A stretch of 64,000 nucleotides of DNA from a bacterium (lineage in GTDB: Bacteria; UBA8248), in contig OZ253442.1 of assembly GCA_965261085.1 (NCBI GenBank), positions 2,464,001-2,528,000 on the forward strand, read 5' to 3'. The translations under genes and the position numbers were made by a program. A model generated the notes under the pieces. The model was not told where the DNA came from, ran no database searches, and saw only the letters and a program-made list of their open reading frames with translations. Positions 1-64,000 of the stretch are shown here, piece after piece. The number at the start of each line of letters is the position of its first letter. Within the stretch, counting starts at the first letter, position 1.

Positions 1-639
1 ATCGAAGAGGCTCCCACCCTCTTCACCCTGCTTGCGGAAGCAAGCCTCGCCGAGCGCTGCCGCCGGGTCGGGGATGCGAAGGCGGCATTAGAGGAGTTCA
101 ACCGAGCCCTGCCCGAGCATCTGGCCGAATCCGTCTGGGCCTATCGTGGGGAGGAGGAATCCATCGAGCGGCGCGACCTGTTCCGCCACCCCGGAGACCT
201 CGAGTGGGACGACCCCAGCTGGGAAGAATACAGGAAAGACGGCAATCCCTTCACCAATTTCCTGAAAAGATTGGCGAAAAATATCGAGGCCGACAACGGG
301 GCACTCGACCCCGCAGACATCGAGTTCGACCCCGATATGGTTTGCCGGGGCGATCTTTTCCCCGAACGCCGCGCGCGCTTAACCTGCGGCTCACGGCGCG
401 CCGAGTGGTCTCTTTCTCATGGATATGCGCGCCTGGGCCAGATCCCTAAACGCCTTCGAGGCGAAGGCGAAGACGTCGACCGCGAGCGTGTGGAATGGCT
501 GGAGGCGCAAATCACTGACGATGAATGGGCCGCCTGCGAAGAGATGATGGCCGCCGCAGTGAAACTCGGGAAAATGTTGACGGGTAAAACTGACCCCGAT
601 GAGGCGGACGAACAGGGGAGCCAATATAAAGATGAATGA
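1..639 (+). CDS. 5'-truncated hypothetical protein, resembling the C-terminal region of island-borne XRE-family regulators
   Basis: Frame +1 is open from base 1 (IEEAPTLFTLLAEASL...SIERRDLF...NPFTNFLKRLA...HGYARLGQIP...ERVEWLE) to TGA at 639. Family resemblance is from memory only. Confidence 0.5.
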   Translation: MEEAPTLFTLLAEASLAERCRRVGDAKAALEEFNRALPEHLAESVWAYRGEEESIERRDLFRHPGDLEWDDPSWEEYRKDGNPFTNFLKRLAKNIEADNGALDPADIEFDPDMVCRGDLFPERRARLTCGSRRAEWSLSHGYARLGQIPKRLRGEGEDVDRERVEWLEAQITDDEWAACEEMMAAAVKLGKMLTGKTDPDEADEQGSQYKDE

Positions 640-802
640 AACGAAACAGAACAATATTCATAAAGAGGCGATGGTATGGGTGAATGAGATTGCGAAGAAT
701 TGGATTCAGGAAGGGCTCGACCTCGAACAAATCTTTAACAGGGCATGGTTGCGTTATGGACTCGTGGCGTATCGAGTAAACAATACAGCCAAGAAAGGAT
801 GA
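632..802 (+). CDS. small hypothetical protein
   Basis: MNETKQNN... overlaps the upstream stop, consistent with operon packing. Confidence 0.4.
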   Translation: MNETKQNNIHKEAMVWVNEIAKNWIQEGLDLEQIFNRAWLRYGLVAYRVNNTAKKG

Positions 803-806
803 AACG

Positions 807-971
807 ATGGCGAATGATTCTGTCTTTACCAGTGCGGAAAAAGTGGCCCTCCTAGCGGCATTCAACAGGATGGGCGCAATCAGCGATTCGCTAGAAAGAA
901 TTGCCGACGCTTTGGAGCGGGCATATCCTCCCCCGCCAAAGCCTGAGAAGAAGGGCTGGTTCAAATCGTGA
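807..971 (+). CDS. 54-aa hypothetical protein, absent from the ORF track
   Basis: AAAGGA RBS, ATG at 807, MANDSVFTSAEKVALLAAFNRMGAISDSLERIADALERAYPPPPKPEKKGWFKS*. It fills the gap between its neighbours. Confidence 0.5.
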   Translation: MANDSVFTSAEKVALLAAFNRMGAISDSLERIADALERAYPPPPKPEKKGWFKS

Positions 972-1014
972 AGCCGTGTTTTCTTTCAACCAGGCAGATG
1001 AAGAAGGAGAAAAA

Positions 1015-2025
1015 ATGAACGCCGAATGTTTGATTCAGTGGAACTGCCTGAAAAAAGAAGCAGCCGAGGGTTTTCCACTGGAAAAACTCGAAGGCTGTAT
1101 AGGAGAATACCTGCGCGAAAACCCCGAAAAAGGGGAGAACAACGTGCGCGCCGTACTGAGGTCTATCAGAGAGGCCCTTCGATGTGAAGAGCTCGAAGAC
1201 GAGGTTGTAAAGCACAAGGCCAGGAAACTCCTCAAGAGTTGCCGCCATACATTCGATGAAGTCTGCAAGAATGCAAGTCATTTCAGAAAGGCATTGACCG
1301 AGGCCAGGGAGAGGAGTGCCGAAGAAAATGCCGCTCCCAGAATCATCCCTCTTTGCGACGATTTCAGGTTCGAAGAAGTAGTGTCCATTAAAATGCTCAT
1401 GACAATCGGAAAAACTCTCGAAATCTGCGTCGGAAAACGCGAGGATGCACAGAGTTATTGGAAGGAAGCTGAGTCCGGTGAATCCAGGCTCTGGTTGCTC
1501 TTGAAGGGAGAGGAACCATTCGCTCTACTGAAAATCGATTTGGAAGAAAATAAAGTAGTGGAATTCTCCACCCACGATAACGACGACCCCAAAATTTCAT
1601 TCGAACTGGCCATGAAGATTCTGCATGAGCTTGACGTTACCGCCGACAACGAAACCTCATTCGCAAGTGTCGGGGCATTCGGCAGGTTCAAGGGCGGCCG
1701 GCCCGAGGTCGAACCCCTTCGCGTCGGCGATCAGGAAATGTGGATCTGGCTGTATGAGCACGAACTCATTGTGGCTATGGAGGAGCATGCTGACGGGAAA
1801 CTCTTCTGGTCCCGCTTTGTATTGGAACTGAATAAATATAATCCCTACGCAGACCCCAGGGTGGGTCCTTGGGGTATCTTCACTCGGGGGGAGTGGAAGG
1901 AGGATTCCAGTAACCACCTCAGCCTGGGGATGCTGTTCGAGGTTGTCCGGCGACATCCCCATGTTCTGAAAAATCTAAGTTCACCCGCTTTCCCAGAGTC
2001 GGCTCTTGCCAAAATAGCGGCCTGA
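1015..2025 (+). CDS. hypothetical protein with a possible PcfJ-like domain
   Basis: AAGGAG RBS before ATG 1015. The segment LMTIGKTLEICVG...Y...GESRLWLL...LLKID...VVEFSTHDNDDP resembles the PcfJ pattern. Confidence 0.55.
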   Translation: MNAECLIQWNCLKKEAAEGFPLEKLEGCIGEYLRENPEKGENNVRAVLRSIREALRCEELEDEVVKHKARKLLKSCRHTFDEVCKNASHFRKALTEARERSAEENAAPRIIPLCDDFRFEEVVSIKMLMTIGKTLEICVGKREDAQSYWKEAESGESRLWLLLKGEEPFALLKIDLEENKVVEFSTHDNDDPKISFELAMKILHELDVTADNETSFASVGAFGRFKGGRPEVEPLRVGDQEMWIWLYEHELIVAMEEHADGKLFWSRFVLELNKYNPYADPRVGPWGIFTRGEWKEDSSNHLSLGMLFEVVRRHPHVLKNLSSPAFPESALAKIAA

Positions 2026-2382
2026 GCGCGCTTGTCCTTATTTGAATTATCCTTGAGAAACCATCTCACCAAATCGGCTACACCCTGTATTCGTCCTGGC
2101 TCAACGCTAGGCTAATAGCTACACCGGATGCTGGTGCACAACCCGCGGTTGCTGGTCGTGGTTGCGCGGTTCAATCGAATGTTGCGCATCACCTTAGCGC
2201 TGTGAAGAACAATAATATCTATCGGAAGCTGGTTCTGGCTGTATGAATGTCAAGCCTGTATAAACGCAGGGAATGTTAGCAAGCTGGTGTGTGGGTCAGG
2301 GAAAACAATCCACGAGATGGAATTAGAAAAACCAGTGTTCAACCAGCAGTTCTTGATGAGGTAGCACAATAGTTGGACAGAG

Positions 2383-2545
2383 ATTCGCTTGGATACACGG
2401 GAGATTGAATTGCTCCGTTTCTTCCTTGATTGCATCTCATGGAAAGCGAATTCCCAACATGCTTTAGAACAATGAATCTGTCCCAACAGTATCAACAGGA
2501 TAACTGTATGTCACACGCTAAAACCCCTCTTCCCAAACCGTTAGG
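2383..2545 (+). repeat. R0, most diverged copy of the ~165-bp R element
   Basis: GGATACACGGGAGATTGAAT...TTGATTGCAT...GGAAAGCGAATTC...TATCAACAGGATAA. The GGAT-to-TCAA offset is 101 bp as in the other copies. Confidence 0.7.
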
Positions 2546-2942
2546 ACAATAGATTAACGTAATTTCATTCATGGCAAAACGAAGTGGTGGCTGATCCGAT
2601 TCCAGCCGACCCACATGTTATGCCGGAACGAGAGATACCAAGACGCTTTTAGGAGCATTGTTGGATGTTTCACAGAGGTGCTCCGCGTCCAGCGGTACTA
2701 GTTCAGGGCCTGTTTCTGTTAAAAAGTCACTGGGATATTTGGATATGCGGTCAGAGTAGCGAAAGGCCGTATTCGGTAAGATCTCAGTGTTCAGTATATT
2801 GACGCACGTTGTCCTTCTGCTATCTCGGCCGATTCTAGCTGGACGCCCAATATAGCAATTCCTCCAATGGCGAGAGTTCCTCTATTCTGGCATCAATTTG
2901 TGAAAATCAGCTTGCAACCCTATGTTAAATTAACTCAATATT

Positions 2943-5651
2943 TTATGCTGAAATCAGTTCTTCACCTTTCGCAGCTTGCAAGGACAACTGCCGTCCGCCG
3001 ACTCCTTCGAAAAGCTGCTCCCGGCATGTAAGCACAATGATCTGAACATGGCTGGCGACCATGTTCAGAATGTCGAACATCCGACCCATTCTGTGGTCGT
3101 CTGAAAACACCAGCGCGTCATCCAGAATGACGGTTGCAGGGTGTCCTTGTTCGACAAGCATCTCAGCAAAAGCGAGGCGCACTAGGACGGCGATCTGCTC
3201 CTGCGTCCCCATACTCAGGTGGTGAAAAGCCTCCTCATAGCCCTCCTGCCGCACGACGCCGACGATATGCAGGTTTTCGTCAATTGTGATTTCCGCGCCA
3301 GGAAACAGAAGCTGAAAGTATGGATGTGCCCGGCTCAGAACCGGAGAAAGATAGCGCTCTTTAGCGTCGCTCTCGGCAGAGCGAAGTGTTGATAACAGCA
3401 GAGAAAGCACTTGTACTTCTCGCTCGTACCGCTGGAGACGATCTTCGGTCAACTCGACTTCGCGAGCTTTTTGCTGAATAGCTTCGTCAAGCCCAGCACC
3501 TTCAAGCGCTTCAATATGCGACCGGAACCCGGCTATCTTTTCGTTCAACGCAGAACGCTTGTCGTGTCTATCCTTAACCGCCTTTTGCAAACGAGAAATC
3601 CGCGCTTCCAACTGCAGAAGCGTCTCGCCCTCACGTTGCGCCTCAAGATCAGAAATCACCTTCTCCCGATCCACCAACTCTATTTCAGCGGCAGAAACCG
3701 TCGCGCTCAGCTCATCTTCAGAACCTTGTTGTTCGGCGTCAATAAGGTCGCTCTTGAGTTTATCCAGGCGCACTATCCCGTCCTCGAACCTTGTCTTCAC
3801 TGCTCCCAATTTGGTCTGTATGTGTCCGAGCTCCTCTTCCGGGCCAGCAAGGGAGGCCCCGGCGGCGGCGAGCGTTTCTCTGACATCCTGCGCACTATTC
3901 TGCGCATCAAGCAGTGCTTCCTCGGCTTCTTTTTCCGTTGGCAAATCCTGAACGCTAAGCTCGCTCAGTTCGCGTTCCAGGAACGTCTTCAGCCCTTCAA
4001 TGTGATTGGCTAACGGTTCCGCACCGGCGTCATAATCTTCTGACGAGGGCGCGTGCAATTCAGCCTCTTGCCGCGCAAATTCAGCGTTTTGAAGCAGTTT
4101 TTGGCGCTTAGAGAGCTGTTCCTCGGCTGTATCAAGCGAGTTGACCCCGCACTTTTCCAGCTCAGACTTAAGTGCATCACTCGCCTCGCGTTGCTGGGTA
4201 AGAAGCTTGTCACGATCCTTGATGGCGGGCTGAACGGAAATACTGCCGTAATCAGGAATGACAATCGTAGTTGCCTCGACCGCTCGTACTGCTGTGTGAT
4301 CGGCCGAAAGCGCCACGCCATCCACTTCGATTTTCGACAACCGGTCCGATGGCATTTCAAACGAGACGAGTGTGGCGGCGGCAGAAAGACGTGAGCGTGC
4401 GCTTTCCAACGCTTTGGCCGCGCACCGTATTATTTCTATGTTCTCATCGTTAACTAAAACGGCGGCTGCACCCTGTAGCGCAACCCTTCGTTTCTTCTCA
4501 GCCTCGTGCGCTTTCTCGTAGCGTCCCTGGAGTTCGCGTATCCGGACATCACGTTGAACTGCGTTGAGAACACGGCGCGATAACGAAACTGTCTCATCCG
4601 CTTGGGTTACGGTATTCTCTGCTTCCTTTACATCTTTTCGAAGTTGCTCAAGGTTCGACCGTAGCTCCTTTTCTTGCCCGCGAACCTCGTCGAGGCTCTT
4701 CTTCGCCAGTTCAGCGGTTTCCGTGTCGGTTTCGATCTGGTCCTTCAGACTGCGACGCTCGGCAAGAGCTTGTTCCGCTTGTTCCAAGTTGCGGTTCTTT
4801 AGTTCAACGTCTGTCGCGGCCGCCTCGATGCGTGTTTCGAGCTTGGCGAGTTCTGCATGTCGCTTCCGCGCGGCGTCCAGCTCCTCCTTGTCTGAATGAT
4901 CACGCTCTCCAGATGAAAGACGGGTGAGCGTTTCCTGTGCTTCTTCTAGGTTTTTTAGTACCTCGGATAGCCCCTGGCGACGGCTCCGCAACTCTTCGAG
5001 TTCCGACTGGATCGTCTCGACTTCTTCAATTAGTTCCTTGTAGTCGCCGCGTGGTCTGTCGGTGCTTGTGACCAACTCGGAGAGCTGTTTTTCTACTACA
5101 CCCAGCAAGGCCCTTCCACGCTTGCCACCGAGAACCGCACCCACTTCCGATTCCAATGCGCTGTGCAGGTTCGAGCGTGCGCTATCGGGAAGATCAAGGG
5201 AGCCGAAGGATTGGCCTTGTTGAACCCAGAGGACATTCCACATGCCGAGAGCTTCAGGTTTGGCACCCGGCTTCCCTGGCTCATCGAACCCGAGCAGAGC
5301 ACGTAGTGCATCTTCTGATTCATCGCCTTCGAGCTTGCGTCCGTCTGGACAAAAAAGGTGGGCATAGGGCTTCTTTACGAACCGCTTTCTGATCCGATAA
5401 ACCCCTTCATCAACTTCGAACGCCAGTTCAACAACCGGCGCAGCTTGGTTGCGGTCATTCTGCAATGCCGTAATCGATTGGGCCTTCGAACTGTGCTTTT
5501 CGAAAAGAACAGCACGCAGCGCATCTAGCAGAGTGGATTTGCCCATCTCGTTGGGACCGACAACGACGTTCAAGCCGTCGCCGATGTCGTTCAGACATAT
5601 CGGCGTCGTAAATTTCTTGAACTGATTGATAGCGAGAGATCGAATCTTCAT
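2943..5651 (-). CDS. Rad50/SbcC-like (YhaN-type) coiled-coil ATPase
   Basis: Walker A GPNEMGKST, long coiled coil, signature LSMGTQEQ, Walker B ILDD. No CxxC zinc hook seen. Confidence 0.9.
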   Translation of the reverse strand: MKIRSLAINQFKKFTTPICLNDIGDGLNVVVGPNEMGKSTLLDALRAVLFEKHSSKAQSITALQNDRNQAAPVVELAFEVDEGVYRIRKRFVKKPYAHLFCPDGRKLEGDESEDALRALLGFDEPGKPGAKPEALGMWNVLWVQQGQSFGSLDLPDSARSNLHSALESEVGAVLGGKRGRALLGVVEKQLSELVTSTDRPRGDYKELIEEVETIQSELEELRSRRQGLSEVLKNLEEAQETLTRLSSGERDHSDKEELDAARKRHAELAKLETRIEAAATDVELKNRNLEQAEQALAERRSLKDQIETDTETAELAKKSLDEVRGQEKELRSNLEQLRKDVKEAENTVTQADETVSLSRRVLNAVQRDVRIRELQGRYEKAHEAEKKRRVALQGAAAVLVNDENIEIIRCAAKALESARSRLSAAATLVSFEMPSDRLSKIEVDGVALSADHTAVRAVEATTIVIPDYGSISVQPAIKDRDKLLTQQREASDALKSELEKCGVNSLDTAEEQLSKRQKLLQNAEFARQEAELHAPSSEDYDAGAEPLANHIEGLKTFLERELSELSVQDLPTEKEAEEALLDAQNSAQDVRETLAAAGASLAGPEEELGHIQTKLGAVKTRFEDGIVRLDKLKSDLIDAEQQGSEDELSATVSAAEIELVDREKVISDLEAQREGETLLQLEARISRLQKAVKDRHDKRSALNEKIAGFRSHIEALEGAGLDEAIQQKAREVELTEDRLQRYEREVQVLSLLLSTLRSAESDAKERYLSPVLSRAHPYFQLLFPGAEITIDENLHIVGVVRQEGYEEAFHHLSMGTQEQIAVLVRLAFAEMLVEQGHPATVILDDALVFSDDHRMGRMFDILNMVASHVQIIVLTCREQLFEGVGGRQLSLQAAKGEELISA

Positions 5652-6790
5652 TGGCTCCTCGTCTGCAATTTCATGTGCTCAACATATAACCGCTGGAGCG
5701 CTAGTGCGGCGATCTCGTGTTTCGGATCGTTCATGTCTTCAGACTGTAGTTTCAGGACATCAGCGGCGGCACGTACAAATCCGCCCCGGTCGATTTGGTC
5801 GAGGTCCTCTTCACTCGAGTTCGGGAAAAGTCGCGCGTCATCGACCCGGAGATAACATAAAGCCGCGGAAACCTGCTCGACGACCTCCTCCTGAAAATAC
5901 TGCCGCTCCTGTAGCGAAACAGCGCCTTCGACAACAAGGCGCACCAAAATCAGATTCAGGCCATCACCGCAGCCACGAAGCTTACTGACAAGGGCGTCAA
6001 TGTCGTCATGGCTGTTGACTTGCTCACGGAATGTCATCCATCGATAGTGACCAGTCTCAATTGGTGTAATGATGGGAACTGCATCAACACTTTCGATTTC
6101 CACCAGGAGCGCCCGTCCACCACCTTCGACATCAAAAGCGTCGGTCTCGGGCGTACCGCTATACCAGACCCTGTTATTAATCTTTTTCTGCCCGTGCCAG
6201 TCGCCCAGGGCCAGATAAGCAAGGCCCGCAGCTATTGGCCGATTTGGGTTGATGTAATTCGGAAAATCCTTGTCATCAGAGCCGAACCCCGTGACCGTAC
6301 CGTGCGCGAGTCCTACGCGGATAATCCCCGCCGGAGTGTCGACTTCATCCATGTACGCAGTAGGGTCCTGAAGCGTACGGCGGTAATGGAGCGGTGCTGG
6401 CAGAATTGCGAAGCCATCGCTTTCAAAAATCCTTGGTTTTGACGAAACGTGAATTATCACGTTGTCCGGCATGCCCCTTCGTGAAAGTTGGTCCCAAAGT
6501 CTATTTGGGCGATGCGGATCATGGTTTCCGGGTAAGAGATGCCATTGGACCGCATTGAATTTCCGCATACGTTCTAGCGGCTGATTGAGAGAACGCGGAG
6601 AAAGCGCCTCCATGTCGTACACATCACCGGCAACCAGAACATGACCAGCGCAATGTTTTACCGCCAACTCGCCGAGCCGAGTTATCGCAGCCAAGCGCGA
6701 TTCCTGAAGCAAACCCATCGTTCCGTCATCAACAAAGCGAAAAACTTTGCCAACCTGCCAGTCCGATGTGTGTAGTAACTTCAGAGCCAT
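5648..6790 (-). CDS. Mre11/SbcD-like (YhaO-type) metallophosphoesterase nuclease
   Basis: HTSDWQ, AGDVYD, GNHD, AHG and LGDWHG motifs. ATGA overlap with the ATPase. Confidence 0.92.
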   Translation of the reverse strand: MALKLLHTSDWQVGKVFRFVDDGTMGLLQESRLAAITRLGELAVKHCAGHVLVAGDVYDMEALSPRSLNQPLERMRKFNAVQWHLLPGNHDPHRPNRLWDQLSRRGMPDNVIIHVSSKPRIFESDGFAILPAPLHYRRTLQDPTAYMDEVDTPAGIIRVGLAHGTVTGFGSDDKDFPNYINPNRPIAAGLAYLALGDWHGQKKINNRVWYSGTPETDAFDVEGGGRALLVEIESVDAVPIITPIETGHYRWMTFREQVNSHDDIDALVSKLRGCGDGLNLILVRLVVEGAVSLQERQYFQEEVVEQVSAALCYLRVDDARLFPNSSEEDLDQIDRGGFVRAAADVLKLQSEDMNDPKHEIAALALQRLYVEHMKLQTRSQ

Positions 6791-7014
6791 AGGTAATCAT
6801 CGCAGCATTCTACGAAGATACATCCTTCAAGAAGTTGGAAAATTTTGACTTCCATCAGCAACTCTAATTCTCCTGCTGGCGTGTAGTCATTCAATTCAAT
6901 AGCGCCGGAAAGGAAATCCAAGACCTGACGCTTGTATTCACTATCTAGATTGTTGAAGTTTCTGTCAAATCTGGGGGCATGGTCGTCCTGAATCAAGCGT
7001 GTATGGACGCGCAT
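6781..7014 (-). CDS. short ORF or gene remnant coupled to the nuclease
   Basis: 77 aa, stop overlaps the nuclease start, lies 26 bp from a MITE. Confidence 0.35.
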   Translation of the reverse strand: MRVHTRLIQDDHAPRFDRNFNNLDSEYKRQVLDFLSGAIELNDYTPAGELELLMEVKIFQLLEGCIFVECCDDYLWL

Positions 7015-7040
7015 ATAGGGCTACACGATGCTCCGACAAG

Positions 7041-7163
7041 GTAAACATTCAGTCGTCGGGTGAGATCGTCGCTGGCGCCAGAGGCAGTTGTTGATATTGC
7101 GAGGCGTAGTCGGTTTGGGCTGGTGCTTTCTTGACCGCCATCACCCCACAATTGAATGTTTAC
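7041..7163. mobile_element. 123-bp IS66-type MITE (MITE1a)
   Basis: Terminal inverted repeats GTAAACATTCAGTCGTCGGGTGA / GTAAACATTCAATTGTGGGGTGA. Flanking 8-bp near-duplication CCGACAAG (7033-7040) / CCGACAGG (7164-7171). GTAA ends and 8-bp TSD are IS66 hallmarks. Confidence 0.75.
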
Positions 7164-7178
7164 CCGACAGGGACGCTC

Positions 7179-7343
7179 CGGGATGCGCGGGAGTTTGAAT
7201 TTCCTCGTTTCCGTTTTGATTACATGCTGGAGGAGGGGGATTCCGAATGAGGTTCTGATAAACCATTTTTCGGCAATAGTTTCAATAAACTACAAAGATT
7301 TTACCGCTAATGGAAATACCCCAACGCCTGTAAGCGGGCGAAA
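7179..7343 (+). repeat. R1, ~165-bp R element
   Basis: GGGATGCGCGGGAGTTTGAAT...CGTTTTGATTACAT...TTTCAATAAACTA...TAAGCGGGCGAAA. Confidence 0.9.
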
Positions 7344-7432
7344 GACATTTATGTGCGGTCCGTAAGGAGGAACACTTCCTGCCGCTCGCGCCACCTTGTC
7401 GCCGACGGGATGCGGACACGAACTAGGGAGCA

Positions 7433-7993
7433 TTATCCGGGACGACGGCGCCGGCGTCCCGTCCGCACCACCCACAATACCTTGTCGCGGATATGGACGT
7501 CTTCTGCGCGGCTGGGGGCGTGGCCGTTGTGGGCGGGGATGAGCCTCAGGCGTTCGTCCTCCTCCGCATCGCCGGGCATCGCCTCGACTTGTCTGGTCAT
7601 CAGCCTCTCCCCGAGCCTGAGCAGGAACGCGCCTCCCGCCTCCGGGAGCCGGCTCGCGAGGTCGATCACGACCCAATCGCCCTCGCGTATCTCCGGCTCC
7701 ATCAAGTCGCCCTCCACATCGAGGATGCGCAGGTTCCCGGGCTCCCCGGCGTCGTCGTGATACGTCACCCGGAAAGGGTCGCCGATGTCGGTGTCTCCAA
7801 TCTCCCGCGGCGGGACCCGGCTCGATGGGGTCGTCGAGAGGCTCTCGTAATCAGGCAGATCGATGATCGCGCCCGCGTTGTCCGTAGTCGCCGATGTCGT
7901 ACCCGACCCGGCGGATGCGAAGTGGGCGCTCACCGTCCCTACGGGACGGCGCTCCCGCGCCAGGGTTGCATGGCGATATCGCCTCTGCTCCAT
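7433..7993 (-). CDS. stand-alone S24 peptidase-like domain without HTH, catalytic dyad degenerate; start uncertain
   Basis: LRILDVEGDLMEPEIREGDWVVID...LMTRQVE versus GNSMEP...VVKRVE in the intact repressor at 50155. Confidence 0.75.
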   Translation of the reverse strand: MEQRRYRHATLARERRPVGTVSAHFASAGSGTTSATTDNAGAIIDLPDYESLSTTPSSRVPPREIGDTDIGDPFRVTYHDDAGEPGNLRILDVEGDLMEPEIREGDWVVIDLASRLPEAGGAFLLRLGERLMTRQVEAMPGDAEEDERLRLIPAHNGHAPSRAEDVHIRDKVLWVVRTGRRRRRPG

Positions 7994-9546
7994 GCCGCTT
8001 CGGTCGCCTTGATCGCGGCGGCCACGCCCGCCAGCGTCGGTGTTTCCGGCTCGGCCGGCAGGATATCGGCGCCGACGGCGAGGAATATCCGCCCGAAGCT
8101 CTCCTCTACCTCGGCAAGGCTGAGGTCACGCGCCAGCAGCGCGCGCAATGCTTCGATCTCGCCGCGAATCGTTTGCAGGCGGTCGACCGTCCCGAAGCGC
8201 TTGCTCGAACGCAAGACATCGAGAATGCGCCGTTCGATATCGACGATCCGGCCCACCGTCTTATGACGCGCCCGGGCTTCCTCGAAGCTCGCCAGCGCCA
8301 CATAGAGCTGCGTGAGCACCGCCATGCTCAGCGCCTCCCGCCGCGCCACCGCCAACCCGCGTCTCGCCCGCGCCGCATCGATGGCAGTGGGCGCAATGAA
8401 CATTTTGGTCAGGTTGACCGAGACCGCCGCGCCGAGTGAGATCCAGTCGTTGTTCACCAGAAACGAGTTGCCGTCCTGGTAGGCGCCTCCCGTCAACTCG
8501 AGGCCCGGAAGAAGCCTAAGCATGGCCTTCTTCACCTCGTCGGCCGCGATGCGTTCGCCGAGTTGTCCCTCGCGAAGCTCCGGACGATGGGCGAGCGCCA
8601 GCGCCGCTAGTTCATCCGCATCGAATGCGAGCGTGCGCGGCTCGGGGGCGGACGCCGGAATGGCGAGCGTGAAATCCGCCCCAGGCGGGAGACCGGCGAG
8701 CGCAGCGAGTTCGATCTTCGCAAGCCGGCTCTCCAGCCTCTGCTTCTCGAGATCTTCCACGGCCTCGAGCAGCGCCCGCTGGTAGCGCAGCGCCAGGATC
8801 GGCGACTGCATCTGACGGGTCGCAAGGCGCGCGCTGTCCGCAAGCGCCGCGCGAACCCGCGCCAGCAAGGGAGCGAGCCGGGCCAGAGCCCGCTCGCCCG
8901 CTACCGCTCGCCACCAGGCGCGGCGCACTTCCGCGACCACCCCTTGCACGGCCTTGCGGCGGCGCTCAAACGCGATGAGCGCCCGGTCCGACTGTTGTTT
9001 CGCCCCGTACCAGGAGACCCCGAAGTCCAGCACATGCCATACCGCGGCCAGGTTGCCGGAACGGCGGGTCCGATCGCTCGAGGTCGATGCGCTCAGCGAT
9101 TCCCGGCCCGTGCGCACCGAGCGGCTCGAGGAGGCCTGTACGTTGCTGCGCGCATCGACGCCGTAGCGGGCGCTCAGCCCAGGCAGCAGCCCGAGACGGG
9201 CCAGGCCGAGTTCCCGCATCGCCAGGCTCTGCTCCATGGCCCCCACGCGCGCGTCGAGATTGTGGAGCAGCGCGCGGGCCATCGCGCCGTGCAGGGTGAG
9301 CGGCCCGTCGAGGAGAGGCTGGTTGGCGGCCAGTCGCGCGAGGTCGGCCTGGACGCGACGCGAGGTCTGCCCGGGGGTGAGCGGCCGGGGATTCACGGTG
9401 CAACTCGCGAGCACCGCCGGCAATAAAAGACCCACGGCGAGCACGCGAGAGAGAAGCCGTTCCGGGATCCGCCGGGACTTCCCTCGCCCACCATATGGTG
9501 AGCGCCTGTGCGTACCGATTCGTTCGTCGGCCCGGAACCGTGACAT
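7939..9546 (-). CDS. TolC-family outer membrane efflux (lipo)protein
   Basis: Lipobox-like LASC, AMARALLHNLD and ALAHRPEL OEP repeats. Last gene of the T1SS operon. Confidence 0.85.
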   Translation of the reverse strand: MSRFRADERIGTHRRSPYGGRGKSRRIPERLLSRVLAVGLLLPAVLASCTVNPRPLTPGQTSRRVQADLARLAANQPLLDGPLTLHGAMARALLHNLDARVGAMEQSLAMRELGLARLGLLPGLSARYGVDARSNVQASSSRSVRTGRESLSASTSSDRTRRSGNLAAVWHVLDFGVSWYGAKQQSDRALIAFERRRKAVQGVVAEVRRAWWRAVAGERALARLAPLLARVRAALADSARLATRQMQSPILALRYQRALLEAVEDLEKQRLESRLAKIELAALAGLPPGADFTLAIPASAPEPRTLAFDADELAALALAHRPELREGQLGERIAADEVKKAMLRLLPGLELTGGAYQDGNSFLVNNDWISLGAAVSVNLTKMFIAPTAIDAARARRGLAVARREALSMAVLTQLYVALASFEEARARHKTVGRIVDIERRILDVLRSSKRFGTVDRLQTIRGEIEALRALLARDLSLAEVEESFGRIFLAVGADILPAEPETPTLAGVAAAIKATEAAWSRGDIAMQPWRGSAVP

Positions 9547-9552
9547 CTCCCT

Positions 9553-11040
9553 CTATTCCTCCTTCAGCGCCCGCGAGAAGTAGTCCGTGAGCGGTTTGGC
9601 GAGATAGCTGAGCGGCGAGCGCTCGGCGAGGCGGATGTAGACCTCGACGGGCATCCCGGGCGTGAGGACGAGGCTCTCCGCAGGCTTGGGCTCCCCGCCG
9701 GTTCCCTCCGCTTCCGGGAGCGCGCGCGGCGACCAGTTCGCCGGGCGCCAGTTCTCGGGGATCTCGGGCAATCTGCGGGAGATGATTTCGGGCAGGGCCG
9801 CCGCCCAGGCGAAAAACCCCATATCCGTTTCGGGCTCGATGGCCTCGCCTATGGCGACCTCGACGTCATACCATGTCAGGCCCCTTCGCGGGTCCTGCAC
9901 CGCGTCGGCCGAGACGCGGACGATGCGGCCCTCGAACCTCGGCGTCACCCGCGCCGGGAAGGCCGAGAAGCGCAAGGTCGCCTCCTGGCCCCGGCGCACC
10001 TGGTCCACGTGGATGGGCTGCAGCTGCGCCCTCACCAGGAGTTTCGCGTCCTTGGGCACGATGCGCAGGATGGGTTCCCCCGGGCGCACCACCTCGCCCA
10101 GCGCGAAGACCTGCATCCCGAAGACCTCGCCCGCCAGCGGAGCCCGGACTTCCATCCGGCCCAGGCGCCCGCGCAGCGAGAGGAGTTTCTCGCGCACTTC
10201 ATTCTCCCGCGCCTGCGCCTCGCGCGCCCCGGCCTCCGCCTCCTCGACCCGTTCCGCGCCGATCTGGAGGATCTGGATCTCGATCTCCGCAATCCGGCTG
10301 CGCGCAGCGGCGATCCTCGCCTCGATGTCGCCCGTCTGGCCGTCGAGGCCGGCCGCCTCGCGCTCCAGCGCCAGGAGCCGGTGCAGTTCCGTCAGGCCGT
10401 CCTTGAAGAGTTGCCGCTCGGCCTTCAGTTCCCGGGTGACGAGGCCCCTCTGGCGCCTGACCGCCCCGACCTGGGCCTCGAGGCTCGCAACCTGCTTGCG
10501 CGCCTGTACGATCCGCTTGCGAAGCTGCGCTTCCAGACCCGCCCTCGAAGCCCGCCGGGCCATGTAGAGACGCTGCTGGCCCTCCAGGATCGTCCTGACC
10601 GCGGGTTTCGCCTCGGCGCGCCGGGCGAGCGCCGCATCCCAGGCGATGGCGCCGGAACCGCGGAACTCCGCCTCCAGGCGGTTGCGCCGCGCCACCAGTT
10701 CGGCATGCGTCCCCGCCAGGATCGACTCCTCCGAGCGCATGAGCCTGTCGTCGAAGCGCAGCAGGACGTCGCCCGCCTTTACCGCGTCGCCCTCGCGGAC
10801 GAGTATCTCCCGCACCGTGCCCCCGTCGATGTGCTCGACCACCTGGTCGCGGGTCTCGACCTCGACCCTGCCGACCGCGATCACCGCCCCCGAGATCGAG
10901 GCGAATGCGCCCCACCCGAACAGGCCGCCCCATAGCAGGAACAGGGTCAGGAGGCCCAGCACCACCGGGCGGCGCGCGTTGAACATCCTCTTCCGGGAGG
11001 TTCCGGCCGCTTTCTCCCGACGTCGGCCCCAGACGCTCAT
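9553..11040 (-). CDS. HlyD/PrtE type I secretion membrane fusion protein
   Basis: N-terminal TM, VEHIDGGTVREILVREGD, VRAPLAGEV, LTPGMPVEV, RSPLSYLAKPL. Confidence 0.93.
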   Translation of the reverse strand: MSVWGRRREKAAGTSRKRMFNARRPVVLGLLTLFLLWGGLFGWGAFASISGAVIAVGRVEVETRDQVVEHIDGGTVREILVREGDAVKAGDVLLRFDDRLMRSEESILAGTHAELVARRNRLEAEFRGSGAIAWDAALARRAEAKPAVRTILEGQQRLYMARRASRAGLEAQLRKRIVQARKQVASLEAQVGAVRRQRGLVTRELKAERQLFKDGLTELHRLLALEREAAGLDGQTGDIEARIAAARSRIAEIEIQILQIGAERVEEAEAGAREAQARENEVREKLLSLRGRLGRMEVRAPLAGEVFGMQVFALGEVVRPGEPILRIVPKDAKLLVRAQLQPIHVDQVRRGQEATLRFSAFPARVTPRFEGRIVRVSADAVQDPRRGLTWYDVEVAIGEAIEPETDMGFFAWAAALPEIISRRLPEIPENWRPANWSPRALPEAEGTGGEPKPAESLVLTPGMPVEVYIRLAERSPLSYLAKPLTDYFSRALKEE

Positions 11041-12899
11041 GAACGGTCCTCCTCCTCGATGTCCATGTTCCCCGGAAACGGGGGAGACACGATCCGGACC
11101 GCGCGGAGCGGCGCGCTCTCCGCCTCCGGCGGGGGTTGCCGACCAGGCGGCGGGCCGGGCAGCGCGCGCACCGCCACGGGCGCCTGCGCACCCCCGGCCT
11201 CAGAATGCGCCTCGCGCGCCGCAGGCGGCAGCGCCAGTTGGGTCGGGTGGTTCCGTCCGCCCTCCATCAGGTGCACCACGTCGCACTCGGCAAAGGCGCC
11301 GGGACGGTGGGCCACTATCACCGCGGCGCCGCCGCGGGCCTTGAGTTCGGCCACCGCGCGGCCCAGCGCCTCAGCGCCCTCCGTGTCCAGGTGCGCGTCC
11401 GGCTCGTCGAGCACCACGACGACGGGGTCGCCGTAGAACGCCCGGGCCAGCGCGATGCGCTGGCGCTGTCCGCCCGAGAGCGCGGCGCCCCCCGCCGCCA
11501 CCTGGTAATCGTAGCCGCCGGGCAAGTCGAGTATCATCTCATGCGCGCCTGCGCGCTCCGCAGCCAGGACCACCGCTTCCGCGTCCGGTTCGGGGTCGAG
11601 CCGCGCGATGTTCTCCGCCACCGTCCCCTCGAACAGCACCACATCCTGCGGCAGCCAGCCCACGTGGCGCGCCAGCGTTTCCTCGCCGTACTGATCCAGT
11701 TCCGCACCCCCCAGCGTCACCTTGCCCGCCACCGTCGGCCATACCCCCGCCAGCGCGCGCGCCAGCGTCGACTTGCCCGATGCCGAGCGCCCCGCGATGC
11801 CCACCGCCTCGCCCGGCTCCACGCGGAACGAGACGCCCCGCACCGCGGGGACTACCGCTCCCGGCGCCGCCACGACGGCGTTCTCCACCTCCAGGACGGC
11901 CCGGGGCCTGGGAAGAGGCGTCCGCAACGGGGGCTCGGGCGTCTCGGAGAGCAGCTTCGCCAGGGAGCGCCGGGCCTCGAGCGCGCGCTGAAGTACCGGC
12001 CACTGCCCGACCGCCTGGTCGATCGGCGCCAGCGCCCGGCCCAGGAGGATCGAGGCCGCTATCATGATCCCCGGCGTCACCACGCCGCGGATCGCCAGCC
12101 ATGCCCCCAGGCCCAGCATCATGGACTGCAGGAACAGCCTGAGCGTCCTGGAGATGACCGCATAGGCGCCGCCGCGGTCCGATGCGACGATGGTCTTCGC
12201 GAGCGCCGTGTGGCGCAGCCCCTCCAGACGCGCGAGAACGGCGCCCCGCATCCCCAGCCCACGCACCGTCTCCCCGCCCGCGCGCGTCTGCTCCACGAAG
12301 TGCCACGCCCGCGCCGATGCCTCGCCCACCTCGGCCTGCACACCTCCCGTGCGCGCCGAGTTCACCAGCGCCAGCACCACGATCAGGACGCCCGAGAACA
12401 CCGCCAGCACGCCCAGCATCCAGTGGAAGGTGAACAGCGCCAACAGGAACAGCGGCGTCCAGGGAGCGTCGAAGAACGCGAACGGACCCGGGCCCGACGC
12501 GAAGCGCTGCATCGCCTCCAGGTCGCGGAGCCCCGTCGCGGGCGCAGAACGCGCTCCCGCCGAGCGGCCCGCATGCGTGAGGATGGCCCCCAGAACACGC
12601 CCGTCGAGACGCGCCTGGAACCGCGCCCCGGCACGCGCCAGTACACGAGCCCGGAAATGGTCCAGAAAACCCATCGCCAGGAACAGGAACGCAACGATGC
12701 CCGCCAGTGCCGCCAGCGTCGCCTCCGAGCGTGAGGACAGTACACGGTCGTACACCTGCAGCATGAACACAGGACCCGTCAGCATCAGCAGGTTCACGAA
12801 CGCGCTGAACAGCCCGATCACGAAGAACAGCCGCCGGCTCTCCGACAACGCCGCGCGGATCTCCGCCTGCCCGCTCCTCTCGTCCCTGCGATCATTCAT
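11037..12899 (-). CDS. PrtD/AprD-type type I secretion ABC transporter
   Basis: FMLQVYDRVL, Walker A GRSASGKST, LSGGQRQR, VVLDEP. Confidence 0.95.
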   Translation of the reverse strand: MNDRRDERSGQAEIRAALSESRRLFFVIGLFSAFVNLLMLTGPVFMLQVYDRVLSSRSEATLAALAGIVAFLFLAMGFLDHFRARVLARAGARFQARLDGRVLGAILTHAGRSAGARSAPATGLRDLEAMQRFASGPGPFAFFDAPWTPLFLLALFTFHWMLGVLAVFSGVLIVVLALVNSARTGGVQAEVGEASARAWHFVEQTRAGGETVRGLGMRGAVLARLEGLRHTALAKTIVASDRGGAYAVISRTLRLFLQSMMLGLGAWLAIRGVVTPGIMIAASILLGRALAPIDQAVGQWPVLQRALEARRSLAKLLSETPEPPLRTPLPRPRAVLEVENAVVAAPGAVVPAVRGVSFRVEPGEAVGIAGRSASGKSTLARALAGVWPTVAGKVTLGGAELDQYGEETLARHVGWLPQDVVLFEGTVAENIARLDPEPDAEAVVLAAERAGAHEMILDLPGGYDYQVAAGGAALSGGQRQRIALARAFYGDPVVVVLDEPDAHLDTEGAEALGRAVAELKARGGAAVIVAHRPGAFAECDVVHLMEGGRNHPTQLALPPAAREAHSEAGGAQAPVAVRALPGPPPGRQPPPEAESAPLRAVRIVSPPFPGNMDIEEEDRS

Positions 12900-12956
12900 C
12901 GCTCGTCGCCGCCCTCCCGGCCAGGCATGTCCGCAACCGCTGGTTCCGTCGCGCCG

Positions 12957-13300
12957 TCACATGCCGTCGACGACCTCTTCCACCGACAGAGTGTAGGAAC
13001 CCACGTTGTTGCCATAAGCGCCTGCCGACACGTAGTAGGTGGCGCTCTCATCCGGCGTGAAATGCACCCAACTGTCGCGGCTGCCGCCGAAGTCGTCGTT
13101 ATAGTTGCCCGATTGGTAGCGCCCCTCGCTGTCGGAGATGCCGCGCAGGAAGGTGTCGCGGAGCGTCCCGCCGCCGCTCGGGCGGCCCTGCAGGTCGAAC
13201 TGGTACGTCTTGTCCGCTCCAACTCGACCGCGAACCAGTCCCGGTCACTTGGGGGTTCCGATCGTGCCCGTGGCCGAGCCGCCGACCACAACCGTCCCGA
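12957..13300 (-). pseudogene. orphan, frameshifted C-terminal adhesin PPC-like domain
   Basis: Joining across two frameshifts gives GTVVVGGSATGTI...DRDWFAVELE...KTYQFDLQG...GTLRDTFLRGISD...TYYVSAGAY...YTLSVEEVVDGM*, parallel to the adhesin end YTLSFQEVVDAI*. Confidence 0.8.
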
Positions 13301-13400
13301 CCCCTGACCGACCGCGTTGTCACGACCTGTCACTTATCGGCCGGATATCCGGAACCCTTCTCATCGGGGCGCTCGAAGCGAAACGGAAACAAGCGATGGG

Positions 13401-16400
13401 TCAGATAGCGTCCACCACTTCCTGGAACGAAAGAGTGTAGGTACCAAGAGACCGGCCGTGGGAATCTTCGGCCTGCGAGTGCCCGCCGCTTCCCGCAACC
13501 ACGTAATAGGTGGCGTCCTCGTCCGGCGTGAACGTCACGCGACTATTGAGGCCCTCGCCACTGTCACGGTCCCAGCTACGCATTATCTCGTTACCATCAG
13601 TATCGTGCATACCGTAAAGAAGCGGATTTGCCAGCGTTCCGCCGTCCGTTGCTGATCCCTCCATGTCGACTTGGTATCTCTTGCCCGCCTCGAGGATAAC
13701 GGCGAACCAGTCTTGGTCGCCCTGAGCCTCGATCTCGCCGACAACGGAGCCACCGACTTCGACCGTGCCGGTCGTGTCGACATCGTCCCTGAAATCGTCA
13801 ATCGATACTTGCACCGTGTAGGTGCCGACATCTTCGTCGCGGTAACCGCTCAGGTAACTCCCCGCCGCCACGTAATAGGTGCCGTCCTCATCGGGCGTGA
13901 AATACACTTGGCTGTCGGAACGAGGGCCGCTGGAGTAGTCGGTTGTGTCGGAAATAAGGCGACCGTCGGGATCGTGGATTCCGCGAATATAGGGATTTGT
14001 CAGCGTTCCACCTCTACCACGCACTCCCAAGAGCTCGACCTTGTAGGTTTCTCCCGCAGTCAGCTCGACGGCAAACCAGTCGCGGTCGTCTTCATACTGG
14101 ATTTCGCCGGTGGCGGTACCGCCGACCTCTACCGTGCCGGTCGTGTCGACTGTCGCCGGCAAATCGTCCTCGATTTCCGTCACCCGCACAGTGTAAGTGC
14201 CGGTTTTGTGGGTACTGAAAGCGTCCACCGCCAGGTAGTAGGTGCCGTCCTCGTCCGCCGTGAAAAATGCTTGTTCATCTTCCCCGGCAAATATTTGCGT
14301 TAATTGACCGTTAATGTGAGTGTATGTCCCTGCGATGATTATTGCGTCAGATATTCCAGTGGCATAGCCGAGGGCCAGGTGTGGGCGGTTCATCGTTCCA
14401 CCGCCCGTCAGGACCCCACCCACGTCGATCTGGTACGTCTTGCCAGCCTCCAGCTCCACCGCGAAGTAGTCGTAGTCGCGCGCATATTGGATTTCGCCGG
14501 TGGCGGAGCCGCCGACCTCGACCGTGCCAGTCGTCCCCCAGCTATACGACGCGAAATCGTCTTCCCACACCCTCACCTCATAGGTGCCCAAGCTAGTGAC
14601 AGCGCTATCCGCCGCGATGTAGTATGTGCCGTCCGTCTCCGCGGTGAAGTGCACCCGGCTTGTGCCGCCGCCCGTGTGGCGGTCGACCGTGCCGGGTATT
14701 TGGTTGCCCTCAGCATCGTAGATGCCGCGCAAATAGGGGCGGTCCAAGGAGGTGCCGTCATTCGTCGAACGGCCTTTCAGATCGATTTGGTAACTTTGGC
14801 CCGCTGCCAACTCGACCGCAAACCAGTCCCAGTCGGTCTCATACTCGATTTCCCCGGTGGCGGTGCCGCCGACTTCGACAGTGCCAGTCGTGTCGACTGT
14901 CGCCGGAAAATCGTCCTCCATTTCCGTGACCCGCACGGTGTAAGTGCCGGTGCTGGTGAATTCGCCGTTGCTTGCCGCCACGTAGTAGGTGCCGTCCTCG
15001 TCCGGCGTGAAAAATACTTGGTCATCATCTACTCGGACACGTTGATTGTTTGGTCTCTCATAGATTCGATATCGGTCATATACGTTAGGAATACTATTAC
15101 CGTCGGCATCGTAAACACCGTGCAGGCGTCCGCTCGGCAGCGTTCCACCGCCCGTCCGGACCCCGCCCGTGTCGATCTGGTACGTCTTGCCCGCCTCCAG
15201 CTCCACCGCGAACCAGTCGTGATCGTCCGCAGACTCGATTTCGCCGGTGGCGGAGCTGCCGACCGCCACCCGGCCGGTTGTGGAGGTGTCGTCCGGGAAG
15301 TCGCCGCCGTCCGGCTCCGACGGATCCTCGGGATCCGGGTCCGGCGCCACGATCGGCGGCGAGGTGTCCGTCACCTCGACCTCGTAGGTGCCCCGGCCGG
15401 AAAAGATCCCCGCCGCGCCCGCCGCGATGTAGTGGGTCCCGCTCCCGGTCGCCGTGAAGGTCACCCGGCTGTTGTAGCCTTGGCCCCCGTCGTCGTTCGT
15501 CGTACGCGCAATGAGATTGCCGTCGGAATCGTGGATGCCGCCCAGATAGGGATCGCTCAGCGTGCCGTCGTCCGTGGGGCCGCCTCTCAGATCGATGACG
15601 TAGGTCCGGCCCGCCACCAGCTCCACCGCGAACCAGTCGCGGTCGCCGTTGCTCCCGACCTCGCCCGTGGCCGTGTCGCCGACCGCCACCCGCCCGCTCG
15701 TGGAGGCGCCCGCCGAGAAGTCCTCTCCGGAAGGTTCCGATACCGTCTGCGGCGTACTCTGATCCGGTTGCGCAACAGGCGGATCGACCTCCACCGGCTC
15801 ATCCACGTCGGTGACGCTGACGGTCGCGGTGGCATCGGTCGTCTGATCGCCGTCACTCGCCCGGACGGTCAGCTCGAAGCTGGTGGAACCGGTCTCGTAG
15901 TCCTCGCCCCCGCCCGTGTAGAACAGTTCGCCGCTGGCCGCGTCGATCTCGAACAGCTCCGCCGCGTTGCCGCCCTCGATGCTGTAGGCCACTGAACCGC
16001 CGTCCGGATCCGTCGCCGAGACCGTGCCCAGCGATATCCGGTTCGCGCTGCCGTCCGTGTCCTCCGCCAGATCGAAGCCGTAGCCCGCCTGCCCAAACGC
16101 CGGTGCTTCCGCCACGTCGGTGACGTTGACGGTCGCGGTGGTGTCGGTCGTCTGATCACCGTCACTCGCCCGGACAATCAGCTCGAAGCTGGTCGAACCG
16201 GTCTCGTAGTCCTCGCCCCCGCCCGTGTAGAACAGCTCGCCACCGGCCGCGTCGATCTCGAACAGCCCCGCCGCGTTGCCGCCCTCGATGCTGTAGGTCA
16301 CTGAACCGCCTTCCGGATCCGTCGCCGAGACCGTGCCCAGCGATATCCGGTTCGCGCTCCCGTCCGTGTTCTCCGGGAGTTCGAAACCGTAGAACTCAGA

Positions 16401-18986
16401 GCCGAATGCCGGTGGCTGCTGCTGAACCTGCTCCTGTTCCTGCGCCGATAACCGCTCCGCCTCCAACCGCGCCACTTCGGCCGGGTCCGCGTCGCCCACC
16501 CCGTAGCGGAATACATACGCGTTCGCACCCGCCTCCTGCGCCTCCACCCGTACGTAATACGTCCCCGCCAGCAGCGTCTCGCGCATCCACTCGTTCGCCG
16601 TGCCGCCGTTCGCGCCGCTGTGCAGCACGTTGCCCTCTGCGTCCTCCAGCACCAGGTCCGCATCGGCGTCCTGGCGCCGAAGCCCAAGCGCCACCTCGCG
16701 CGCCTCGCTCAGCGTGAACCGGTACCACGCCACCCCATCGGCGCCGCCGTCCAGCGTACCCAGCGGGAACCGCGGCGCCGCCAACCCCGTGATGTCCCCG
16801 AGATCCTCGGCCGCCGCGCGCGCCGGGTCCGGCTCCGCAACAGGCGGATTGCCCTCCACCGGCTCATCCACGTCGGTGACGCTGACGGTCGCGGTGGCAT
16901 CGGTGGTCTGATCGCCGTCACTCGCCCGGACAGTCAGCTCGAAGCTGGTCGAACCGGTCTCGTAGTCCTCGCCCCCGCCCGTGTAGAACAGTTCGCCGCT
17001 GGCCGCGTCGATCTCGAACAGCTCCGCCGCGTTGCCGCCCTCGATGCTGTAGGCCACTGAACCGCCGTCCGGATCCGTCGCCGAGACCGTGCCCAGCGAT
17101 ATCCGGTTCGCGCTGCCGTCCGTGTCCTCCGCCAGATCGAAGCCGTAGCCCGCCTGCCCAAACGCCGGTGCTTCCGCCACGTCGGTGACGTTGACGGTCG
17201 CGGTGGTGTCGGTCGTCTGATCACCGTCACTCGCCCGGACAATCAGCTCGAAGCTGGTCGAACCGGTCTCGTAGTCCTCGCCCCCGCCCGTGTAGAACAG
17301 CTCGCCACCGGCCGCGTCGATCTCGAACAGCCCCGCCGCGTTGCCGCCCTCGATGCTGTAGGTCACTGAACCGCCTTCCGGATCCGTCGCCGAGACCGTG
17401 CCCAGCGATATCCGGTTCGCGCTCCCGTCCGTGTTCTCCGGGAGTTCGAAACCGTAGAACTCAGAGCCGAATGCCGGTGGCTGCTGCTGAACCTGCTCCT
17501 GTTCCTGCGCCGATAACCGCTCCGCCTCCAACCGCGCCACTTCGGCCGGGTCCGCGCCGCCCACCCCGTAGCGGAACACATACGCGTTCGCACCCGCCTC
17601 CTGCGCCTCCACCCGTACGTAATACGTCCCCGCCGGCAGCGTCTCGCGCATCCACTCGTTCGCCGTGCCGGAACGCTCGCTGCTGTGCAGCACGTTGCCC
17701 TCTGCGTCCTCCAGCACCAGGTCCGCATCGGCGTCCTGGCGCCGAAGCCCAAGCGCCACCTCGCGCGGCCCGCTCAGCGTGAACCGGTACCACGCCACCG
17801 CATCGGCGCCGCCGTCCAGCGCGCCCCGCGGGAACCGCGCCGCCGCCAACTCCGTGATGTCCCCGAGATCCTCGGCCGCCGCGCGCGCCGGGTCCGGCTC
17901 CGCAACAGGCGGATTGACCTCCACCGGCTCATCCACGTCGGTGACGTTGACGGTCGCGGTGGTGTCGGTCGTCTGATCCCCGTCACTCGCCCGGACAGTC
18001 AGCTCGAAGCTGGTCGAACCGGTCTCGTAGTCCTCGCCCCCGCCCGTGTAGAACAGTTCGCCGCTGGCCGCGTCGATCTCGAACAGCTCCGCCGCGTTGC
18101 CGCCCTCGATGCTGTAGGCCACTGAACCGCCGTCCGGATCCGTCGCCGAGACCGTGCCCAGCGATATCCGGTTCGCGCTGCCGTCCGTGTCCTCCGCCAG
18201 ATCGAAGCCGTAGCCCGCCTGCCCAAACGCCGGTGCTTCCGCCACGTCGGTGACGTTGACGGTCGCGGTGGTGTCGGTCGTCTGATCACCGTCACTCGCC
18301 CGGACAATCAGCTCGAAGCTGGTCGAACCGGTCTCGTAGTCCTCGCCCCCGCCCGTGTAGAACAGCTCGCCACCGGCCGCGTCGATCTCGAACAGCCCCG
18401 CCGCGTTGCCGCCCTCGATGCTGTAGGTCACTGAACCGCCTTCCGGATCCGTCGCCGAGACCGTGCCCAGCGATATCCGGTTCGCGCTCCCGTCCGTGTT
18501 CTCCGGGAGTTCGAAACCGTAGAACTCAGAGCCGAATGCCGGTGGCTGCTGCTGAACCTGCTCCTGCGTGACCGGCGGATCCTCGGAATCCGGGTCCGGC
18601 GCCACGATCGGCGGCGAGGTGTCCGTCACCTCGACCTCGTAGGTGCCCCGGCCGGAAAAGATCCCCGCCGCGCCCGCCGCGATGTAGTGGGTCCCGCTCT
18701 CGGTCGCCGTGAAGGTCACCCGGCTGTTGTAGCCTTCGCCCCCGTCGTCGTTCGTCGTACGCGGAATGAGATTGCCGTCGGAATCGTGGATGCCGCGCAG
18801 ATAGGGATCGCTCAGCGTGCCGTCGTCCGTGGGGCCGCCTCTCAGATCGATGACGTAGGTCCGGCCCGCCACCAGCTCCACCGCAAACCAGTCGCTGTCG
18901 CCGTTGCTCCCGACCTCGCCCGTGGCCGTGTCGCCCACCGCGACGGCGCCCGTGGTCTGTACGTCGGCCGTATAATCGTCAGGCAT
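13401..18986 (-). CDS. 1861-aa repetitive acidic adhesin (cadherin-like and pre-peptidase C-terminal-like domains), probable T1SS substrate
   Basis: Six cadherin-like repeats (VSATDPxG...YSI...LFEID...DYE...VRASDG...VTDV) and multiple DxDWFAVEL...GTYYV domains. GAGGAG RBS, no signal peptide, directly upstream of the T1SS. Confidence 0.9.
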   Translation of the reverse strand: MPDDYTADVQTTGAVAVGDTATGEVGSNGDSDWFAVELVAGRTYVIDLRGGPTDDGTLSDPYLRGIHDSDGNLIPRTTNDDGGEGYNSRVTFTATESGTHYIAAGAAGIFSGRGTYEVEVTDTSPPIVAPDPDSEDPPVTQEQVQQQPPAFGSEFYGFELPENTDGSANRISLGTVSATDPEGGSVTYSIEGGNAAGLFEIDAAGGELFYTGGGEDYETGSTSFELIVRASDGDQTTDTTATVNVTDVAEAPAFGQAGYGFDLAEDTDGSANRISLGTVSATDPDGGSVAYSIEGGNAAELFEIDAASGELFYTGGGEDYETGSTSFELTVRASDGDQTTDTTATVNVTDVDEPVEVNPPVAEPDPARAAAEDLGDITELAAARFPRGALDGGADAVAWYRFTLSGPREVALGLRRQDADADLVLEDAEGNVLHSSERSGTANEWMRETLPAGTYYVRVEAQEAGANAYVFRYGVGGADPAEVARLEAERLSAQEQEQVQQQPPAFGSEFYGFELPENTDGSANRISLGTVSATDPEGGSVTYSIEGGNAAGLFEIDAAGGELFYTGGGEDYETGSTSFELIVRASDGDQTTDTTATVNVTDVAEAPAFGQAGYGFDLAEDTDGSANRISLGTVSATDPDGGSVAYSIEGGNAAELFEIDAASGELFYTGGGEDYETGSTSFELTVRASDGDQTTDATATVSVTDVDEPVEGNPPVAEPDPARAAAEDLGDITGLAAPRFPLGTLDGGADGVAWYRFTLSEAREVALGLRRQDADADLVLEDAEGNVLHSGANGGTANEWMRETLLAGTYYVRVEAQEAGANAYVFRYGVGDADPAEVARLEAERLSAQEQEQVQQQPPAFGSEFYGFELPENTDGSANRISLGTVSATDPEGGSVTYSIEGGNAAGLFEIDAAGGELFYTGGGEDYETGSTSFELIVRASDGDQTTDTTATVNVTDVAEAPAFGQAGYGFDLAEDTDGSANRISLGTVSATDPDGGSVAYSIEGGNAAELFEIDAASGELFYTGGGEDYETGSTSFELTVRASDGDQTTDATATVSVTDVDEPVEVDPPVAQPDQSTPQTVSEPSGEDFSAGASTSGRVAVGDTATGEVGSNGDRDWFAVELVAGRTYVIDLRGGPTDDGTLSDPYLGGIHDSDGNLIARTTNDDGGQGYNSRVTFTATGSGTHYIAAGAAGIFSGRGTYEVEVTDTSPPIVAPDPDPEDPSEPDGGDFPDDTSTTGRVAVGSSATGEIESADDHDWFAVELEAGKTYQIDTGGVRTGGGTLPSGRLHGVYDADGNSIPNVYDRYRIYERPNNQRVRVDDDQVFFTPDEDGTYYVAASNGEFTSTGTYTVRVTEMEDDFPATVDTTGTVEVGGTATGEIEYETDWDWFAVELAAGQSYQIDLKGRSTNDGTSLDRPYLRGIYDAEGNQIPGTVDRHTGGGTSRVHFTAETDGTYYIAADSAVTSLGTYEVRVWEDDFASYSWGTTGTVEVGGSATGEIQYARDYDYFAVELEAGKTYQIDVGGVLTGGGTMNRPHLALGYATGISDAIIIAGTYTHINGQLTQIFAGEDEQAFFTADEDGTYYLAVDAFSTHKTGTYTVRVTEIEDDLPATVDTTGTVEVGGTATGEIQYEDDRDWFAVELTAGETYKVELLGVRGRGGTLTNPYIRGIHDPDGRLISDTTDYSSGPRSDSQVYFTPDEDGTYYVAAGSYLSGYRDEDVGTYTVQVSIDDFRDDVDTTGTVEVGGSVVGEIEAQGDQDWFAVILEAGKRYQVDMEGSATDGGTLANPLLYGMHDTDGNEIMRSWDRDSGEGLNSRVTFTPDEDATYYVVAGSGGHSQAEDSHGRSLGTYTLSFQEVVDAI
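15770..18570. repeat. near-identical intragenic tandem repeat, period 1065 bp (about 2.6 units)
   Basis: Near-identical shadow ORFs recur at 15869, 16934 and 17999, and at 16298 and 17363, with 1065-bp spacing. Confidence 0.92.
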
Positions 18987-19107
18987 GTCGTAATCTCCTC
19001 CTCAAACGGTGAAATTCCGTATCTCCAGTCTGGCTTGGGCATTGCACGCGCATACCGCTCGCAGCGGATGAGGCTCCCCATGGAACCCGCACGGGCCCGG
19101 GCGATGC

Positions 19108-19303
19108 GTCGAACGACACGGAGCCGGCTCGTAGTACGGAACCGGGCGCCTCCAAGCCAAAGTCTGAGCACTTTCTAGGATAACCGATTCGGACACATCT
19201 TGTGAAACTCTAAATTCGAGGCCTGAGCAATAATTAAATTTGTGCAAATGCGGGGCCCTTGCGGGGTGACGTTTCACGGGCCTTACAGCCGGAAACGAAG
19301 CCC
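19108..19303 (-). promoter_or_regulatory. P1, 196-bp promoter block upstream of the adhesin-T1SS operon
   Basis: Near-identical to 24251-24446. Minus-strand TTCACA-18 bp-TATCCT with upstream dyad ATTTG-TG-CAAAT. Confidence 0.7.
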
Positions 19304-19467
19304 TCTGGCCACAGGCGAGGGGAGGAGACATGAGATGTCGAAGCCCCCAAGCCGCAGGAACACGGCGCTACGCGAGGCGATGGCGAAAGGCGAAACAGGA
19401 CGGAGGCGCGGTTGCGTAGTGCGGGTGGAAGGGGAGCCGGGATGGTTCCGGCGACTCGGACCCGCCA

Positions 19468-19630
19468 GGATGCGCGGGCGTTTGAATTCGCCCGCTTTCG
19501 TTTTGATTGCATGCTGGAGAAGGTGAATTCCTAACGGGATCGAGGAGAATGAGTATTTCTAAATGATGTCAATAAGATAAAGAGATTTCACGGCAGATGA
19601 GAACACCTCTATTCATCAAAGCGGGCGACA
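19468..19630 (+). repeat. R2, ~165-bp R element
   Basis: GGATGCGCGGGCGTTTGAAT...CGCTTTCGTTTTGATTGCAT...TGTCAATAAGATAA...AAAGCGGGCGACA. Confidence 0.9.
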
Positions 19631-19698
19631 GACGGTATCGTCGGGCTCGTTATCCTGCCGGTCCACTTCAGGTACTGGAACGTTGTCCACCCTCGAGG

Positions 19699-20075
19699 TC
19701 ATGATCGCCCCCTCCCTCCTTCGTCCGACGTCGAGACCCGCCGGAGCGCCGAGGCCCACGCCTCCACGTCTGCGAGCAGGTAGCGCACCCGGTCGAGCGT
19801 CCTGAGCCGCGGCGAGGACCCCGTCGCAGCCTTCCTACGAAGGAGGGGTTGCCCGCTGCCTCCTCGCCCAGCACCGAGGGCTTGGTCCCGGTCACGGCCA
19901 AAAACGCCTCGACCTCCTTTCGAAACGCCGGACCCAGCGGCGCGCATCCCATGAAAGCCAGCAGGCGGTCAGCCGTCGCCAGCCGCACCGAACGTTCCCG
20001 TATCTGCGAGGCCACGAAACCCGGGTCGCCCATCGCGTCCACCCCGAAACGCCGGGCGCTCACGCCGTAGCGCGA
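19699..20075 (-). pseudogene. deleted and frameshifted copy of the Cro-like/HTH_17 gene at 49249-50010
   Basis: RFGVDAMGDPGFVASQIRERSVRLATADRLLAFMG...NPSFVGRLRRG, then in another frame RTLDRVRYLLADVEAWASALRRVSTSDEGG, consistent with an internal deletion between RTVDR and RTLDR-like segments. Confidence 0.85.
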
Positions 20076-20440
20076 CCTGCTCCGGATCAGGCCAGGGGAT
20101 CAGTTTCGACGCATCAGGCTCGAAGCCGGCTTCACAAACCGTAGCGCAGTCTCGCCACCGCTCCGTACTTCGCGAGTTGTCCCCGGGCGTAGCACCACGG
20201 CATGGCGGCGCAATGAACAAATATTATTTGGTCAATGGCCAAATAACATTATTTTTGAATGAGTTGCAAGGATTTGGTATGATGTGGTCCATGGCAATCA
20301 TTGGTGGATACGACAGGGTTCGAGGCGGTTGAAGGACGTCTCGTTGCGGGCTGGGCTGCGGAGGATATCAGCACAATAAGCCGACACGGGTAAAGGTTCG
20401 GCACCCCACAACCGGACTCTCACTGACAGGAAGGCTCGAG

Positions 20441-20603
20441 TATTCGCGGGAGTTATAATGAATCCGCTTTCGTTTTGATTACATACAGCGGAAGGCGAAT
20501 TCTGAACGTGAGTGGGAACTACACATGTTTCCCAATGATATCAGCAGGATAATAGGATTACAGGGCCGACGAGAATGCCTCTCCGCCTCAATGCGGGTGG
20601 AAA
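20441..20603 (+). repeat. R3, ~165-bp R element
   Basis: Shares CGCTTTCGTTTTGATTACATACAGCGGAAGGCGAATT exactly with R4. Confidence 0.9.
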
Positions 20604-20718
20604 AAACTTATGCAGAGTTTTTTTCGTCTGCTATTTGTTCTTTCCATACTAGCCACTTGCCAGAGGACGTTTCTTCATTTTCTTGATGCCCGAGAGGGCC
20701 CACGAGGGAGACATTGCG

Positions 20719-21744
20719 ATGAAACAGTACTTGGCCACCGTAGTATGCGCGATTGTTGTCTTGGTAATGACCGCAAGCGCCGCGTTCGCCGCCAGCGCGA
20801 CGCTGGAGACGGTGAAAAAGCGCGGCAATCTCATTTGCGGCGTCAACACCGGCCTCACGGGCTTCTCCTCGCCCGACGACAAGGGCGTCTGGAGAGGTTT
20901 CGACGTCGATTACTGCCGCGCCGTCAGCGCCGCTGTTTTCGGCAATCCCGACAAGGTGACCTACAAGCCGCTGACCGGCAAGACGCGCTTCCCGGCGCTT
21001 CAATCGGGTGAAATCGACGTTCTCTCCCGCAACACGACGTGGACCTTCAAGCGCGACGTGAACCTGGGCTTCGAGTTCGTGGGCGTGATGTATTACGACG
21101 GGCAGGGCTTCATCACCCGCAAGTCCCTCGGCGTCAAGAGCGCCATGGAGCTCGACGGCTCTTCGGTCTGCATTCAGACGGGCACCACGACCGAACTCAA
21201 TCTGGCCGACTATTTCCGCAGCAACAACATGAAGTTCAAATCGGTCGTCGTCGAGGACGCGGCCGAGGCGCGCCAGAACTACGCCGCCAACCGCTGCGAC
21301 GCCTACACGACGGACCGCTCCGGCCTCGCGGCCCAGCGCTCCGTGCTCAAGAACCCGGACGCGCACGTGGTCCTGCCCGAAATCATCTCGAAGGAGCCCC
21401 TCGGCCCCGTCGTGCGCCACGGCGACAACGTATGGGGCGACATCGCCCGCTGGGTGCGCAACGCGCTCATCGTCGCCGAGGAACTCGGCCTCACTTCCAA
21501 GAACGTCGACGCCATGAAGAAATCGAACAACCCCGAGATCAAGCGCTTTCTCGGTCAGGAAGGCGACTTGGGCAGCATGCTCGGCCTCTCGAAGGACTGG
21601 GCCTACAACGTCATCAAGGGCGTGGGCAACTACTCCGAGATCTACGAGCGCCACATCGGCCCCAAGACGGCCATCGGCCTCGCGCGCGGCTACAACAACC
21701 TGTGGACGAACGGCGGCATTCTCTACTCGCCTCCGTTCCGCTAG
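20719..21744 (+). CDS. aapJ: general L-amino acid ABC transporter substrate-binding protein (AapJ/BztA family), orphan
   Basis: Signal peptide, GFDVDYCRAV, RFPALQSGEIDVLSRNTTWT, ISKEPLGP, VGNYSEIYER, GGILYSPPFR. Confidence 0.9.
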   Translation: MKQYLATVVCAIVVLVMTASAAFAASATLETVKKRGNLICGVNTGLTGFSSPDDKGVWRGFDVDYCRAVSAAVFGNPDKVTYKPLTGKTRFPALQSGEIDVLSRNTTWTFKRDVNLGFEFVGVMYYDGQGFITRKSLGVKSAMELDGSSVCIQTGTTTELNLADYFRSNNMKFKSVVVEDAAEARQNYAANRCDAYTTDRSGLAAQRSVLKNPDAHVVLPEIISKEPLGPVVRHGDNVWGDIARWVRNALIVAEELGLTSKNVDAMKKSNNPEIKRFLGQEGDLGSMLGLSKDWAYNVIKGVGNYSEIYERHIGPKTAIGLARGYNNLWTNGGILYSPPFR

Positions 21745-21770
21745 GCTGCTTCTGCAACCGGTAACATGAA

Positions 21771-21816
21771 CCCGCTCCGCCCTCGGGGATTTCCCCGGGG
21801 CCGGGCGGCGCGTTTG
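21771..21816 (+). terminator. possible GC-rich hairpin terminator after aapJ
   Basis: CCGCCCTCGGGGA-TT-TCCCCGGGGCCGGGCGG followed by only a short T run. Confidence 0.4.
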
Positions 21817-21849
21817 CAATGAGTGGATCGGTCGTATAATAGCGACGCG

Positions 21850-22029
21850 TATTCGCCGGGATGCGCGGGAGTTTTAATTGCTTCGCTTTCGTTTTGATTA
21901 CATACAGCGGAAGGCGAATTTAGAAAGAGACTGGGAACGATGAAAGCTTCCTAATAATATCAACTGGATAAATGGATTTCACAGCCGATGGAAATGCCCT
22001 AACGCCTCTTCGCCTCTAAGCGGGCGAAA
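21850..22029 (+). repeat. R4, ~165-bp R element; homology with R1 continues about 450 bp into the S24' gene
   Basis: 7179-~7790 aligns with 21858-~22490, for example ATGTGCG(G/A)TCCGTAAGGAGGAACACTTCC. Confidence 0.9.
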
Positions 22030-22109
22030 GGCATTCATGTGCGATCCGTAAGGAGGAACACTTCCGGCCGCTCGCACCAACATGGCGCCGACCCGATGGC
22101 GGACACGAA

Positions 22110-22586
22110 CTACGGAGCATCATCAGGGACGCCGGCGCTTCGTCCCGTCCGGACCACCCGCCGCACCACCCACAACACCTTGTCGCGAATATGGACGTCT
22201 TCTGCGCGGCAGGGGGCGTGGCCGTTGTCGGCGGGGATGAGCCGGAGCCTCAGGCGTTCCTCCTCCTCGGCGCCATCGTCGTGGGCCGCCTCGACTCGTC
22301 TGGCCACGAGCCTCTCCCCGAGCCTGAGCAGGAACGCGCCTCCCGCCTCCGGGAGGCGGCTCGCGAGGTCGACCACGACCCAGTCGCCCTCGCGTATCTC
22401 AGGCTCCATCGAGTCGTCCTCCACGTCGAGGATGCGCAGGTGTGTGGTCTCTTCGCCTTCGTCGGTGCAATACGTCACCCGGAAAGGCTCGCCGGGCTCT
22501 TCATCTCCCGTGGCGGGACCCGGCTTGATGAGGTCTCCGGCCTGGGCCTCCCCGCCCGCACCGCCGTTGATGATGCAGTCCGTCAT
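22110..22586 (-). CDS. stand-alone S24 peptidase-like domain without HTH, catalytic Lys replaced by Arg
   Basis: VEDDSMEPEIREGDWVVVD...LVARRVE. Confidence 0.8.
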   Translation of the reverse strand: MTDCIINGGAGGEAQAGDLIKPGPATGDEEPGEPFRVTYCTDEGEETTHLRILDVEDDSMEPEIREGDWVVVDLASRLPEAGGAFLLRLGERLVARRVEAAHDDGAEEEERLRLRLIPADNGHAPCRAEDVHIRDKVLWVVRRVVRTGRSAGVPDDAP

Positions 22587-22735
22587 GGGAGTCTTTCTTG
22601 CGGGTCATCCAGGCAATCGGGAACTCCGCCACGACATCCACCGTCACACGGTTCCCGGCCATCCGTTCATGGCCTTGCGGCTTCGCGGGAGGGGCCGCTT
22701 TCCTCTACCGGCGCAGGGCGTCAGGCGCCTGTTCC

Positions 22736-23164
22736 TCACGGCCGCTTGACCTCCCACTCCACCTCGCCGAGGACCTCGACGTCTTCTGCGAAGCAGGGGG
22801 CGCAGGCGGGGTTGGCGGGGATGAGCCTCAGGCGTTCGTCCTCATCCGCGTCGCCGGGCATCGCCTCGGCCCTTCTGGCCACCAGCCTCTCCCCGAGCCT
22901 GATCAGGAACTTTCCTCCCGCCTCCGGGCGCCGGCTCTCGAGGTCGACCACGACCCAATCGCCCTCGCGCAACTCAGGCTCCATCGAGTCGTCGCACACC
23001 CGCACGATGCGCAGGTGCGTGGTCTTCACGCCTTCTTCGGTGCGATGCTCCACCCAGAAAGGCTCGCCGATCTCGTTGTCGTCATCTCCCGTGTCGGGGA
23101 TCAGCTCGACGGGTTCAATGAGCATGTCGTTCCCGTTACGGCCCGCTTTGGTGTCTTCCGTCAT
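22736..23164 (-). CDS. stand-alone S24 peptidase-like domain without HTH, catalytic Lys replaced by Arg
   Basis: VCDDSMEPELREGDWVVVD...LVARRAE...LIPANP...VLGEVEW, with GGAAAGGA RBS. Confidence 0.8.
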   Translation of the reverse strand: MTEDTKAGRNGNDMLIEPVELIPDTGDDDNEIGEPFWVEHRTEEGVKTTHLRIVRVCDDSMEPELREGDWVVVDLESRRPEAGGKFLIRLGERLVARRAEAMPGDADEDERLRLIPANPACAPCFAEDVEVLGEVEWEVKRP

Positions 23165-23299
23165 GGTGATATTCCTTTCCGGTAATCCGGGGAACCCGGT
23201 CCCCGATGTTCCGCGGGCCCTCGCCCGCATCCTTTCGCTTCACGTTCACGATTCCAGGAGGCGCGCACGGGATTGCCCCGGCAACCTCCCGGTCCACCG

Positions 23300-23645
23300 C
23301 TACCAGCGCTTCGAGCCCCTCAGGACGAGTCCGCTTGCGGGCTCACCGTCCCCTTCGGGTTCGGTGAGCGTGGCCTCGAGATTCAAGTCGAGCGAGGGGC
23401 CGAGCCGGAAGCGCGCTCCCGCGCGCCAGGTCTCCCCGCCCCCGGTGAGCGCCACGCCCGTATAGGGCGTCAGCAGGCCGCGCATCGCGTCCAGTCCGTA
23501 GCCCACCTCGGCTTCTAATCGCGCGTCGGGGTCGAAGCTCCCCCCCGCCACCGCGCGCTGCGACCAGAGGCGCTCCGTCCCGCCCGAGGCCGCGCCCCAG
23601 GCGGAGCCCACCCGCATCGAGAGGCCCAGGGAGAACCGTCCGATG
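23300..23645 (-). pseudogene. 3' remnant of an autotransporter-like beta-barrel surface protein
   Basis: GLSMRVGSAWGAASGGTERLWS...RLEAEVGYG...LTPYTG...WRAGARF...LNLEA...LRGSKRW* has amphipathic strands and a terminal Trp. No credible N-terminus. Confidence 0.7.
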
Positions 23646-23981
23646 GTCCGGGAACCCGCACGGCGGGCGCGTGATGCGGGCGGGACGGGAGGCGAAGCGG
23701 CCAGCGCGCGTGCGGAGCGGAGGAGACCGCCCGCAAAGCGGCGCCGAAGTCCGGAAGGGGAGCCGTGATGCGCTCTGGAACCGTCGTTCCCTGGAGACGA
23801 AGCTTTCACGGATGCCGTCATTGTCTCACCTTTCCTTTCATGTGGTGCGCCGCCGTCCCGCTACGGCCGCAAGACCGGCATCCGGGTCGTCCATGACTCA
23901 TGCTTGTCGGTGGGGGATTAGCTGGTATTCGCCGCCAGGGGATGCGAAACGCCCCTTCGGGCCGCCGGAATGCTCGCTTCC

Positions 23982-24008
23982 GGGCGCATCTGTGGCGCAG
24001 ATGCGCCC
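23982..24008. other. perfect 11-bp inverted repeat in a non-coding region
   Basis: GGGCGCATCTG-TGGCG-CAGATGCGCCC. Confidence 0.6.
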
Positions 24009-24250
24009 AAAAAGGCGCAAAACCCCGCCCGGACGGGCAGGGCCGTGATCGTTTCGGCACCCCAAGCCGGGCCGAAGGCCCGACTCCCGATCTAATCTTG
24101 AGGCTTGATGCGCTCAGTATATGACGACCCGGCGTCTCACGCAAATTCAGGCCTGTCGCCAACTTCCCTTGATATCCCATTCGTTCCCGTTTCTTCTTAC
24201 GTTCGTTTCACGAGGCGCCGCATAAATCCCGCATGGGCCCGTACGACCAA

Positions 24251-24446
24251 GTCGAACGACACGGAGCCGGCCCGTGGTACGGAACCTGGCGCCTCCTGGC
24301 CAAAATATGATCACTTTCTAGGATAAACGATTCGGACACACCTTGTGAAACTCTAAATTCGAGGCCTGAGCAATAATTAAATTTGTGCAAATGCGGGGCC
24401 CTTGCGGGGTGGCGTTTCACGGGCCTTCCAGCCGGAAACGAAGCCC
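24251..24446 (-). promoter_or_regulatory. P2, copy of the 196-bp promoter block
   Basis: Same length as P1 with an identical core TTGTGAAACTCTAAATTCGAGGCCTGAGCAATAATTAAATTTGTGCAAATGCGGGGCCCTTGCGGGGTG. Confidence 0.7.
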
Positions 24447-24456
24447 GGCGGACGGT

Positions 24457-25347
24457 TCAGGCCTCCTTCCGTATCCATTCCCGGAATACCCGGACTCCCG
24501 GATTGCGCCTCGACTCGGCCGTCGTGATGAGGCAGCACCGAGCGGGCGCTTCGGCCTGCCGCTCGAACAGGGGGACCAGTTCGCCCCGTTCCATCTCCCG
24601 CTCGATCACCCGCGAGTGTCCCATCGCCGTCCCCATGCCACCCACCGCGGCGGCGACCACCATCGAGTAGAGCCGGTAGCCCGACGCGCGGGAGAGGTCC
24701 GGCGAGGGTTTGCCCTGGCGCGCGAACCAGTACGGCCAGTCCGTGTCCCATCCCAGGTCGTACAGCAGGGGCCACTCGTGCAGGTCCACCGGGTCGGTGG
24801 GCCTCCCGCGCGCCTCGATGAGGGCCGGGCTGCAGACCGGAAACAGATCCTCCTCATAGAGCGTCTCCTCGTACAGCCCCTCCGGACGCGGCGCGGCGGT
24901 CTCGCCGACGTATGCGATCCAGGCGTCGAAATCGCGCGCCGCAGTGTCGACGCCCCGGTGGTTCGTCTCCAGCTCGATGACGACGCCGGGGTGGGACGCC
25001 TGGAAATCCGCGAGCCTCGGCATGAGCCACTTCTCGGCGACGGACTCGACCGAAACCAGTTTCAGCCGCCGTGTCCCCGAATCGCCTCGGCGGCGTTCCG
25101 TGACGGCCCCGAGCTCGGCCAGAATGCGCTGGACGTCCTTCAGATACGCCTTGCCGCGCCCGTTCAGGCGCACCCCGCGATGGCCGCGCTCGAACAGCGC
25201 GCCGCCGAGATGCGCTTCGAGCACCTTGACGCGGTAGGCGACGGCCGAGGGTGTGACGCTGAGTTCCGCCGCCGCCTTGGCGAAGCTCTCGCGGCGGGCC
25301 GCGACTTCAAAAAAGCGCAGGCAATCGAGCGGCGGAATGGGTGGCAT
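24457..25347 (-). CDS. LysR-family regulator (GcvA/DsdC-like)
   Basis: PPLDCLRFFEVAARRESFAKAAAELSVTPSAV HTH, WLMPRLADF, PVCSPAL. Confidence 0.93.
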   Translation of the reverse strand: MPPIPPLDCLRFFEVAARRESFAKAAAELSVTPSAVAYRVKVLEAHLGGALFERGHRGVRLNGRGKAYLKDVQRILAELGAVTERRRGDSGTRRLKLVSVESVAEKWLMPRLADFQASHPGVVIELETNHRGVDTAARDFDAWIAYVGETAAPRPEGLYEETLYEEDLFPVCSPALIEARGRPTDPVDLHEWPLLYDLGWDTDWPYWFARQGKPSPDLSRASGYRLYSMVVAAAVGGMGTAMGHSRVIEREMERGELVPLFERQAEAPARCCLITTAESRRNPGVRVFREWIRKEA

Positions 25348-25394
25348 GGTCGCGTAACTCCCAAGGGGAATGGTCGTCAGTTTGATCGGCTATC

Positions 25395-25476
25395 AGGATA
25401 AGGGTATTTCACGGGAGTTGTGAAACGCGATATTTTATGGCTACGGGATATTATAATTTGGGCAAATTCGGGGCCC
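25395..25476 (-). promoter_or_regulatory. P3, diverged copy of the P promoter core upstream of lysR
   Basis: AGGATA, TTGTGAAAC and AATTTGGGCAAATTCGGGGCCC lie at the same 23-bp and 37-bp offsets as in P1. Confidence 0.6.
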
Positions 25477-25541
25477 TCACAGCGGGCGATTCCCCGCGCG
25501 TATTCCTGGAACGACCGGACGTGCCCAACGGACGCTTCCCC

Positions 25542-26618
25542 TCAGCGCCCCGGCGCTTCGGGCGCCTCGGAGAGCCAGGACCCGAGCTTCCCGGCATAGG
25601 CGAAGAGCGCCGGCTGGCCGCCGGTGTGGATGAAGAGCACCCGGCTACCCGCGGCGATGCGCCCCGCGCGCACATGGGCGATCAAGCCCGCCATCGTTTT
25701 GGCTGTGTAGACCGGGTCGAGGAGCAGCGCCTCGTGGCGCGCCGCCAGCGCCATCGCCTCGCGCGCCGCCTCGCCCAGCCGGCCGTAACCCGGCGCGAGT
25801 GCCCCGTCGCACACCTCGACGTCGCCCGCATCGAACGCCGCAGGACGGCCGATCATCGCCGCGAGTTCCGCCGCCAGCTTCGCCACGCGGGCGCCCTGGC
25901 TCGCGGCGTCGCGCCGCACGCATATGCCGAGAACCGGCGCCGTCCCGCCCAGCGCCCGCAGGCCGACCAGCAAGCCGGCGTGGGTGAGCGCGCTGCCCGA
26001 GGCGCAGACCACCGCGTCGAACCCGATGCCGAGGGCGCGGGCCTGTTCGGTAACCTCGCCTGCGGCCACCACGTAGCCGAGCCCGCCTAGAGGCGGGTGA
26101 CCGGGAGCGGAATGGATGACGTAGGGCCTGCGGCCCTCCTCGGCGAGCATCTCCCCAAGCCGCTTAAGCGCTCCATCCGCCGCCGCCTCGTCCTCGCCCA
26201 CCGGAAACGGGTGCAATGTCGCGCCGAGCACCCGGTCGAGCAGCAGGTTGCCCGAGGCGCGGTAGAGTTCGCCGCCCTCGGCCACGCGTTCTTCGAGCTG
26301 GACGTGAGCCTCCATCCCGAGAAGGCGCGCGCCGGCGGCGGTGAGGCGGACCAGGTTCGACTGCACCGCGCCGGTGACCAGCACGGTGTCCGCGCCGCGC
26401 GCCTGCGCCTCGCCGAGATAAAACTCGAGCTGGCGCACCTTGTTGCCGCCAAGAGCGAGGCCGGTGCAGTCGTCGCGCTTGACCCGGAGCTCCACCCCGA
26501 GCGCCGCGCCGAGATTCGGGGCGGCGTCGAGCGGCGTCGGCGCGTGGCCGAGCCGGACCCGCGGGAAGCGGGCGACCCCGGCAAGGGGGCCGGTCATGTC
26601 GGAGGGTTTCGGTGGCAT
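25542..26618 (-). CDS. dcyD: D-cysteine desulfhydrase family PLP enzyme
   Basis: KRDDCTG...GGNKVRQLEF (PLP Lys), QSN, DPVYTAK, FIHTGG. Confidence 0.85.
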   Translation of the reverse strand: MPPKPSDMTGPLAGVARFPRVRLGHAPTPLDAAPNLGAALGVELRVKRDDCTGLALGGNKVRQLEFYLGEAQARGADTVLVTGAVQSNLVRLTAAGARLLGMEAHVQLEERVAEGGELYRASGNLLLDRVLGATLHPFPVGEDEAAADGALKRLGEMLAEEGRRPYVIHSAPGHPPLGGLGYVVAAGEVTEQARALGIGFDAVVCASGSALTHAGLLVGLRALGGTAPVLGICVRRDAASQGARVAKLAAELAAMIGRPAAFDAGDVEVCDGALAPGYGRLGEAAREAMALAARHEALLLDPVYTAKTMAGLIAHVRAGRIAAGSRVLFIHTGGQPALFAYAGKLGSWLSEAPEAPGR

Positions 26619-27063
26619 GCATATTCCCTTTCCGGGGTGTGTCCCGCGCCGGAGGACTTTCGGTATGCGGGACCATATCGCAACCGGCCGGTTCGGCTCC
26701 AGGGTGAATTCAAGCAGATGCCGGGTGCGCGCGCAAGGGTCGCTCCCGCCGCGGCCGGCTGCTGATCGCCGCTCCGACGTAGGGGGCGCTCTTTCGGGCC
26801 GTCAACCGATCGGGCCGGATGCGGTGCGGGCGCCTGACGAGCGCAGGCGCCTCTCTGGTCGAAATGCAGGTCGCCGGGCGACGGCGTTCGCCGGCCATGC
26901 CGGAACCCTACACGCAGGGGCAACTCGCGGAACAGGGCGCCGCGGCGAGACTCCGCTACGGCTCGTGAGCGCGAGCGTAATGACCTTGCCGGGTCGATGG
27001 CCGGCATCATTTTTCTTTTATCATTCCTGATAATTTTGGTCCGGGGAGATTGGAAGCGGGTTT

Positions 27064-29919
27064 CTACATCCCGATCCCGCGCGACGCCGAGCCCTTCTCC
27101 GTCCCCGGCGTCCGCCCCCTGGACTCTCGCGCGGAGTCCTCCCGGTCGAGATCGCGGGTCATTTTCGGTCCGGCCTCGGGCGCCTTCTCCGGCGCGATCG
27201 CCTCGAGGGCCGCGATACGCTCCCCGGTCGTAGCCTCGAGCCGCTCCCGCAGTACCTTTGCATCGTCGGTCACGAGTTCCGCCCGGTCCCGGGCGCGGCT
27301 GATCTCCACGTAGAGCGTCTTCTGGTTGGTGAGATTGGGGTGGTTCGCCTCCATCGCGGCGATGACCGTATCCACCGTCCGGCCCTGGAAGGCGTGCACG
27401 GTCGAGGCCCAGGCGCGGTCGATATGGCGCAGTTGGGGATCGCCGGAAGTCATGTCGAGGGTGCGCCCGTCCTCGAGGCGGAAGCTCACGCGACCCTCTT
27501 TCACGCTTGACACCTCGGCGGTCTGGCTGTTGACCAGGCCGAGGTCCTTATCGTTGCGGGTCCAGCGGACCCGGTCGCCCCGGCGAAGTTCCATTTGCTC
27601 GACCCTGTAGACCTCGACCCCGCCGCTTCGCGCCGCGAGACGACCCGGCGCCCAGAGGACCGAGCGCCCGTCTTTGCTCTCGAGCCTTACCGCGCCGTCC
27701 GCGTGATCGACGCCTGATACGCGAAGTTCATCTCCCTTCTCTACGTCGAGACGCTTGTAGGGACGGTGGAAGGCCACCACGTCGCCAGGTGCGTAGTTCG
27801 CGGATAACGATTTCTCGGCGTGGGTGTAGCCGCGGGAGACGAGTCGTTCGGACTTCATGGCCGGGCCATGGACTACGCCGTCCCTGATCAGGCGCTCGCG
27901 CACGATGGCATTGATTTGCTCACGGATCGCATGGCTCGGCGCCATCAGTCCGGCCTTGGCGCGCGCCTCTGGGGAAAGCCCGAGCCAGCGCGCGGCGGCG
28001 GCGCCCGCAAGGTTGTCCGGTCTCACTTCGGCGACGTTGGAACCGAGCTTCTCAAAAGCGCGCTTCACGTCGCCGGCGAGGCTCGCCTCGACCGCGGCTT
28101 TGAGCTCCGGGTCGCGCTGGCGCATGATCTCTTTCATGACCGCAGTCTTCATGCCCGCTCCTTGTAGCTGCGCGAACGGCTTGCCGGCGTCCACGGCGTC
28201 GAGTTGTTTCGCATCGCCGACCAGCACGACCCGGGGCAATCGCAACACGTCCGTGATCTTGAGCAGTTCGCGGACCTCGCGCGTGGAGGCGAGGGAACCC
28301 TCGTCCACCACGAGGGCGGTCTTCCTGTAAGCCGCGCGCATTTGCTTCTGGGTCTTTTTCGTGAGGCGGCCCTGGGCTAGACCTGCGTTGCGCGCGAGGA
28401 AGCGCTGCAGCGTCTCGCTCGGGATCCCGGCTTCGGCTTCCAGTGTCCGCGCGGCCGATGCCGAGGGCGCGAGACCCTTGACCTCGTAGCCGCGCTTCTC
28501 CAGAAGTGCGCGGGCGCGGTTCAGCATGGTGGTCTTGCCGGTCCCGGCGTAGCCCTGCACACCGACGGTGCGGTCATATTCTGAGAGAATGAGTTTGACC
28601 GCGTCCCTCTGGCCCACTGTGAGCGGACCTTTTCGGAGCGCCTTGTCCACGGCGCGGGCGCGCATCGCGGGAGAACCCCGTCCCCGGCCGGCCTCGAGCA
28701 GGGCGATCGTCTCGCGCTCTGCGGCAACGGCCCTGTCCGTGGTGAGTACGTCCTTCGCTCCGGGCAAGTCCGCAGCGTGCAGGGTTCCCGCCTTCTCCAG
28801 CCTGGCGACTTCGCGTTCGGCCTCCGCCATCGATACGGCGCCCGGGTCCCAGGCGAGCGCGCCGGCGAGGAGACTGGCGCGGGAGAAGACCGCCTCGCGC
28901 TCGGCGAGATGCGCCACGGCCCATTCCACGGCTTCGCGGGCGGGTCCGGCAGTCTCGTCCGCGCCCCGTCCTGCGTCCCTGGATACGGCGCCCCTCGACA
29001 TGGCTTCGGCGGCGAGGGTTTTAGGGTCGAAGCCCAGGTCTGCGGCTTGCTTCTCCCAGGTGGCTCTGAGAGTCGTCTTGTCGACCTCGCGCTTGCGCGC
29101 CCGGGTCATGAGCGCCGCGCGCTGGGCCAAGCGCTGGTTCTCCGCCGTCGCGCCCGCGCCCCGCTCCGCCACCGCCGCCTCGATCTCAGCCCTTCGGGTC
29201 GAGAACGCCTCGATCACGTTGCGCGGTACGCCCGCGATCTCGAAGCGCCCGTCGGCGTGGGTCTTTTCTGTCCTGTAGCCGAACACCTCGAGTTCGCGCG
29301 CTAGTTCGCTCCGGTAGGCGGCGCCGATCAGCATCTTGTGAGCATAGAGTTTTTCGTTGGACATGGCGCGCCACTTGCCGTCAGCACCCCGGACCATGTT
29401 GGCGATCACCGAGTGGGTGTGGAGCAGGGGGTCCATGTTGCGCGAGGCGTCGTGCCGGAAGGTCGCGACGACGCTCTTCTGATCGCCTGCACGGACGATC
29501 CCTCCTGTCCTGGGGTCGCTCATGCGGGTCTCGGCGACGTTCCTCTCGACCCACGTGAGAGTGCGCGCGACGGCCGCATCATGCGCCTTTATCACGCGCG
29601 CGTCGCCTCCCACGAGTGCGAGAAGGGAAACGGATTTAGGGGCCGAGAAGGTGAGGTCGCGTCCGGGCCGGTGATGGATGCCGCCGTCCTTGCCCCGGCG
29701 GCCGAGCCTGCGGCCGGAGCCGTCGGGCACCTCTCCTTCCAACACCGCGCGGAAGACGTCCGGGTCGACCGGGCCCGAGAGGCCGAGTTCCTCGGCGCCC
29801 TTTCCCGCCCAGGCGCTCGCCTCCTTATGCGCCGGGTCGTCCTTCGCGTAGTAGCCGTCCCGCTCGTAATAGGACGCGCCCTGCGCGGGAGCGGCGACGG
29901 CGCCGATCGATGCGACCAT
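27064..29919 (-). CDS. traI: MOBF relaxase-helicase (TrwC/TraI-like)
   Basis: YY..DGYY, DLTFSAPKSVS, H...DPLLHTH, FSTRR, helicase GYAGTGKTT, DEGS, LVGDAKQ. Confidence 0.95.
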   Translation of the reverse strand: MVASIGAVAAPAQGASYYERDGYYAKDDPAHKEASAWAGKGAEELGLSGPVDPDVFRAVLEGEVPDGSGRRLGRRGKDGGIHHRPGRDLTFSAPKSVSLLALVGGDARVIKAHDAAVARTLTWVERNVAETRMSDPRTGGIVRAGDQKSVVATFRHDASRNMDPLLHTHSVIANMVRGADGKWRAMSNEKLYAHKMLIGAAYRSELARELEVFGYRTEKTHADGRFEIAGVPRNVIEAFSTRRAEIEAAVAERGAGATAENQRLAQRAALMTRARKREVDKTTLRATWEKQAADLGFDPKTLAAEAMSRGAVSRDAGRGADETAGPAREAVEWAVAHLAEREAVFSRASLLAGALAWDPGAVSMAEAEREVARLEKAGTLHAADLPGAKDVLTTDRAVAAERETIALLEAGRGRGSPAMRARAVDKALRKGPLTVGQRDAVKLILSEYDRTVGVQGYAGTGKTTMLNRARALLEKRGYEVKGLAPSASAARTLEAEAGIPSETLQRFLARNAGLAQGRLTKKTQKQMRAAYRKTALVVDEGSLASTREVRELLKITDVLRLPRVVLVGDAKQLDAVDAGKPFAQLQGAGMKTAVMKEIMRQRDPELKAAVEASLAGDVKRAFEKLGSNVAEVRPDNLAGAAAARWLGLSPEARAKAGLMAPSHAIREQINAIVRERLIRDGVVHGPAMKSERLVSRGYTHAEKSLSANYAPGDVVAFHRPYKRLDVEKGDELRVSGVDHADGAVRLESKDGRSVLWAPGRLAARSGGVEVYRVEQMELRRGDRVRWTRNDKDLGLVNSQTAEVSSVKEGRVSFRLEDGRTLDMTSGDPQLRHIDRAWASTVHAFQGRTVDTVIAAMEANHPNLTNQKTLYVEISRARDRAELVTDDAKVLRERLEATTGERIAALEAIAPEKAPEAGPKMTRDLDREDSARESRGRTPGTEKGSASRGIGM

Positions 29920-31869
29920 TTAATAATTCCTGAGATGGTCTTGATACGGCTCCCGTTGCGGCTCCTCGCACCCGGACGCCTCGTTACCGCTTATCTCCCG
30001 AAGCGGGAGGGCAGAAGCGCCTTCGGCGCCTGTTCCACCCTCATCGCTTGGATCCGTTTCCTCATTCCGGGGATCGACCCCGGTTTCCTGCGCCACGGCC
30101 TCCGCGCCTCCCCCCTCGGGGAGGGAAGCATCGTCTCTCGGCACGAAGCTATCGGCCGCCTTGGGCCTTTTCACGTAGGGAAGCCTGATCCGGGCCACGG
30201 GCCAGGGGCCGGGGAATTTGAGGTAGCCGCATAAATTCTCGAGGCGCATGATCTCGGACGGCAGGGCCAGGGGCCGCATCTCGCGGCGCTGGGTGAGCGA
30301 GACCCCGTCCCGCATCGCGCTCGCTCCGTAGCTCAGGCCCTGCGCGTATTCCGTGACCTCGCCGCGTCCCAGGCTCTCGGCCGACCAGCGCGCGGTCTCC
30401 TGATCAGGCGCCGCCAGCACCACCCGGGTGCCGCACAGCCCCGATACGGTCTCGGCGCCGTTTCGCCCATACAAATCGCGCAGGGCGGAGAACACCTGGA
30501 TCCCGAGCACGAAACAGCCGCCGAACTGGCGCGATTCGGCGAGTCCGGGCTGGAGACTCGGCACCTGGTGTAAGGTGGGAAGTTCGTCGAGCACCACCCA
30601 GACCCTGCGCGCGTCGTCCCGGCCGAGGGATAAGAGCGCGTTGACGGCGATTTCGAGCCAGGTGGAGATGAGACCTCTCAAGCTCGCGTGCTGGTCGCCG
30701 CGTGAGGTCAGGAACAGGAAGCCTGATTCATCCTCGCGTTCCACCCACTCTCTTATCGAGAAGGGTGCGCCCGTGTCGGGCAGGAACTCGAGCGCGCTCA
30801 AATGCGCGGTCAGCATGGCGCGTACCGAGAGTGCGGTCTTCGGGTTTTCCGGGTCCACGATGGACTGGGCCACCGTGCCCTCCATGGCCTGGGCCAGGGC
30901 GGTGAGTTCGGTCTTGAGCAGGTGATCGACCAGCACCCGGTTCTCGGTCACGCCCCGTTTCCAGAGGACGCCGGCGCCGTTTGAGAACAGCTGCCGCGCG
31001 GCCGTGACCCAGAAGGGGTCCACCGTGTCCTTCTGCTGGGGGATAAGAGCGGCGGCCATCGTGTCGAAGTCACGCGGCGTCCTCGCCTCGAAAAAAGGCG
31101 ACCAGCGCGGCGCCCGGGCGTCGAGTGGATTCATCAGAACGTCGCGGGCGGGGTCGAAGAAGGCCCCCGTATAGCTTCCCATCTTGTCGTAGAGGATGCA
31201 GCGCTCGCCCCGGGCGCGGATTTGGGCGACCAAGTCCGAGATCAGGACGGTCTTGCCCGAACCGGTGGTGCCCGAGACGATGGTGTGCTGGGTCTCGGCG
31301 CGCGCGGGCCAGGGGATCCCTGCGATGCGGCAAGACGCCCGTCGAGCGGCCGGGAGCAAGGCTTCGGCCAGGCGGGAGGAGAGAGGCTGCACGCGCCTCC
31401 CGAGCGCACCGGCGGATGTCATCTCGGCGCCCCGGACCCTCTGCGCGCGGGCCAGGCGCCGGCCCAGGAGCCAGAAGATGCCCGCGCAGAGGACGCCGCC
31501 GCCCAGGCCGATCCACAGCCCCAGCCACGCCCCGGCGTAGACGGTCGCGAGCAGGCGCCTCCTGATCCGCTCGATCCGGGGGTCAGCCGCGATGAGGGCG
31601 ATCCGCTCGCTCGTCCGCTCGCCTTCTCGCCACTCGTAAGCCTGGCCCGAATCGGGAGAATATCCCAGGCCGAGCTTGGCCTCGGCCAAGACGCCCAGGC
31701 CTACGACCCGCCACTCGTGGGCGCTCGTCGTGGTGAATACCGATACGGCGGGGACCAGAACGATCGTCAGGAGGAGTCCTATAATCCCCCAGCGGACGAG
31801 CTGGCCCCACATATGGACGTCGTGCAGGAGGGTCTGGCCTCCTCTCAAGGTTGCGTTTCCGAAGGTCAT
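29920..31869 (-). CDS. traD: type IV coupling protein TraD/TrwB
   Basis: Two N-terminal TMs, GTTGSGKT, YDKMG, NPLDAR, LDELPTL. Confidence 0.95.
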   Translation of the reverse strand: MTFGNATLRGGQTLLHDVHMWGQLVRWGIIGLLLTIVLVPAVSVFTTTSAHEWRVVGLGVLAEAKLGLGYSPDSGQAYEWREGERTSERIALIAADPRIERIRRRLLATVYAGAWLGLWIGLGGGVLCAGIFWLLGRRLARAQRVRGAEMTSAGALGRRVQPLSSRLAEALLPAARRASCRIAGIPWPARAETQHTIVSGTTGSGKTVLISDLVAQIRARGERCILYDKMGSYTGAFFDPARDVLMNPLDARAPRWSPFFEARTPRDFDTMAAALIPQQKDTVDPFWVTAARQLFSNGAGVLWKRGVTENRVLVDHLLKTELTALAQAMEGTVAQSIVDPENPKTALSVRAMLTAHLSALEFLPDTGAPFSIREWVEREDESGFLFLTSRGDQHASLRGLISTWLEIAVNALLSLGRDDARRVWVVLDELPTLHQVPSLQPGLAESRQFGGCFVLGIQVFSALRDLYGRNGAETVSGLCGTRVVLAAPDQETARWSAESLGRGEVTEYAQGLSYGASAMRDGVSLTQRREMRPLALPSEIMRLENLCGYLKFPGPWPVARIRLPYVKRPKAADSFVPRDDASLPEGGGAEAVAQETGVDPRNEETDPSDEGGTGAEGASALPLREISGNEASGCEEPQREPYQDHLRNY

Positions 31870-32044
31870 CGTGTCCTCCCGTTCGAGGTTGTGTGGACGG
31901 CTGCGCTCCGGGCGCCGCTTTGTCGTATTGCGCCGGTCAAGAGGCGGAGGAAGACGGGGGCGGAAGGCGCGGGAGCAGGTTCCGGAGAGAGTTTATGGCA
32001 TGGCGCCCGCCGCCTATCGACTCGCAACTTGGGAGGAAAGAGCA

Positions 32045-32395
32045 ATGACGGACCATAATCCATCCGGCCGCGTGAGGACCCTCGTCCTGGCGGGCCCTGC
32101 CCTCGCACTCCTCTTTACCGTCTTTTGTATCACCACCGGGATCGGGTTCCATCTGATCGTCGGCGTCTGGTTCTGCGCCGTTCTCTGGACCTTCTTCGGC
32201 GCGCTCATGGGCGTCCTGTGGCGGGGAATCCGCCATGGGGACTGGTCCGCCTTCCGCCGCTACGAGTTCCCCGAAGATGACGGCGAGCGGTTCGACTGGT
32301 CGACCCGGACCGGCCGCTACGCCTGGCACCGGGATTACGAAGAACAGGAGTTCCACGGCCATGACGACTTCCCCGGTCACGGCCCCATTACCTGA
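32045..32395 (+). CDS. small two-TM membrane protein, candidate entry exclusion factor
   Basis: GGAGG RBS, hydrophobic N-half and acidic tail, convergent with and overlapping the traG 3' end. Confidence 0.55.
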   Translation: MTDHNPSGRVRTLVLAGPALALLFTVFCITTGIGFHLIVGVWFCAVLWTFFGALMGVLWRGIRHGDWSAFRRYEFPEDDGERFDWSTRTGRYAWHRDYEEQEFHGHDDFPGHGPIT

Positions 32396-35298
32396 TCGCC
32401 CGAAAAGCCACTCCCGCCTCCGCGCTCTTTCCTCTCGTCCTGCTCCTTCCCCTCGGGCCCGGGCGCCGCGTTCCGTGCGGTGCCGTAGAGTTTCCCCCCC
32501 AGCCATTCGCCCACGAGCGGGACCTCTCTCGCCGCGTGCTCATTGAACGGCCTGTCGGCCTCCGCCGCGATTTTAGGGCGGCCCTGTCCGATGGATTCTT
32601 CCGCCATCCCGGCACGGGCCACCCGCCCCGCTTCGCGGATATCGAGTTCGGTCTCGATCTCGGCGCGCCCGCGCGCAGCCCGCTCCCCGGCGTCGCCCGG
32701 CCCGGGTGTCCCGGCGCCCCGCGCCCGCGCGCGCACCGAGTCCGACCAGCCCGCCCAGGCGGCCCCTGTCCCGCTCACGCCGGACTCCCGCAATTCCTCG
32801 CGCGCGCGCTCGTAACTCGCAGGCCCCGGTGCCGTGCGCACCCCCTCGGGCGCCGGAAAACGCTCGGCGATGAAGGCGGCGGCGTGTGTGCGCAGGACTT
32901 CCGCGTCTTCGGTCGTCTGCGGCGAGGCGAGACGCATGGCGCCGGCCACGCCTATCTCGCGCCCGTCCGCGCCGGTACGCGCGCTCAGCCAGGCGAAGAA
33001 GGGCTGGCCGAGTTCGCTGTCGATCGACTGGGAGCGGCCGCGCACCTGGGCCGCCTGGGAACTCCAGTTCTCCGCTTCGCGGCGGCTCACCGCCTCCTGA
33101 TCGGAGAAGCGGCGCATCCTCGTCATGTTGGCGCCCAAACTCTCATCCAGGCTCTTGAGTTCGCTCTCACCCGAAGCGGTCGAATAACGCCTCGAAGCAT
33201 CGGAGACCCGGGACCAGTGGTCGAGCAACTGGTTCTGGCCCGCGTAGTCGGTCATGCGGTTCCAGGCTTCGCGCCCGAAGGTCTGGCCCCTCCAGCTCGC
33301 GGAGCCGTCCGCCCCGAACTTGACGATGAAGTCGAACCCTCCGCCCACCCTGGCCTCACCCGTGAGGACGGCGGCCTGCTCCTTCGTGATGCCGCCGGCC
33401 TCGGAGAGTTTTTCGAGATGGGATTCGAGGCGCTGCGCGCTCAGGTTCTGGCTCTCCGTCACCCCCCTCGCATGGGTGAGGCCGGTCCGCGCGTCCCGGG
33501 AAAAACGCTCGACCATGGCCGCTGAATCGGTCGCGGCGGCCGTTCGCGCCGTCGCGGCCTCGGCCGACCAGTGACGGGCCTGCTCGAGAGCCGCGCCCGC
33601 CCGGACCTCGTGGCTGGATGCGAGTGATTCGGAGAGTCTCACGCCCGCCGCCGGGACCCGGCTGGTGGCGGAGGCGGCGTCCATCACGGCGGCCCCCTCT
33701 CCGGTCACGGTGTAGGCCGCGCCGCCTGGGGCGAACCCCGTGTAGCGGTCCGTGTCGACGTGGGCCGAGGTGCGGAGCTGGTGTCCCTCGAGCGATGCGA
33801 AGCGGTGCGTGTCTCCTTGCGTGTTGGCGAGCGAGATGTTGCCCGTCGTACCTTCCTGCGCGGCCGATGAGGCCGCGTCCTGGCCGACCGATAGGACCGA
33901 GGTCGCGAGGCTGGTCGTCCTGCCCACCCCGTAGGCCAGGGCCGCGGCCAAGAAGGGCACCGACATCGAGAGGTAGCCCGACATCACCGCCACGTCTGAG
34001 GCCACGGCCCGGATCCCCGCCTGGGCGACGAGCGAGACGCCGATCTCCCCACCCGGCATCAGCGCGCCCGCGCCCATGCGCTCGGCGGCCTCGCCCATGG
34101 CGATGCGGTGCAGGACGGCGTAGAGCGGCCCCCAGCTCTGCAACCAGACCAGCCCCGCGAAGTAGGAGCGGAATATCCCTTCGCCCGCGGGGGTGAGCAT
34201 CAACAGGACCGCCATGGGAAACGCCCCCACGTAGAGGCACTCGAACACGATGCGAAGCATGGGGACCCAGGTCTCCGCCTGGCGTCCGATGGCCCGGTAG
34301 GCCGAGACGGTCTGGGCCTCGGCCCGGGCTTCGGTATAGGCTCTCAGCGCAGCGGCGTTCCCGGCTTCGGCGCTCCATTGCTCGCCCGCGCCGTGGACGG
34401 CGTTTAAGACCATCTGCTGGCGCAGGATCTCGGCCGCGGACCTCGATGCCCCGATCAGGTAGTCGTGGGCGGCGGGCAGCGCCGCCAGCAGTTCGGCCCT
34501 CGCCAGCGCCTCGCTCGCCGCCCCGGGGAAGAGTCTCCGCCCGAATATCCCCGACGCCCTCGCGATCTCCGCCCCCCAGAGCGCGTCGAGCCGCGAGGCG
34601 GCCGTAGCGCAGGTCACGATCTCACGCTCTATCGGCGTGGCACCCGTGCCGGCCGGTGCGCCACGGGTGGCGTATTCGACCATGCGCGCGGGCGAGGCCC
34701 CGGCCGAGGGTGAGCCCGAAGCGGTGACGAGCGCCCAGAGGTCGGTACTCTCGCGCAGGTCGTCGGCCGAAATGTGGCCCAGCAGCAGGGCGTGGAACAC
34801 GCACTGCCGCGCATAGGCCCGGAGGTTCCGGGCGAAGACGGCGTCGGTCACCTCCATCCGGGTCGCGGCGGCCGCGAGCCTGGCGCCGAAGATGAAGCCG
34901 TGGCGGCGGTAGGCCAGGTCGTCCGGGAGGGAGAAGGCCTGCTCGGTCAGCCGGGTGAGCCCGTCACCCACCCGGCTCGTCACGGAGGCGAAGAGCGCGA
35001 GACCGAGCGGCACGTTCGCCACGACCGCGGGCGCGAGCGCAGGGTCCAGCCTGTCCACCACCCGCACGGTCGCCTTCGGGACCACCAGCGCACCCCATAC
35101 GCAGACGAAGAGAAGCAGCCACTTCGCGTTGTCCTTCCACGACCCGCCGAAGGCGGTGCGGAAGAGCACCCAGGCGAGTCCCGTGACGCCCGCAATCTGC
35201 GCCAGCGTCACGAAGGCCCCCCCGCCGGTGATCGCGGCCACGGCGTTCAAGAGATCGACCAGGTAGGTCCCGCCGCCCAGGGTGAAGAGTTCGTACAT
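32377..35298 (-). CDS. traG: F-type mating-pair stabilisation protein TraG
   Basis: MYELFTLGGG...LLNAVAA, VANVPLGLA, WLQSWGPLYAVLH, GYLSMSVP. Confidence 0.92.
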   Translation of the reverse strand: MYELFTLGGGTYLVDLLNAVAAITGGGAFVTLAQIAGVTGLAWVLFRTAFGGSWKDNAKWLLLFVCVWGALVVPKATVRVVDRLDPALAPAVVANVPLGLALFASVTSRVGDGLTRLTEQAFSLPDDLAYRRHGFIFGARLAAAATRMEVTDAVFARNLRAYARQCVFHALLLGHISADDLRESTDLWALVTASGSPSAGASPARMVEYATRGAPAGTGATPIEREIVTCATAASRLDALWGAEIARASGIFGRRLFPGAASEALARAELLAALPAAHDYLIGASRSAAEILRQQMVLNAVHGAGEQWSAEAGNAAALRAYTEARAEAQTVSAYRAIGRQAETWVPMLRIVFECLYVGAFPMAVLLMLTPAGEGIFRSYFAGLVWLQSWGPLYAVLHRIAMGEAAERMGAGALMPGGEIGVSLVAQAGIRAVASDVAVMSGYLSMSVPFLAAALAYGVGRTTSLATSVLSVGQDAASSAAQEGTTGNISLANTQGDTHRFASLEGHQLRTSAHVDTDRYTGFAPGGAAYTVTGEGAAVMDAASATSRVPAAGVRLSESLASSHEVRAGAALEQARHWSAEAATARTAAATDSAAMVERFSRDARTGLTHARGVTESQNLSAQRLESHLEKLSEAGGITKEQAAVLTGEARVGGGFDFIVKFGADGSASWRGQTFGREAWNRMTDYAGQNQLLDHWSRVSDASRRYSTASGESELKSLDESLGANMTRMRRFSDQEAVSRREAENWSSQAAQVRGRSQSIDSELGQPFFAWLSARTGADGREIGVAGAMRLASPQTTEDAEVLRTHAAAFIAERFPAPEGVRTAPGPASYERAREELRESGVSGTGAAWAGWSDSVRARARGAGTPGPGDAGERAARGRAEIETELDIREAGRVARAGMAEESIGQGRPKIAAEADRPFNEHAAREVPLVGEWLGGKLYGTARNAAPGPEGKEQDERKERGGGSGFSGDQVMGP

Positions 35299-35320
35299 GG
35301 AGTGTTTTCCCTTACCGCTG

Positions 35321-36762
35321 TTAGCGGGCGCCTGCGGCGCCGCGGGAGAAGGCGAGCGCCGCGCGGAGTTCGGCCGAGAGCGCGCCCGCGAGTTCGGTCT
35401 CGATGAGCCGGAGCTTCTCGACCACGGCGAGGGCGGTGTTGAAGCGCGCAAGTCCCTCGTGGCGATGCCGCGCGAGAGCCGTGCGGTTCCTGCGGAGCCC
35501 CTCGCGCCAGCGCGCGAGCCGCTCGCCGTCTGCGACGTCCATGGCGCCCGCGCGTTCCTCGATTGTGCGGTGTACGTCCGATATCCAGACCTGGAGCACG
35601 TCGAGCGCCACGGCTTCGGCCAAGGCGTCCACCTCCTGGTCCACCACCGCGCCGCGATAGGCGGCTGCGGTGTTCACGATCCGGTAGACGGGCAGCGTCG
35701 TCAGGTTGACGAGTCCCAGGGCATCGGGCGGAGGCGCCGTGTCGGCGCGCACCGCTTCGACGAGGCGGCGGAGCAGCTCCGCCACCCGGTTCCTGAAGCC
35801 GCGCGCCGCGGGCACGGTGAGCCTCCCAAGACGGGGTTGAGACATTCATCGGAAGTGTCGCAGCGGTATACGGGCAAGTCGCCGCCGCCCTCCATCAGGA
35901 TCTCGGTCACGCGGCGGTCGAGCGCCAGGGGCTCCAGCACGCGCACCCGGGGGCCGGAAGGATCGGAGTCCGATACCGGGGCGGTCACGATCATGCTCCC
36001 CGATACCGACATGGCGAATTCACCCAGGTCGCGGTCGGACGCCAGGAAGCCCGAGGCGCGCACCGCGCGCCAGGCGTAGTTCACGTTGACCGGCGCCTGG
36101 TCCCTGAGCGCCCCCGCTGCCGCGGCCAGGGTCGAGTGGCGTTTCCCGTCCGCGCCGCAGCCGTGGCGCGCGGCGGCGTAATCGGAAAAAATGCCCTGCC
36201 GCGTCCCGACCGCGGCGCAGATCGCGGCGCTCGCCCGGTCGTTCTTCGACCAGACCGCGCCGACGAGAGCCTGGGCCGTCTCGCAGGAATCGAGGTTCCG
36301 GTTGTTCACCCACTGGGCGAGGGCCCTCAGCTTCGACATGGTCTCTGCGATCACGGGCGAGATGGTCTCGAGCGCTAATTCGAAGGCGAAGCCCGCTGCG
36401 TTCTGGGCGACGGCGCGGGCGAAGGCGATCATCTGGTCGGAATCGATGAACGAGAACGCGCCTGCAAACGCGTCGATGCCGCCGCAACCGGCGCGGTAGG
36501 AGGGCAGGCTCACCGTGGCGATGGATTCGGAGCGAACCGGCGCTCTCAGGTAGAGATTACCGAGAGTCCAGTGGCCCGAGGCCTGGCCGTCGAAGGCGGT
36601 GGGTCCCGTGGTGTTCACGGCGGCGCCCCGCCAGAAGTTCTCCATCTCCGACATCACGTCCGCCCGGGCGGGCGGAGCGAGGCACAGTCCGGCGGTGAGC
36701 AACACCGCCATGAACCAGCGGGCGACCGCGGCGACCTCCGGGGTACTTTGCCTAGTAGTCAC
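35321..36762 (-). pseudogene. traH: TraH split by a single frameshift near 35826 (real lesion or sequencing error)
   Basis: PSYRAGCGGIDAFAGAFSFI...YRCDTSDECLNPVLG continues as RLTVPAARGF... in another frame. One extra G restores the frame. Confidence 0.88.
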
Positions 36763-37567
36763 TTCCCACCTCCCGCGTGGTGAGGGCGAAGATGCGCTCG
36801 GCCAACTGGTCCTCGGCGACGACGCCGTATGAGACCGGGAGCGCCCGTTTGCTCCGCGTGTCGTAGAGGACGACGGCGGGCAATACCGGGGCATTGATGC
36901 CGAGCCGCGCGGCGCGGCCTTGATCGGGCGCCGCCTCCGGCCAGCCCGCAAGCGGTCCGCCCGTCATCGAGACCGCGAGCACCTCTATCCCGTGACGAAG
37001 CGCGAAGGCGCGAAGTAGCGGTCCGAATACACGGCACGCGGGACACCGCTCGGAGCCCAGGTAGATCAGGCCGTAGCGTCGCCCAAGTCTGGCGAGCGCA
37101 CCATCGCGCTCGGCCCGGCGCTCATCCGACCAGAGTTTTTTGGCGAGCGCGCCCACCGGGCGCTTCAGCGTGTAGTCGAGAGCCGGATTCGCCCAGACCG
37201 TACGGCGGAAGGCGTCCGAGAAGGTGGCGGCGCTTTGCAGGGCTTTCTGCTGGAGAGCCAGGTAGGCCGTGACGTTCTCTGTGCTCGGTTCCAGGATCGC
37301 ACGCGCGCGGGCTTCCTCCAGCGTCCGGCGGGTCGTAAGGATGCGTTCGGTGGCGCTCGGGGGTTTCATGGGTGGCGCCGCCTGCGTCGCCGGCGTCTCC
37401 TTATTCTCCTCTTCCGTCGTTTCATCGCGGTCGCAATAGAAGTGCCAGCCGAGCGGAGACCCGGCATCGGGCGTACCGCACCACGAGCGCCATTCCCGCG
37501 CCTCCGCGGGAGACGCCGGGAGGACCGCGAGGAGGCAGGCGAGGATAAGGGCGTAGGCGATGGTCAT
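36752..37567 (-). CDS. traF: F-type TraF (thioredoxin-like)
   Basis: Signal peptide, GWHFYCD, AILEPSTENV, NPALDY, CPAC. Confidence 0.9.
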   Translation of the reverse strand: MTIAYALILACLLAVLPASPAEAREWRSWCGTPDAGSPLGWHFYCDRDETTEEENKETPATQAAPPMKPPSATERILTTRRTLEEARARAILEPSTENVTAYLALQQKALQSAATFSDAFRRTVWANPALDYTLKRPVGALAKKLWSDERRAERDGALARLGRRYGLIYLGSERCPACRVFGPLLRAFALRHGIEVLAVSMTGGPLAGWPEAAPDQGRAARLGINAPVLPAVVLYDTRSKRALPVSYGVVAEDQLAERIFALTTREVGSDY

Positions 37568-37577
37568 GGTCGTCTCC

Positions 37578-38654
37578 TCACTCGTTTTCGGTATAGAAAT
37601 CGCGGATGCGCGCGCGCATCGCCGCGCCGGTTCCCTCCGCGCCCGGAAGCGCGATCGAGGGCGCACTCGAGCCGTCCACGAGGTTCTCGGTGAACTCCGA
37701 CAGGTCCACGGCCTCGAAGTCGATTCGCTCCATCTCCTCGACCGTGAAGCCCCGGCAATCGCCCCAGCCGAGTCCGAGCTGTCCCCGCGTCGCCTCCTGC
37801 AGGATGCGCCCGAGCTTGGAACCGAACACGCACCAGACCCGCTCCCGGCGGATGCAGACGCCCAATATCCGCTTCGCGCAACGCGTTCCCAGGTAATGCG
37901 TGTTCCCGGTATGGCGCTCCTGCGCCAGGAGCCGCTCCCCCTCGGTGCACTCGGCGAGATCGATGAGCGCGCCTGAGTCCTTGCAGCAATCGGCGAGGCC
38001 GCCCCAGCGGATCCGGCACGAGCGGCGCTCGCCCCGGAAAAACCTCAGATTCTCGCGGTCGAATTCCTCCCCGCCCATCTCGAGCACCATGTTGAGCTTA
38101 GCCGCCGAATCGATGAACCCGGTGTTGGCTTGCGTGGGGAGGGTTTCGCATCCCGCGCCGGCGCACCAGGAGACTGAACCGCAAGCACCACCGGCCCCGG
38201 CGTCCTCCACCCCGGCGCCACACTCCCTCACCGAGCCCGACGCGAGCCCCGCCGCGCCGAAGCGCGGAGCACCCGCATCGCCTTCGATCTCCTCCCCGCG
38301 GCGGGCGATCGGGTCCTCCGTCCCGAGGGACGCCTCCGGACGCCCGCTCGCCCCCTCGATCACGGCGCGCCCCGCCCGGCCACCGGGATCGGCGGGATCG
38401 GCCAGGGCCCGCTTCGCTGCGGCGTCCAATTCATCTGCGCCGAGATCCCGCTCGGGGAGGCTCGTTCCGGCATAGCCCGGCACACGGGCGGCGGAATCCG
38501 GGTTCTTCGCGACGGCGGCGGCCGCCGCCCGGCCCGCCTCTCCGATCGCGCGGGCAGCCGCCTTCGGGTCTTCGGCCCAGGCGCCGCCCGCTGATAGGTG
38601 CGCCAGGAGAAGAAGGACAAGGATGACGATTTGCATTCCTTCGTTCCGTTTCAC
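37578..38654 (-). CDS. traN: short TraN (358 aa)
   Basis: Cys-rich C-terminus DCCKDSG...CTEGERLL...YLGTRC...WCVFGSKLGRILQE...CRGFTVEE...IDF..VDLSEF. Confidence 0.88.
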   Translation of the reverse strand: MKRNEGMQIVILVLLLLAHLSAGGAWAEDPKAAARAIGEAGRAAAAAVAKNPDSAARVPGYAGTSLPERDLGADELDAAAKRALADPADPGGRAGRAVIEGASGRPEASLGTEDPIARRGEEIEGDAGAPRFGAAGLASGSVRECGAGVEDAGAGGACGSVSWCAGAGCETLPTQANTGFIDSAAKLNMVLEMGGEEFDRENLRFFRGERRSCRIRWGGLADCCKDSGALIDLAECTEGERLLAQERHTGNTHYLGTRCAKRILGVCIRRERVWCVFGSKLGRILQEATRGQLGLGWGDCRGFTVEEMERIDFEAVDLSEFTENLVDGSSAPSIALPGAEGTGAAMRARIRDFYTENE

Positions 38655-39370
38655 CGGGAATCTCCTCTGAGCTTTGCGAGATGACGCCGCGCCGTCGCGC
38701 GTCCCGGCCCGCCCTCTTCGGCGATGATCGAAAGCGCCGCTTCGAGACCGATGTTTCCACTAATCCGGTCATGGGGAGGTGCTGCGTCTTTGGCGCAGCC
38801 ACGGCTCGCGCAGGGCGGGACCCCGCCCGGGACCACGGCGACGGCGGGGATCGCGGTGATACCGAAGAGGCGGAACAGGCGCGGGTCGATCGCAGCGCCC
38901 GAGCCGCGCGCCAGATACGCCCCGACCCGTTTCACTGTGGACTGCAGTCCTTCTGGAACAAGTCCACGCAGGACGAGCGGGACGCCTGTCCGCGCCGCCT
39001 CCAGGCTCCATTCCCGCCAACTCGCCTCGGGGACGGAGAGACTCATGAAGACGATGACCTCGGGTCCGTGGGGACGCGCGAGAAAACTGCTTGCCAGGTG
39101 GCCGGCTTGGCCCTCTGCCGGGAGGGGGTCGGGGGTCTCGGCGGCGTTTTTCCCCGCGCGCTCAAGCGCGCGCTTAATCACCGACCGCGACCAGGCGCTA
39201 AGATCGCCTGCGCGGGATTTTTTCGTTTTCCGTAATACCCCTTCCACCATCTCGCGCGCCGCTTTTCCATTGCTTTCCTGCGCCGGGGCCGGAGCGGGCC
39301 ACGCCGTGAGGAGGAGGGCGCAGGCGAGCACGGCTACAGTGGTGGTTGTATGTATCTGATGACGGCCCAT
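38651..39370 (-). CDS. trbC: F-type TrbC
   Basis: VFMSLSVP, LVLRGL, IDPRLFRLFGITAIPAV, DRISGNIGLEAAL. Confidence 0.9.
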   Translation of the reverse strand: MGRHQIHTTTTVAVLACALLLTAWPAPAPAQESNGKAAREMVEGVLRKTKKSRAGDLSAWSRSVIKRALERAGKNAAETPDPLPAEGQAGHLASSFLARPHGPEVIVFMSLSVPEASWREWSLEAARTGVPLVLRGLVPEGLQSTVKRVGAYLARGSGAAIDPRLFRLFGITAIPAVAVVPGGVPPCASRGCAKDAAPPHDRISGNIGLEAALSIIAEEGGPGRATARRHLAKLRGDSR

Positions 39371-39380
39371 ATCAATTTCC

Positions 39381-40382
39381 TTAGAGGAGACAGCAGTTGC
39401 GCTTGCGCCAGAGCAGGTACCCGAAATTCTCCCCCGCCACGGGCAACTCGCGCAGCGCTTCCCACAGCACTGTGGAGCGGCCCGTCGGGTTGCAGCCCGT
39501 GAGGGGTGACGTGGCGGGAACCGGCTGGGTCATCTGCCAGCGGTATTGCGATTTCTTCATGATCGGCATGGGATAGCGCCCACACAGCGCCGCAGTCCCC
39601 GAGGTGCCCCAGGCGAGCAGCAGCCTGTGGAGGCGGAACACGAGCCTTTGGGCCGCGAGCAGCGAGGCCTGCACTCCTCCCACGTGGGCGCCCACGTTCC
39701 CGGTCAGGGGATACATCCCGCCCTGACAGCCCGCGCACCAGTACAGGGGATCGATCGGCAGGCCCGCAGACGCCGCCGCGCAATCGGCGGCGCAGGCCGC
39801 CTGGGCCGGCAGGTCGGCGAAGAGCGCGGCCTCGGGGTTCAGCAGGAAGGAGAGTTCATCGTCGCGCCAGGCGGGGTCGAGCTCGGAGACCCAGGCGATG
39901 TCGAGCCCCCCGCCTTCCAGGCAGCCCAAGTCGAGCAGCGCCCCGATCCACGAGAGCAGCGGGTAGACGTAGTAGTGGGCGTGCCAGGTGGAACCCTGCG
40001 CGCCGTCGCCGCCCGAGGAACCCGTTCGCCCGCGCCCTGCGGGGAGCCCTGCGTCGATGGTCAGTCCGCCCAAGTTCGGGAAACACCAGGGCGCTCGGCT
40101 CACGTCGATCAGCCGCGCCGGCTCCCAGACACCTAACGAGAGACCGATCCGGGGGATGGGCTTCCCGCAGTAACATATCGGAGAACCCGGGTTGGGCGTG
40201 TCCGGCGCGCCCGCGGCATTGCCCATCCGGATCGGCCCGATCGATATCGGGAACAGACACTCCCAGCACACGTCAGTCACCGGGTTCACGAAACGCCCGG
40301 TGCAGGACTGCGCCGATGCGCTCCCGGCCGAGAGGACGCAGGCGATGAGGAGGATGGGAATGAAAATTTTCCGGTGCTTCAT
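39381..40382 (-). CDS. traU: TraU
   Basis: CTGRFVNPVTDVCWECLFPISIG...WRKRNCC. Confidence 0.95.
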   Translation of the reverse strand: MKHRKIFIPILLIACVLSAGSASAQSCTGRFVNPVTDVCWECLFPISIGPIRMGNAAGAPDTPNPGSPICYCGKPIPRIGLSLGVWEPARLIDVSRAPWCFPNLGGLTIDAGLPAGRGRTGSSGGDGAQGSTWHAHYYVYPLLSWIGALLDLGCLEGGGLDIAWVSELDPAWRDDELSFLLNPEAALFADLPAQAACAADCAAASAGLPIDPLYWCAGCQGGMYPLTGNVGAHVGGVQASLLAAQRLVFRLHRLLLAWGTSGTAALCGRYPMPIMKKSQYRWQMTQPVPATSPLTGCNPTGRSTVLWEALRELPVAGENFGYLLWRKRNCCLL

Positions 40383-41050
40383 GGCCTGCCCCCTTCGCTT
40401 GTGGGGTTCTCCTCGTCTTCGAGGGGTACTTCCGTGATCCGGAGGAACGATCCTTCGGCCACGACCACGGACGGCGTAGCGCTGAGCCCGAAACGCCTCG
40501 TGAGTCGACCACCCTGGTCAAAGAAGAACGCCCGGCCGTGCGTCCGGGTCAGGTCCAGCGGACGGCCCGCGAGCAAAACGATCACCGAGGGTTTTTCGTG
40601 GCGAAGCGCCCAGGCGACCTCGACAGGACGGGTCCCGTCGATGAACAGGAGATCGCGGGTCAGGGGATGCGTCGTAAGCGGATTGACCCGCGCGCCGCGC
40701 GCCGCGAGCAGGGTCCCGTCCGCCGCCCGGACGTCTTCTTCAAGCGTGACGGAAGGATCGAACAGACGGGTGCGGCGGACACGCGCGGGGAGGATGTCCG
40801 AGACGCGGGGAGGCGCCGCGACGCGCTCCCTGACCCGGGCGAGCGCCGCACGATTCATGCGGGCGAGTTCGCCCGTAGTTTCCATCGCCTTGAGTCTGGC
40901 CTCGATATCGAGCAGCAGGTCGGGTTCCGTGATGCGCCATACCGCGCCGCGCACGCCGAGATCCTTCGCCGTCACGGCTTCCGCCATGAGCGTCAACGCG
41001 AATGCAATCACGACGGACAGCAAACGGGATAGGGGAGGACGCCGCCTCAT
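40379..41050 (-). CDS. traW: TraW
   Basis: KDLGVRGAVWRITEPDLL, FDPS, RVNPL, FFDQGGRL. Confidence 0.93.
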   Translation of the reverse strand: MRRRPPLSRLLSVVIAFALTLMAEAVTAKDLGVRGAVWRITEPDLLLDIEARLKAMETTGELARMNRAALARVRERVAAPPRVSDILPARVRRTRLFDPSVTLEEDVRAADGTLLAARGARVNPLTTHPLTRDLLFIDGTRPVEVAWALRHEKPSVIVLLAGRPLDLTRTHGRAFFFDQGGRLTRRFGLSATPSVVVAEGSFLRITEVPLEDEENPTSEGGRP

Positions 41051-41601
41051 GGCAGCACCTTTTTTTGACTTGCGAGCGGTCCTTTCAGTCCCAGCCACGG
41101 GACGTCGGGCAGCGGGAGGGCACGGCCCCGGATGCGTTCCAGCGGGATGAGCCCGATCTCCTCATAACGGCTGTCGTGGCTGTCCGCGTGATCGGCGTGG
41201 ACGTAGTAATGATCCTGCGGGATCACTACAGGTTTGATCGCTTCAAGCTCGCGTCCGTTGAGCGCACGCCTCTTCGCGGTCCCGATGAGGGCGCCGTTCA
41301 GGCGGATGCGGCGCTCCGCGTCCACCTCCACCCACTCTCCCGGCAGGCCGCGCACGCGCTTCATGTAGGGGATAGGCGATCCCGCAGCCTCCGGCGGGTC
41401 GAAGAGCACGAAGTCGCCGCGTTTCGGCGCGCCCATGAGCGGCAGCGCGAAATACCCCCACGCTCCGTCTGAGGTACTCGCGTTGACGTGGACGCGCGAG
41501 GCCGCAGCGAGCCACAGTCCGGAGAGGACGGCCATACAGACCAGGAACCTGAAGCCACGGGGGTTCGCGCGTCCCGGCGCCTTGGCGTTTATCATCATCA
41601 T
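41047..41601 (-). CDS. S26-family conjugal transfer (pilin-processing) peptidase
   Basis: VNASTS, MKRVRGLPGE, SHDSRYEEIGLIP. Confidence 0.85.
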   Translation of the reverse strand: MMMINAKAPGRANPRGFRFLVCMAVLSGLWLAAASRVHVNASTSDGAWGYFALPLMGAPKRGDFVLFDPPEAAGSPIPYMKRVRGLPGEWVEVDAERRIRLNGALIGTAKRRALNGRELEAIKPVVIPQDHYYVHADHADSHDSRYEEIGLIPLERIRGRALPLPDVPWLGLKGPLASQKKVLP

Positions 41602-41981
41602 TTTTTCTCTTCCTCCTTTTTCTTCGGGGGATGCCTCAAGTGCGGGACCGCGGCCATCGCCGCCTCGACCTCTGAGGTTAAATCCTCGGCGCCCGCTGCG
41701 ACGGCGCCCGCCGTGAGCAGCACCGCGCCGTGGCGCTCCGCCGTACGGGCGAGCGCCTCTTCCAGCCGCCCCGCCCAGTCGCGGGCGGCTTCTGCCGCCG
41801 CTTTGCGGTCTCCGCCCTCGCGGATGGTTTTCGTGACGTAGTCCGCCGTGAGGCTCGAAAGCCGAACGCTCGCGATACGCGGTATCCGCTCCAAGTTGAC
41901 CCGCAAGGTGACGGCCGAGACGGCCGCGGCCACGCCGGCCGCGAGGAGCAGGGAGGCTGCGAACGCCGGGAACCCGCTCAT
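41598..41981 (-). CDS. trbI: TrbI-like protein
   Basis: N-terminal TM, VLLTAGAVAAGAEDLT, position between traC and traW. Confidence 0.75.
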   Translation of the reverse strand: MSGFPAFAASLLLAAGVAAAVSAVTLRVNLERIPRIASVRLSSLTADYVTKTIREGGDRKAAAEAARDWAGRLEEALARTAERHGAVLLTAGAVAAGAEDLTSEVEAAMAAVPHLRHPPKKKEEEKK

Positions 41982-42244
41982 GACCGCTCTCCCGCCGCGC
42001 GACGCCGCGCACTCATCGATATCCATGCCCTGGCGTCGTACCGCCTGAACCAGGCCGTTCCCTCCTCGTCATGGAACATGTAGAGGTAGCGGCCCGCGTA
42101 GAGCGGATCGCAGGGATCGGCCGAGAGCACGCGCGCTGCGATAGCGGCGCGGAACACGCCCTCGGTGTCCTCGAAGACCTGGACGCTCCGCTTCCGTTCA
42201 GGCCGCCGCCCGCGTCCAGGCCGTCGCCTGCGATCAGGCCGCAT
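41978..42244 (-). CDS. small hypothetical protein
   Basis: FRAAIAARVLSADP...YAGRYLYM, overlapping both neighbours. Confidence 0.5.
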   Translation of the reverse strand: MRPDRRRRPGRGRRPERKRSVQVFEDTEGVFRAAIAARVLSADPCDPLYAGRYLYMFHDEEGTAWFRRYDARAWISMSARRRAAGERS

Positions 42245-42992
42245 CGCGTGAGCCTCCGGCCAGGGGCGAGCGTTCCGACGACGCCTCCGGCGCCGTCCGT
42301 ACGTGCGCTCCATCTTGTTTCTCCTCGTTACTTTCGCCGGCCTCATCAGTGTGAGGCGCCGTGGCGCTCCCGCCCGCGTCCGGCGGTCTTTTGAGGTCGT
42401 GGAAGCGATCGAGCCAGAGCCGTGCCGCACGGGCGGGATCCAGGGGCCTGATGCGGCGATCGAGCGGCGGGAAGGCGACGGACGTGGCCGCGCTCTCGCT
42501 TGCGCCGGGGACGTCTCGCGCCTCGGCCGCCTCGGCCATCCGGGCGATGAATCGTAAAAGCTCCGCCTCCTCCGCCGTGGGCTCCGCACGGAGCCCGGCC
42601 GCCTCGAGCACGGCCGCCTGTACCCGCCCGCAGAGCCGTCTCATGCGGTCCGTCGGCCGCAGCGAGTGAGCGGCGTCGGCTCCCAGCCACGCGACACTCG
42701 CTTGAGAGAGCAGCGCGTAGAGCGCCGCCTCCCGGACACGCCCGCCCGCGGGTCCGCCCAGGTCTTCTATCGCCTCGCTCATCGTCACCGCGTGGGCCGC
42801 GAGGGAGTGGAAGCGCTTGAGCCGCCCGCCCCGGCGGCAGGTATTGGCCAGCACGTGGGCCAGGGCCTCGAAGTCGACCGCTTCGGCCGTCAGCGATTCG
42901 GGGTCCCCCGGCCACTCCAGAAGCCGCTCCCCGTTCAGGGTCTCCTCCGCTCTCCTCGCGGCGCGCGTGTGCGCCCGTCTTTTCTCGTTCAT
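42234..42992 (-). CDS. HD-fold (YfbR-like) protein with a degenerate HD motif
   Basis: DFEALAHVLANTCRRGG...FHSLAAHAV...ALYALLSQASVAWLG, where the family has LLHDA.EAY.GD. Confidence 0.7.
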   Translation of the reverse strand: MNEKRRAHTRAARRAEETLNGERLLEWPGDPESLTAEAVDFEALAHVLANTCRRGGRLKRFHSLAAHAVTMSEAIEDLGGPAGGRVREAALYALLSQASVAWLGADAAHSLRPTDRMRRLCGRVQAAVLEAAGLRAEPTAEEAELLRFIARMAEAAEARDVPGASESAATSVAFPPLDRRIRPLDPARAARLWLDRFHDLKRPPDAGGSATAPHTDEAGESNEEKQDGAHVRTAPEASSERSPLAGGSRDAA

Positions 42993-43057
42993 GTGCGTCT
43001 CTCCTTTCTTGCTCGTGGTTCGTCTTCAAATGTCGCCCGGTATCGAGAGATGAAAGG

Positions 43058-45559
43058 TCACGGCGCGCCTACTTCCGCGATGCGCGCAACCGCTTCTTCC
43101 GTGCTGAGGCCCTCTTCCTTCAATTTTTCGATAGCGGCGAAGGCGGGCCCGCGCGATGAGTAGAGCGCGGACGATGCGCGGTCGAGCACGAGCCGCGCCA
43201 CCCTCCAGCCGTCCGGGCCGTGCAGCACCAACTCGGCGTGGCGCCCGTCCACGGTGGCGAGGCTTTTAAGAGCCCGCTCCATCCCGGGGTCGCAGTGGAT
43301 GCGCTTTTCCTGCTTGAGGAGTTCCACGGACTCGTCCTTCTGGGCGAGGAAGATCGTCCAGTCGGCGTTGTCCCAGGCCGCCCGCGCCGCGGGGTTCGCG
43401 TAATAGTCGTTCACGCTCTGGGTGCCGGTGACGAGCGCGCCCCGGTACTTGCGCGCCCGGCGCGCCGCACCCTCTAAGAACGCCCGGCTGTCCTCGCCCG
43501 ATAGCAGGTCCCAGGCCTCATCGATAACGATCGCCTTGGGCCGCGTCCTCGGGCCGTGGTACATGCGTTGGGTGGCGAGAAATACCACGAGCATGAGCAC
43601 CACGCCCTGCAGGTCGCCCCGGCCCTTGAGTTCGGCCAATTCGAACACGGTGAGCGCGGCATCCAAAGCCGGGGTCTCGCCGCCTTCGAAGAGCCTCCCG
43701 AGCGCGCCGCCCGGGCGCCAGGGTCCGAGAGCGAGCGCCATGTCGGATGCACGCCTGTCGCCCGCCGCCTCGAGGCCTCGCTGCACGGCGCCCAGGTCCG
43801 CGTCGTTTCCCGCCTCCTCCCAGGCGCGCGCGATGGCCTCATCGATGAGCGCCGCCTCGATGTCGTCGATCCGCCCGCGCCTGCGGCACATGCGCCCGAT
43901 CACGGCCGCCAGCATGGCGAAGCATTCCTCCCGGTAGTCACCGTCGCGCGCGGCCGTCTCCGCATCGATCATGGCGAAGGGGTTCAACCGCGCAGGGTCC
44001 TTGCCGAAGGCGATGAAGGCGCCGCCCAGGGCCTCGGCCGTGTGCTGGAACGAACGCCCATCATCAATGACGACGGCCTCACCGCCCGCGCCCGCGATCC
44101 CGGCGACGAGTTCCTGCATGAGAACCGACTTGCCCGAGCCTGATTTTCCGGTCACGGCCACGTTGTAGTTCCCCGCCTCGTTCGCGAAGGGGGACCAGCA
44201 GGCGGGCTGGCCCCGCCTCCCCACGAGCAGGAGCGCCGGCGGCGTGTCGCTCGCCGCCCTTTGGCCGCGCCACTCGCCGTGCACGGGGGCGAGGTTCACG
44301 GCGGATGAGGTGAGCAGGGTCTTCATCCGGCCCATCCGGGCGAGGTCCGCGTCGAGTCCCCCTGCCGGGACCATGGGCAGGCAGGAGAGCCAGCCCGGCA
44401 GGTGGGCGTAGCGCTCCGTTCCCAGGCGCCAGCCCTGTCCGTGGTAGATGGCGCGCACGGCCTGTTCGGCCTCGTCGATCGCGTCGAGCGGCGCGTAGAC
44501 ACAGATGGTGTAACTCGCCCGCACCAGGCGCTCGCCTTCCTTGAGCCGTTCGGTCACGAAGCGCCAGTCCCGGGCCTTCTCCGGGAGGCCTGGCAGGTAG
44601 CGGGCTATCCCCGTGCCCGCCTGCTGCGTCGCCCGGGCGGATTTCAGGAAGGCGCGCTCACCGTCGGCCGCCTCGCCCATCATCACGGTGAGTGCGGTCA
44701 GTACCGGGGCGCCCGGCTGGAGGAAATCGCGGTGGAAATCCCCGATCAGCGCGTTGCCGCGCCAGCCTGGCCAGACCTCAGGATATGCGCGCGCGGAGAG
44801 TACGCGCACCGCCACGTCCGTCCCCGCGGGATGGTGGAAGACCAGCCCCGCCGGCGCCACGCTCATCGCACGGCCGGGCGCCGCGCACTGCAGGTGGATC
44901 GGGTCGCGCGGCGACCAGCGCCTCTCGGGCCGCTTAAGCCCGCCGTCGTGTTCTCCCTCCGGGTCGGGCGCAACGAGTTCCGCCGCGAGTGATAACAGCG
45001 CGTCCGGCTCGAGCCTTCGCGCCCAGGTCCCGATCGAGGCGAGCGCGCCCTCTATCGCACGGCGGAAGCTCCCGAGCGCGGTCTCTGACGCCGGTCCCGG
45101 CCGTCCCGGCAGGCAGGCCGTCATGAACACCCGGCAATCGTTCAGGGTGAACGGCGGCCCGCCCTCATGGAGCGGGCGCCAGCCGGCGCCCGAGAAGAGG
45201 GCTTCCCTCCGCGCCGCCATCACGGCTTGTAAGCCGCCCGCTCCCTCCCTAGGTTGCGCCCAGTCCCTGATCGCCGCCCCGTAGCGCGGGCTCGTCCAGT
45301 GGATGACCTGCACCACCGAGCGCTCGGGCGCCGAGTCGGCCAGAGTCCCGGCCAGCGCGTCCAGCGTCCCCTCGTCGATTCCCGCGAAGGGCGGGAGTTC
45401 CAGTACGAAGCCGCAACTCGCGGCGTTGACGTAGAACTCGCCCGCCTCGTCCCAGGCCCGCCAGGGGAGAAGATCCACGAGCGGGGCGGGCATGGCCGGG
45501 AGCGTCCAGGGCTGGAGCGCGTCAGGTCCTTTGAGCAAATCCTTCAAACGTTCGATCAC
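43058..45559 (-). CDS. traC: TraC (VirB4-family ATPase)
   Basis: NYNVAVTGKSGSGKS, IDDGRSF, IDEAWDLL, RRARKYRG. GTG start overlaps the traV stop. Confidence 0.95.
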   Translation of the reverse strand: MIERLKDLLKGPDALQPWTLPAMPAPLVDLLPWRAWDEAGEFYVNAASCGFVLELPPFAGIDEGTLDALAGTLADSAPERSVVQVIHWTSPRYGAAIRDWAQPREGAGGLQAVMAARREALFSGAGWRPLHEGGPPFTLNDCRVFMTACLPGRPGPASETALGSFRRAIEGALASIGTWARRLEPDALLSLAAELVAPDPEGEHDGGLKRPERRWSPRDPIHLQCAAPGRAMSVAPAGLVFHHPAGTDVAVRVLSARAYPEVWPGWRGNALIGDFHRDFLQPGAPVLTALTVMMGEAADGERAFLKSARATQQAGTGIARYLPGLPEKARDWRFVTERLKEGERLVRASYTICVYAPLDAIDEAEQAVRAIYHGQGWRLGTERYAHLPGWLSCLPMVPAGGLDADLARMGRMKTLLTSSAVNLAPVHGEWRGQRAASDTPPALLLVGRRGQPACWSPFANEAGNYNVAVTGKSGSGKSVLMQELVAGIAGAGGEAVVIDDGRSFQHTAEALGGAFIAFGKDPARLNPFAMIDAETAARDGDYREECFAMLAAVIGRMCRRRGRIDDIEAALIDEAIARAWEEAGNDADLGAVQRGLEAAGDRRASDMALALGPWRPGGALGRLFEGGETPALDAALTVFELAELKGRGDLQGVVLMLVVFLATQRMYHGPRTRPKAIVIDEAWDLLSGEDSRAFLEGAARRARKYRGALVTGTQSVNDYYANPAARAAWDNADWTIFLAQKDESVELLKQEKRIHCDPGMERALKSLATVDGRHAELVLHGPDGWRVARLVLDRASSALYSSRGPAFAAIEKLKEEGLSTEEAVARIAEVGAP

Positions 45560-46077
45560 GGGAGCCTCCAGCGCGTGGGCTCGACCACGACCCGCACCCA
45601 GCCCCCCTCGCGGTAGACCCCTTCCGCGTCCACGAAGGGCGCGATCCATATCCTGGCGATGCGTTCTTTTGTGCGGAAATTTTCATCGGCCGGAGCGGGG
45701 GTGTCTTGCACCGGTGGCAGGGATAATGGTTCGGCGGTAGCCGCGTCCTCGTCGTGTTCCTCGTCTGGACTAAAGAGTTCCGCGAACCAAACGAGGGGAT
45801 TGCAGCCCCACGCGCATGGGCCGCCCGCTCCCGTAGTCCCGGGAGGGTTCGTGCGGCGAAACGGGGCGGGGAGGCTGTTTTTCCGGGCCCCTCCGGAAGG
45901 CGTCACCGCAGGGTCCGCCTCGGATACGCTTTGGCAGGCCACGCCCTGCGCCAGGGGGCACTGCCAGGCCTCGCCCACGTGGCTCCCCCCCGCGCAGCCG
46001 GCGAGGAGCGCCGCTCCCAGGAGCATCGTGAGCGGCCGCCAGGGTTTTCCGGTTCGTTGATGGATCGTAGTACTCAT
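45556..46077 (-). CDS. traV: TraV lipoprotein
   Basis: LAGC lipobox, WQCPLAQGVACQSV, RIWIAPFVDAEG. Confidence 0.9.
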   Translation of the reverse strand: MSTTIHQRTGKPWRPLTMLLGAALLAGCAGGSHVGEAWQCPLAQGVACQSVSEADPAVTPSGGARKNSLPAPFRRTNPPGTTGAGGPCAWGCNPLVWFAELFSPDEEHDEDAATAEPLSLPPVQDTPAPADENFRTKERIARIWIAPFVDAEGVYREGGWVRVVVEPTRWRLP

Positions 46078-47318
46078 CGGTTTCTCCTCTGCTTGTCGCC
46101 TGTTTTTTTCTTCTTCTCCTCACGCCCGTCGATCCGGGCGCCCTCGATGAACACGACCGTCACCCGCGTACCCGTCTGCAACTGGATTACGGGCTGGTAC
46201 TGCTCGGCCCGGCGGATCAGGTAATCGGCGACCCTGCGCCCGGCCGATGCAGCGCCGGCGCCCAGACCCGCACGGCCCAGATCGCGGAGGCCCGCCGCGT
46301 TCGCGGCGCCCTCCGTCCCGGTTGGGGTTTGAAGCAGGTTGGCCGCGGTCTCCCCCGCGCCGGATACCAGACCCGCCAAGAAGGCCTTTTCCACCAGCGC
46401 GCCCTCGCGGCTCACCACCGGACCCCGCACGCCGGCCTTCCCGCCGCCCGCGACGAAACCCGTGACTTTCGTCTCGATCACGCTCCCGGTTTCCGGCCCG
46501 GCGCAGGTCATGGTCTGCAGCCGCACGTAGATTTTTTCCGAAGAAAGGTCCCCGTAGGCGGCGCCCGTCAGCGTGCAGCCCGCGACGTCGGTCTCGAGCG
46601 CCTCTCCGTCCACCGCCGCGCTCCGCGCCTTGCCGGTCAGGCGCAGCAACACCGGCCTCGGGTCGCCCTGAGAGGAGACGCCCACAGAGGCGTCCACGCC
46701 CGCCAGCACCACCGCCTCCGCGTAGGCGCCCGCCGGCAACCAGGACCCGATCGGCCGGGGACCCGGAGCAGGGTCTTCGTCCGCAGGATTCGGGACTTTC
46801 TCGAATTCCTGGATCATGGGCGCCGTCGGTGCAGACGCCTTCCCGCCGGGAGTTGTGCGTTTCCCCTTCACACCCGAAACGCCGGGCGCGCCAGGGGTCC
46901 GGCTCCCCGGAACCGGCGCGGCCGGGCGGGTTTCGAGCCGACGGCGCATCTCCTCGATCACCGCCGCCTGCCGGTCGATCACCAACCGTCCGTCCTCGGC
47001 GTCGCGCGTCAGGCGCTGCTTGAGCCGAGCGTTCTCCTCCCCGGAGCGCCGGCTCCTGGTTTCCATCTCGCGGAGGCGCGTTTCCAACCCGCCTATCCGC
47101 GCCTCGGAGCGCCGCACCCAGACCGCCTCGGCCGATTTGGAACCGGCCAGTTCCGCCCTGATCCCGCTCCGCGGCGGCGGCGCGCCGCCGTCTCCCCCCG
47201 AGAACCAGACCGCGAACGCGATCAATAACGCCGCGGCGATACCTGAAAACAGCAGCAACTGTCGCCCCCGGATCCGCCTGCTCTCCGGGTCCATCGGGGT
47301 TTTATCCTGTCTACTCAT
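46074..47318 (-). CDS. traB: TraB (VirB10-like)
   Basis: LPAGAYAEAVVLAGVDA, GDLSSEKIYVRL, RAEQYQPVI. Confidence 0.93.
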   Translation of the reverse strand: MSRQDKTPMDPESRRIRGRQLLLFSGIAAALLIAFAVWFSGGDGGAPPPRSGIRAELAGSKSAEAVWVRRSEARIGGLETRLREMETRSRRSGEENARLKQRLTRDAEDGRLVIDRQAAVIEEMRRRLETRPAAPVPGSRTPGAPGVSGVKGKRTTPGGKASAPTAPMIQEFEKVPNPADEDPAPGPRPIGSWLPAGAYAEAVVLAGVDASVGVSSQGDPRPVLLRLTGKARSAAVDGEALETDVAGCTLTGAAYGDLSSEKIYVRLQTMTCAGPETGSVIETKVTGFVAGGGKAGVRGPVVSREGALVEKAFLAGLVSGAGETAANLLQTPTGTEGAANAAGLRDLGRAGLGAGAASAGRRVADYLIRRAEQYQPVIQLQTGTRVTVVFIEGARIDGREEKKKKTGDKQRRNR

Positions 47319-48085
47319 CGCGCCGCCCCAATCCGGGAGGCTTCGCGCACCGTAACCGAGAGCCGTCCGCCCGAGGGACCGCTCGCAGGCGGAGCGAGCC
47401 AGAGCGCGGCGACGCCCGACGCGAGACTTTGCATGAGTGTTTCGAAGTCGTCCCCCGACCCCAAGTCCGCTTCGAACACGCGCGCGATAAAGCGCGGCCC
47501 GCGCCAGACCTCGAGCAGCGCCAGGCCGTCCGCCCCGGGCGTTCCCGCCTGTGTCTCGATCACGTAGCCCCGGGGAACCTCGCGCCGCGCCACCGCGCGG
47601 ACGAGCGCCACCAGCGCGCCCACTCGGGCGTAGCCCGGCCTTGGGCTATCTTCCCGAGGCGCAGCGGCCGCGTTCCTGATCAGGATCTGCGCCGAGTCGC
47701 GCGCGGCTACCCGCAACGTCAGCCGGTAGGTGAAGCCTTTCACCGTCCCGATGAACAGCGTCACGGGCTTGCGGGCGAGGTTCTCGTGGTCCAAAGGCCG
47801 CAGGTAGATGTCCCCGCGCGCCTTGTCGTGCTCCACCGCGAAACCATCCGGTCCCCTGATCACGAGCGCGACCCGATCGTCCGCCAGCGCGATACGGCTC
47901 ACCGCCCGGTCCGATATCACGGCTCCCAGTTCCGCGTGGTCTGCGGCGTCCAGTATCTGCATCGCCGCCGCCGGCGCAGCCGTCCATAGAAACAGCGCCG
48001 CCAGGAGAAGCGCCGGGAGCAACGGGCGGGATAAGGCGGTCGGCGCCCGGTCCTTCGTGGTCCCTGTTCTCGTCGATCTGTTCAT
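47315..48085 (-). CDS. traK: TraK
   Basis: Signal peptide, ISDRAVSRIAL, GDIYL, LFIGTVKGFTYRL, position in the operon. Confidence 0.85.
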   Translation of the reverse strand: MNRSTRTGTTKDRAPTALSRPLLPALLLAALFLWTAAPAAAMQILDAADHAELGAVISDRAVSRIALADDRVALVIRGPDGFAVEHDKARGDIYLRPLDHENLARKPVTLFIGTVKGFTYRLTLRVAARDSAQILIRNAAAAPREDSPRPGYARVGALVALVRAVARREVPRGYVIETQAGTPGADGLALLEVWRGPRFIARVFEADLGSGDDFETLMQSLASGVAALWLAPPASGPSGGRLSVTVREASRIGAAR

Positions 48086-48639
48086 TTTCTCTCCCCCAGT
48101 TCTTCGAAACGGAGCAGGCCTATCCGGCCCGCGTCCACGCGGAAGGACAGCCGGTAGCGTTTCCTCGCGCGAGATACCGGCTCGCGTCCCACCCAGGTCG
48201 CGAGTTCCCCGCTCACCACGACGGTGAGCGTTCCGGGGTCCGCCTCGATACGACCGGGGTAGAAGGCCGTCGAGAGGTCGCGGCGCGCCATGCGACCGGC
48301 CTCGGCCGCGACCCAGGCCCCGATAGCGCCACGGGCGGAGGCGTGGGCGAACCGCGCCGCCGCCTCGCGGGCGTGTTCCGCGTTCTCGGGAGTCAGCGTC
48401 AGCAGCGTCACGGCGATAGTCCGTCCCATGTCTTCCAGATACCTGCTCCCGGCCCGGCCGCCGCCGACCTCCCACGCCGGTCCCGCGACCGCCGGGACCA
48501 GCACCGTCATGCGCTCCACCGAGGCGAGACCGATGCTCAGCCCCAGGTTGGCCAGGAGTGAGAGGGCGAGCAGCGCGGCCAGCGCCGCGCGCCCGTCCCG
48601 CACCTGTCGCCCCTGCGCTTCCATCATGTCGCGTCTCAT
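48082..48639 (-). CDS. traE: TraE
   Basis: TM, TVLVP, YLEDM...LTLTPEN, GELATWVG. Confidence 0.88.
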   Translation of the reverse strand: MRRDMMEAQGRQVRDGRAALAALLALSLLANLGLSIGLASVERMTVLVPAVAGPAWEVGGGRAGSRYLEDMGRTIAVTLLTLTPENAEHAREAAARFAHASARGAIGAWVAAEAGRMARRDLSTAFYPGRIEADPGTLTVVVSGELATWVGREPVSRARKRYRLSFRVDAGRIGLLRFEELGERK

Positions 48640-48649
48640 TAAAGCCTCC

Positions 48650-48943
48650 TTATCCGGTGAAGCGGCGCAGGTGGCTCGGCGGTGCGCCCCTGAGACCCAG
48701 CGCGAAGCCGGGCAGGAACCAGTAGAGCGCGCAGATCGCGACATCCGCACCGCCTCCCCGCTTGGCCCGGCGCAGCAGGGCCCAGCCCGCAAGACCGCTC
48801 AGGAGACCGGTCACGAAGGCGTTGGCCGCCAGCCCCAGGAGCGCCGGCCCCAGAAGGGCCGCCGCCTCGTCCAGGGTCCAGAACAGCCAGCGTTCGGGAT
48901 CGTCCAGGCGTGAGGGGATCGCGTGCCTCACCTGATCGTTCAT
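48650..48943 (-). CDS. traL: TraL
   Basis: IPSRLDDPERWLFWTLDE...YWFLP...PPSHLR. Confidence 0.9.
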   Translation of the reverse strand: MNDQVRHAIPSRLDDPERWLFWTLDEAAALLGPALLGLAANAFVTGLLSGLAGWALLRRAKRGGGADVAICALYWFLPGFALGLRGAPPSHLRRFTG

Positions 48944-48955
48944 CCGCTCTCCCCC

Positions 48956-49252
48956 TCATACGATCGCCGTGCCGACCAGCCCGGTGACGATGCCCGTCCC
49001 GGCGCCTGCCGCGATGCCCACCCCGACCGCGCCCGCCAACTGCGCGGCGTTGAAGCGAAGTACCGAACCCACCAGGGCGGCCCCCACGGCGAGCGCGGCC
49101 GCAAGCTGTCCGCCCGTGCCCGCGACGATCCCGGTCACCGTGTCGAGCGGAGCCGAGAACGTCGTGTCCGTCGTGGCCCAGGCCGCCTCCAGTCGCCACA
49201 GCGCCCAGACGAGCGCGGCGAGGACGTGTCTGTTCCAGAAAAATTTTCTCAT
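48956..49252 (-). CDS. traA: conjugative pilin TraA
   Basis: Leader ending AWA, two hydrophobic Gly/Ala-rich helices, immediately upstream of traL. Confidence 0.75.
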   Translation of the reverse strand: MRKFFWNRHVLAALVWALWRLEAAWATTDTTFSAPLDTVTGIVAGTGGQLAAALAVGAALVGSVLRFNAAQLAGAVGVGIAAGAGTGIVTGLVGTAIV

Positions 49253-50010
49253 CGCGTATTCCTCCCCAGGGCCAGGGCCCCTCCGTCGTCCGACGTCGAG
49301 ACCCGCCGGCGCGCCGAGGCCCACGCCTCGATATCCGCGAGCAGGTAGCGCACCCGGGAGCCGAACCGGTGGAATACCGGCCCCTCGCCGCTCACGCGGT
49401 AGCGGTCCAGCGTCCTCGGCGAGAGGCCGAGCCACGCGGCCGCCTCCCGTGTGTTCAGGTAGTTCCTGCCGTTCTCGTTCATGCGCATCTCTCCTTCTCG
49501 TTCTGGTTCGGCCCCGGACCCGGCATGCGGGAGCGGGGCGGTGAATGGGCCGGGTGTCCTCCCGGCGAAAGGGTCCGTTATGTCCGTCAGCCTGTCCCGG
49601 ATGGCCCGGAGCTCATCTTCCCTCGCGTGCGCAGCCATCCAGGCGCGCATCCGGTCGACCGTCCTGAGCAGTGGCGGGTACCCCCTGCGCAGCCTTCCCA
49701 CGAAGGAGGGATTACAGACGGCTTCTTCGCCCAGCACCGAGGGCTTGGTCCCGGACACGGCCAGGAACGCCTCGACCTCGCGCCGGAAGACCGGACCCAG
49801 CGGCGGATACCCCATGAAGGCCAGCACCCGGTCCGCCGTCACCAGGCGCACCGAACGCCCCCGTAACTGCGAGGCCACGAAATCCGGATCGCCCAGCGCG
49901 TCTATCCCGAAGCGACTCACGCACACCCCGTGGCGCGCGCGCCAGGCCGCAACGATCCGCCTCAAACGATCGTCCAAAGTCATGTCGGTATGGGTATCGA
50001 ACGTCTTCAT
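49249..50010 (-). CDS. tandem Cro-like HTH domains fused to an AlpA/HTH_17 excisionase-like domain
   Basis: Two repeats (SRFGIDALGDPDFV.. / SVLGEEAVCNPSFV..) then YLNTREAAAWLGLSPRTLDRYRVSGEGPVF...VRY. Confidence 0.8.
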   Translation of the reverse strand: MKTFDTHTDMTLDDRLRRIVAAWRARHGVCVSRFGIDALGDPDFVASQLRGRSVRLVTADRVLAFMGYPPLGPVFRREVEAFLAVSGTKPSVLGEEAVCNPSFVGRLRRGYPPLLRTVDRMRAWMAAHAREDELRAIRDRLTDITDPFAGRTPGPFTAPLPHAGSGAEPEREGEMRMNENGRNYLNTREAAAWLGLSPRTLDRYRVSGEGPVFHRFGSRVRYLLADIEAWASARRRVSTSDDGGALALGRNTR

Positions 50011-50039
50011 GCAGGCGAACATAAGGGAATCATTTTTGT

Positions 50040-50067
50040 TTGACAATAGTTTTACGTAGTGTATAAC
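50040..50067 (+). promoter_or_regulatory. sigma70-like promoter for the cI-like gene
   Basis: TTGACA-16 bp-TATAAC in the AT-rich divergent intergenic region. Confidence 0.55.
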
Positions 50068-50154
50068 CTTAGTTTACATTAAGTTTGCGCCCACATTTGC
50101 GCCCGGCTGCGCAGGGATGCGGCAAAAAAAACGGGGATTTTCCCGCGACGGTGG

Positions 50155-50920
50155 AATGAAAGGGGGCAGAATGAACGAGTACGGAAAAAAGGACGAGAGG
50201 GAGGCGCTCCGGCGCGACCCGGTCCGTCTCAGGCTGAAGGAACTCCTGCGGAGCAACGACCTCACCCTCTCCGCGGTATCGCTGGCCATCGGCCGCAACC
50301 AGACCTATCTGCAGCAGTACGTTGACCGCGGCGTGCCCGTGGTGCTCGGATACCGCGATAGCGAAACCCTGGCCGAACTCCTCGGATGCGACCCTGAGGA
50401 ACTCCGCCACGAGACCGTGCCGAAACGAAAACCCATGACGCGCAAGCGGCCCGGGCCGCTGCCCGGGCTTCCCGGCGCGCCGGTGGTGGCCGTCCCGGAG
50501 ATCACGTCGGAGGCCGCCGTCGCCGAGGCGCTCACCGGCGAGCGCGCCCCGGAACTCGAGCGCTGGGGCTGGCCGTTGAACATCATCCGCTACGAGTCGG
50601 GCGCCGCGCTCGGGAACCTGCGCATCATCAGGGTGCGGGGCAACTCGATGGAGCCCGAGATGCGCGAGGGTGACCGCATCCTGGTCGACGCCTCGAACAA
50701 GCTGCCGGTCACGGGCGAGAAGTACTTGCTCTGGGACGGCAACGGGCTGGTCGTCAAGCGGGTCGAGGTGGTCCACCGTGATGCGGCGGACGGGGACGAA
50801 CCGCCCCGGCTCAGGCTGATCTCCGCCAACCCCGACTACGCCCCCTATTCATGCCTCGCCCGGGACGTCCACGTCTTCGGCAAGGTGTGGTGGGTGGTGG
50901 GGCGGGTGGCGCATGGATGA
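50155..50920 (+). CDS. CI/LexA-like repressor (HTH plus S24 autopeptidase)
   Basis: LSAVSLAIGRNQTYLQQYVDRGVP HTH, intact dyad GNSMEP / VVKRVE, LISANPDY. Confidence 0.9.
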
Positions 50921-51038
50921 CGCAGGGAATGTCGGCAGGTCGGAGGACGGGTAAGGGAAAACGGTCAATGAGACGGGATTGGGAAAACCAGTGTACCGAA
51001 CCGTTCGAACAACATGCTTGCATTCAAGGGGTCGTCCA

Positions 51039-51159
51039 CATACATTCTGTCGTCGGGTGAGATCGTCGCCGGCGCCAGAGGCAGTTGTTGATATTGCGCG
51101 GCGTAGTCGGTTTGGACCCATGCTTTCCTGACCCCCATCACCCCACGGTTGAATGGTTC
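51039..51159. mobile_element. MITE1b, decayed copy of the 123-bp MITE, interrupted at its right end
   Basis: Aligns with 7041-7163 (GTCGTCGGGTGAGATCGTCGC...GGCGCCAGAGGCAGTTGTTGATATTGCG). The alignment resumes after 52778. Confidence 0.8.
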
Positions 51160-51404
51160 GTAACCATTCGGTGGCAGGGTGATGATAGAGGCGAGGCCAG
51201 CAGCGAGCCGTTGTTCTGCCCGAATGTGGTCGCCCCGACTAAGTGCTTCTGTAATACGATGGCACTAGGAAAATCGGGCGGCTGCGGTACATGACCAATA
51301 TTTTCAACTTGGTCGACATGTCCTTGAACCCGCCGTCCAGTTCGAATCAGCCGATGCTGTGGTTTGCTCTATCACCCCGCGACCGAATGTGTATGGACGC
51401 GCCC

Positions 51405-51660
51405 CAAAATGCAAGCTTTTTCTTCGGACAGTTCGGCGCAATGTGGTCAGGCGCAGTCGTGTATTCGGCCTCTAGATTGCGGCGTTTCCCTCTTGCCACG
51501 GGCCCGTATGGAGATGCGCGGATCGGGTCCGAATCGCTTACGCGAGCTTGAAAGCTCTCCATTCAGGTCCTGGTTTTCCCGATCCCGTCTCATTGACCGT
51601 ATGCCCCTTACCTGTCCTCCGACCTGCTCACATTCCCGGCATTATCCGCTCGCCTGCCGC
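51405..51660 (-). ncRNA. predicted IS1111 seekRNA/bridge RNA region
   Basis: Long non-coding region downstream of the transposase, containing matches to the target and to the circle junction. Confidence 0.7.
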
Positions 51661-52686
51661 TCAGGCGGCCGGCACCGGCTCCTTGTAGACCTCTTTTTTC
51701 GTCATCAGCGCCCAGGCGATGCGCGCCATCCTGTTGGCCAGCGCCACCGCGACCAGCATACGCGGCTTTCGCGCCAGCATCCGGGCCAGCCATGAGCCCG
51801 GCGGAGCGCCGCGCCGGACCGCCCAGCGCACCACCGTCATCGCGCCTATGATCAACAACCGCCTGACGTCGCGCTGGCCCATCTTCGATATCCTGCCCAG
51901 CCGGGGCTTGCCACCGGTGGAGTGCTGCCGCGGGACGAGCCCGAGCCAGGCGGAGAAGTCGCGACCGCGCCGGAAGCTTTCCATCGGCGGCGCGAAGGCC
52001 TGGATCGCCATCGCCCCGATCGCCCCGATCCCCGGTATGCTCATCAGGCGCCTCGCCTCCTCGTCTTGGCGCGCACTCGCGAGAAGTTGCCTCTCCAACT
52101 CCCCGATCTTCGCATTGAGGCCGGCGATCTGATCGAGCAGAACCCCGCCCAGATCGCGGACCGCCTCGGGCAGGCCCAAGCCCGGATCTGCAACGGCCGA
52201 CGCCAGCCGCGCGACATGGGCGGGACCCTGGGGAGCAACGACGCCGAACTCCGCCAGATGGCCGCGCAGCGCGTTGATCGTCTGGGTGCGCTGTCGCACC
52301 AGCAAATCGCGCGTGCGGAACAGCATCCCTCGGGCCTGCTGCTCTTCAGTCTTCACGGCCACGAAGTGCATGGTCGGGCGAGAGGCCGACTCGCAGATCG
52401 CCTCCGCATCAGCCTCGTCGTTCTTGTGGCGCTTGACGAAGGGTTTCACGTAGATCGGCGGGATAAGCTTCACCTCATGGCCGAGCTTGCCGATCTCACG
52501 CCCCCAGTAGTGCGCGCTCGCACATGCCTCCATCGCCACCAGGCACCGCGGCTGCGAAGCCAGAAAGCCCAACACCTTCGCCCTGGTAAGCTTCTTCCGG
52601 AACGCGACCGATCCGTCCGGGCGCGTGCCGTGGAGTTGAAAGCTCTGTTTTGCCAGATCGATGCCGATGATGTGAACCTGTTCCAT
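51661..52686 (-). CDS. IS110/IS1111 DEDD recombinase
   Basis: IGIDLAK, MEACASAHYW, KNDEADAEAI, WLGLVPRQHSTGGK, AVALANR. AGGAGG RBS. Confidence 0.96.
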   Translation of the reverse strand: MEQVHIIGIDLAKQSFQLHGTRPDGSVAFRKKLTRAKVLGFLASQPRCLVAMEACASAHYWGREIGKLGHEVKLIPPIYVKPFVKRHKNDEADAEAICESASRPTMHFVAVKTEEQQARGMLFRTRDLLVRQRTQTINALRGHLAEFGVVAPQGPAHVARLASAVADPGLGLPEAVRDLGGVLLDQIAGLNAKIGELERQLLASARQDEEARRLMSIPGIGAIGAMAIQAFAPPMESFRRGRDFSAWLGLVPRQHSTGGKPRLGRISKMGQRDVRRLLIIGAMTVVRWAVRRGAPPGSWLARMLARKPRMLVAVALANRMARIAWALMTKKEVYKEPVPAA

Positions 52687-52795
52687 GGATTCCCCTCCTG
52701 CAGGGCGGTAACGACACCACCTCACCACAGTGTGATGCCTTCGGGAGGGCGCGTCCATCCCATCGCTTACAATGGTTCGACGACGTGGACGCGAC

Positions 52796-52959
52796 GGGAT
52801 GCGCAGAAGTTTCAATGAATCCGCTTTTGTTTTGATTACGAATTGCAGAAGGCAGATTCTGAACAAGTTCGGAAAATTTATATATCCAAAATAATTTCAA
52901 TAAGATATAGGGGTTTCATAGCCGATCAAAACCTCTTAATTTCTCTAAGACGGGCAAAA
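52796..52959 (+). repeat. R5, ~165-bp R element at the island/host junction
   Basis: GGGATGCGCAGAAGTTTCAATGAATCCGCTTTTGTTTTGATTAC...TTTCAATAAGATAT...CGGGCAAAA. Confidence 0.88.
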
Positions 52960-53151
52960 ACGTAAACCAGAAACACTGCCCTTTGAGGGTCGGGCTTCTC
53001 CTTCTTCAGTCGGAATTGACCCTCAAGGGGGGGAGTGGTTTTTTCGTCGGAATAGTTTTTGCTACATCCCCGGGGCGATTCGCGTACTGTGAGGCGGACG
53101 TGCAGGTTCCCCCATGCTCATTGTAGGATCGTGCGAGGAGGCAGCCATAAC

Positions 53152-53673
53152 ATGTGCGAATTCATCATCGCGCAGACCGAAGAGGACTACCGGGAGGCTG
53201 CGGCGTTGCTGCGCGAGTACGAGGCCGGTCTCGGAATCGACCTGTGCTTTCAGGGTTTTCCCGAAGAACTCGAAAGCCTCGAGCGTATGTACGGTCCGCC
53301 GGGCGGAAGGTTTCTCATCGTGCGCCAAGGAGAGCTGACCGCGGACTGCGTCGCCTTGCGGGATTTGGGCGGAAAAATCTGCGAGATGAAGCGTCTCTAC
53401 GTGCGCCCTGACTTCAGGGGACGCGGCCTGGGGAGAAGGTGCGCGGAGGAGATTGTCCGCATCGCGGGGGAGATGGGCTACACCGCTATGCGCCTCGATA
53501 CGCTGCCCACGATGCGTGAGGCCATCGCCCTTTACCGCTCGATAGGTTTCATGGAGACCGCCCCTTACGCCGAAAACCCCGTAGAGGGGGTGGTTTTCAT
53601 GGAGTTGGGGTTAATCCCGACCGATGAGGGAGGGATTGACACGACTGATGAAGGCGCGATTACACAGGAATAG
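53152..53673 (+). CDS. GNAT-family N-acetyltransferase
   Basis: DLCFQGFPEEL, CEMKRLYVRPDFRGRGLGR, MRLDTL, AIALYRSIGF. Confidence 0.92.
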   Translation: MCEFIIAQTEEDYREAAALLREYEAGLGIDLCFQGFPEELESLERMYGPPGGRFLIVRQGELTADCVALRDLGGKICEMKRLYVRPDFRGRGLGRRCAEEIVRIAGEMGYTAMRLDTLPTMREAIALYRSIGFMETAPYAENPVEGVVFMELGLIPTDEGGIDTTDEGAITQE

Positions 53674-53682
53674 AACAATAAA

Positions 53683-53752
53683 CGGGCGGACACTTAGGTC
53701 CGCCCCTACGTAAGTAGAATAGATTAGTAGGGGAGAACCTGTGTGTTCTCCC
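53683..53752. repeat. inverted pair of GTAG-type REP-like palindromes
   Basis: GTAGGGGCGGACC...GTGTCCGCCC on the minus strand and GTAGGGGAGAACC...GTGTTCTCCC on the plus strand. Confidence 0.65.
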
Positions 53753-53816
53753 AGGGTTGCATCGTTTCTGGATTCCGCAAACCATTCCTCATCCGCCCGC
53801 AAACCCTCCCTCTTCG

Positions 53817-53980
53817 GGGTTGTTGAAAAAGCCCCCCTGACAAGGGGGGTTGGGGGGTTCGGAGGGAATAATGCTTCACCCGCTCCGCTCGCCATCCCTC
53901 GGCTTAAAAACCAACCCCCCTGTCCCCCCTTGTCAGGGGGGTAAAAGCGACACCCCCGGCGAGGGGTTTTTCAACAGGCC
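53817..53980. repeat. MITE-like palindromic element
   Basis: Outer IR TGTTGAAAAA/TTTTTCAACA and inner IR CCCCCTGACAAGGGGGG/CCCCCCTTGTCAGGGGG. Confidence 0.6.
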
Positions 53981-53994
53981 CTCTTCGGTCGGGT

Positions 53995-54405
53995 TTACAC
54001 ACCCAGGGCTTTCGCGGCCTTGCGCTGGTCCTTGGGACTCACCCAGAAGATGGCGCCGTAGCGCTTCCTGCCCGCGGCGATGGCCGTGATGGCGGTGATG
54101 TTGACGCCGGCATCGGCGAGCTTGGCGAGAACCGGCACAAGCGCCCCGGTGCGATCCGTGCCCTCGACGAGAAAGGCCTTTTTCCGGGGGCTGAGCTTGA
54201 GCTTCGCCTTGCGCGCGAAGGTGGTGAAGGCCCGCGCGTCCTCGGGCACGAAGTCGACCTGAACGCGCCTGCGCACGGGGAAGGCGTGCATCGCCAGCAG
54301 GCTGACGCCCGCGTCCTTGAAAAGGGAGGCGAGGGCGGCGCCCTCTCCCGGCTTATTGGAAGCGGTGATGTAATAGTAGTTTACTTCGCGAACTGTCTCG
54401 GCCAT
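53995..54405 (-). CDS. tandem ACT-domain-like protein
   Basis: NKPGEGAAL..LFKDAGVSL and DRTGAL..VLAKLADAGVNI. AGGAG RBS. Confidence 0.75.
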   Translation of the reverse strand: MAETVREVNYYYITASNKPGEGAALASLFKDAGVSLLAMHAFPVRRRVQVDFVPEDARAFTTFARKAKLKLSPRKKAFLVEGTDRTGALVPVLAKLADAGVNITAITAIAAGRKRYGAIFWVSPKDQRKAAKALGV

Positions 54406-54949
54406 GGCTTGTCTCCTGGATTGGAAGCGGCATTTCCGGGGGGCGGGATTATACTCGAATCATGGGCCGCGCCTGAACGCGCGCCTAAATGAAAATAATC
54501 ATACAACACGAGGCGCGGTGAGGGAAACAGGGGTCAATTTCGAGCGATGAGGGAGGGATTGTTCCGACTCGAAAAGCAGGAAAACACCGGCTCGTAATTT
54601 CTGCGAAACGAGACTTCTCGTTCATCAATCGAAACGAATCTCACGCCTTCCGTTCACGCCTCCGAATGTTCACAAATTCTCTCGTCCACCGGCCCGCCAC
54701 CGCACGCGCATTTGCCCGTAGTGGGCGATTTTCGGGTCGGGGTAGGGTGCGTTCATCGAATGCGAAAAACTCAGGAATGAATATCGATAAAATACCATAA
54801 ATATCGATAAATTAACGAGGTATTTCTAAGATATAGAATGGTTTAATAAGTCGTTGTAAATAATTGATATAGCTTAAATTGTTCGTTTTCATTCGGCGCG
54901 AATTCAGGGTGTTTCAGGCGGTTTCCGTCATATGATAGGGAGCGGCTCT

Positions 54950-56200
54950 TTAGGCCGGCATCACCTTGGGATGCTCGAGCATGTCCTTGAGCGTGGCGAG
55001 GAACTCGGCCGCCGGCGCGCCGTCGACCAGGCGGTGATCGGCGTTGATGCCGACGTAGGCCGTCGTCCGGGCCACGACCTCTCCGTTTCGCACAACGGCG
55101 CGCTCTCGCGCCGCGCCCACCGAGAGGATGGCGGATTCGGGGTGGTTGATGATGGCGCTGAAATGATCGACCCCGTAGGCGCCCAGATTCGAGATCGTGA
55201 AGGTGCCTCCCGCCAGCGCATCCAGCCCCAAGGCGCCCGCGCGGGCCGCCTCGGCCAGCGCTCTCGACTCGCGTGAGATGGCGTCGATGGATTTCTGGTC
55301 GGCGCCCCGGATGACGGGCACCATCAGTCCCTGATCGACGGCTACTGCCACCCCGATGTTCACGTCCCGCATCTGCTCCAGGGCGTTTTCGGCGAGGCGG
55401 ACGTTCACGGCCGGGCAGCGGCGCACGGCGCGGGCGGTGTAGAAGAGGATGAGATCGTTGATGGATACCCTGACGCCGAGGTCGTTCTCCCACGCCTGGC
55501 GGCTGGCCTCGCGTACGGCGAGGAGGTTCGTGAGGTCCACCTCGGCCTGCATGGTGATGCGCGGCACTTGGGACCAGCTTGCGAGCATACGATCGGCGAT
55601 GATTTTACGCATACCCGCCAGGGGCGTGGAACTCGCCACGGCCGCGGGGCCGCTCGCGGCGGCGGCCGGTGCGGCGGGAAGGCCCGATGCCGCCGCCGCT
55701 CGCACGTCGGCCTGCACGATTCTTCCGCCCGGTCCTGAGCCTGTGAGGACGCGGTAATCGATTCCGAGTTCACGGGCCACGCGCCTTGCCGCCGGGCTGG
55801 CGAATACGCGGCCCGCAGGCGCAGTCTGCGCGGGGACGGGTGCCGCTGGAGCAGGGGCAGGCGCCGGGGCGGGTGGTGGCGTCGCAGGAGCATCCGCCAC
55901 GGTGGGTTCGGCTTTCTCCGTAGCCTTGTCGGGCTCGCCTTCAAAGCTGCTGATGTCCTCTCCCGCCTCGCCGATGACGGCGATGTCCGTGCCGCAGGGA
56001 ACGACAGCGCCTTCTCCCGCCAGCGTCTTGAGAATGAGGCCGCCGCCTGGCGATTCGACCTCGTATTCGACCTTGTCGGTCTGGATGTCGAGGATGATCT
56101 CGCCTTTTTCGACCGCTTCACCCTCGCCCTTTCGCCATTTGAGGATGGTGCCTTCTTCCATGGTAAGGCCGAGTTTGGGCATCGGGAGGGGAGTGGCCAT
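54950..56200 (-). CDS. acoC: dihydrolipoamide acyltransferase E2
   Basis: Lipoyl IQTDKV, E3-binding ASPAARR...GSGPGGRI, TFTISNLG, catalytic DHRLVDG. Confidence 0.88.
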   Translation of the reverse strand: MATPLPMPKLGLTMEEGTILKWRKGEGEAVEKGEIILDIQTDKVEYEVESPGGGLILKTLAGEGAVVPCGTDIAVIGEAGEDISSFEGEPDKATEKAEPTVADAPATPPPAPAPAPAPAAPVPAQTAPAGRVFASPAARRVARELGIDYRVLTGSGPGGRIVQADVRAAAASGLPAAPAAAASGPAAVASSTPLAGMRKIIADRMLASWSQVPRITMQAEVDLTNLLAVREASRQAWENDLGVRVSINDLILFYTARAVRRCPAVNVRLAENALEQMRDVNIGVAVAVDQGLMVPVIRGADQKSIDAISRESRALAEAARAGALGLDALAGGTFTISNLGAYGVDHFSAIINHPESAILSVGAARERAVVRNGEVVARTTAYVGINADHRLVDGAPAAEFLATLKDMLEHPKVMPA

Positions 56201-56236
56201 GAATCTTTGCTCCTAAAGATTGGATGTGTCCTGAAG

Positions 56237-57217
56237 TTATACCGTCTCTAACATACCACGAACCCCGGCGATTACGTCATCCTTGTCGGGAATGACGTAG
56301 GATTCCAGCTTGGGCGAAAAGGGCACCGGCGTTTCCTTGGCGCAGACGCGTTCGATGGGTGCGTCGAGATAATCGAAAGCGTCTTTGGCGGCCATGGCGG
56401 CGATTTCCGCTCCCCAACCGCAACGCTGCACCGCCTCATGGGTAATGAGGAGTCGGCCCGTCTTGCGGACGGAGGCGAGAATCGTCTCCACATCCAGGGG
56501 GAAAAGCGTTCTGGGGTCTATGATCTCGCAGTGAACCCCTTCTTTTGTAAGCTCATCCGCCGCAGCGAGTGATTTGCCGACCATTGATGAGGTGGCGACG
56601 ATGGTCAGGTCGCTCCCCTCTCTTTTCACCTCGGCGACGCCGAGGGGGATGACCTCCTCCTCTTCGGGAACGGCGCCTTTTTCCAGATAAAGTAGTTTGT
56701 GTTCGATAAAAAATACCGGGTCGTCGTCCCTGATGGCCGCCTTCAGAAGGCCTTTGGCATCGCGCGCGCCGGAGGGCATGACCACCTTGAGACCTGGCAC
56801 GTGAACGAACCATGCTTCTAGGCTTTGTGCATGCTGAGCGGCGGAACTGCGACCCGCACCGCCCTGGGTTCTGATGACGAGCGAAGTATTCGCCTTGCCG
56901 CCGAACATGTAGCGCACCTTGGCGACCTGATTGACGATTTGATCCATGGCGATGGCGGAAAAATCGATGTACATCAACTCCGCCACGGGGCGCATGCCTA
57001 CGAGCGCGGCCCCCAGAGTCGCGCCGATGATGCCTTGCTCTGATATGGGCGTATTTCTCACGCGCTCAGGGCCATATTTCTCCAAAAGCCCCACGGTCGT
57101 CTTGTATGAGCCGCCGAACTCAGCGATATCCTCCCCGAGCAGAAAAACCGAGTCATCTCTCGCCATTTCCTCATCCAGGGCCTCGGTAATGGCTTCCCGG
57201 TATAAAATCTCGCGCAT
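56237..57217 (-). CDS. acoB: acetoin/2-oxoacid dehydrogenase E1 beta
   Basis: LGEDI, NTPISE, AAQHAQSLE, DPVFFIEHK. Confidence 0.88.
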   Translation of the reverse strand: MREILYREAITEALDEEMARDDSVFLLGEDIAEFGGSYKTTVGLLEKYGPERVRNTPISEQGIIGATLGAALVGMRPVAELMYIDFSAIAMDQIVNQVAKVRYMFGGKANTSLVIRTQGGAGRSSAAQHAQSLEAWFVHVPGLKVVMPSGARDAKGLLKAAIRDDDPVFFIEHKLLYLEKGAVPEEEEVIPLGVAEVKREGSDLTIVATSSMVGKSLAAADELTKEGVHCEIIDPRTLFPLDVETILASVRKTGRLLITHEAVQRCGWGAEIAAMAAKDAFDYLDAPIERVCAKETPVPFSPKLESYVIPDKDDVIAGVRGMLETV

Positions 57218-57229
57218 TTCCCTTTTCCC

Positions 57230-58201
57230 CTAAACGGACGCGTAGATGTCGGTCATGGCGTCATCAAGTTCGGGCTCCGGGCTTTTCCGGGCGAATTCGA
57301 TAGCCTCTTCCATCTCTTTGTTCACGTTCGCGTAGATGGCGTCAATGCTTTTTTTGCTCAACCATTTTTTCTTCTCGAGCGTTTCTGCAAACGTGATGAG
57401 TGGGTCGCGTTTGAGCCACTTGCCCACTTCTTTGTCGTGTCCGTAAGCGGTGCCGGGATCGCCCACGTAATGGCCCAAAAAACGCATTGTTTTCGCTTCG
57501 ATCAGCGTAGGTCCGCGTCCTTTGCGGGCGCGCAAAATCGCCTCGCCGGCCACTTCGTATACAACCTGGGGGTCCATGCCGTCGACAACGATTCCGGGCA
57601 TGCCGTAGGCTTTAGCCCGATCGGCGATGTCCTGAACCGCCTGGTGAGTGGCGCGAGGAGTGCTTTCGGCGAATCCGTTATTCTCGCAAACAAATACAGC
57701 AGGCAGCTTCCAGGTAGCGGCGATGTTGATACCCTCATGGAAAGCGCCTTCATTGCTGGCTCCGTCGCCGAAAAAACTGACGGCAACGTGTTTTTCTCCT
57801 TTTAGTTGAAGCCCCAAGGCGGCGCCGGCGGCTATGGGAATACCCCCGCCCACAATGCCATTCGCCCCCAGAACTCCCAGGTCCTGATCGGCAATGTGCA
57901 TCGAGCCCCCTTTTCCTTTGCAGTAGCCTGTAACGCGAGCGTACAACTCGGCGAACATGCCCTTGTATTGGAGCCCCTTGGCGATCATGTGTCCATGGCC
58001 GCGGTGTGTAGATGTGATTTGGTCTTTCGGGGTCAGATGAACGCAAACCCCGGCGGCGACGGCTTCTTCGCCGATATAGGCGTGGAGAAAACCTGGTAGT
58101 TCTCCCGCTTGGAATAGTTCAATAGAACGTTCCTCGAACCTTCGAATGCGAACCATCGTTTCGTAAATCCACAGGGCCTTGGTCTTCGTCAATCGAATCA
58201 T
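57230..58201 (-). CDS. acoA: acetoin/2-oxoacid dehydrogenase E1 alpha
   Basis: GELPGFLH, STHRGHGH, GKGGSMH, TPP motif GDGA...ENN. Confidence 0.88.
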   Translation of the reverse strand: MIRLTKTKALWIYETMVRIRRFEERSIELFQAGELPGFLHAYIGEEAVAAGVCVHLTPKDQITSTHRGHGHMIAKGLQYKGMFAELYARVTGYCKGKGGSMHIADQDLGVLGANGIVGGGIPIAAGAALGLQLKGEKHVAVSFFGDGASNEGAFHEGINIAATWKLPAVFVCENNGFAESTPRATHQAVQDIADRAKAYGMPGIVVDGMDPQVVYEVAGEAILRARKGRGPTLIEAKTMRFLGHYVGDPGTAYGHDKEVGKWLKRDPLITFAETLEKKKWLSKKSIDAIYANVNKEMEEAIEFARKSPEPELDDAMTDIYASV

Positions 58202-58465
58202 GGTACTACCTCTTCACTGATGATTGCGCCCCAACCAGGAGGCGACTTGATCTTTGGGCAAGGAAGCCCGTAGCGCTTCTTCGGGGAAAACGCAAAACTG
58301 ATTCGCCGTTCGTTTTATTTCAAGATATTTTATCCGCTCAATTCAACAGAATCTAGCACGCCGCAAATCTTCGAGCAAGAATGACCTTATATACTACAAA
58401 GAAGCTATTCCACTTGCGCTTTCCTCGAATGGCGATTAAAATATTGATGATTTTGGCTGTTGAGT

Positions 58466-58498
58466 AAGTGGGTCAATTGATGGCCCATTCTTTTATTC
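58466..58498 (+). promoter_or_regulatory. rimP leader hairpin (attenuator-like)
   Basis: AAGTGGGTCAATTGATGGCCCATTCTTTT just upstream of rimP. Confidence 0.55.
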
Positions 58499-58515
58499 AC
58501 TCTCGGAATAGAGTC

Positions 58516-59013
58516 ATGGTGATAATTGATGTCGATAGCCAATTATGGACTATCGCCCAGGAAGTGGTTTCGGACCTTGGGTTTGAATTGGTTGACATTG
58601 AACTGACCGGGAACCGTAGCCAGCAGATCATTCAGGTATATATTGAAAAATCAGGAGGGGTTTTAATTTCTGATTGCGTAACCGTGAGCCGGGAACTCGG
58701 AGAACGTCTCGATGAGAAGGATGTCATTGAAAATTCTTATCGCCTGGAAATATCAAGTCCTGGCATTGAGAGGCCTCTACGAAAAATCCAGGATTTTGAA
58801 CGCTACGTCGGGCACCGGGTGCGCATACGTCTTAAAGGCAGGCGGAAGGGAAAGAGAAAAATTGCAGGGAAGCTAGTTGAGGTTGATGAAAATATTGTCT
58901 GTGTGCTTTTACGGAATGAGGAGAAAGCTTCATTTCCACTGGCCGATATCGTAAAAGCGAACTTGGATGTGGATTGGGATACGGAATTTCAAGGTCGGGG
59001 GAATACAGAGTAG
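58516..59013 (+). CDS. rimP: ribosome maturation factor RimP
   Basis: GFELVDIE, DCVTVSRE, YRLEISSPGIERPL. Confidence 0.95.
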   Translation: MVIIDVDSQLWTIAQEVVSDLGFELVDIELTGNRSQQIIQVYIEKSGGVLISDCVTVSRELGERLDEKDVIENSYRLEISSPGIERPLRKIQDFERYVGHRVRIRLKGRRKGKRKIAGKLVEVDENIVCVLLRNEEKASFPLADIVKANLDVDWDTEFQGRGNTE

Positions 59014-59045
59014 AGTCAGCTCAATCCATCATGGAGGAGTAGTTT

Positions 59046-60395
59046 GTGAGTCAAGAATTAATTGCGGTCCTGACACAATTGGAACGTGAGCGAGGTGTCT
59101 CCAAAAATGTGCTTTTGGATACCCTGAAAGTCGCGATGGCGTCAGCCGCGAAGAAACAATACGGTTTGGGCAAAAATGTGGATGTATCATTTGATGAACA
59201 AACCGGTGAAATTGACGTTAAAGCAGCGAAAGAAGTCGTCAGGATAGTTCAGAACCCTCAGAGTGAGATCCTTTTAGATGAGGCACGCAAGGAAAATCCT
59301 GATATTCAGGTTGGGGATTTTCTTTCACAGGGTGTCGAAACCGAGGGGCTGGGGAGGATAGCTGCGCAAATTGCTAAGCAAGTAATATTGCAGCGAGTAC
59401 GAGAGGCAGAGCGTGCGAATATTTACGAAGAATTCAAGGAGCGTGAAGGCGATTTGATTACAGGGTCTGTCTCCCAGGTAGAGCGCGGCAATATTTATGT
59501 AGATATTGGTCGTACAGAGGCGATCCTCCCTCGTCGGGAGCAAATATTCAGAGAGGTCTATAAGCGTGGTGATCGGATCCGTGCTTATATTATGGAGGTG
59601 CGCGAAATAACGAAAGGTCCTCAAATTGTTCTCAGCAGAACGCATCCTGGCTTGCTGATTCGTCTATTTGAGATGGAAGTACCGGAAATTTACGATGGCA
59701 TAGTGGCCATAAAAGATTGCGTCCGAGAGCCTAGTGGACGTTCAAAAGTTTCTGTTGTAAGTCATGAACGAGACATCGATCCCGTGGGCGCATGTGTAGG
59801 GACACGGGGCAGCCGTGTGCAATCGATTGTTCAAGAGCTTAGAGGAGAGAAAATCGATATCATCTCTTGGAGTGACGATATACGCACATATGCGGCTAAT
59901 GCGCTCAGTCCTGCCAAAATCCAGCACATCACTTTGTTTGATGATGAAGGTCGAATGGAGGTATTGGTGCCTGACGATCAGCTTTCTCTGGCGATTGGGA
60001 AAGGCGGCCAAAATGTTCGCTTGGCAGCTAAACTCTTGGGCTGGAAAATTGATCTGAAAGGTGAGGGTGAGTATCGACGCATTATTGCCGAGCAGGCATT
60101 TTCGAGCGACGACCGCCAGGAGAATGTTGCTGACGTGGAAGATCAGGACGAAAGCATTCAACCGACGGAAGCTGATGGAGACTCTGCCAGTGAATTAATA
60201 GAATTAGATCTTGTTGGTGAGAAAATGGCGCGGCTTTTGGCGGACAATGGATTTTCTACGATTGCGGCGATTAGCGCGGCATCGACGGATGAATTATGTG
60301 AGGTTCCCGGGATTGGGCCCAAGAGGGCCGAGTTGCTGATTGAAGCTGCTCGGTCTCATGAAAAATCCACTGGCATGGAGTCCCATGAGGGATGA
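59046..60395 (+). CDS. nusA: transcription factor NusA
   Basis: GRIAAQIAKQVILQRVREAER, FEMEVPEI, DPVGACVG, AIGKGGQNVRLA. Confidence 0.98.
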   Translation: MSQELIAVLTQLERERGVSKNVLLDTLKVAMASAAKKQYGLGKNVDVSFDEQTGEIDVKAAKEVVRIVQNPQSEILLDEARKENPDIQVGDFLSQGVETEGLGRIAAQIAKQVILQRVREAERANIYEEFKEREGDLITGSVSQVERGNIYVDIGRTEAILPRREQIFREVYKRGDRIRAYIMEVREITKGPQIVLSRTHPGLLIRLFEMEVPEIYDGIVAIKDCVREPSGRSKVSVVSHERDIDPVGACVGTRGSRVQSIVQELRGEKIDIISWSDDIRTYAANALSPAKIQHITLFDDEGRMEVLVPDDQLSLAIGKGGQNVRLAAKLLGWKIDLKGEGEYRRIIAEQAFSSDDRQENVADVEDQDESIQPTEADGDSASELIELDLVGEKMARLLADNGFSTIAAISAASTDELCEVPGIGPKRAELLIEAARSHEKSTGMESHEG

Positions 60396-60410
60396 TGAAG
60401 GAATGTATGT

Positions 60411-60974
60411 TTGCCAGATAGAACATGTATAGTTTGTCGGAATAAGGGAAATGTGAATATTTTTTTCAGGATGGTAATCGCCCCGGAAGGGAATATCGCT
60501 TGCGAGCTAGGAAGAAAATTGCCAGGAAGAGGGGCTCATTGTTGTTTTAATATGAATTGTATTTCGAAGCTTATTTCTTCGAATCGATTGGAAATTGTGT
60601 TGAAAAGAAGGAATTTCAGAGTCGATTCGAATGAATTGATTCGAAATGTGAGAATGCTCCTTAAACGAAATCTCAAGGGCATGTTGATTGCTTCTAAAAG
60701 AAAGGGTGTACTCACCTTTGGAAAAGAAGCGGTTTTCAAGAAGATAAAGCTCTCGAAAACGGGGAAACCGTTTGTTTCCAAAGATATATCACCTAAAAGT
60801 TTGATGAACTTGAAATATATTTCGGAAGAATTTTATATTTTGCCTTTTGCTATGAATGAACTCGGAGGATTTTTGAGTCAAAAACCGATTGGCGTGTTAT
60901 TTATCGATGAACTTCTTCTTGTGAATAGTATCTGCTTGCGCTTGATGCAGGAAAGAGCAATTTGTAATGGTTGA
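60411..60974 (+). CDS. ylxR: YlxR (DUF448) domain fused to an L7Ae/YlxQ-like domain
   Basis: PDRTCIVCR...GRGAHCC...C then an L7Ae-like tail. Position between nusA and infB. Confidence 0.8.
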   Translation: MPDRTCIVCRNKGNVNIFFRMVIAPEGNIACELGRKLPGRGAHCCFNMNCISKLISSNRLEIVLKRRNFRVDSNELIRNVRMLLKRNLKGMLIASKRKGVLTFGKEAVFKKIKLSKTGKPFVSKDISPKSLMNLKYISEEFYILPFAMNELGGFLSQKPIGVLFIDELLLVNSICLRLMQERAICNG

Positions 60975-61053
60975 AGCAAGATATGTATCGGGGTTTATCT
61001 TAGATTTACTTTCGATTTGATAATGGATGTGAAAAATCTGCAGTGGAGGATTC

Positions 61054-63312
61054 ATGGCGAGCGTACGCGTATACCAACTGGCTAAAAATCTTGGATATGA
61101 CAGCAGGACTTTTGTTGAGGAATTAGCCAGGGAAGGAATCGTAGTTAAAAGCCATATGAGTACTGTGGATGATGAAACAGCGGAACTGGTCATGGCGCTT
61201 TTTTCTCAAGAAACACTTCAAGAGGAGAAAGTGGCTCCAGCAATCAAAACTGAAGAAAAGACTTCAACAAAGGCAAAAGTTAAAAAGCCGGAAAAAGCAA
61301 ATGAGTCTGGCTTGAAAGATGTAGAATCCCAAAAAGAATCAACAGTTTCTCCTGCCATTCAAGAAGCGGCAGTTCAGGTATCTGTAACACCAGAAGATAC
61401 CGTTGTTGACGAAAAGCCAAGCGCGGAAAAAGAGAAGGTTAGTACAGAAAAACAAACAGTTTCAGACAAAACAACTCCATTACCTGAAGATAAAGTCGTC
61501 ACATCATCACCAAGTTCCAAAGTTGCCCGGGATGCCGGCAAAGAAAAACTTTCTCGCCGGCATGGAGGGCGCGTACGTATTGCAGAGACGATAACGGTGA
61601 AAGAACTCGCTGAAAAAATTAATGTAAAGGCGACAGAAGTTATCAAGGAGTTGATGAAAAAAGGCCAGATGACGACTATCAATCAAATGATAGATCACAA
61701 CACGGCTACAAATATATCCGAAACCTTCGGCTATGAAGTTGAAATATCTAAAGACAACATTGAAGATCTACTGATTCAAGAGGAGGATAGGGAAGAAGAT
61801 CTTCAGCCCAGGGCTCCTGTTATAACAATTATGGGTCATGTTGATCATGGCAAAACGAGGCTTCTCGATGCCATCCGCAAAGCCAATGTGATGGAAGGCG
61901 AAGCAGGTGGGATTACCCAGCATATAGGTGCCTATCGGGTTACCACGGACAAGGGGACGGCTGTATTTTTGGATACGCCGGGACATGAAGCCTTTACAGC
62001 AATGAGGGCGCGTGGAGCGCAAGTGACAGATTTAGTAATCATCGTAGTAGCTGCGAATGAAGGCGTCATGCCCCAGACTCGAGAGGCAATCGATCATGCA
62101 AAAGCCGCTGGAGTTCCGATTATGGTGGCGATGAATAAAATGGACTTAGCGGATGCAAATCCCGACAGGGTAAAACAACAACTCTCGACATTGGATTTGA
62201 TCCCGGAAGGTTGGGGTGGGGATACGGTTTATTCTGAAATTTCCGCAAAAGAGAATATCGGAATTGATGAGCTTTTGGACCTTGCTATTTTGCAGGCGGA
62301 ACTTATGGAGTTGAAGGCCAACCCGAACCGGCTTGCCAGCGGTGTTGTCGTGGAAGCGAAGCTGGATAGAGGACGTGGTCCGGTTGCTACTGTTTTGGTT
62401 GAACGAGGCACTTTGAATGTGAGTGATAATTTCGTAGCTGGCAAATGGAATGGCAAAGTTCGCGCATTATTCGATGACCAGGGCCGCAAGTTGAAGGTCG
62501 TGGGACCTTCTACGCCAGTAGAAATTTTGGGATTCGCCGGTGTTCCTGAGGCTGGTGATACATTTACGGTTTTAGAAGATGAGAAGATGGCGAGAGAGAT
62601 AAGCGCAAGGCGTCAACAACGTGAACGCATGGCGGCGCTGATGGCTTCAGCGCGCGTTTCTCTGGAAAGTTTCATGGAAAGCGTAGAGGAAGGCCAAGTC
62701 AAAGAGTTGAGCTTAATTTTGAAAGCAGATGTGCAGGGAAGCATAGAGGCGTTGAAGGAATCTTTGGGCAAGCTAGGGAATGAGGAGGTAGGAGTTAAGG
62801 TTCTACTTAGTGCTGTAGGTGGGATCACAGAAACCGATGTGATGCTTGCGGCTGCCTCGGCGGCCGTTATCGTAGGTTTTAATGTTCGTCCGACGCCAGG
62901 AGCCAGAGAAGTTGCGAAACATGAAAAAGTAGATATTCGATTATATTCAGTCATCTATGATGCTATCGATGAAATCAAATCGGCTCTTGAGGGAATACTA
63001 GAACCCGTTCAACGGGAAGTTGTACGCGGGCACGCGGAAATCCGGGAGCTATTCCATGTTCCTAATGTGGGAACGATAGCGGGTTGTTATGTCACCGACG
63101 GAAATATTAATAGAAATTCAAGTGCTCGCCTCATCCGGGACAATGTAGTTATCTATACGGGCAAGATTTCATCTTTGAGGCGCTTCAAAGATGATGTGAA
63201 CGAGGTTCATTCTGGTTATGAGTGTGGAATCGGAATTGAGAATTACAATGACCTCAAGCAAGGCGACCTAATAGAACCGTATATTACGGAAGAAGTATCT
63301 CGGACGCTTTAG
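61054..63312 (+). CDS. infB: translation initiation factor IF-2
   Basis: [38 protein letters not shown]. Confidence 0.99.
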
Positions 63313-63349
63313 GTTGTTTTGCGTCGTCTTTTTTTGAAACCTCTACTCT

Positions 63350-63634
63350 ATGCCTTTTGTTGGTCTTTTGAAAATCGATATTCAGATTCCTGAATGTCGT
63401 TCGCTCAAGGCAAAGCGTAAGATAGTTCAGTCGATAACAACGCGCCTGCGTCAACGGTTCAATGTATCTGTCGCTGAAGTCGATTTTCAGGATAAGTGGC
63501 AGCGATGTCGTATCGGCGTGAGTGTAGTAAGCAATGAGGGTCGATTTGTAGACAGCCAACTTAGAAAAGTACTGAATTTCCTTGAGGGAATGGGTTTAAT
63601 CATTATATTGGATTTTGATATCGAGATTTTTTGA
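63350..63634 (+). CDS. DUF503 (YlxP) protein
   Basis: SLKAKRKIV...FNVSVAEVDFQDKWQR. Confidence 0.9.
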   Translation: MPFVGLLKIDIQIPECRSLKAKRKIVQSITTRLRQRFNVSVAEVDFQDKWQRCRIGVSVVSNEGRFVDSQLRKVLNFLEGMGLIIILDFDIEIF

Positions 63635-63658
63635 AACTCATAGAGAGAAATTGAAAAC

Positions 63659-64000
63659 ATGAGCAATTCTCGTATGCTGCGCGTGGCGGAACTCATACAA
63701 TCCGAACTCGCGAATATGGTGATGAGGGATGTGAAAGATCCACGCGTGAGGAATGTTGTAATTACTCGAGTAGAAGTGTCCCCGGATTTGAGAGTTGCGA
63801 AGGTATATTTTAGCCGTTACGGTATAAATCAAGGAAATTTTGAGGAAATTGAAGAGGGTCTCAAGGGACTTGAACGTGCCAGTGGATTCTTGCAGATGAA
63901 ACTTGCCGAACGTTTGCAATTGAAAAGTACACCTAGGCTTAAATTCTTCACCGATCGCAGTTTGGCATACAGTGACGAAATTGAACGTTTATTATCTGAT
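63659..64000 (+). CDS. rbfA: ribosome-binding factor A (runs off the window)
   Basis: MSNSRMLRVAELIQ...VKDPRV...ITRVEVSPDLRVAKVY...STPRLKF. Confidence 0.95.
   Translation, partial: MSNSRMLRVAELIQSELANMVMRDVKDPRVRNVVITRVEVSPDLRVAKVYFSRYGINQGNFEEIEEGLKGLERASGFLQMKLAERLQLKSTPRLKFFTDRSLAYSDEIERLLSD

Follow-up and report, generated by a model that had tools for sequence, protein, structure and literature searches.

A dispersed, non-coding DNA repeat and probable module at junctions of mobile elements in Nitrospinota-like bacteria

In Correia- and ERIC-type repeats, promoter motifs occur together with IHF-like ones. REP/BIME repeats are dispersed, intergenic and non-coding, each unit being a short imperfect palindrome; they form mosaics with other short modules and are homing targets for specific insertion sequences (PMC1525189). 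On Acinetobacter plasmids, pdif sites and dif modules are accompanied by IS1202-family elements, which insert 5 bp from the XerC arm (PMC10132070). [quoted passage not shown]

The element described here, R, is a non-coding sequence of ~180 bp present in six copies, all on the + strand, in the 64-kb window (the whole stretch of DNA that was analysed). It resembles each of these systems in part. Like REP/BIME repeats, R is dispersed, intergenic and non-coding, occurs in mosaics with other short modules, and is targeted by specific insertion sequences. In contrast to REP/BIME units, R is not palindromic overall, reaches tens of copies at most (judged from 8-kb samples), and combines ~65% identity with block-wise conservation, and its targeting insertion sequence has IS66-type ends and lands at one edge. 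Like pdif sites, R is a short site that divides mobile DNA, has an insertion sequence at a fixed distance and holds a 28-bp dyad; it differs in its ~150 bp of further conserved sequence and in the co-orientation of the six window copies. Like ICE att sites, R copies flank a conjugative element as direct repeats and modules stand in tandem, whereas these repeats are 180 bp long, only ~66–69% identical, and spread over many unrelated loci, and the element between them has no intact integrase. R shares with Correia/ERIC repeats small size, dispersal, and promoter-like and IHF-like motifs, but it lacks terminal inverted repeats and does not form a hairpin as a whole. An integron attC was also considered and rejected, as there is no end-to-end dyad and no integron integrase among the proteins scanned.

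A nucleotide HMM built from the six copies finds exactly these six in the window, confirming the observation of the first-pass annotation; their E-values range from 3e-40 to 1.3e-52, and the next-best match has E = 1.2. The hits span 2376-2550, 7165-7347, 19452-19634, 20425-20605, 21843-22033 and 52781-52962. The 16-mer at the start of R as first drawn has nine matches with at most three mismatches against 1.21 expected, a number reached in none of 100 shuffles. Six of the nine are R copies, and the other three (22430, 37802 and 39206) are without HMM support. The description of the copies as diverged yet almost gapless holds, with pairwise identities of 52.5–72.3% over the core and 0–14 gap columns per pair. 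So do the spacings: GGAT to TCAA is 101 bp in R0, R1, R2 and R4 and 100 bp in R5, and GCGGG to TCAR is 95 bp in both R1 and R3. The G+C content of R is 39–49%, against 63% for the window. The chance that all six copies share one orientation is 2 x (1/2)^6 = 0.03, a figure from arithmetic with no control run. The features of the window are collected in Table 1.

Table 1. Positions of R copies, their internal blocks and neighbouring mobile-element features in the window
Feature	Position	Strand	Basis
R0, most diverged copy	2374..2552	+	nhmmer E 3e-40, and 1.7e-26 in second nhmmer search
R1	7164..7347	+	nhmmer E 8.8e-50
R2	19450..19634	+	nhmmer E 2.2e-52
R3	20421..20605	+	nhmmer E 4.3e-51
R4, left flank of F-type conjugative element	21841..22033	+	nhmmer E 1.3e-52
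R5, right flank of conjugative element, then host-like genes	52781..52962	+	nhmmer E 6.8e-45
28-bp imperfect dyad in core of R, in R4	21874..21901		arm complementarity
28-bp dyad, other copies	2406-2433, 7196-7223, 19483-19510, 20455-20482, 52812-52839		
Promoter-like block (GTGAAA, 17 nt, TATTAT, TG before TATTAT), in R4	21954..21982	-	consensus scan
Promoter-like block, other copies	2486-2514, 7276-7304, 19563-19591, 20535-20563, 52891-52919		
123-bp miniature element, IS66-type inverted ends, in left end of R1	7041..7163		ends 7041-7064(-), 7140-7163(+)
Second copy of 123-bp miniature element, left of R5, left end decayed	51038..51160		right inverted end 51137-51160
Further IS66-type miniature element(s) stacked at same point	51161..51541		ends 51160-51183(-), 51371-51394(+)
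IS110-family insertion sequence, 1229 bp, transposase gene 51661-52686	51542..52770	-	NCBIfam NF033542, Pfam
C-terminal remnant of tyrosine integrase	26783..26962	+	tblastn 45-46% identity to residues 216-358, L010/L013/L027 integrases
Conjugation genes of R4-R5 module: TrwC relaxase, coupling protein, F-type TraG/H/N/U/W/C/B/K, HTH_17 protein	27064..50046	-	Pfam
cI-like S24 repressor gene just inside R5	50117..50920	+	Pfam
Related S24 genes	7433-7993, 22110-22586, 22736-23230	-	Pfam

A pattern fitting all six window copies, used in one scan of species-representative genomes, returned 27 loci in 11 MAG assemblies, of which two bear a Nitrospinota or Nitrospinaceae label. Each locus was viewed as 8 kb only, and nhmmer places 28 near-full and three partial copies of R in them. 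Outside the window R lies on either contig strand beside varied genes, ordinary metabolic ones included, and in two other loci neighbouring copies stand head to head, unlike the co-oriented copies of the window. Mobile-element genes adjoin R in the window; elsewhere they do so at no fewer than 14 of the 27 loci (nine of 27 by Pfam alone), and many copies sit amid ordinary metabolic genes, with no mobile-element gene in the nearest 2.6 kb. By crude gene calls, R shows no orientation bias to its neighbours: left-hand genes are 19 same and 14 opposite, right-hand genes 15 and 17. The family is not confined to the tra/cI type of element; it is dispersed in 11 assemblies, on either contig strand and among metabolic genes too. 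The scatter, in either orientation and beside ordinary genes, that the first-pass annotation had itself set against a recombination site is what the 27-locus scan returned. Since the family is dispersed and one of its edges is a favoured landing site, R marks junctions without proving a new cassette system.

R behaves as a DNA site rather than as a coding sequence or a structured RNA, as first proposed. None of the six frames is kept open over the 34 family members (0, 3, 0, 7, 2 and 0 stop-free copies per frame). Rfam gives no match to the window on either strand, whether at the gathering score or at E<=1, and R folds no more stably than its shuffles (z -1.01 to +1.56 for five copies on both strands). 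RNAalifold finds six pairs only, and an 11-pair stem shows no covariation, with 88.0% of its cells paired against 87.9% in shuffles and a covariation score that 205 of 500 shuffles reach. A structured ncRNA was rejected on these grounds.

The right half of R nevertheless invites a reading as a small transcription unit, in which a minus-strand promoter would yield an RNA of at least ~110 nt or read out into the DNA left of R. The conserved columns there fit TG-n-TAyyAT and, 17 nt upstream of it, an RTRAAA hexamer; a consensus promoter scan flags R4, and the next gene leftward is on the minus strand in R1, R2, R3 and R5 and likewise in L010, L013, L027 and L026. Columns for the TG, for A at hexamer position 2 and for A and T at positions 5 and 6 are kept in 32–34 of 34 copies. 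The full TGnTAnnnT, judged against a consensus that may not be that of the host phylum, is present in 24 of 34 copies (R0, R3 and R4 in the window) and missing in ten (R1, R2 and R5 failing in the window). Together with the lack of RNA signal, of a terminator on the minus strand of R and of any orientation bias to neighbours, this makes a transcription unit very unlikely.

Conservation within R is strongly block-wise and the spacing of the blocks is fixed. The phasing noted by the first-pass annotation is supported, and it is as protein-binding sites would show, which suggests that proteins bind R. In a set of 26 copies that share less than 85% pairwise identity (mean 65%), 117 columns lie outside the search pattern. 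Seven of them are invariant, where 0.05 would be expected (the most in 5000 trials being two), and 18 have at most one mismatch against 0.5 expected. At columns 77–114 of the alignment, the search pattern that yielded the loci itself imposes part of the invariance. The dyad, the one palindromic part of R, can be divided 11-6-11: its centre is invariant, and of its two arms one is conserved and the other variable; because centre and right arm lie inside the search pattern, this invariance is not independent evidence. Its arms are complementary at 7.1 of 11 positions on average over 34 copies; the six window copies range from 3 to 8, and L003 reaches 10. Of the proposed IHF-like site, WATCAA is kept in nearly all copies, but the full consensus is found in only six of 34, the ones having T at column 161.

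These figures bear on the view that R is a decaying, functionless repeat whose junction positions in the window arose by chance. Its dispersal on either strand beside unrelated genes would suit such a repeat. The seven invariant columns, the near absence of indels at 52–72% identity and the recurrence of insertions at one edge all speak against it, and this disfavoured view is hardly credible.

At its left edge, R is a hotspot for the insertion of elements whose inverted ends are of the IS66 type. IS66 elements have an inverted repeat starting GTAAGCG and 8-bp direct repeats (PMC11946415). An IS66-type end is aimed at R in 17 of 34 copies (at most 9 mismatches in 24), compared with 0.7% of random windows, and lies 0–2 nt from R in eight copies and 11–14 nt in nine. 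L017 and L026 share one IS66+DruA element of 3374 bp, either end of which can adjoin R; no target duplication surrounds these full copies. In L008 a miniature element fills the gap between two head-to-head copies of R. At R1, the first 8 bp of R, CCGACAGG, are repeated as CCGACAAG beyond the 123-bp miniature element (7033-7040 and 7164-7171, 7/8 identical). This repeat of R1's own end indicates that the miniature element came to R1 and not R to the element; it is the one case of a clean duplication of R's own end. The second copy of the element, left of R5, is 90% identical to 7045-7161 and in L004 is joined directly to R. Further right a right-end-form IS66-type terminus finishes at 51541, and a 9-bp duplication, AATGGTTCG (51152-51160 and 52772-52780), brackets the whole insert left of R5. 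R itself was rejected as a MITE: its ends are unrelated to each other, in agreement with the first description of R as lacking terminal inverted repeats, and no duplication flanks it. Terminal inverted repeats and target duplication are found instead in the neighbouring 123-bp and 234-bp elements.

The IS110 element beside R5 adds a further layer. Its transposase scores 321.7 bits with NF033542 (cut-off 140) and carries the Pfam domains DEDD_Tnp_IS110 and Transposase_20. ATCGCTTAC bounds the element at 51533-51541 and 52762-52770, which places IS110 at the outer end of an IS66-type terminus. R5 is not part of it, as the insertion sequence ends 10 bp before R5 begins, and L004, with its cI gene, miniature element and R, lacks IS110. 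Among the 34 copies, the 5' part of IS110 adjoins R in R5, L019 and L022, and an end remnant is present in L002; a 3'-end remnant at 2110-2335 lies 40 bp left of R0. The region upstream of the transposase gene is where the IS110 group encodes its RNA, and in R5, L019 and L022 R stands ~95 bp upstream of that gene on the coding strand. This position recalls the non-coding ends and bridge RNA of IS110 elements (PMC11208160), but R shows no fold or covariation, lies outside the insertion sequence and has it alongside in only 3–4 of 34 copies.

R could itself be a small non-autonomous mobile module, moved by an enzyme in trans and accumulating in mobile DNA beside IS66-type ends. Its ends are sharp on both sides, near-identical copies (93–97%) occur in three different contexts, and R comes directly after the ...TTAC that closes IS66-type ends, in one fixed orientation. 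Insertion 3' of TTAC is also a property of IS608-type elements, which counts for a mobile module. A precedent is ssr9, a module of the IS110-family ISPpu9 that forms its own circles and is also found alone in the genome, as reported in PMC12288879. Against this stand the lack of terminal inverted repeats and target duplication, the lack of an empty site among the 27 loci and the window, the insertion by 8-bp repeat of the miniature element into R1, and the sparse IS110 neighbours, which are placed at an IS66-type end and not at R. Within one genome, moreover, the copies are old (~65% identical) yet keep specific blocks, which points to a function at each R site. Movement of R in its own right thus appears quite unlikely.

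Similarity between genomes stops at the edges of R, which supports the first-pass annotation. R5 is 96.8% identical over its whole length to the R of L004 and 93.1% to that of L018, with flanks that differ on one or both sides, and the similarity of the window to L004, L016, L018, L019 and L002 ends within ~5 bp of the right end of R. Over 136 aa, the cI-like gene near R5 shares 97% identity with the gene that adjoins R in L004. Elsewhere flanks are shared: R2 with its left flank is 78% identical to L001 6615-6390, and R4 with its right flank 79% identical to R1 with its own (21856-22535 and 7178-7832). Across R the G+C content steps by 0.057 on average, compared with 0.041 elsewhere in the same sequences (resampling p ~0.017); the test is weak, because its null positions depend on one another and some of them fall within genes. 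The gene labels first given around R are roughly right, with two corrections: the element beside R5 is the IS110 element, and ORF 20608-21819(-) is an antisense artefact of a solute-binding protein gene at 20683-21744(+).

The reading favoured here, with about an even chance of being correct, is that R is a dispersed, selectively maintained, protein-bound DNA module at junctions of mobile elements, each stacked element having its own R. The family would belong to uncultivated bacteria of a Nitrospinota-like clade and to the mobile elements of these hosts. R would most likely act as double-stranded DNA bound by proteins, with most of its conservation in the dyad and in the promoter-like block with its -35-like hexamer 17 nt away. 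Foreign DNA would be joined at its edges, elements with IS66-type ends inserting into or just before its first 8 bp and IS110 inserting next onto those ends, while larger modules, the F-type conjugative element among them, would terminate at R. The six co-oriented copies would then be the end modules of elements stacked one after another, an R having been brought in or retained by each, and the stacking itself would have proceeded by R-guided recombination or insertion. The first-pass proposal of a recombination site through which modules accrete in tandem is plausible, on a circumstantial case: the DNA site, the mobile-gene neighbours and the edge breakpoints stand, but no recombinase is consistently found alongside, and no product of recombination through R was seen.

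Should R be a landing pad bound by proteins, it would illustrate the organisation of mobile DNA in a poorly known, uncultivated lineage, where a fixed non-coding module marks the ends of elements, one insertion sequence family homes to it, and the ends of that family are in turn the target of a second, RNA-guided one. Targeting nested in this way, if true, provides testable target sequences for an IS66-type transposase and an IS110 recombinase, and R would serve as a marker for island boundaries in these genomes. As an interspersed repeat and nothing more, R would be of local interest, for annotation.

The exchange could alternatively take place in the dyad, R being an att or multimer-resolution site for a Xer-like tyrosine recombinase acting with an HTH_17 protein, so that circles are stacked head to tail. 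The dyad has the geometry of two 11-bp arms around a 6-8-bp centre, half of it being fixed by the search pattern, and R4 and R5 flank the conjugative element in direct orientation. L013 offers a parallel, in which 5.2 kb with an integrase and an HTH_17 gene is flanked by two directly oriented copies, one a full R and the other truncated right behind the dyad (model positions 6-68). The order integrase, HTH_17, R recurs in L010, L013 and L027, whose HTH_17 protein shares 63% identity with the one located inside R5, and the best named matches of the integrase are Xer-type recombinases, well below their cut-offs. A precedent is provided by insertion sequences whose landing point keeps a fixed spacing from the pdif sites that bound modules (PMC10132070). 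On the other side, R5 and the R copies of L004 and L018 are 93–97% identical on both sides of the dyad with different flanks, which places the exchanges at the edges of R and not in the dyad. Two other partial copies break elsewhere, at model ~100-107. The intact Xer-like integrase is near R in three of the 27 loci only; the window has no intact integrase, just the C-terminal remnant, 26 kb from R5. A Xer-like site is accordingly unlikely.

A broader version would make R the core of a module-stacking system of Nitrospinota-like bacteria not described before. It would combine a 28-bp Xer-like core and ~150 bp of accessory sequence with a small tyrosine recombinase and an HTH_17 directionality factor, and would stack units ranging from a single gene to a 31-kb conjugative element in one orientation, with IS66-type and IS110 elements having evolved to home to R. 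We regard a system of this scope as decidedly doubtful. A remnant of an HTH_17 gene also lies ~340 bp left of R3.

A search with an HMM of the claimed copies of R, a non-coding repeat of ~180 bp, yields exactly six matches in the window, all on the + strand, with E values from 3e-40 to 1e-52, and no further match below E = 1. These six elements are real and co-oriented, as the first-pass annotation saw, and the internal spacings it gave (101/100 bp and 95 bp) are correct on re-measurement. The copies, named R0 to R5 from left to right, are 52-72% identical in pairwise comparison with 0-14 gap columns per pair, and their G+C content is 39-49%, compared with 63% for the window.

Copies of R, genes between them and associated elements (window positions unless a locus is named)
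Feature	Position	Strand	Description
R0	2376-2550	+	HMM match
R0-R1 interval			SbcD-like phosphoesterase and 902-aa SMC/Rad50-like ATPase, weak LmuB matches
R1	7165-7347	+	HMM match
R1-R2 interval			S24 repressor-like gene, type I secretion set, 1861-aa cadherin/PPC adhesin
R2	19452-19634	+	HMM match
R2-R3 interval			HTH_17 gene remnant
R3	20425-20605	+	HMM match
R3-R4 interval		+	Solute-binding protein
R4	21843-22033	+	HMM match
R4-R5 interval			Two S24-like genes, cargo genes, TrwC relaxase, coupling protein, F-type transfer set, HTH_17 protein, cI-like S24 repressor
R5	52781-52962	+	HMM match
Right of R5			GNAT gene, 2-oxoacid dehydrogenase genes, rimP-nusA-ylxR-infB
123-bp element	7041-7163		Both IS66-type inverted ends
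234-bp miniature element	L010 4101-4334		Same IS66-type ends; adjoins R
3374-bp element	L017 473-3846; L026 2749-6122		IS66-type, with DruA-like gene
IS110-family element	51542-52770		1229 bp; NCBIfam NF033542, 321.7 bits
Tyrosine integrase fragments	26783-26962; L001 3495-3668; L010 3758-3885; L013 796-933, 7396-7521		C-terminal, one family
Repeat Z	19070-19303, 24212-24446; L001 6801-7044; L017 4018-4326, 7717-7944		~235 bp, 82-90% identical

A pattern fitting all six window copies, scanned once over species-representative genomes, returned 27 loci (L001-L027, 8 kb each) in 11 assemblies; a single 3.9-Mb chromosome accounts for seven of the loci and a different assembly for five. Of the R-bearing assemblies, two are labelled Nitrospinota or Nitrospinaceae, and the NusA protein of the window is 73-75% identical to MAG proteins whose sources name them as Nitrospinaceae or Nitrospinota. 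Across the 27 loci the HMM detects 28 copies that are near-full and 3 that are partial; both strands are represented, and two pairs (in L002 and L008) stand head to head. The neighbours of R are mixed, with LysR regulators, short-chain dehydrogenases, cytochromes c, ATP sulfurylase, an MMPL transporter and glycine-cleavage T protein, among others. The orientation of R is not biased relative to these neighbours, so a role as leader or terminator of an adjacent gene was rejected. Mobile-element genes identified by Pfam lie within 2.6 kb of R at 9 of the 27 loci, and at least 14 of the 27 have a mobile-element link once similarity to the IS110, cI, HTH_17 and relaxase genes of the window is counted too. 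Searches by blastn in 'distant' mode gave no match for R4 or a copy from L010 in the plasmid collection and none for R4 in the phage collection, and the idea that R occurs in plasmids or phages was set aside. R is a genuine family, unmatched in Rfam and in both collections searched, plasmid and phage. It is dispersed instead of peculiar to this tra/cI element, an outcome that the first-pass annotation itself had listed as counting against its reading.

R is neither a structured RNA nor protein-coding. No small ORF or reading frame is conserved in it, which bears out the earlier description of the repeat as non-coding and disposes of a candidate conserved small ORF. Rfam gives no match to R, whether at the gathering score or at E<=1, and fold stability is unremarkable, with z-scores from -1.0 to +1.6 across five copies and both strands. 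RNAalifold applied to the 34 copies pooled from the window and the loci yields one stem only, of 6 pairs; extended to 11 pairs, it shows no covariation signal, with 88.0% of cells paired compared with 87.9% in shuffles. Searching both strands de novo for helices returned only short ones, within conserved low-complexity blocks, and the local hairpin that precedes TTTCGTTTTG is strong in only a few copies.

R is nonetheless under constraint. For the test, 26 copies were chosen whose mutual identity is below 85% (mean 65%), and alignment columns set by the search pattern were excluded; 7 of the remaining 117 columns are invariant, compared with 0.05 expected under random placement of mismatches in each copy, and 18 of 117 have at most one mismatch, compared with 0.5 expected. 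This non-coding DNA module is both dispersed and constrained, and its conserved blocks resolve into two features: an imperfect 28-bp dyad and, on the minus strand, a promoter-like block. The arms of the dyad are complementary at a mean of 7.1 of 11 positions, with 10 of 11 in the best copy (L003) and 3-8 in the window copies. In the second block, the sequence TG-n-TAyyAT follows an RTRAAA hexamer at a distance of 17 nt, and the positions conserved in 32-34 of the 34 copies coincide with those important to an extended -10 promoter. The full promoter-like motif is present in 24 of the 34 and missing from R1, R2 and R5; a promoter consensus scan flagged R4. Of the IHF-like motif proposed earlier, the WATCAA part is kept, but the full consensus occurs in only 6 of 34 copies. 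In one subfamily (L003, L006, L009, L010, L013, L014, L027 and others), an A+T-rich stretch of ~80 bp continues R rightward and carries ATTTATCGA-like repeats, three or four in number and spaced by 11 and 22 bp, which look like an iteron set. The window copies are without this extension and have a short hairpin-like motif at their end instead.

The most likely reading of R is as a candidate protein-bound site where mobile DNA is joined. Similarity between the window and L004, L016, L018, L019 and L002 ends within ~5 bp of the right end of R, and R5 matches two copies that have different flanks at 93-97% identity from end to end. R1 with its right flank is 79% identical to R4 with its right flank, and this flank recurs among the loci at L011. 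Furthermore, a related conjugative element in L001 has R where the window element has none. Composition differs between modules, and the G+C step across R is 0.057, compared with 0.041 at other positions (p ~0.017, a weak test). A boundary role is favoured by the order in L013, where a truncated R ending just past the dyad is followed by a 5.2-kb stretch that carries genes for a Xer-like integrase and an HTH_17 protein (63% identity to the HTH_17 protein inside R5), and then by a full R.

A simple att model, in which R is the recombination site of an integrative element with crossover in the dyad, could draw on this same arrangement but is unlikely. The R5-type copies keep their 93-97% identity along the entire repeat, which places the exchanges at the edges of R rather than within the dyad; the breakpoints of other partial copies vary; and the conjugative element of the window, in which no intact integrase was found, retains only a tyrosine integrase remnant as its sole integrase trace. 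Fragments of this integrase family adjoin the relaxase gene in the window and in L001. As for the proposed accretion of modules in tandem through R, the co-oriented array would fit a stacking of modules that each end in R; no product of recombination through R was observed. Among known systems, the closest kinds are REP/BIME, interspersed repeats that are targets of insertion sequences, although R fails the palindrome test, and pdif, module-bounding sites with homing insertion sequences, to which the Xer relation of R is putative. A 403-aa ORF at 20608-21819 (minus strand), considered as a recombinase next to R4, was rejected as an antisense artefact of the + strand solute-binding gene.

The left edge of R is an insertion hotspot. 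Immediately left of most copies lies a motif of 24-26 nt whose other strand begins GTAAACG or GTAAGCG. IS66 elements are described in PMC11946415 as having 20-30-bp inverted repeats beginning GTAAGCG and as generating 8-bp direct repeats. The motif forms both inverted ends of one 3374-bp element in L017 and L026, which abuts R by one end in the former and by the other end in the latter; its genes encode an IS66 transposase of 771 aa, whose N-terminal extension is long, and a DruA-like (PF14236) protein of 290 aa. Miniature elements share these ends, and one exactly fills the gap between the two head-to-head copies of L008. No target duplication was found around the full copies in L017 and L026 or the miniature elements of L010 and L008. 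An IS66-type end, scored with up to 9/24 mismatches (reached by 0.7% of random windows), faces R in 17 of 34 copies, at a distance of 0-2 nt in 8 of them and 11-14 nt in the other 9. The 123-bp element of the window is bordered by CCGACAAG and CCGACAGG, and since CCGACAGG is the first 8 bp of R1, it was clearly inserted into the end of R1. IS608-like elements insert 3' of TTAC. An IS608-like reading of R was rejected, the conserved end hairpins and Y1 transposase not being seen, and is kept only within the rival in which R is itself mobile.

A second layer of insertion is visible beside R5. L004 has an uninterrupted run of the counterpart of the window's cI gene (97% identity across 136 aa), the miniature element also present left of R5, and a copy of R with 96.8% identity to R5. 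The window differs by 1.6 kb inserted left of R5 and bracketed by a 9-bp duplication (51152-51160 and 52772-52780), which holds further IS66-type miniature sequence and the IS110-family element. ATCGCTTAC flanks the latter on both sides (51533-51541 and 52762-52770), so that it occupies the outer tip of an IS66-type end, an arrangement that suggests homing of an RNA-guided insertion sequence to the ends of another family. The two layers would then be nested, with R attracting elements with IS66-type ends and these ends attracting IS110. The same IS110 5' part adjoins R on its left in L019 and L022, also at the tip of an IS66-type end, an end remnant is present in L002, and a remnant in opposite orientation lies left of R0. 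R as the RNA-coding end, or bridge RNA, of IS110 itself was rejected, because the boundaries of the insertion sequence exclude R and L004 has R without it. Downstream of the transposase gene, the minus strand of 51161-51660 folds with a z-score of -2.37 (1 of 100 shuffles as good); only the first 119 nt of this stretch belong to IS110 as delimited.

The window shows several further features. The segment 901-6790, where a PcfJ-like protein accompanies the phosphoesterase and the ATPase with weak LmuB (Lamassu) matches, has a G+C content below the rest of the island and may be a defence or repair module. The adhesin gene contains, at 15763-18566, ~2.6 copies of a 1065-bp unit that are 98% identical, and within them 281-bp sub-repeats of 93-95% identity. 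The G+C content of rimP-nusA-ylxR-infB is 42-48% (third-position ~0.4), compared with 66-72% for the island (58000-64000 versus 8000-50000), a gap that may stem from a host of lower G+C carrying very foreign DNA, or from an assembly join. Finally, the short repeat Z is found 150 bp to the left of both R2 and the L001 copy of R, and in L017 it stands on both sides of a 1102-aa gene.
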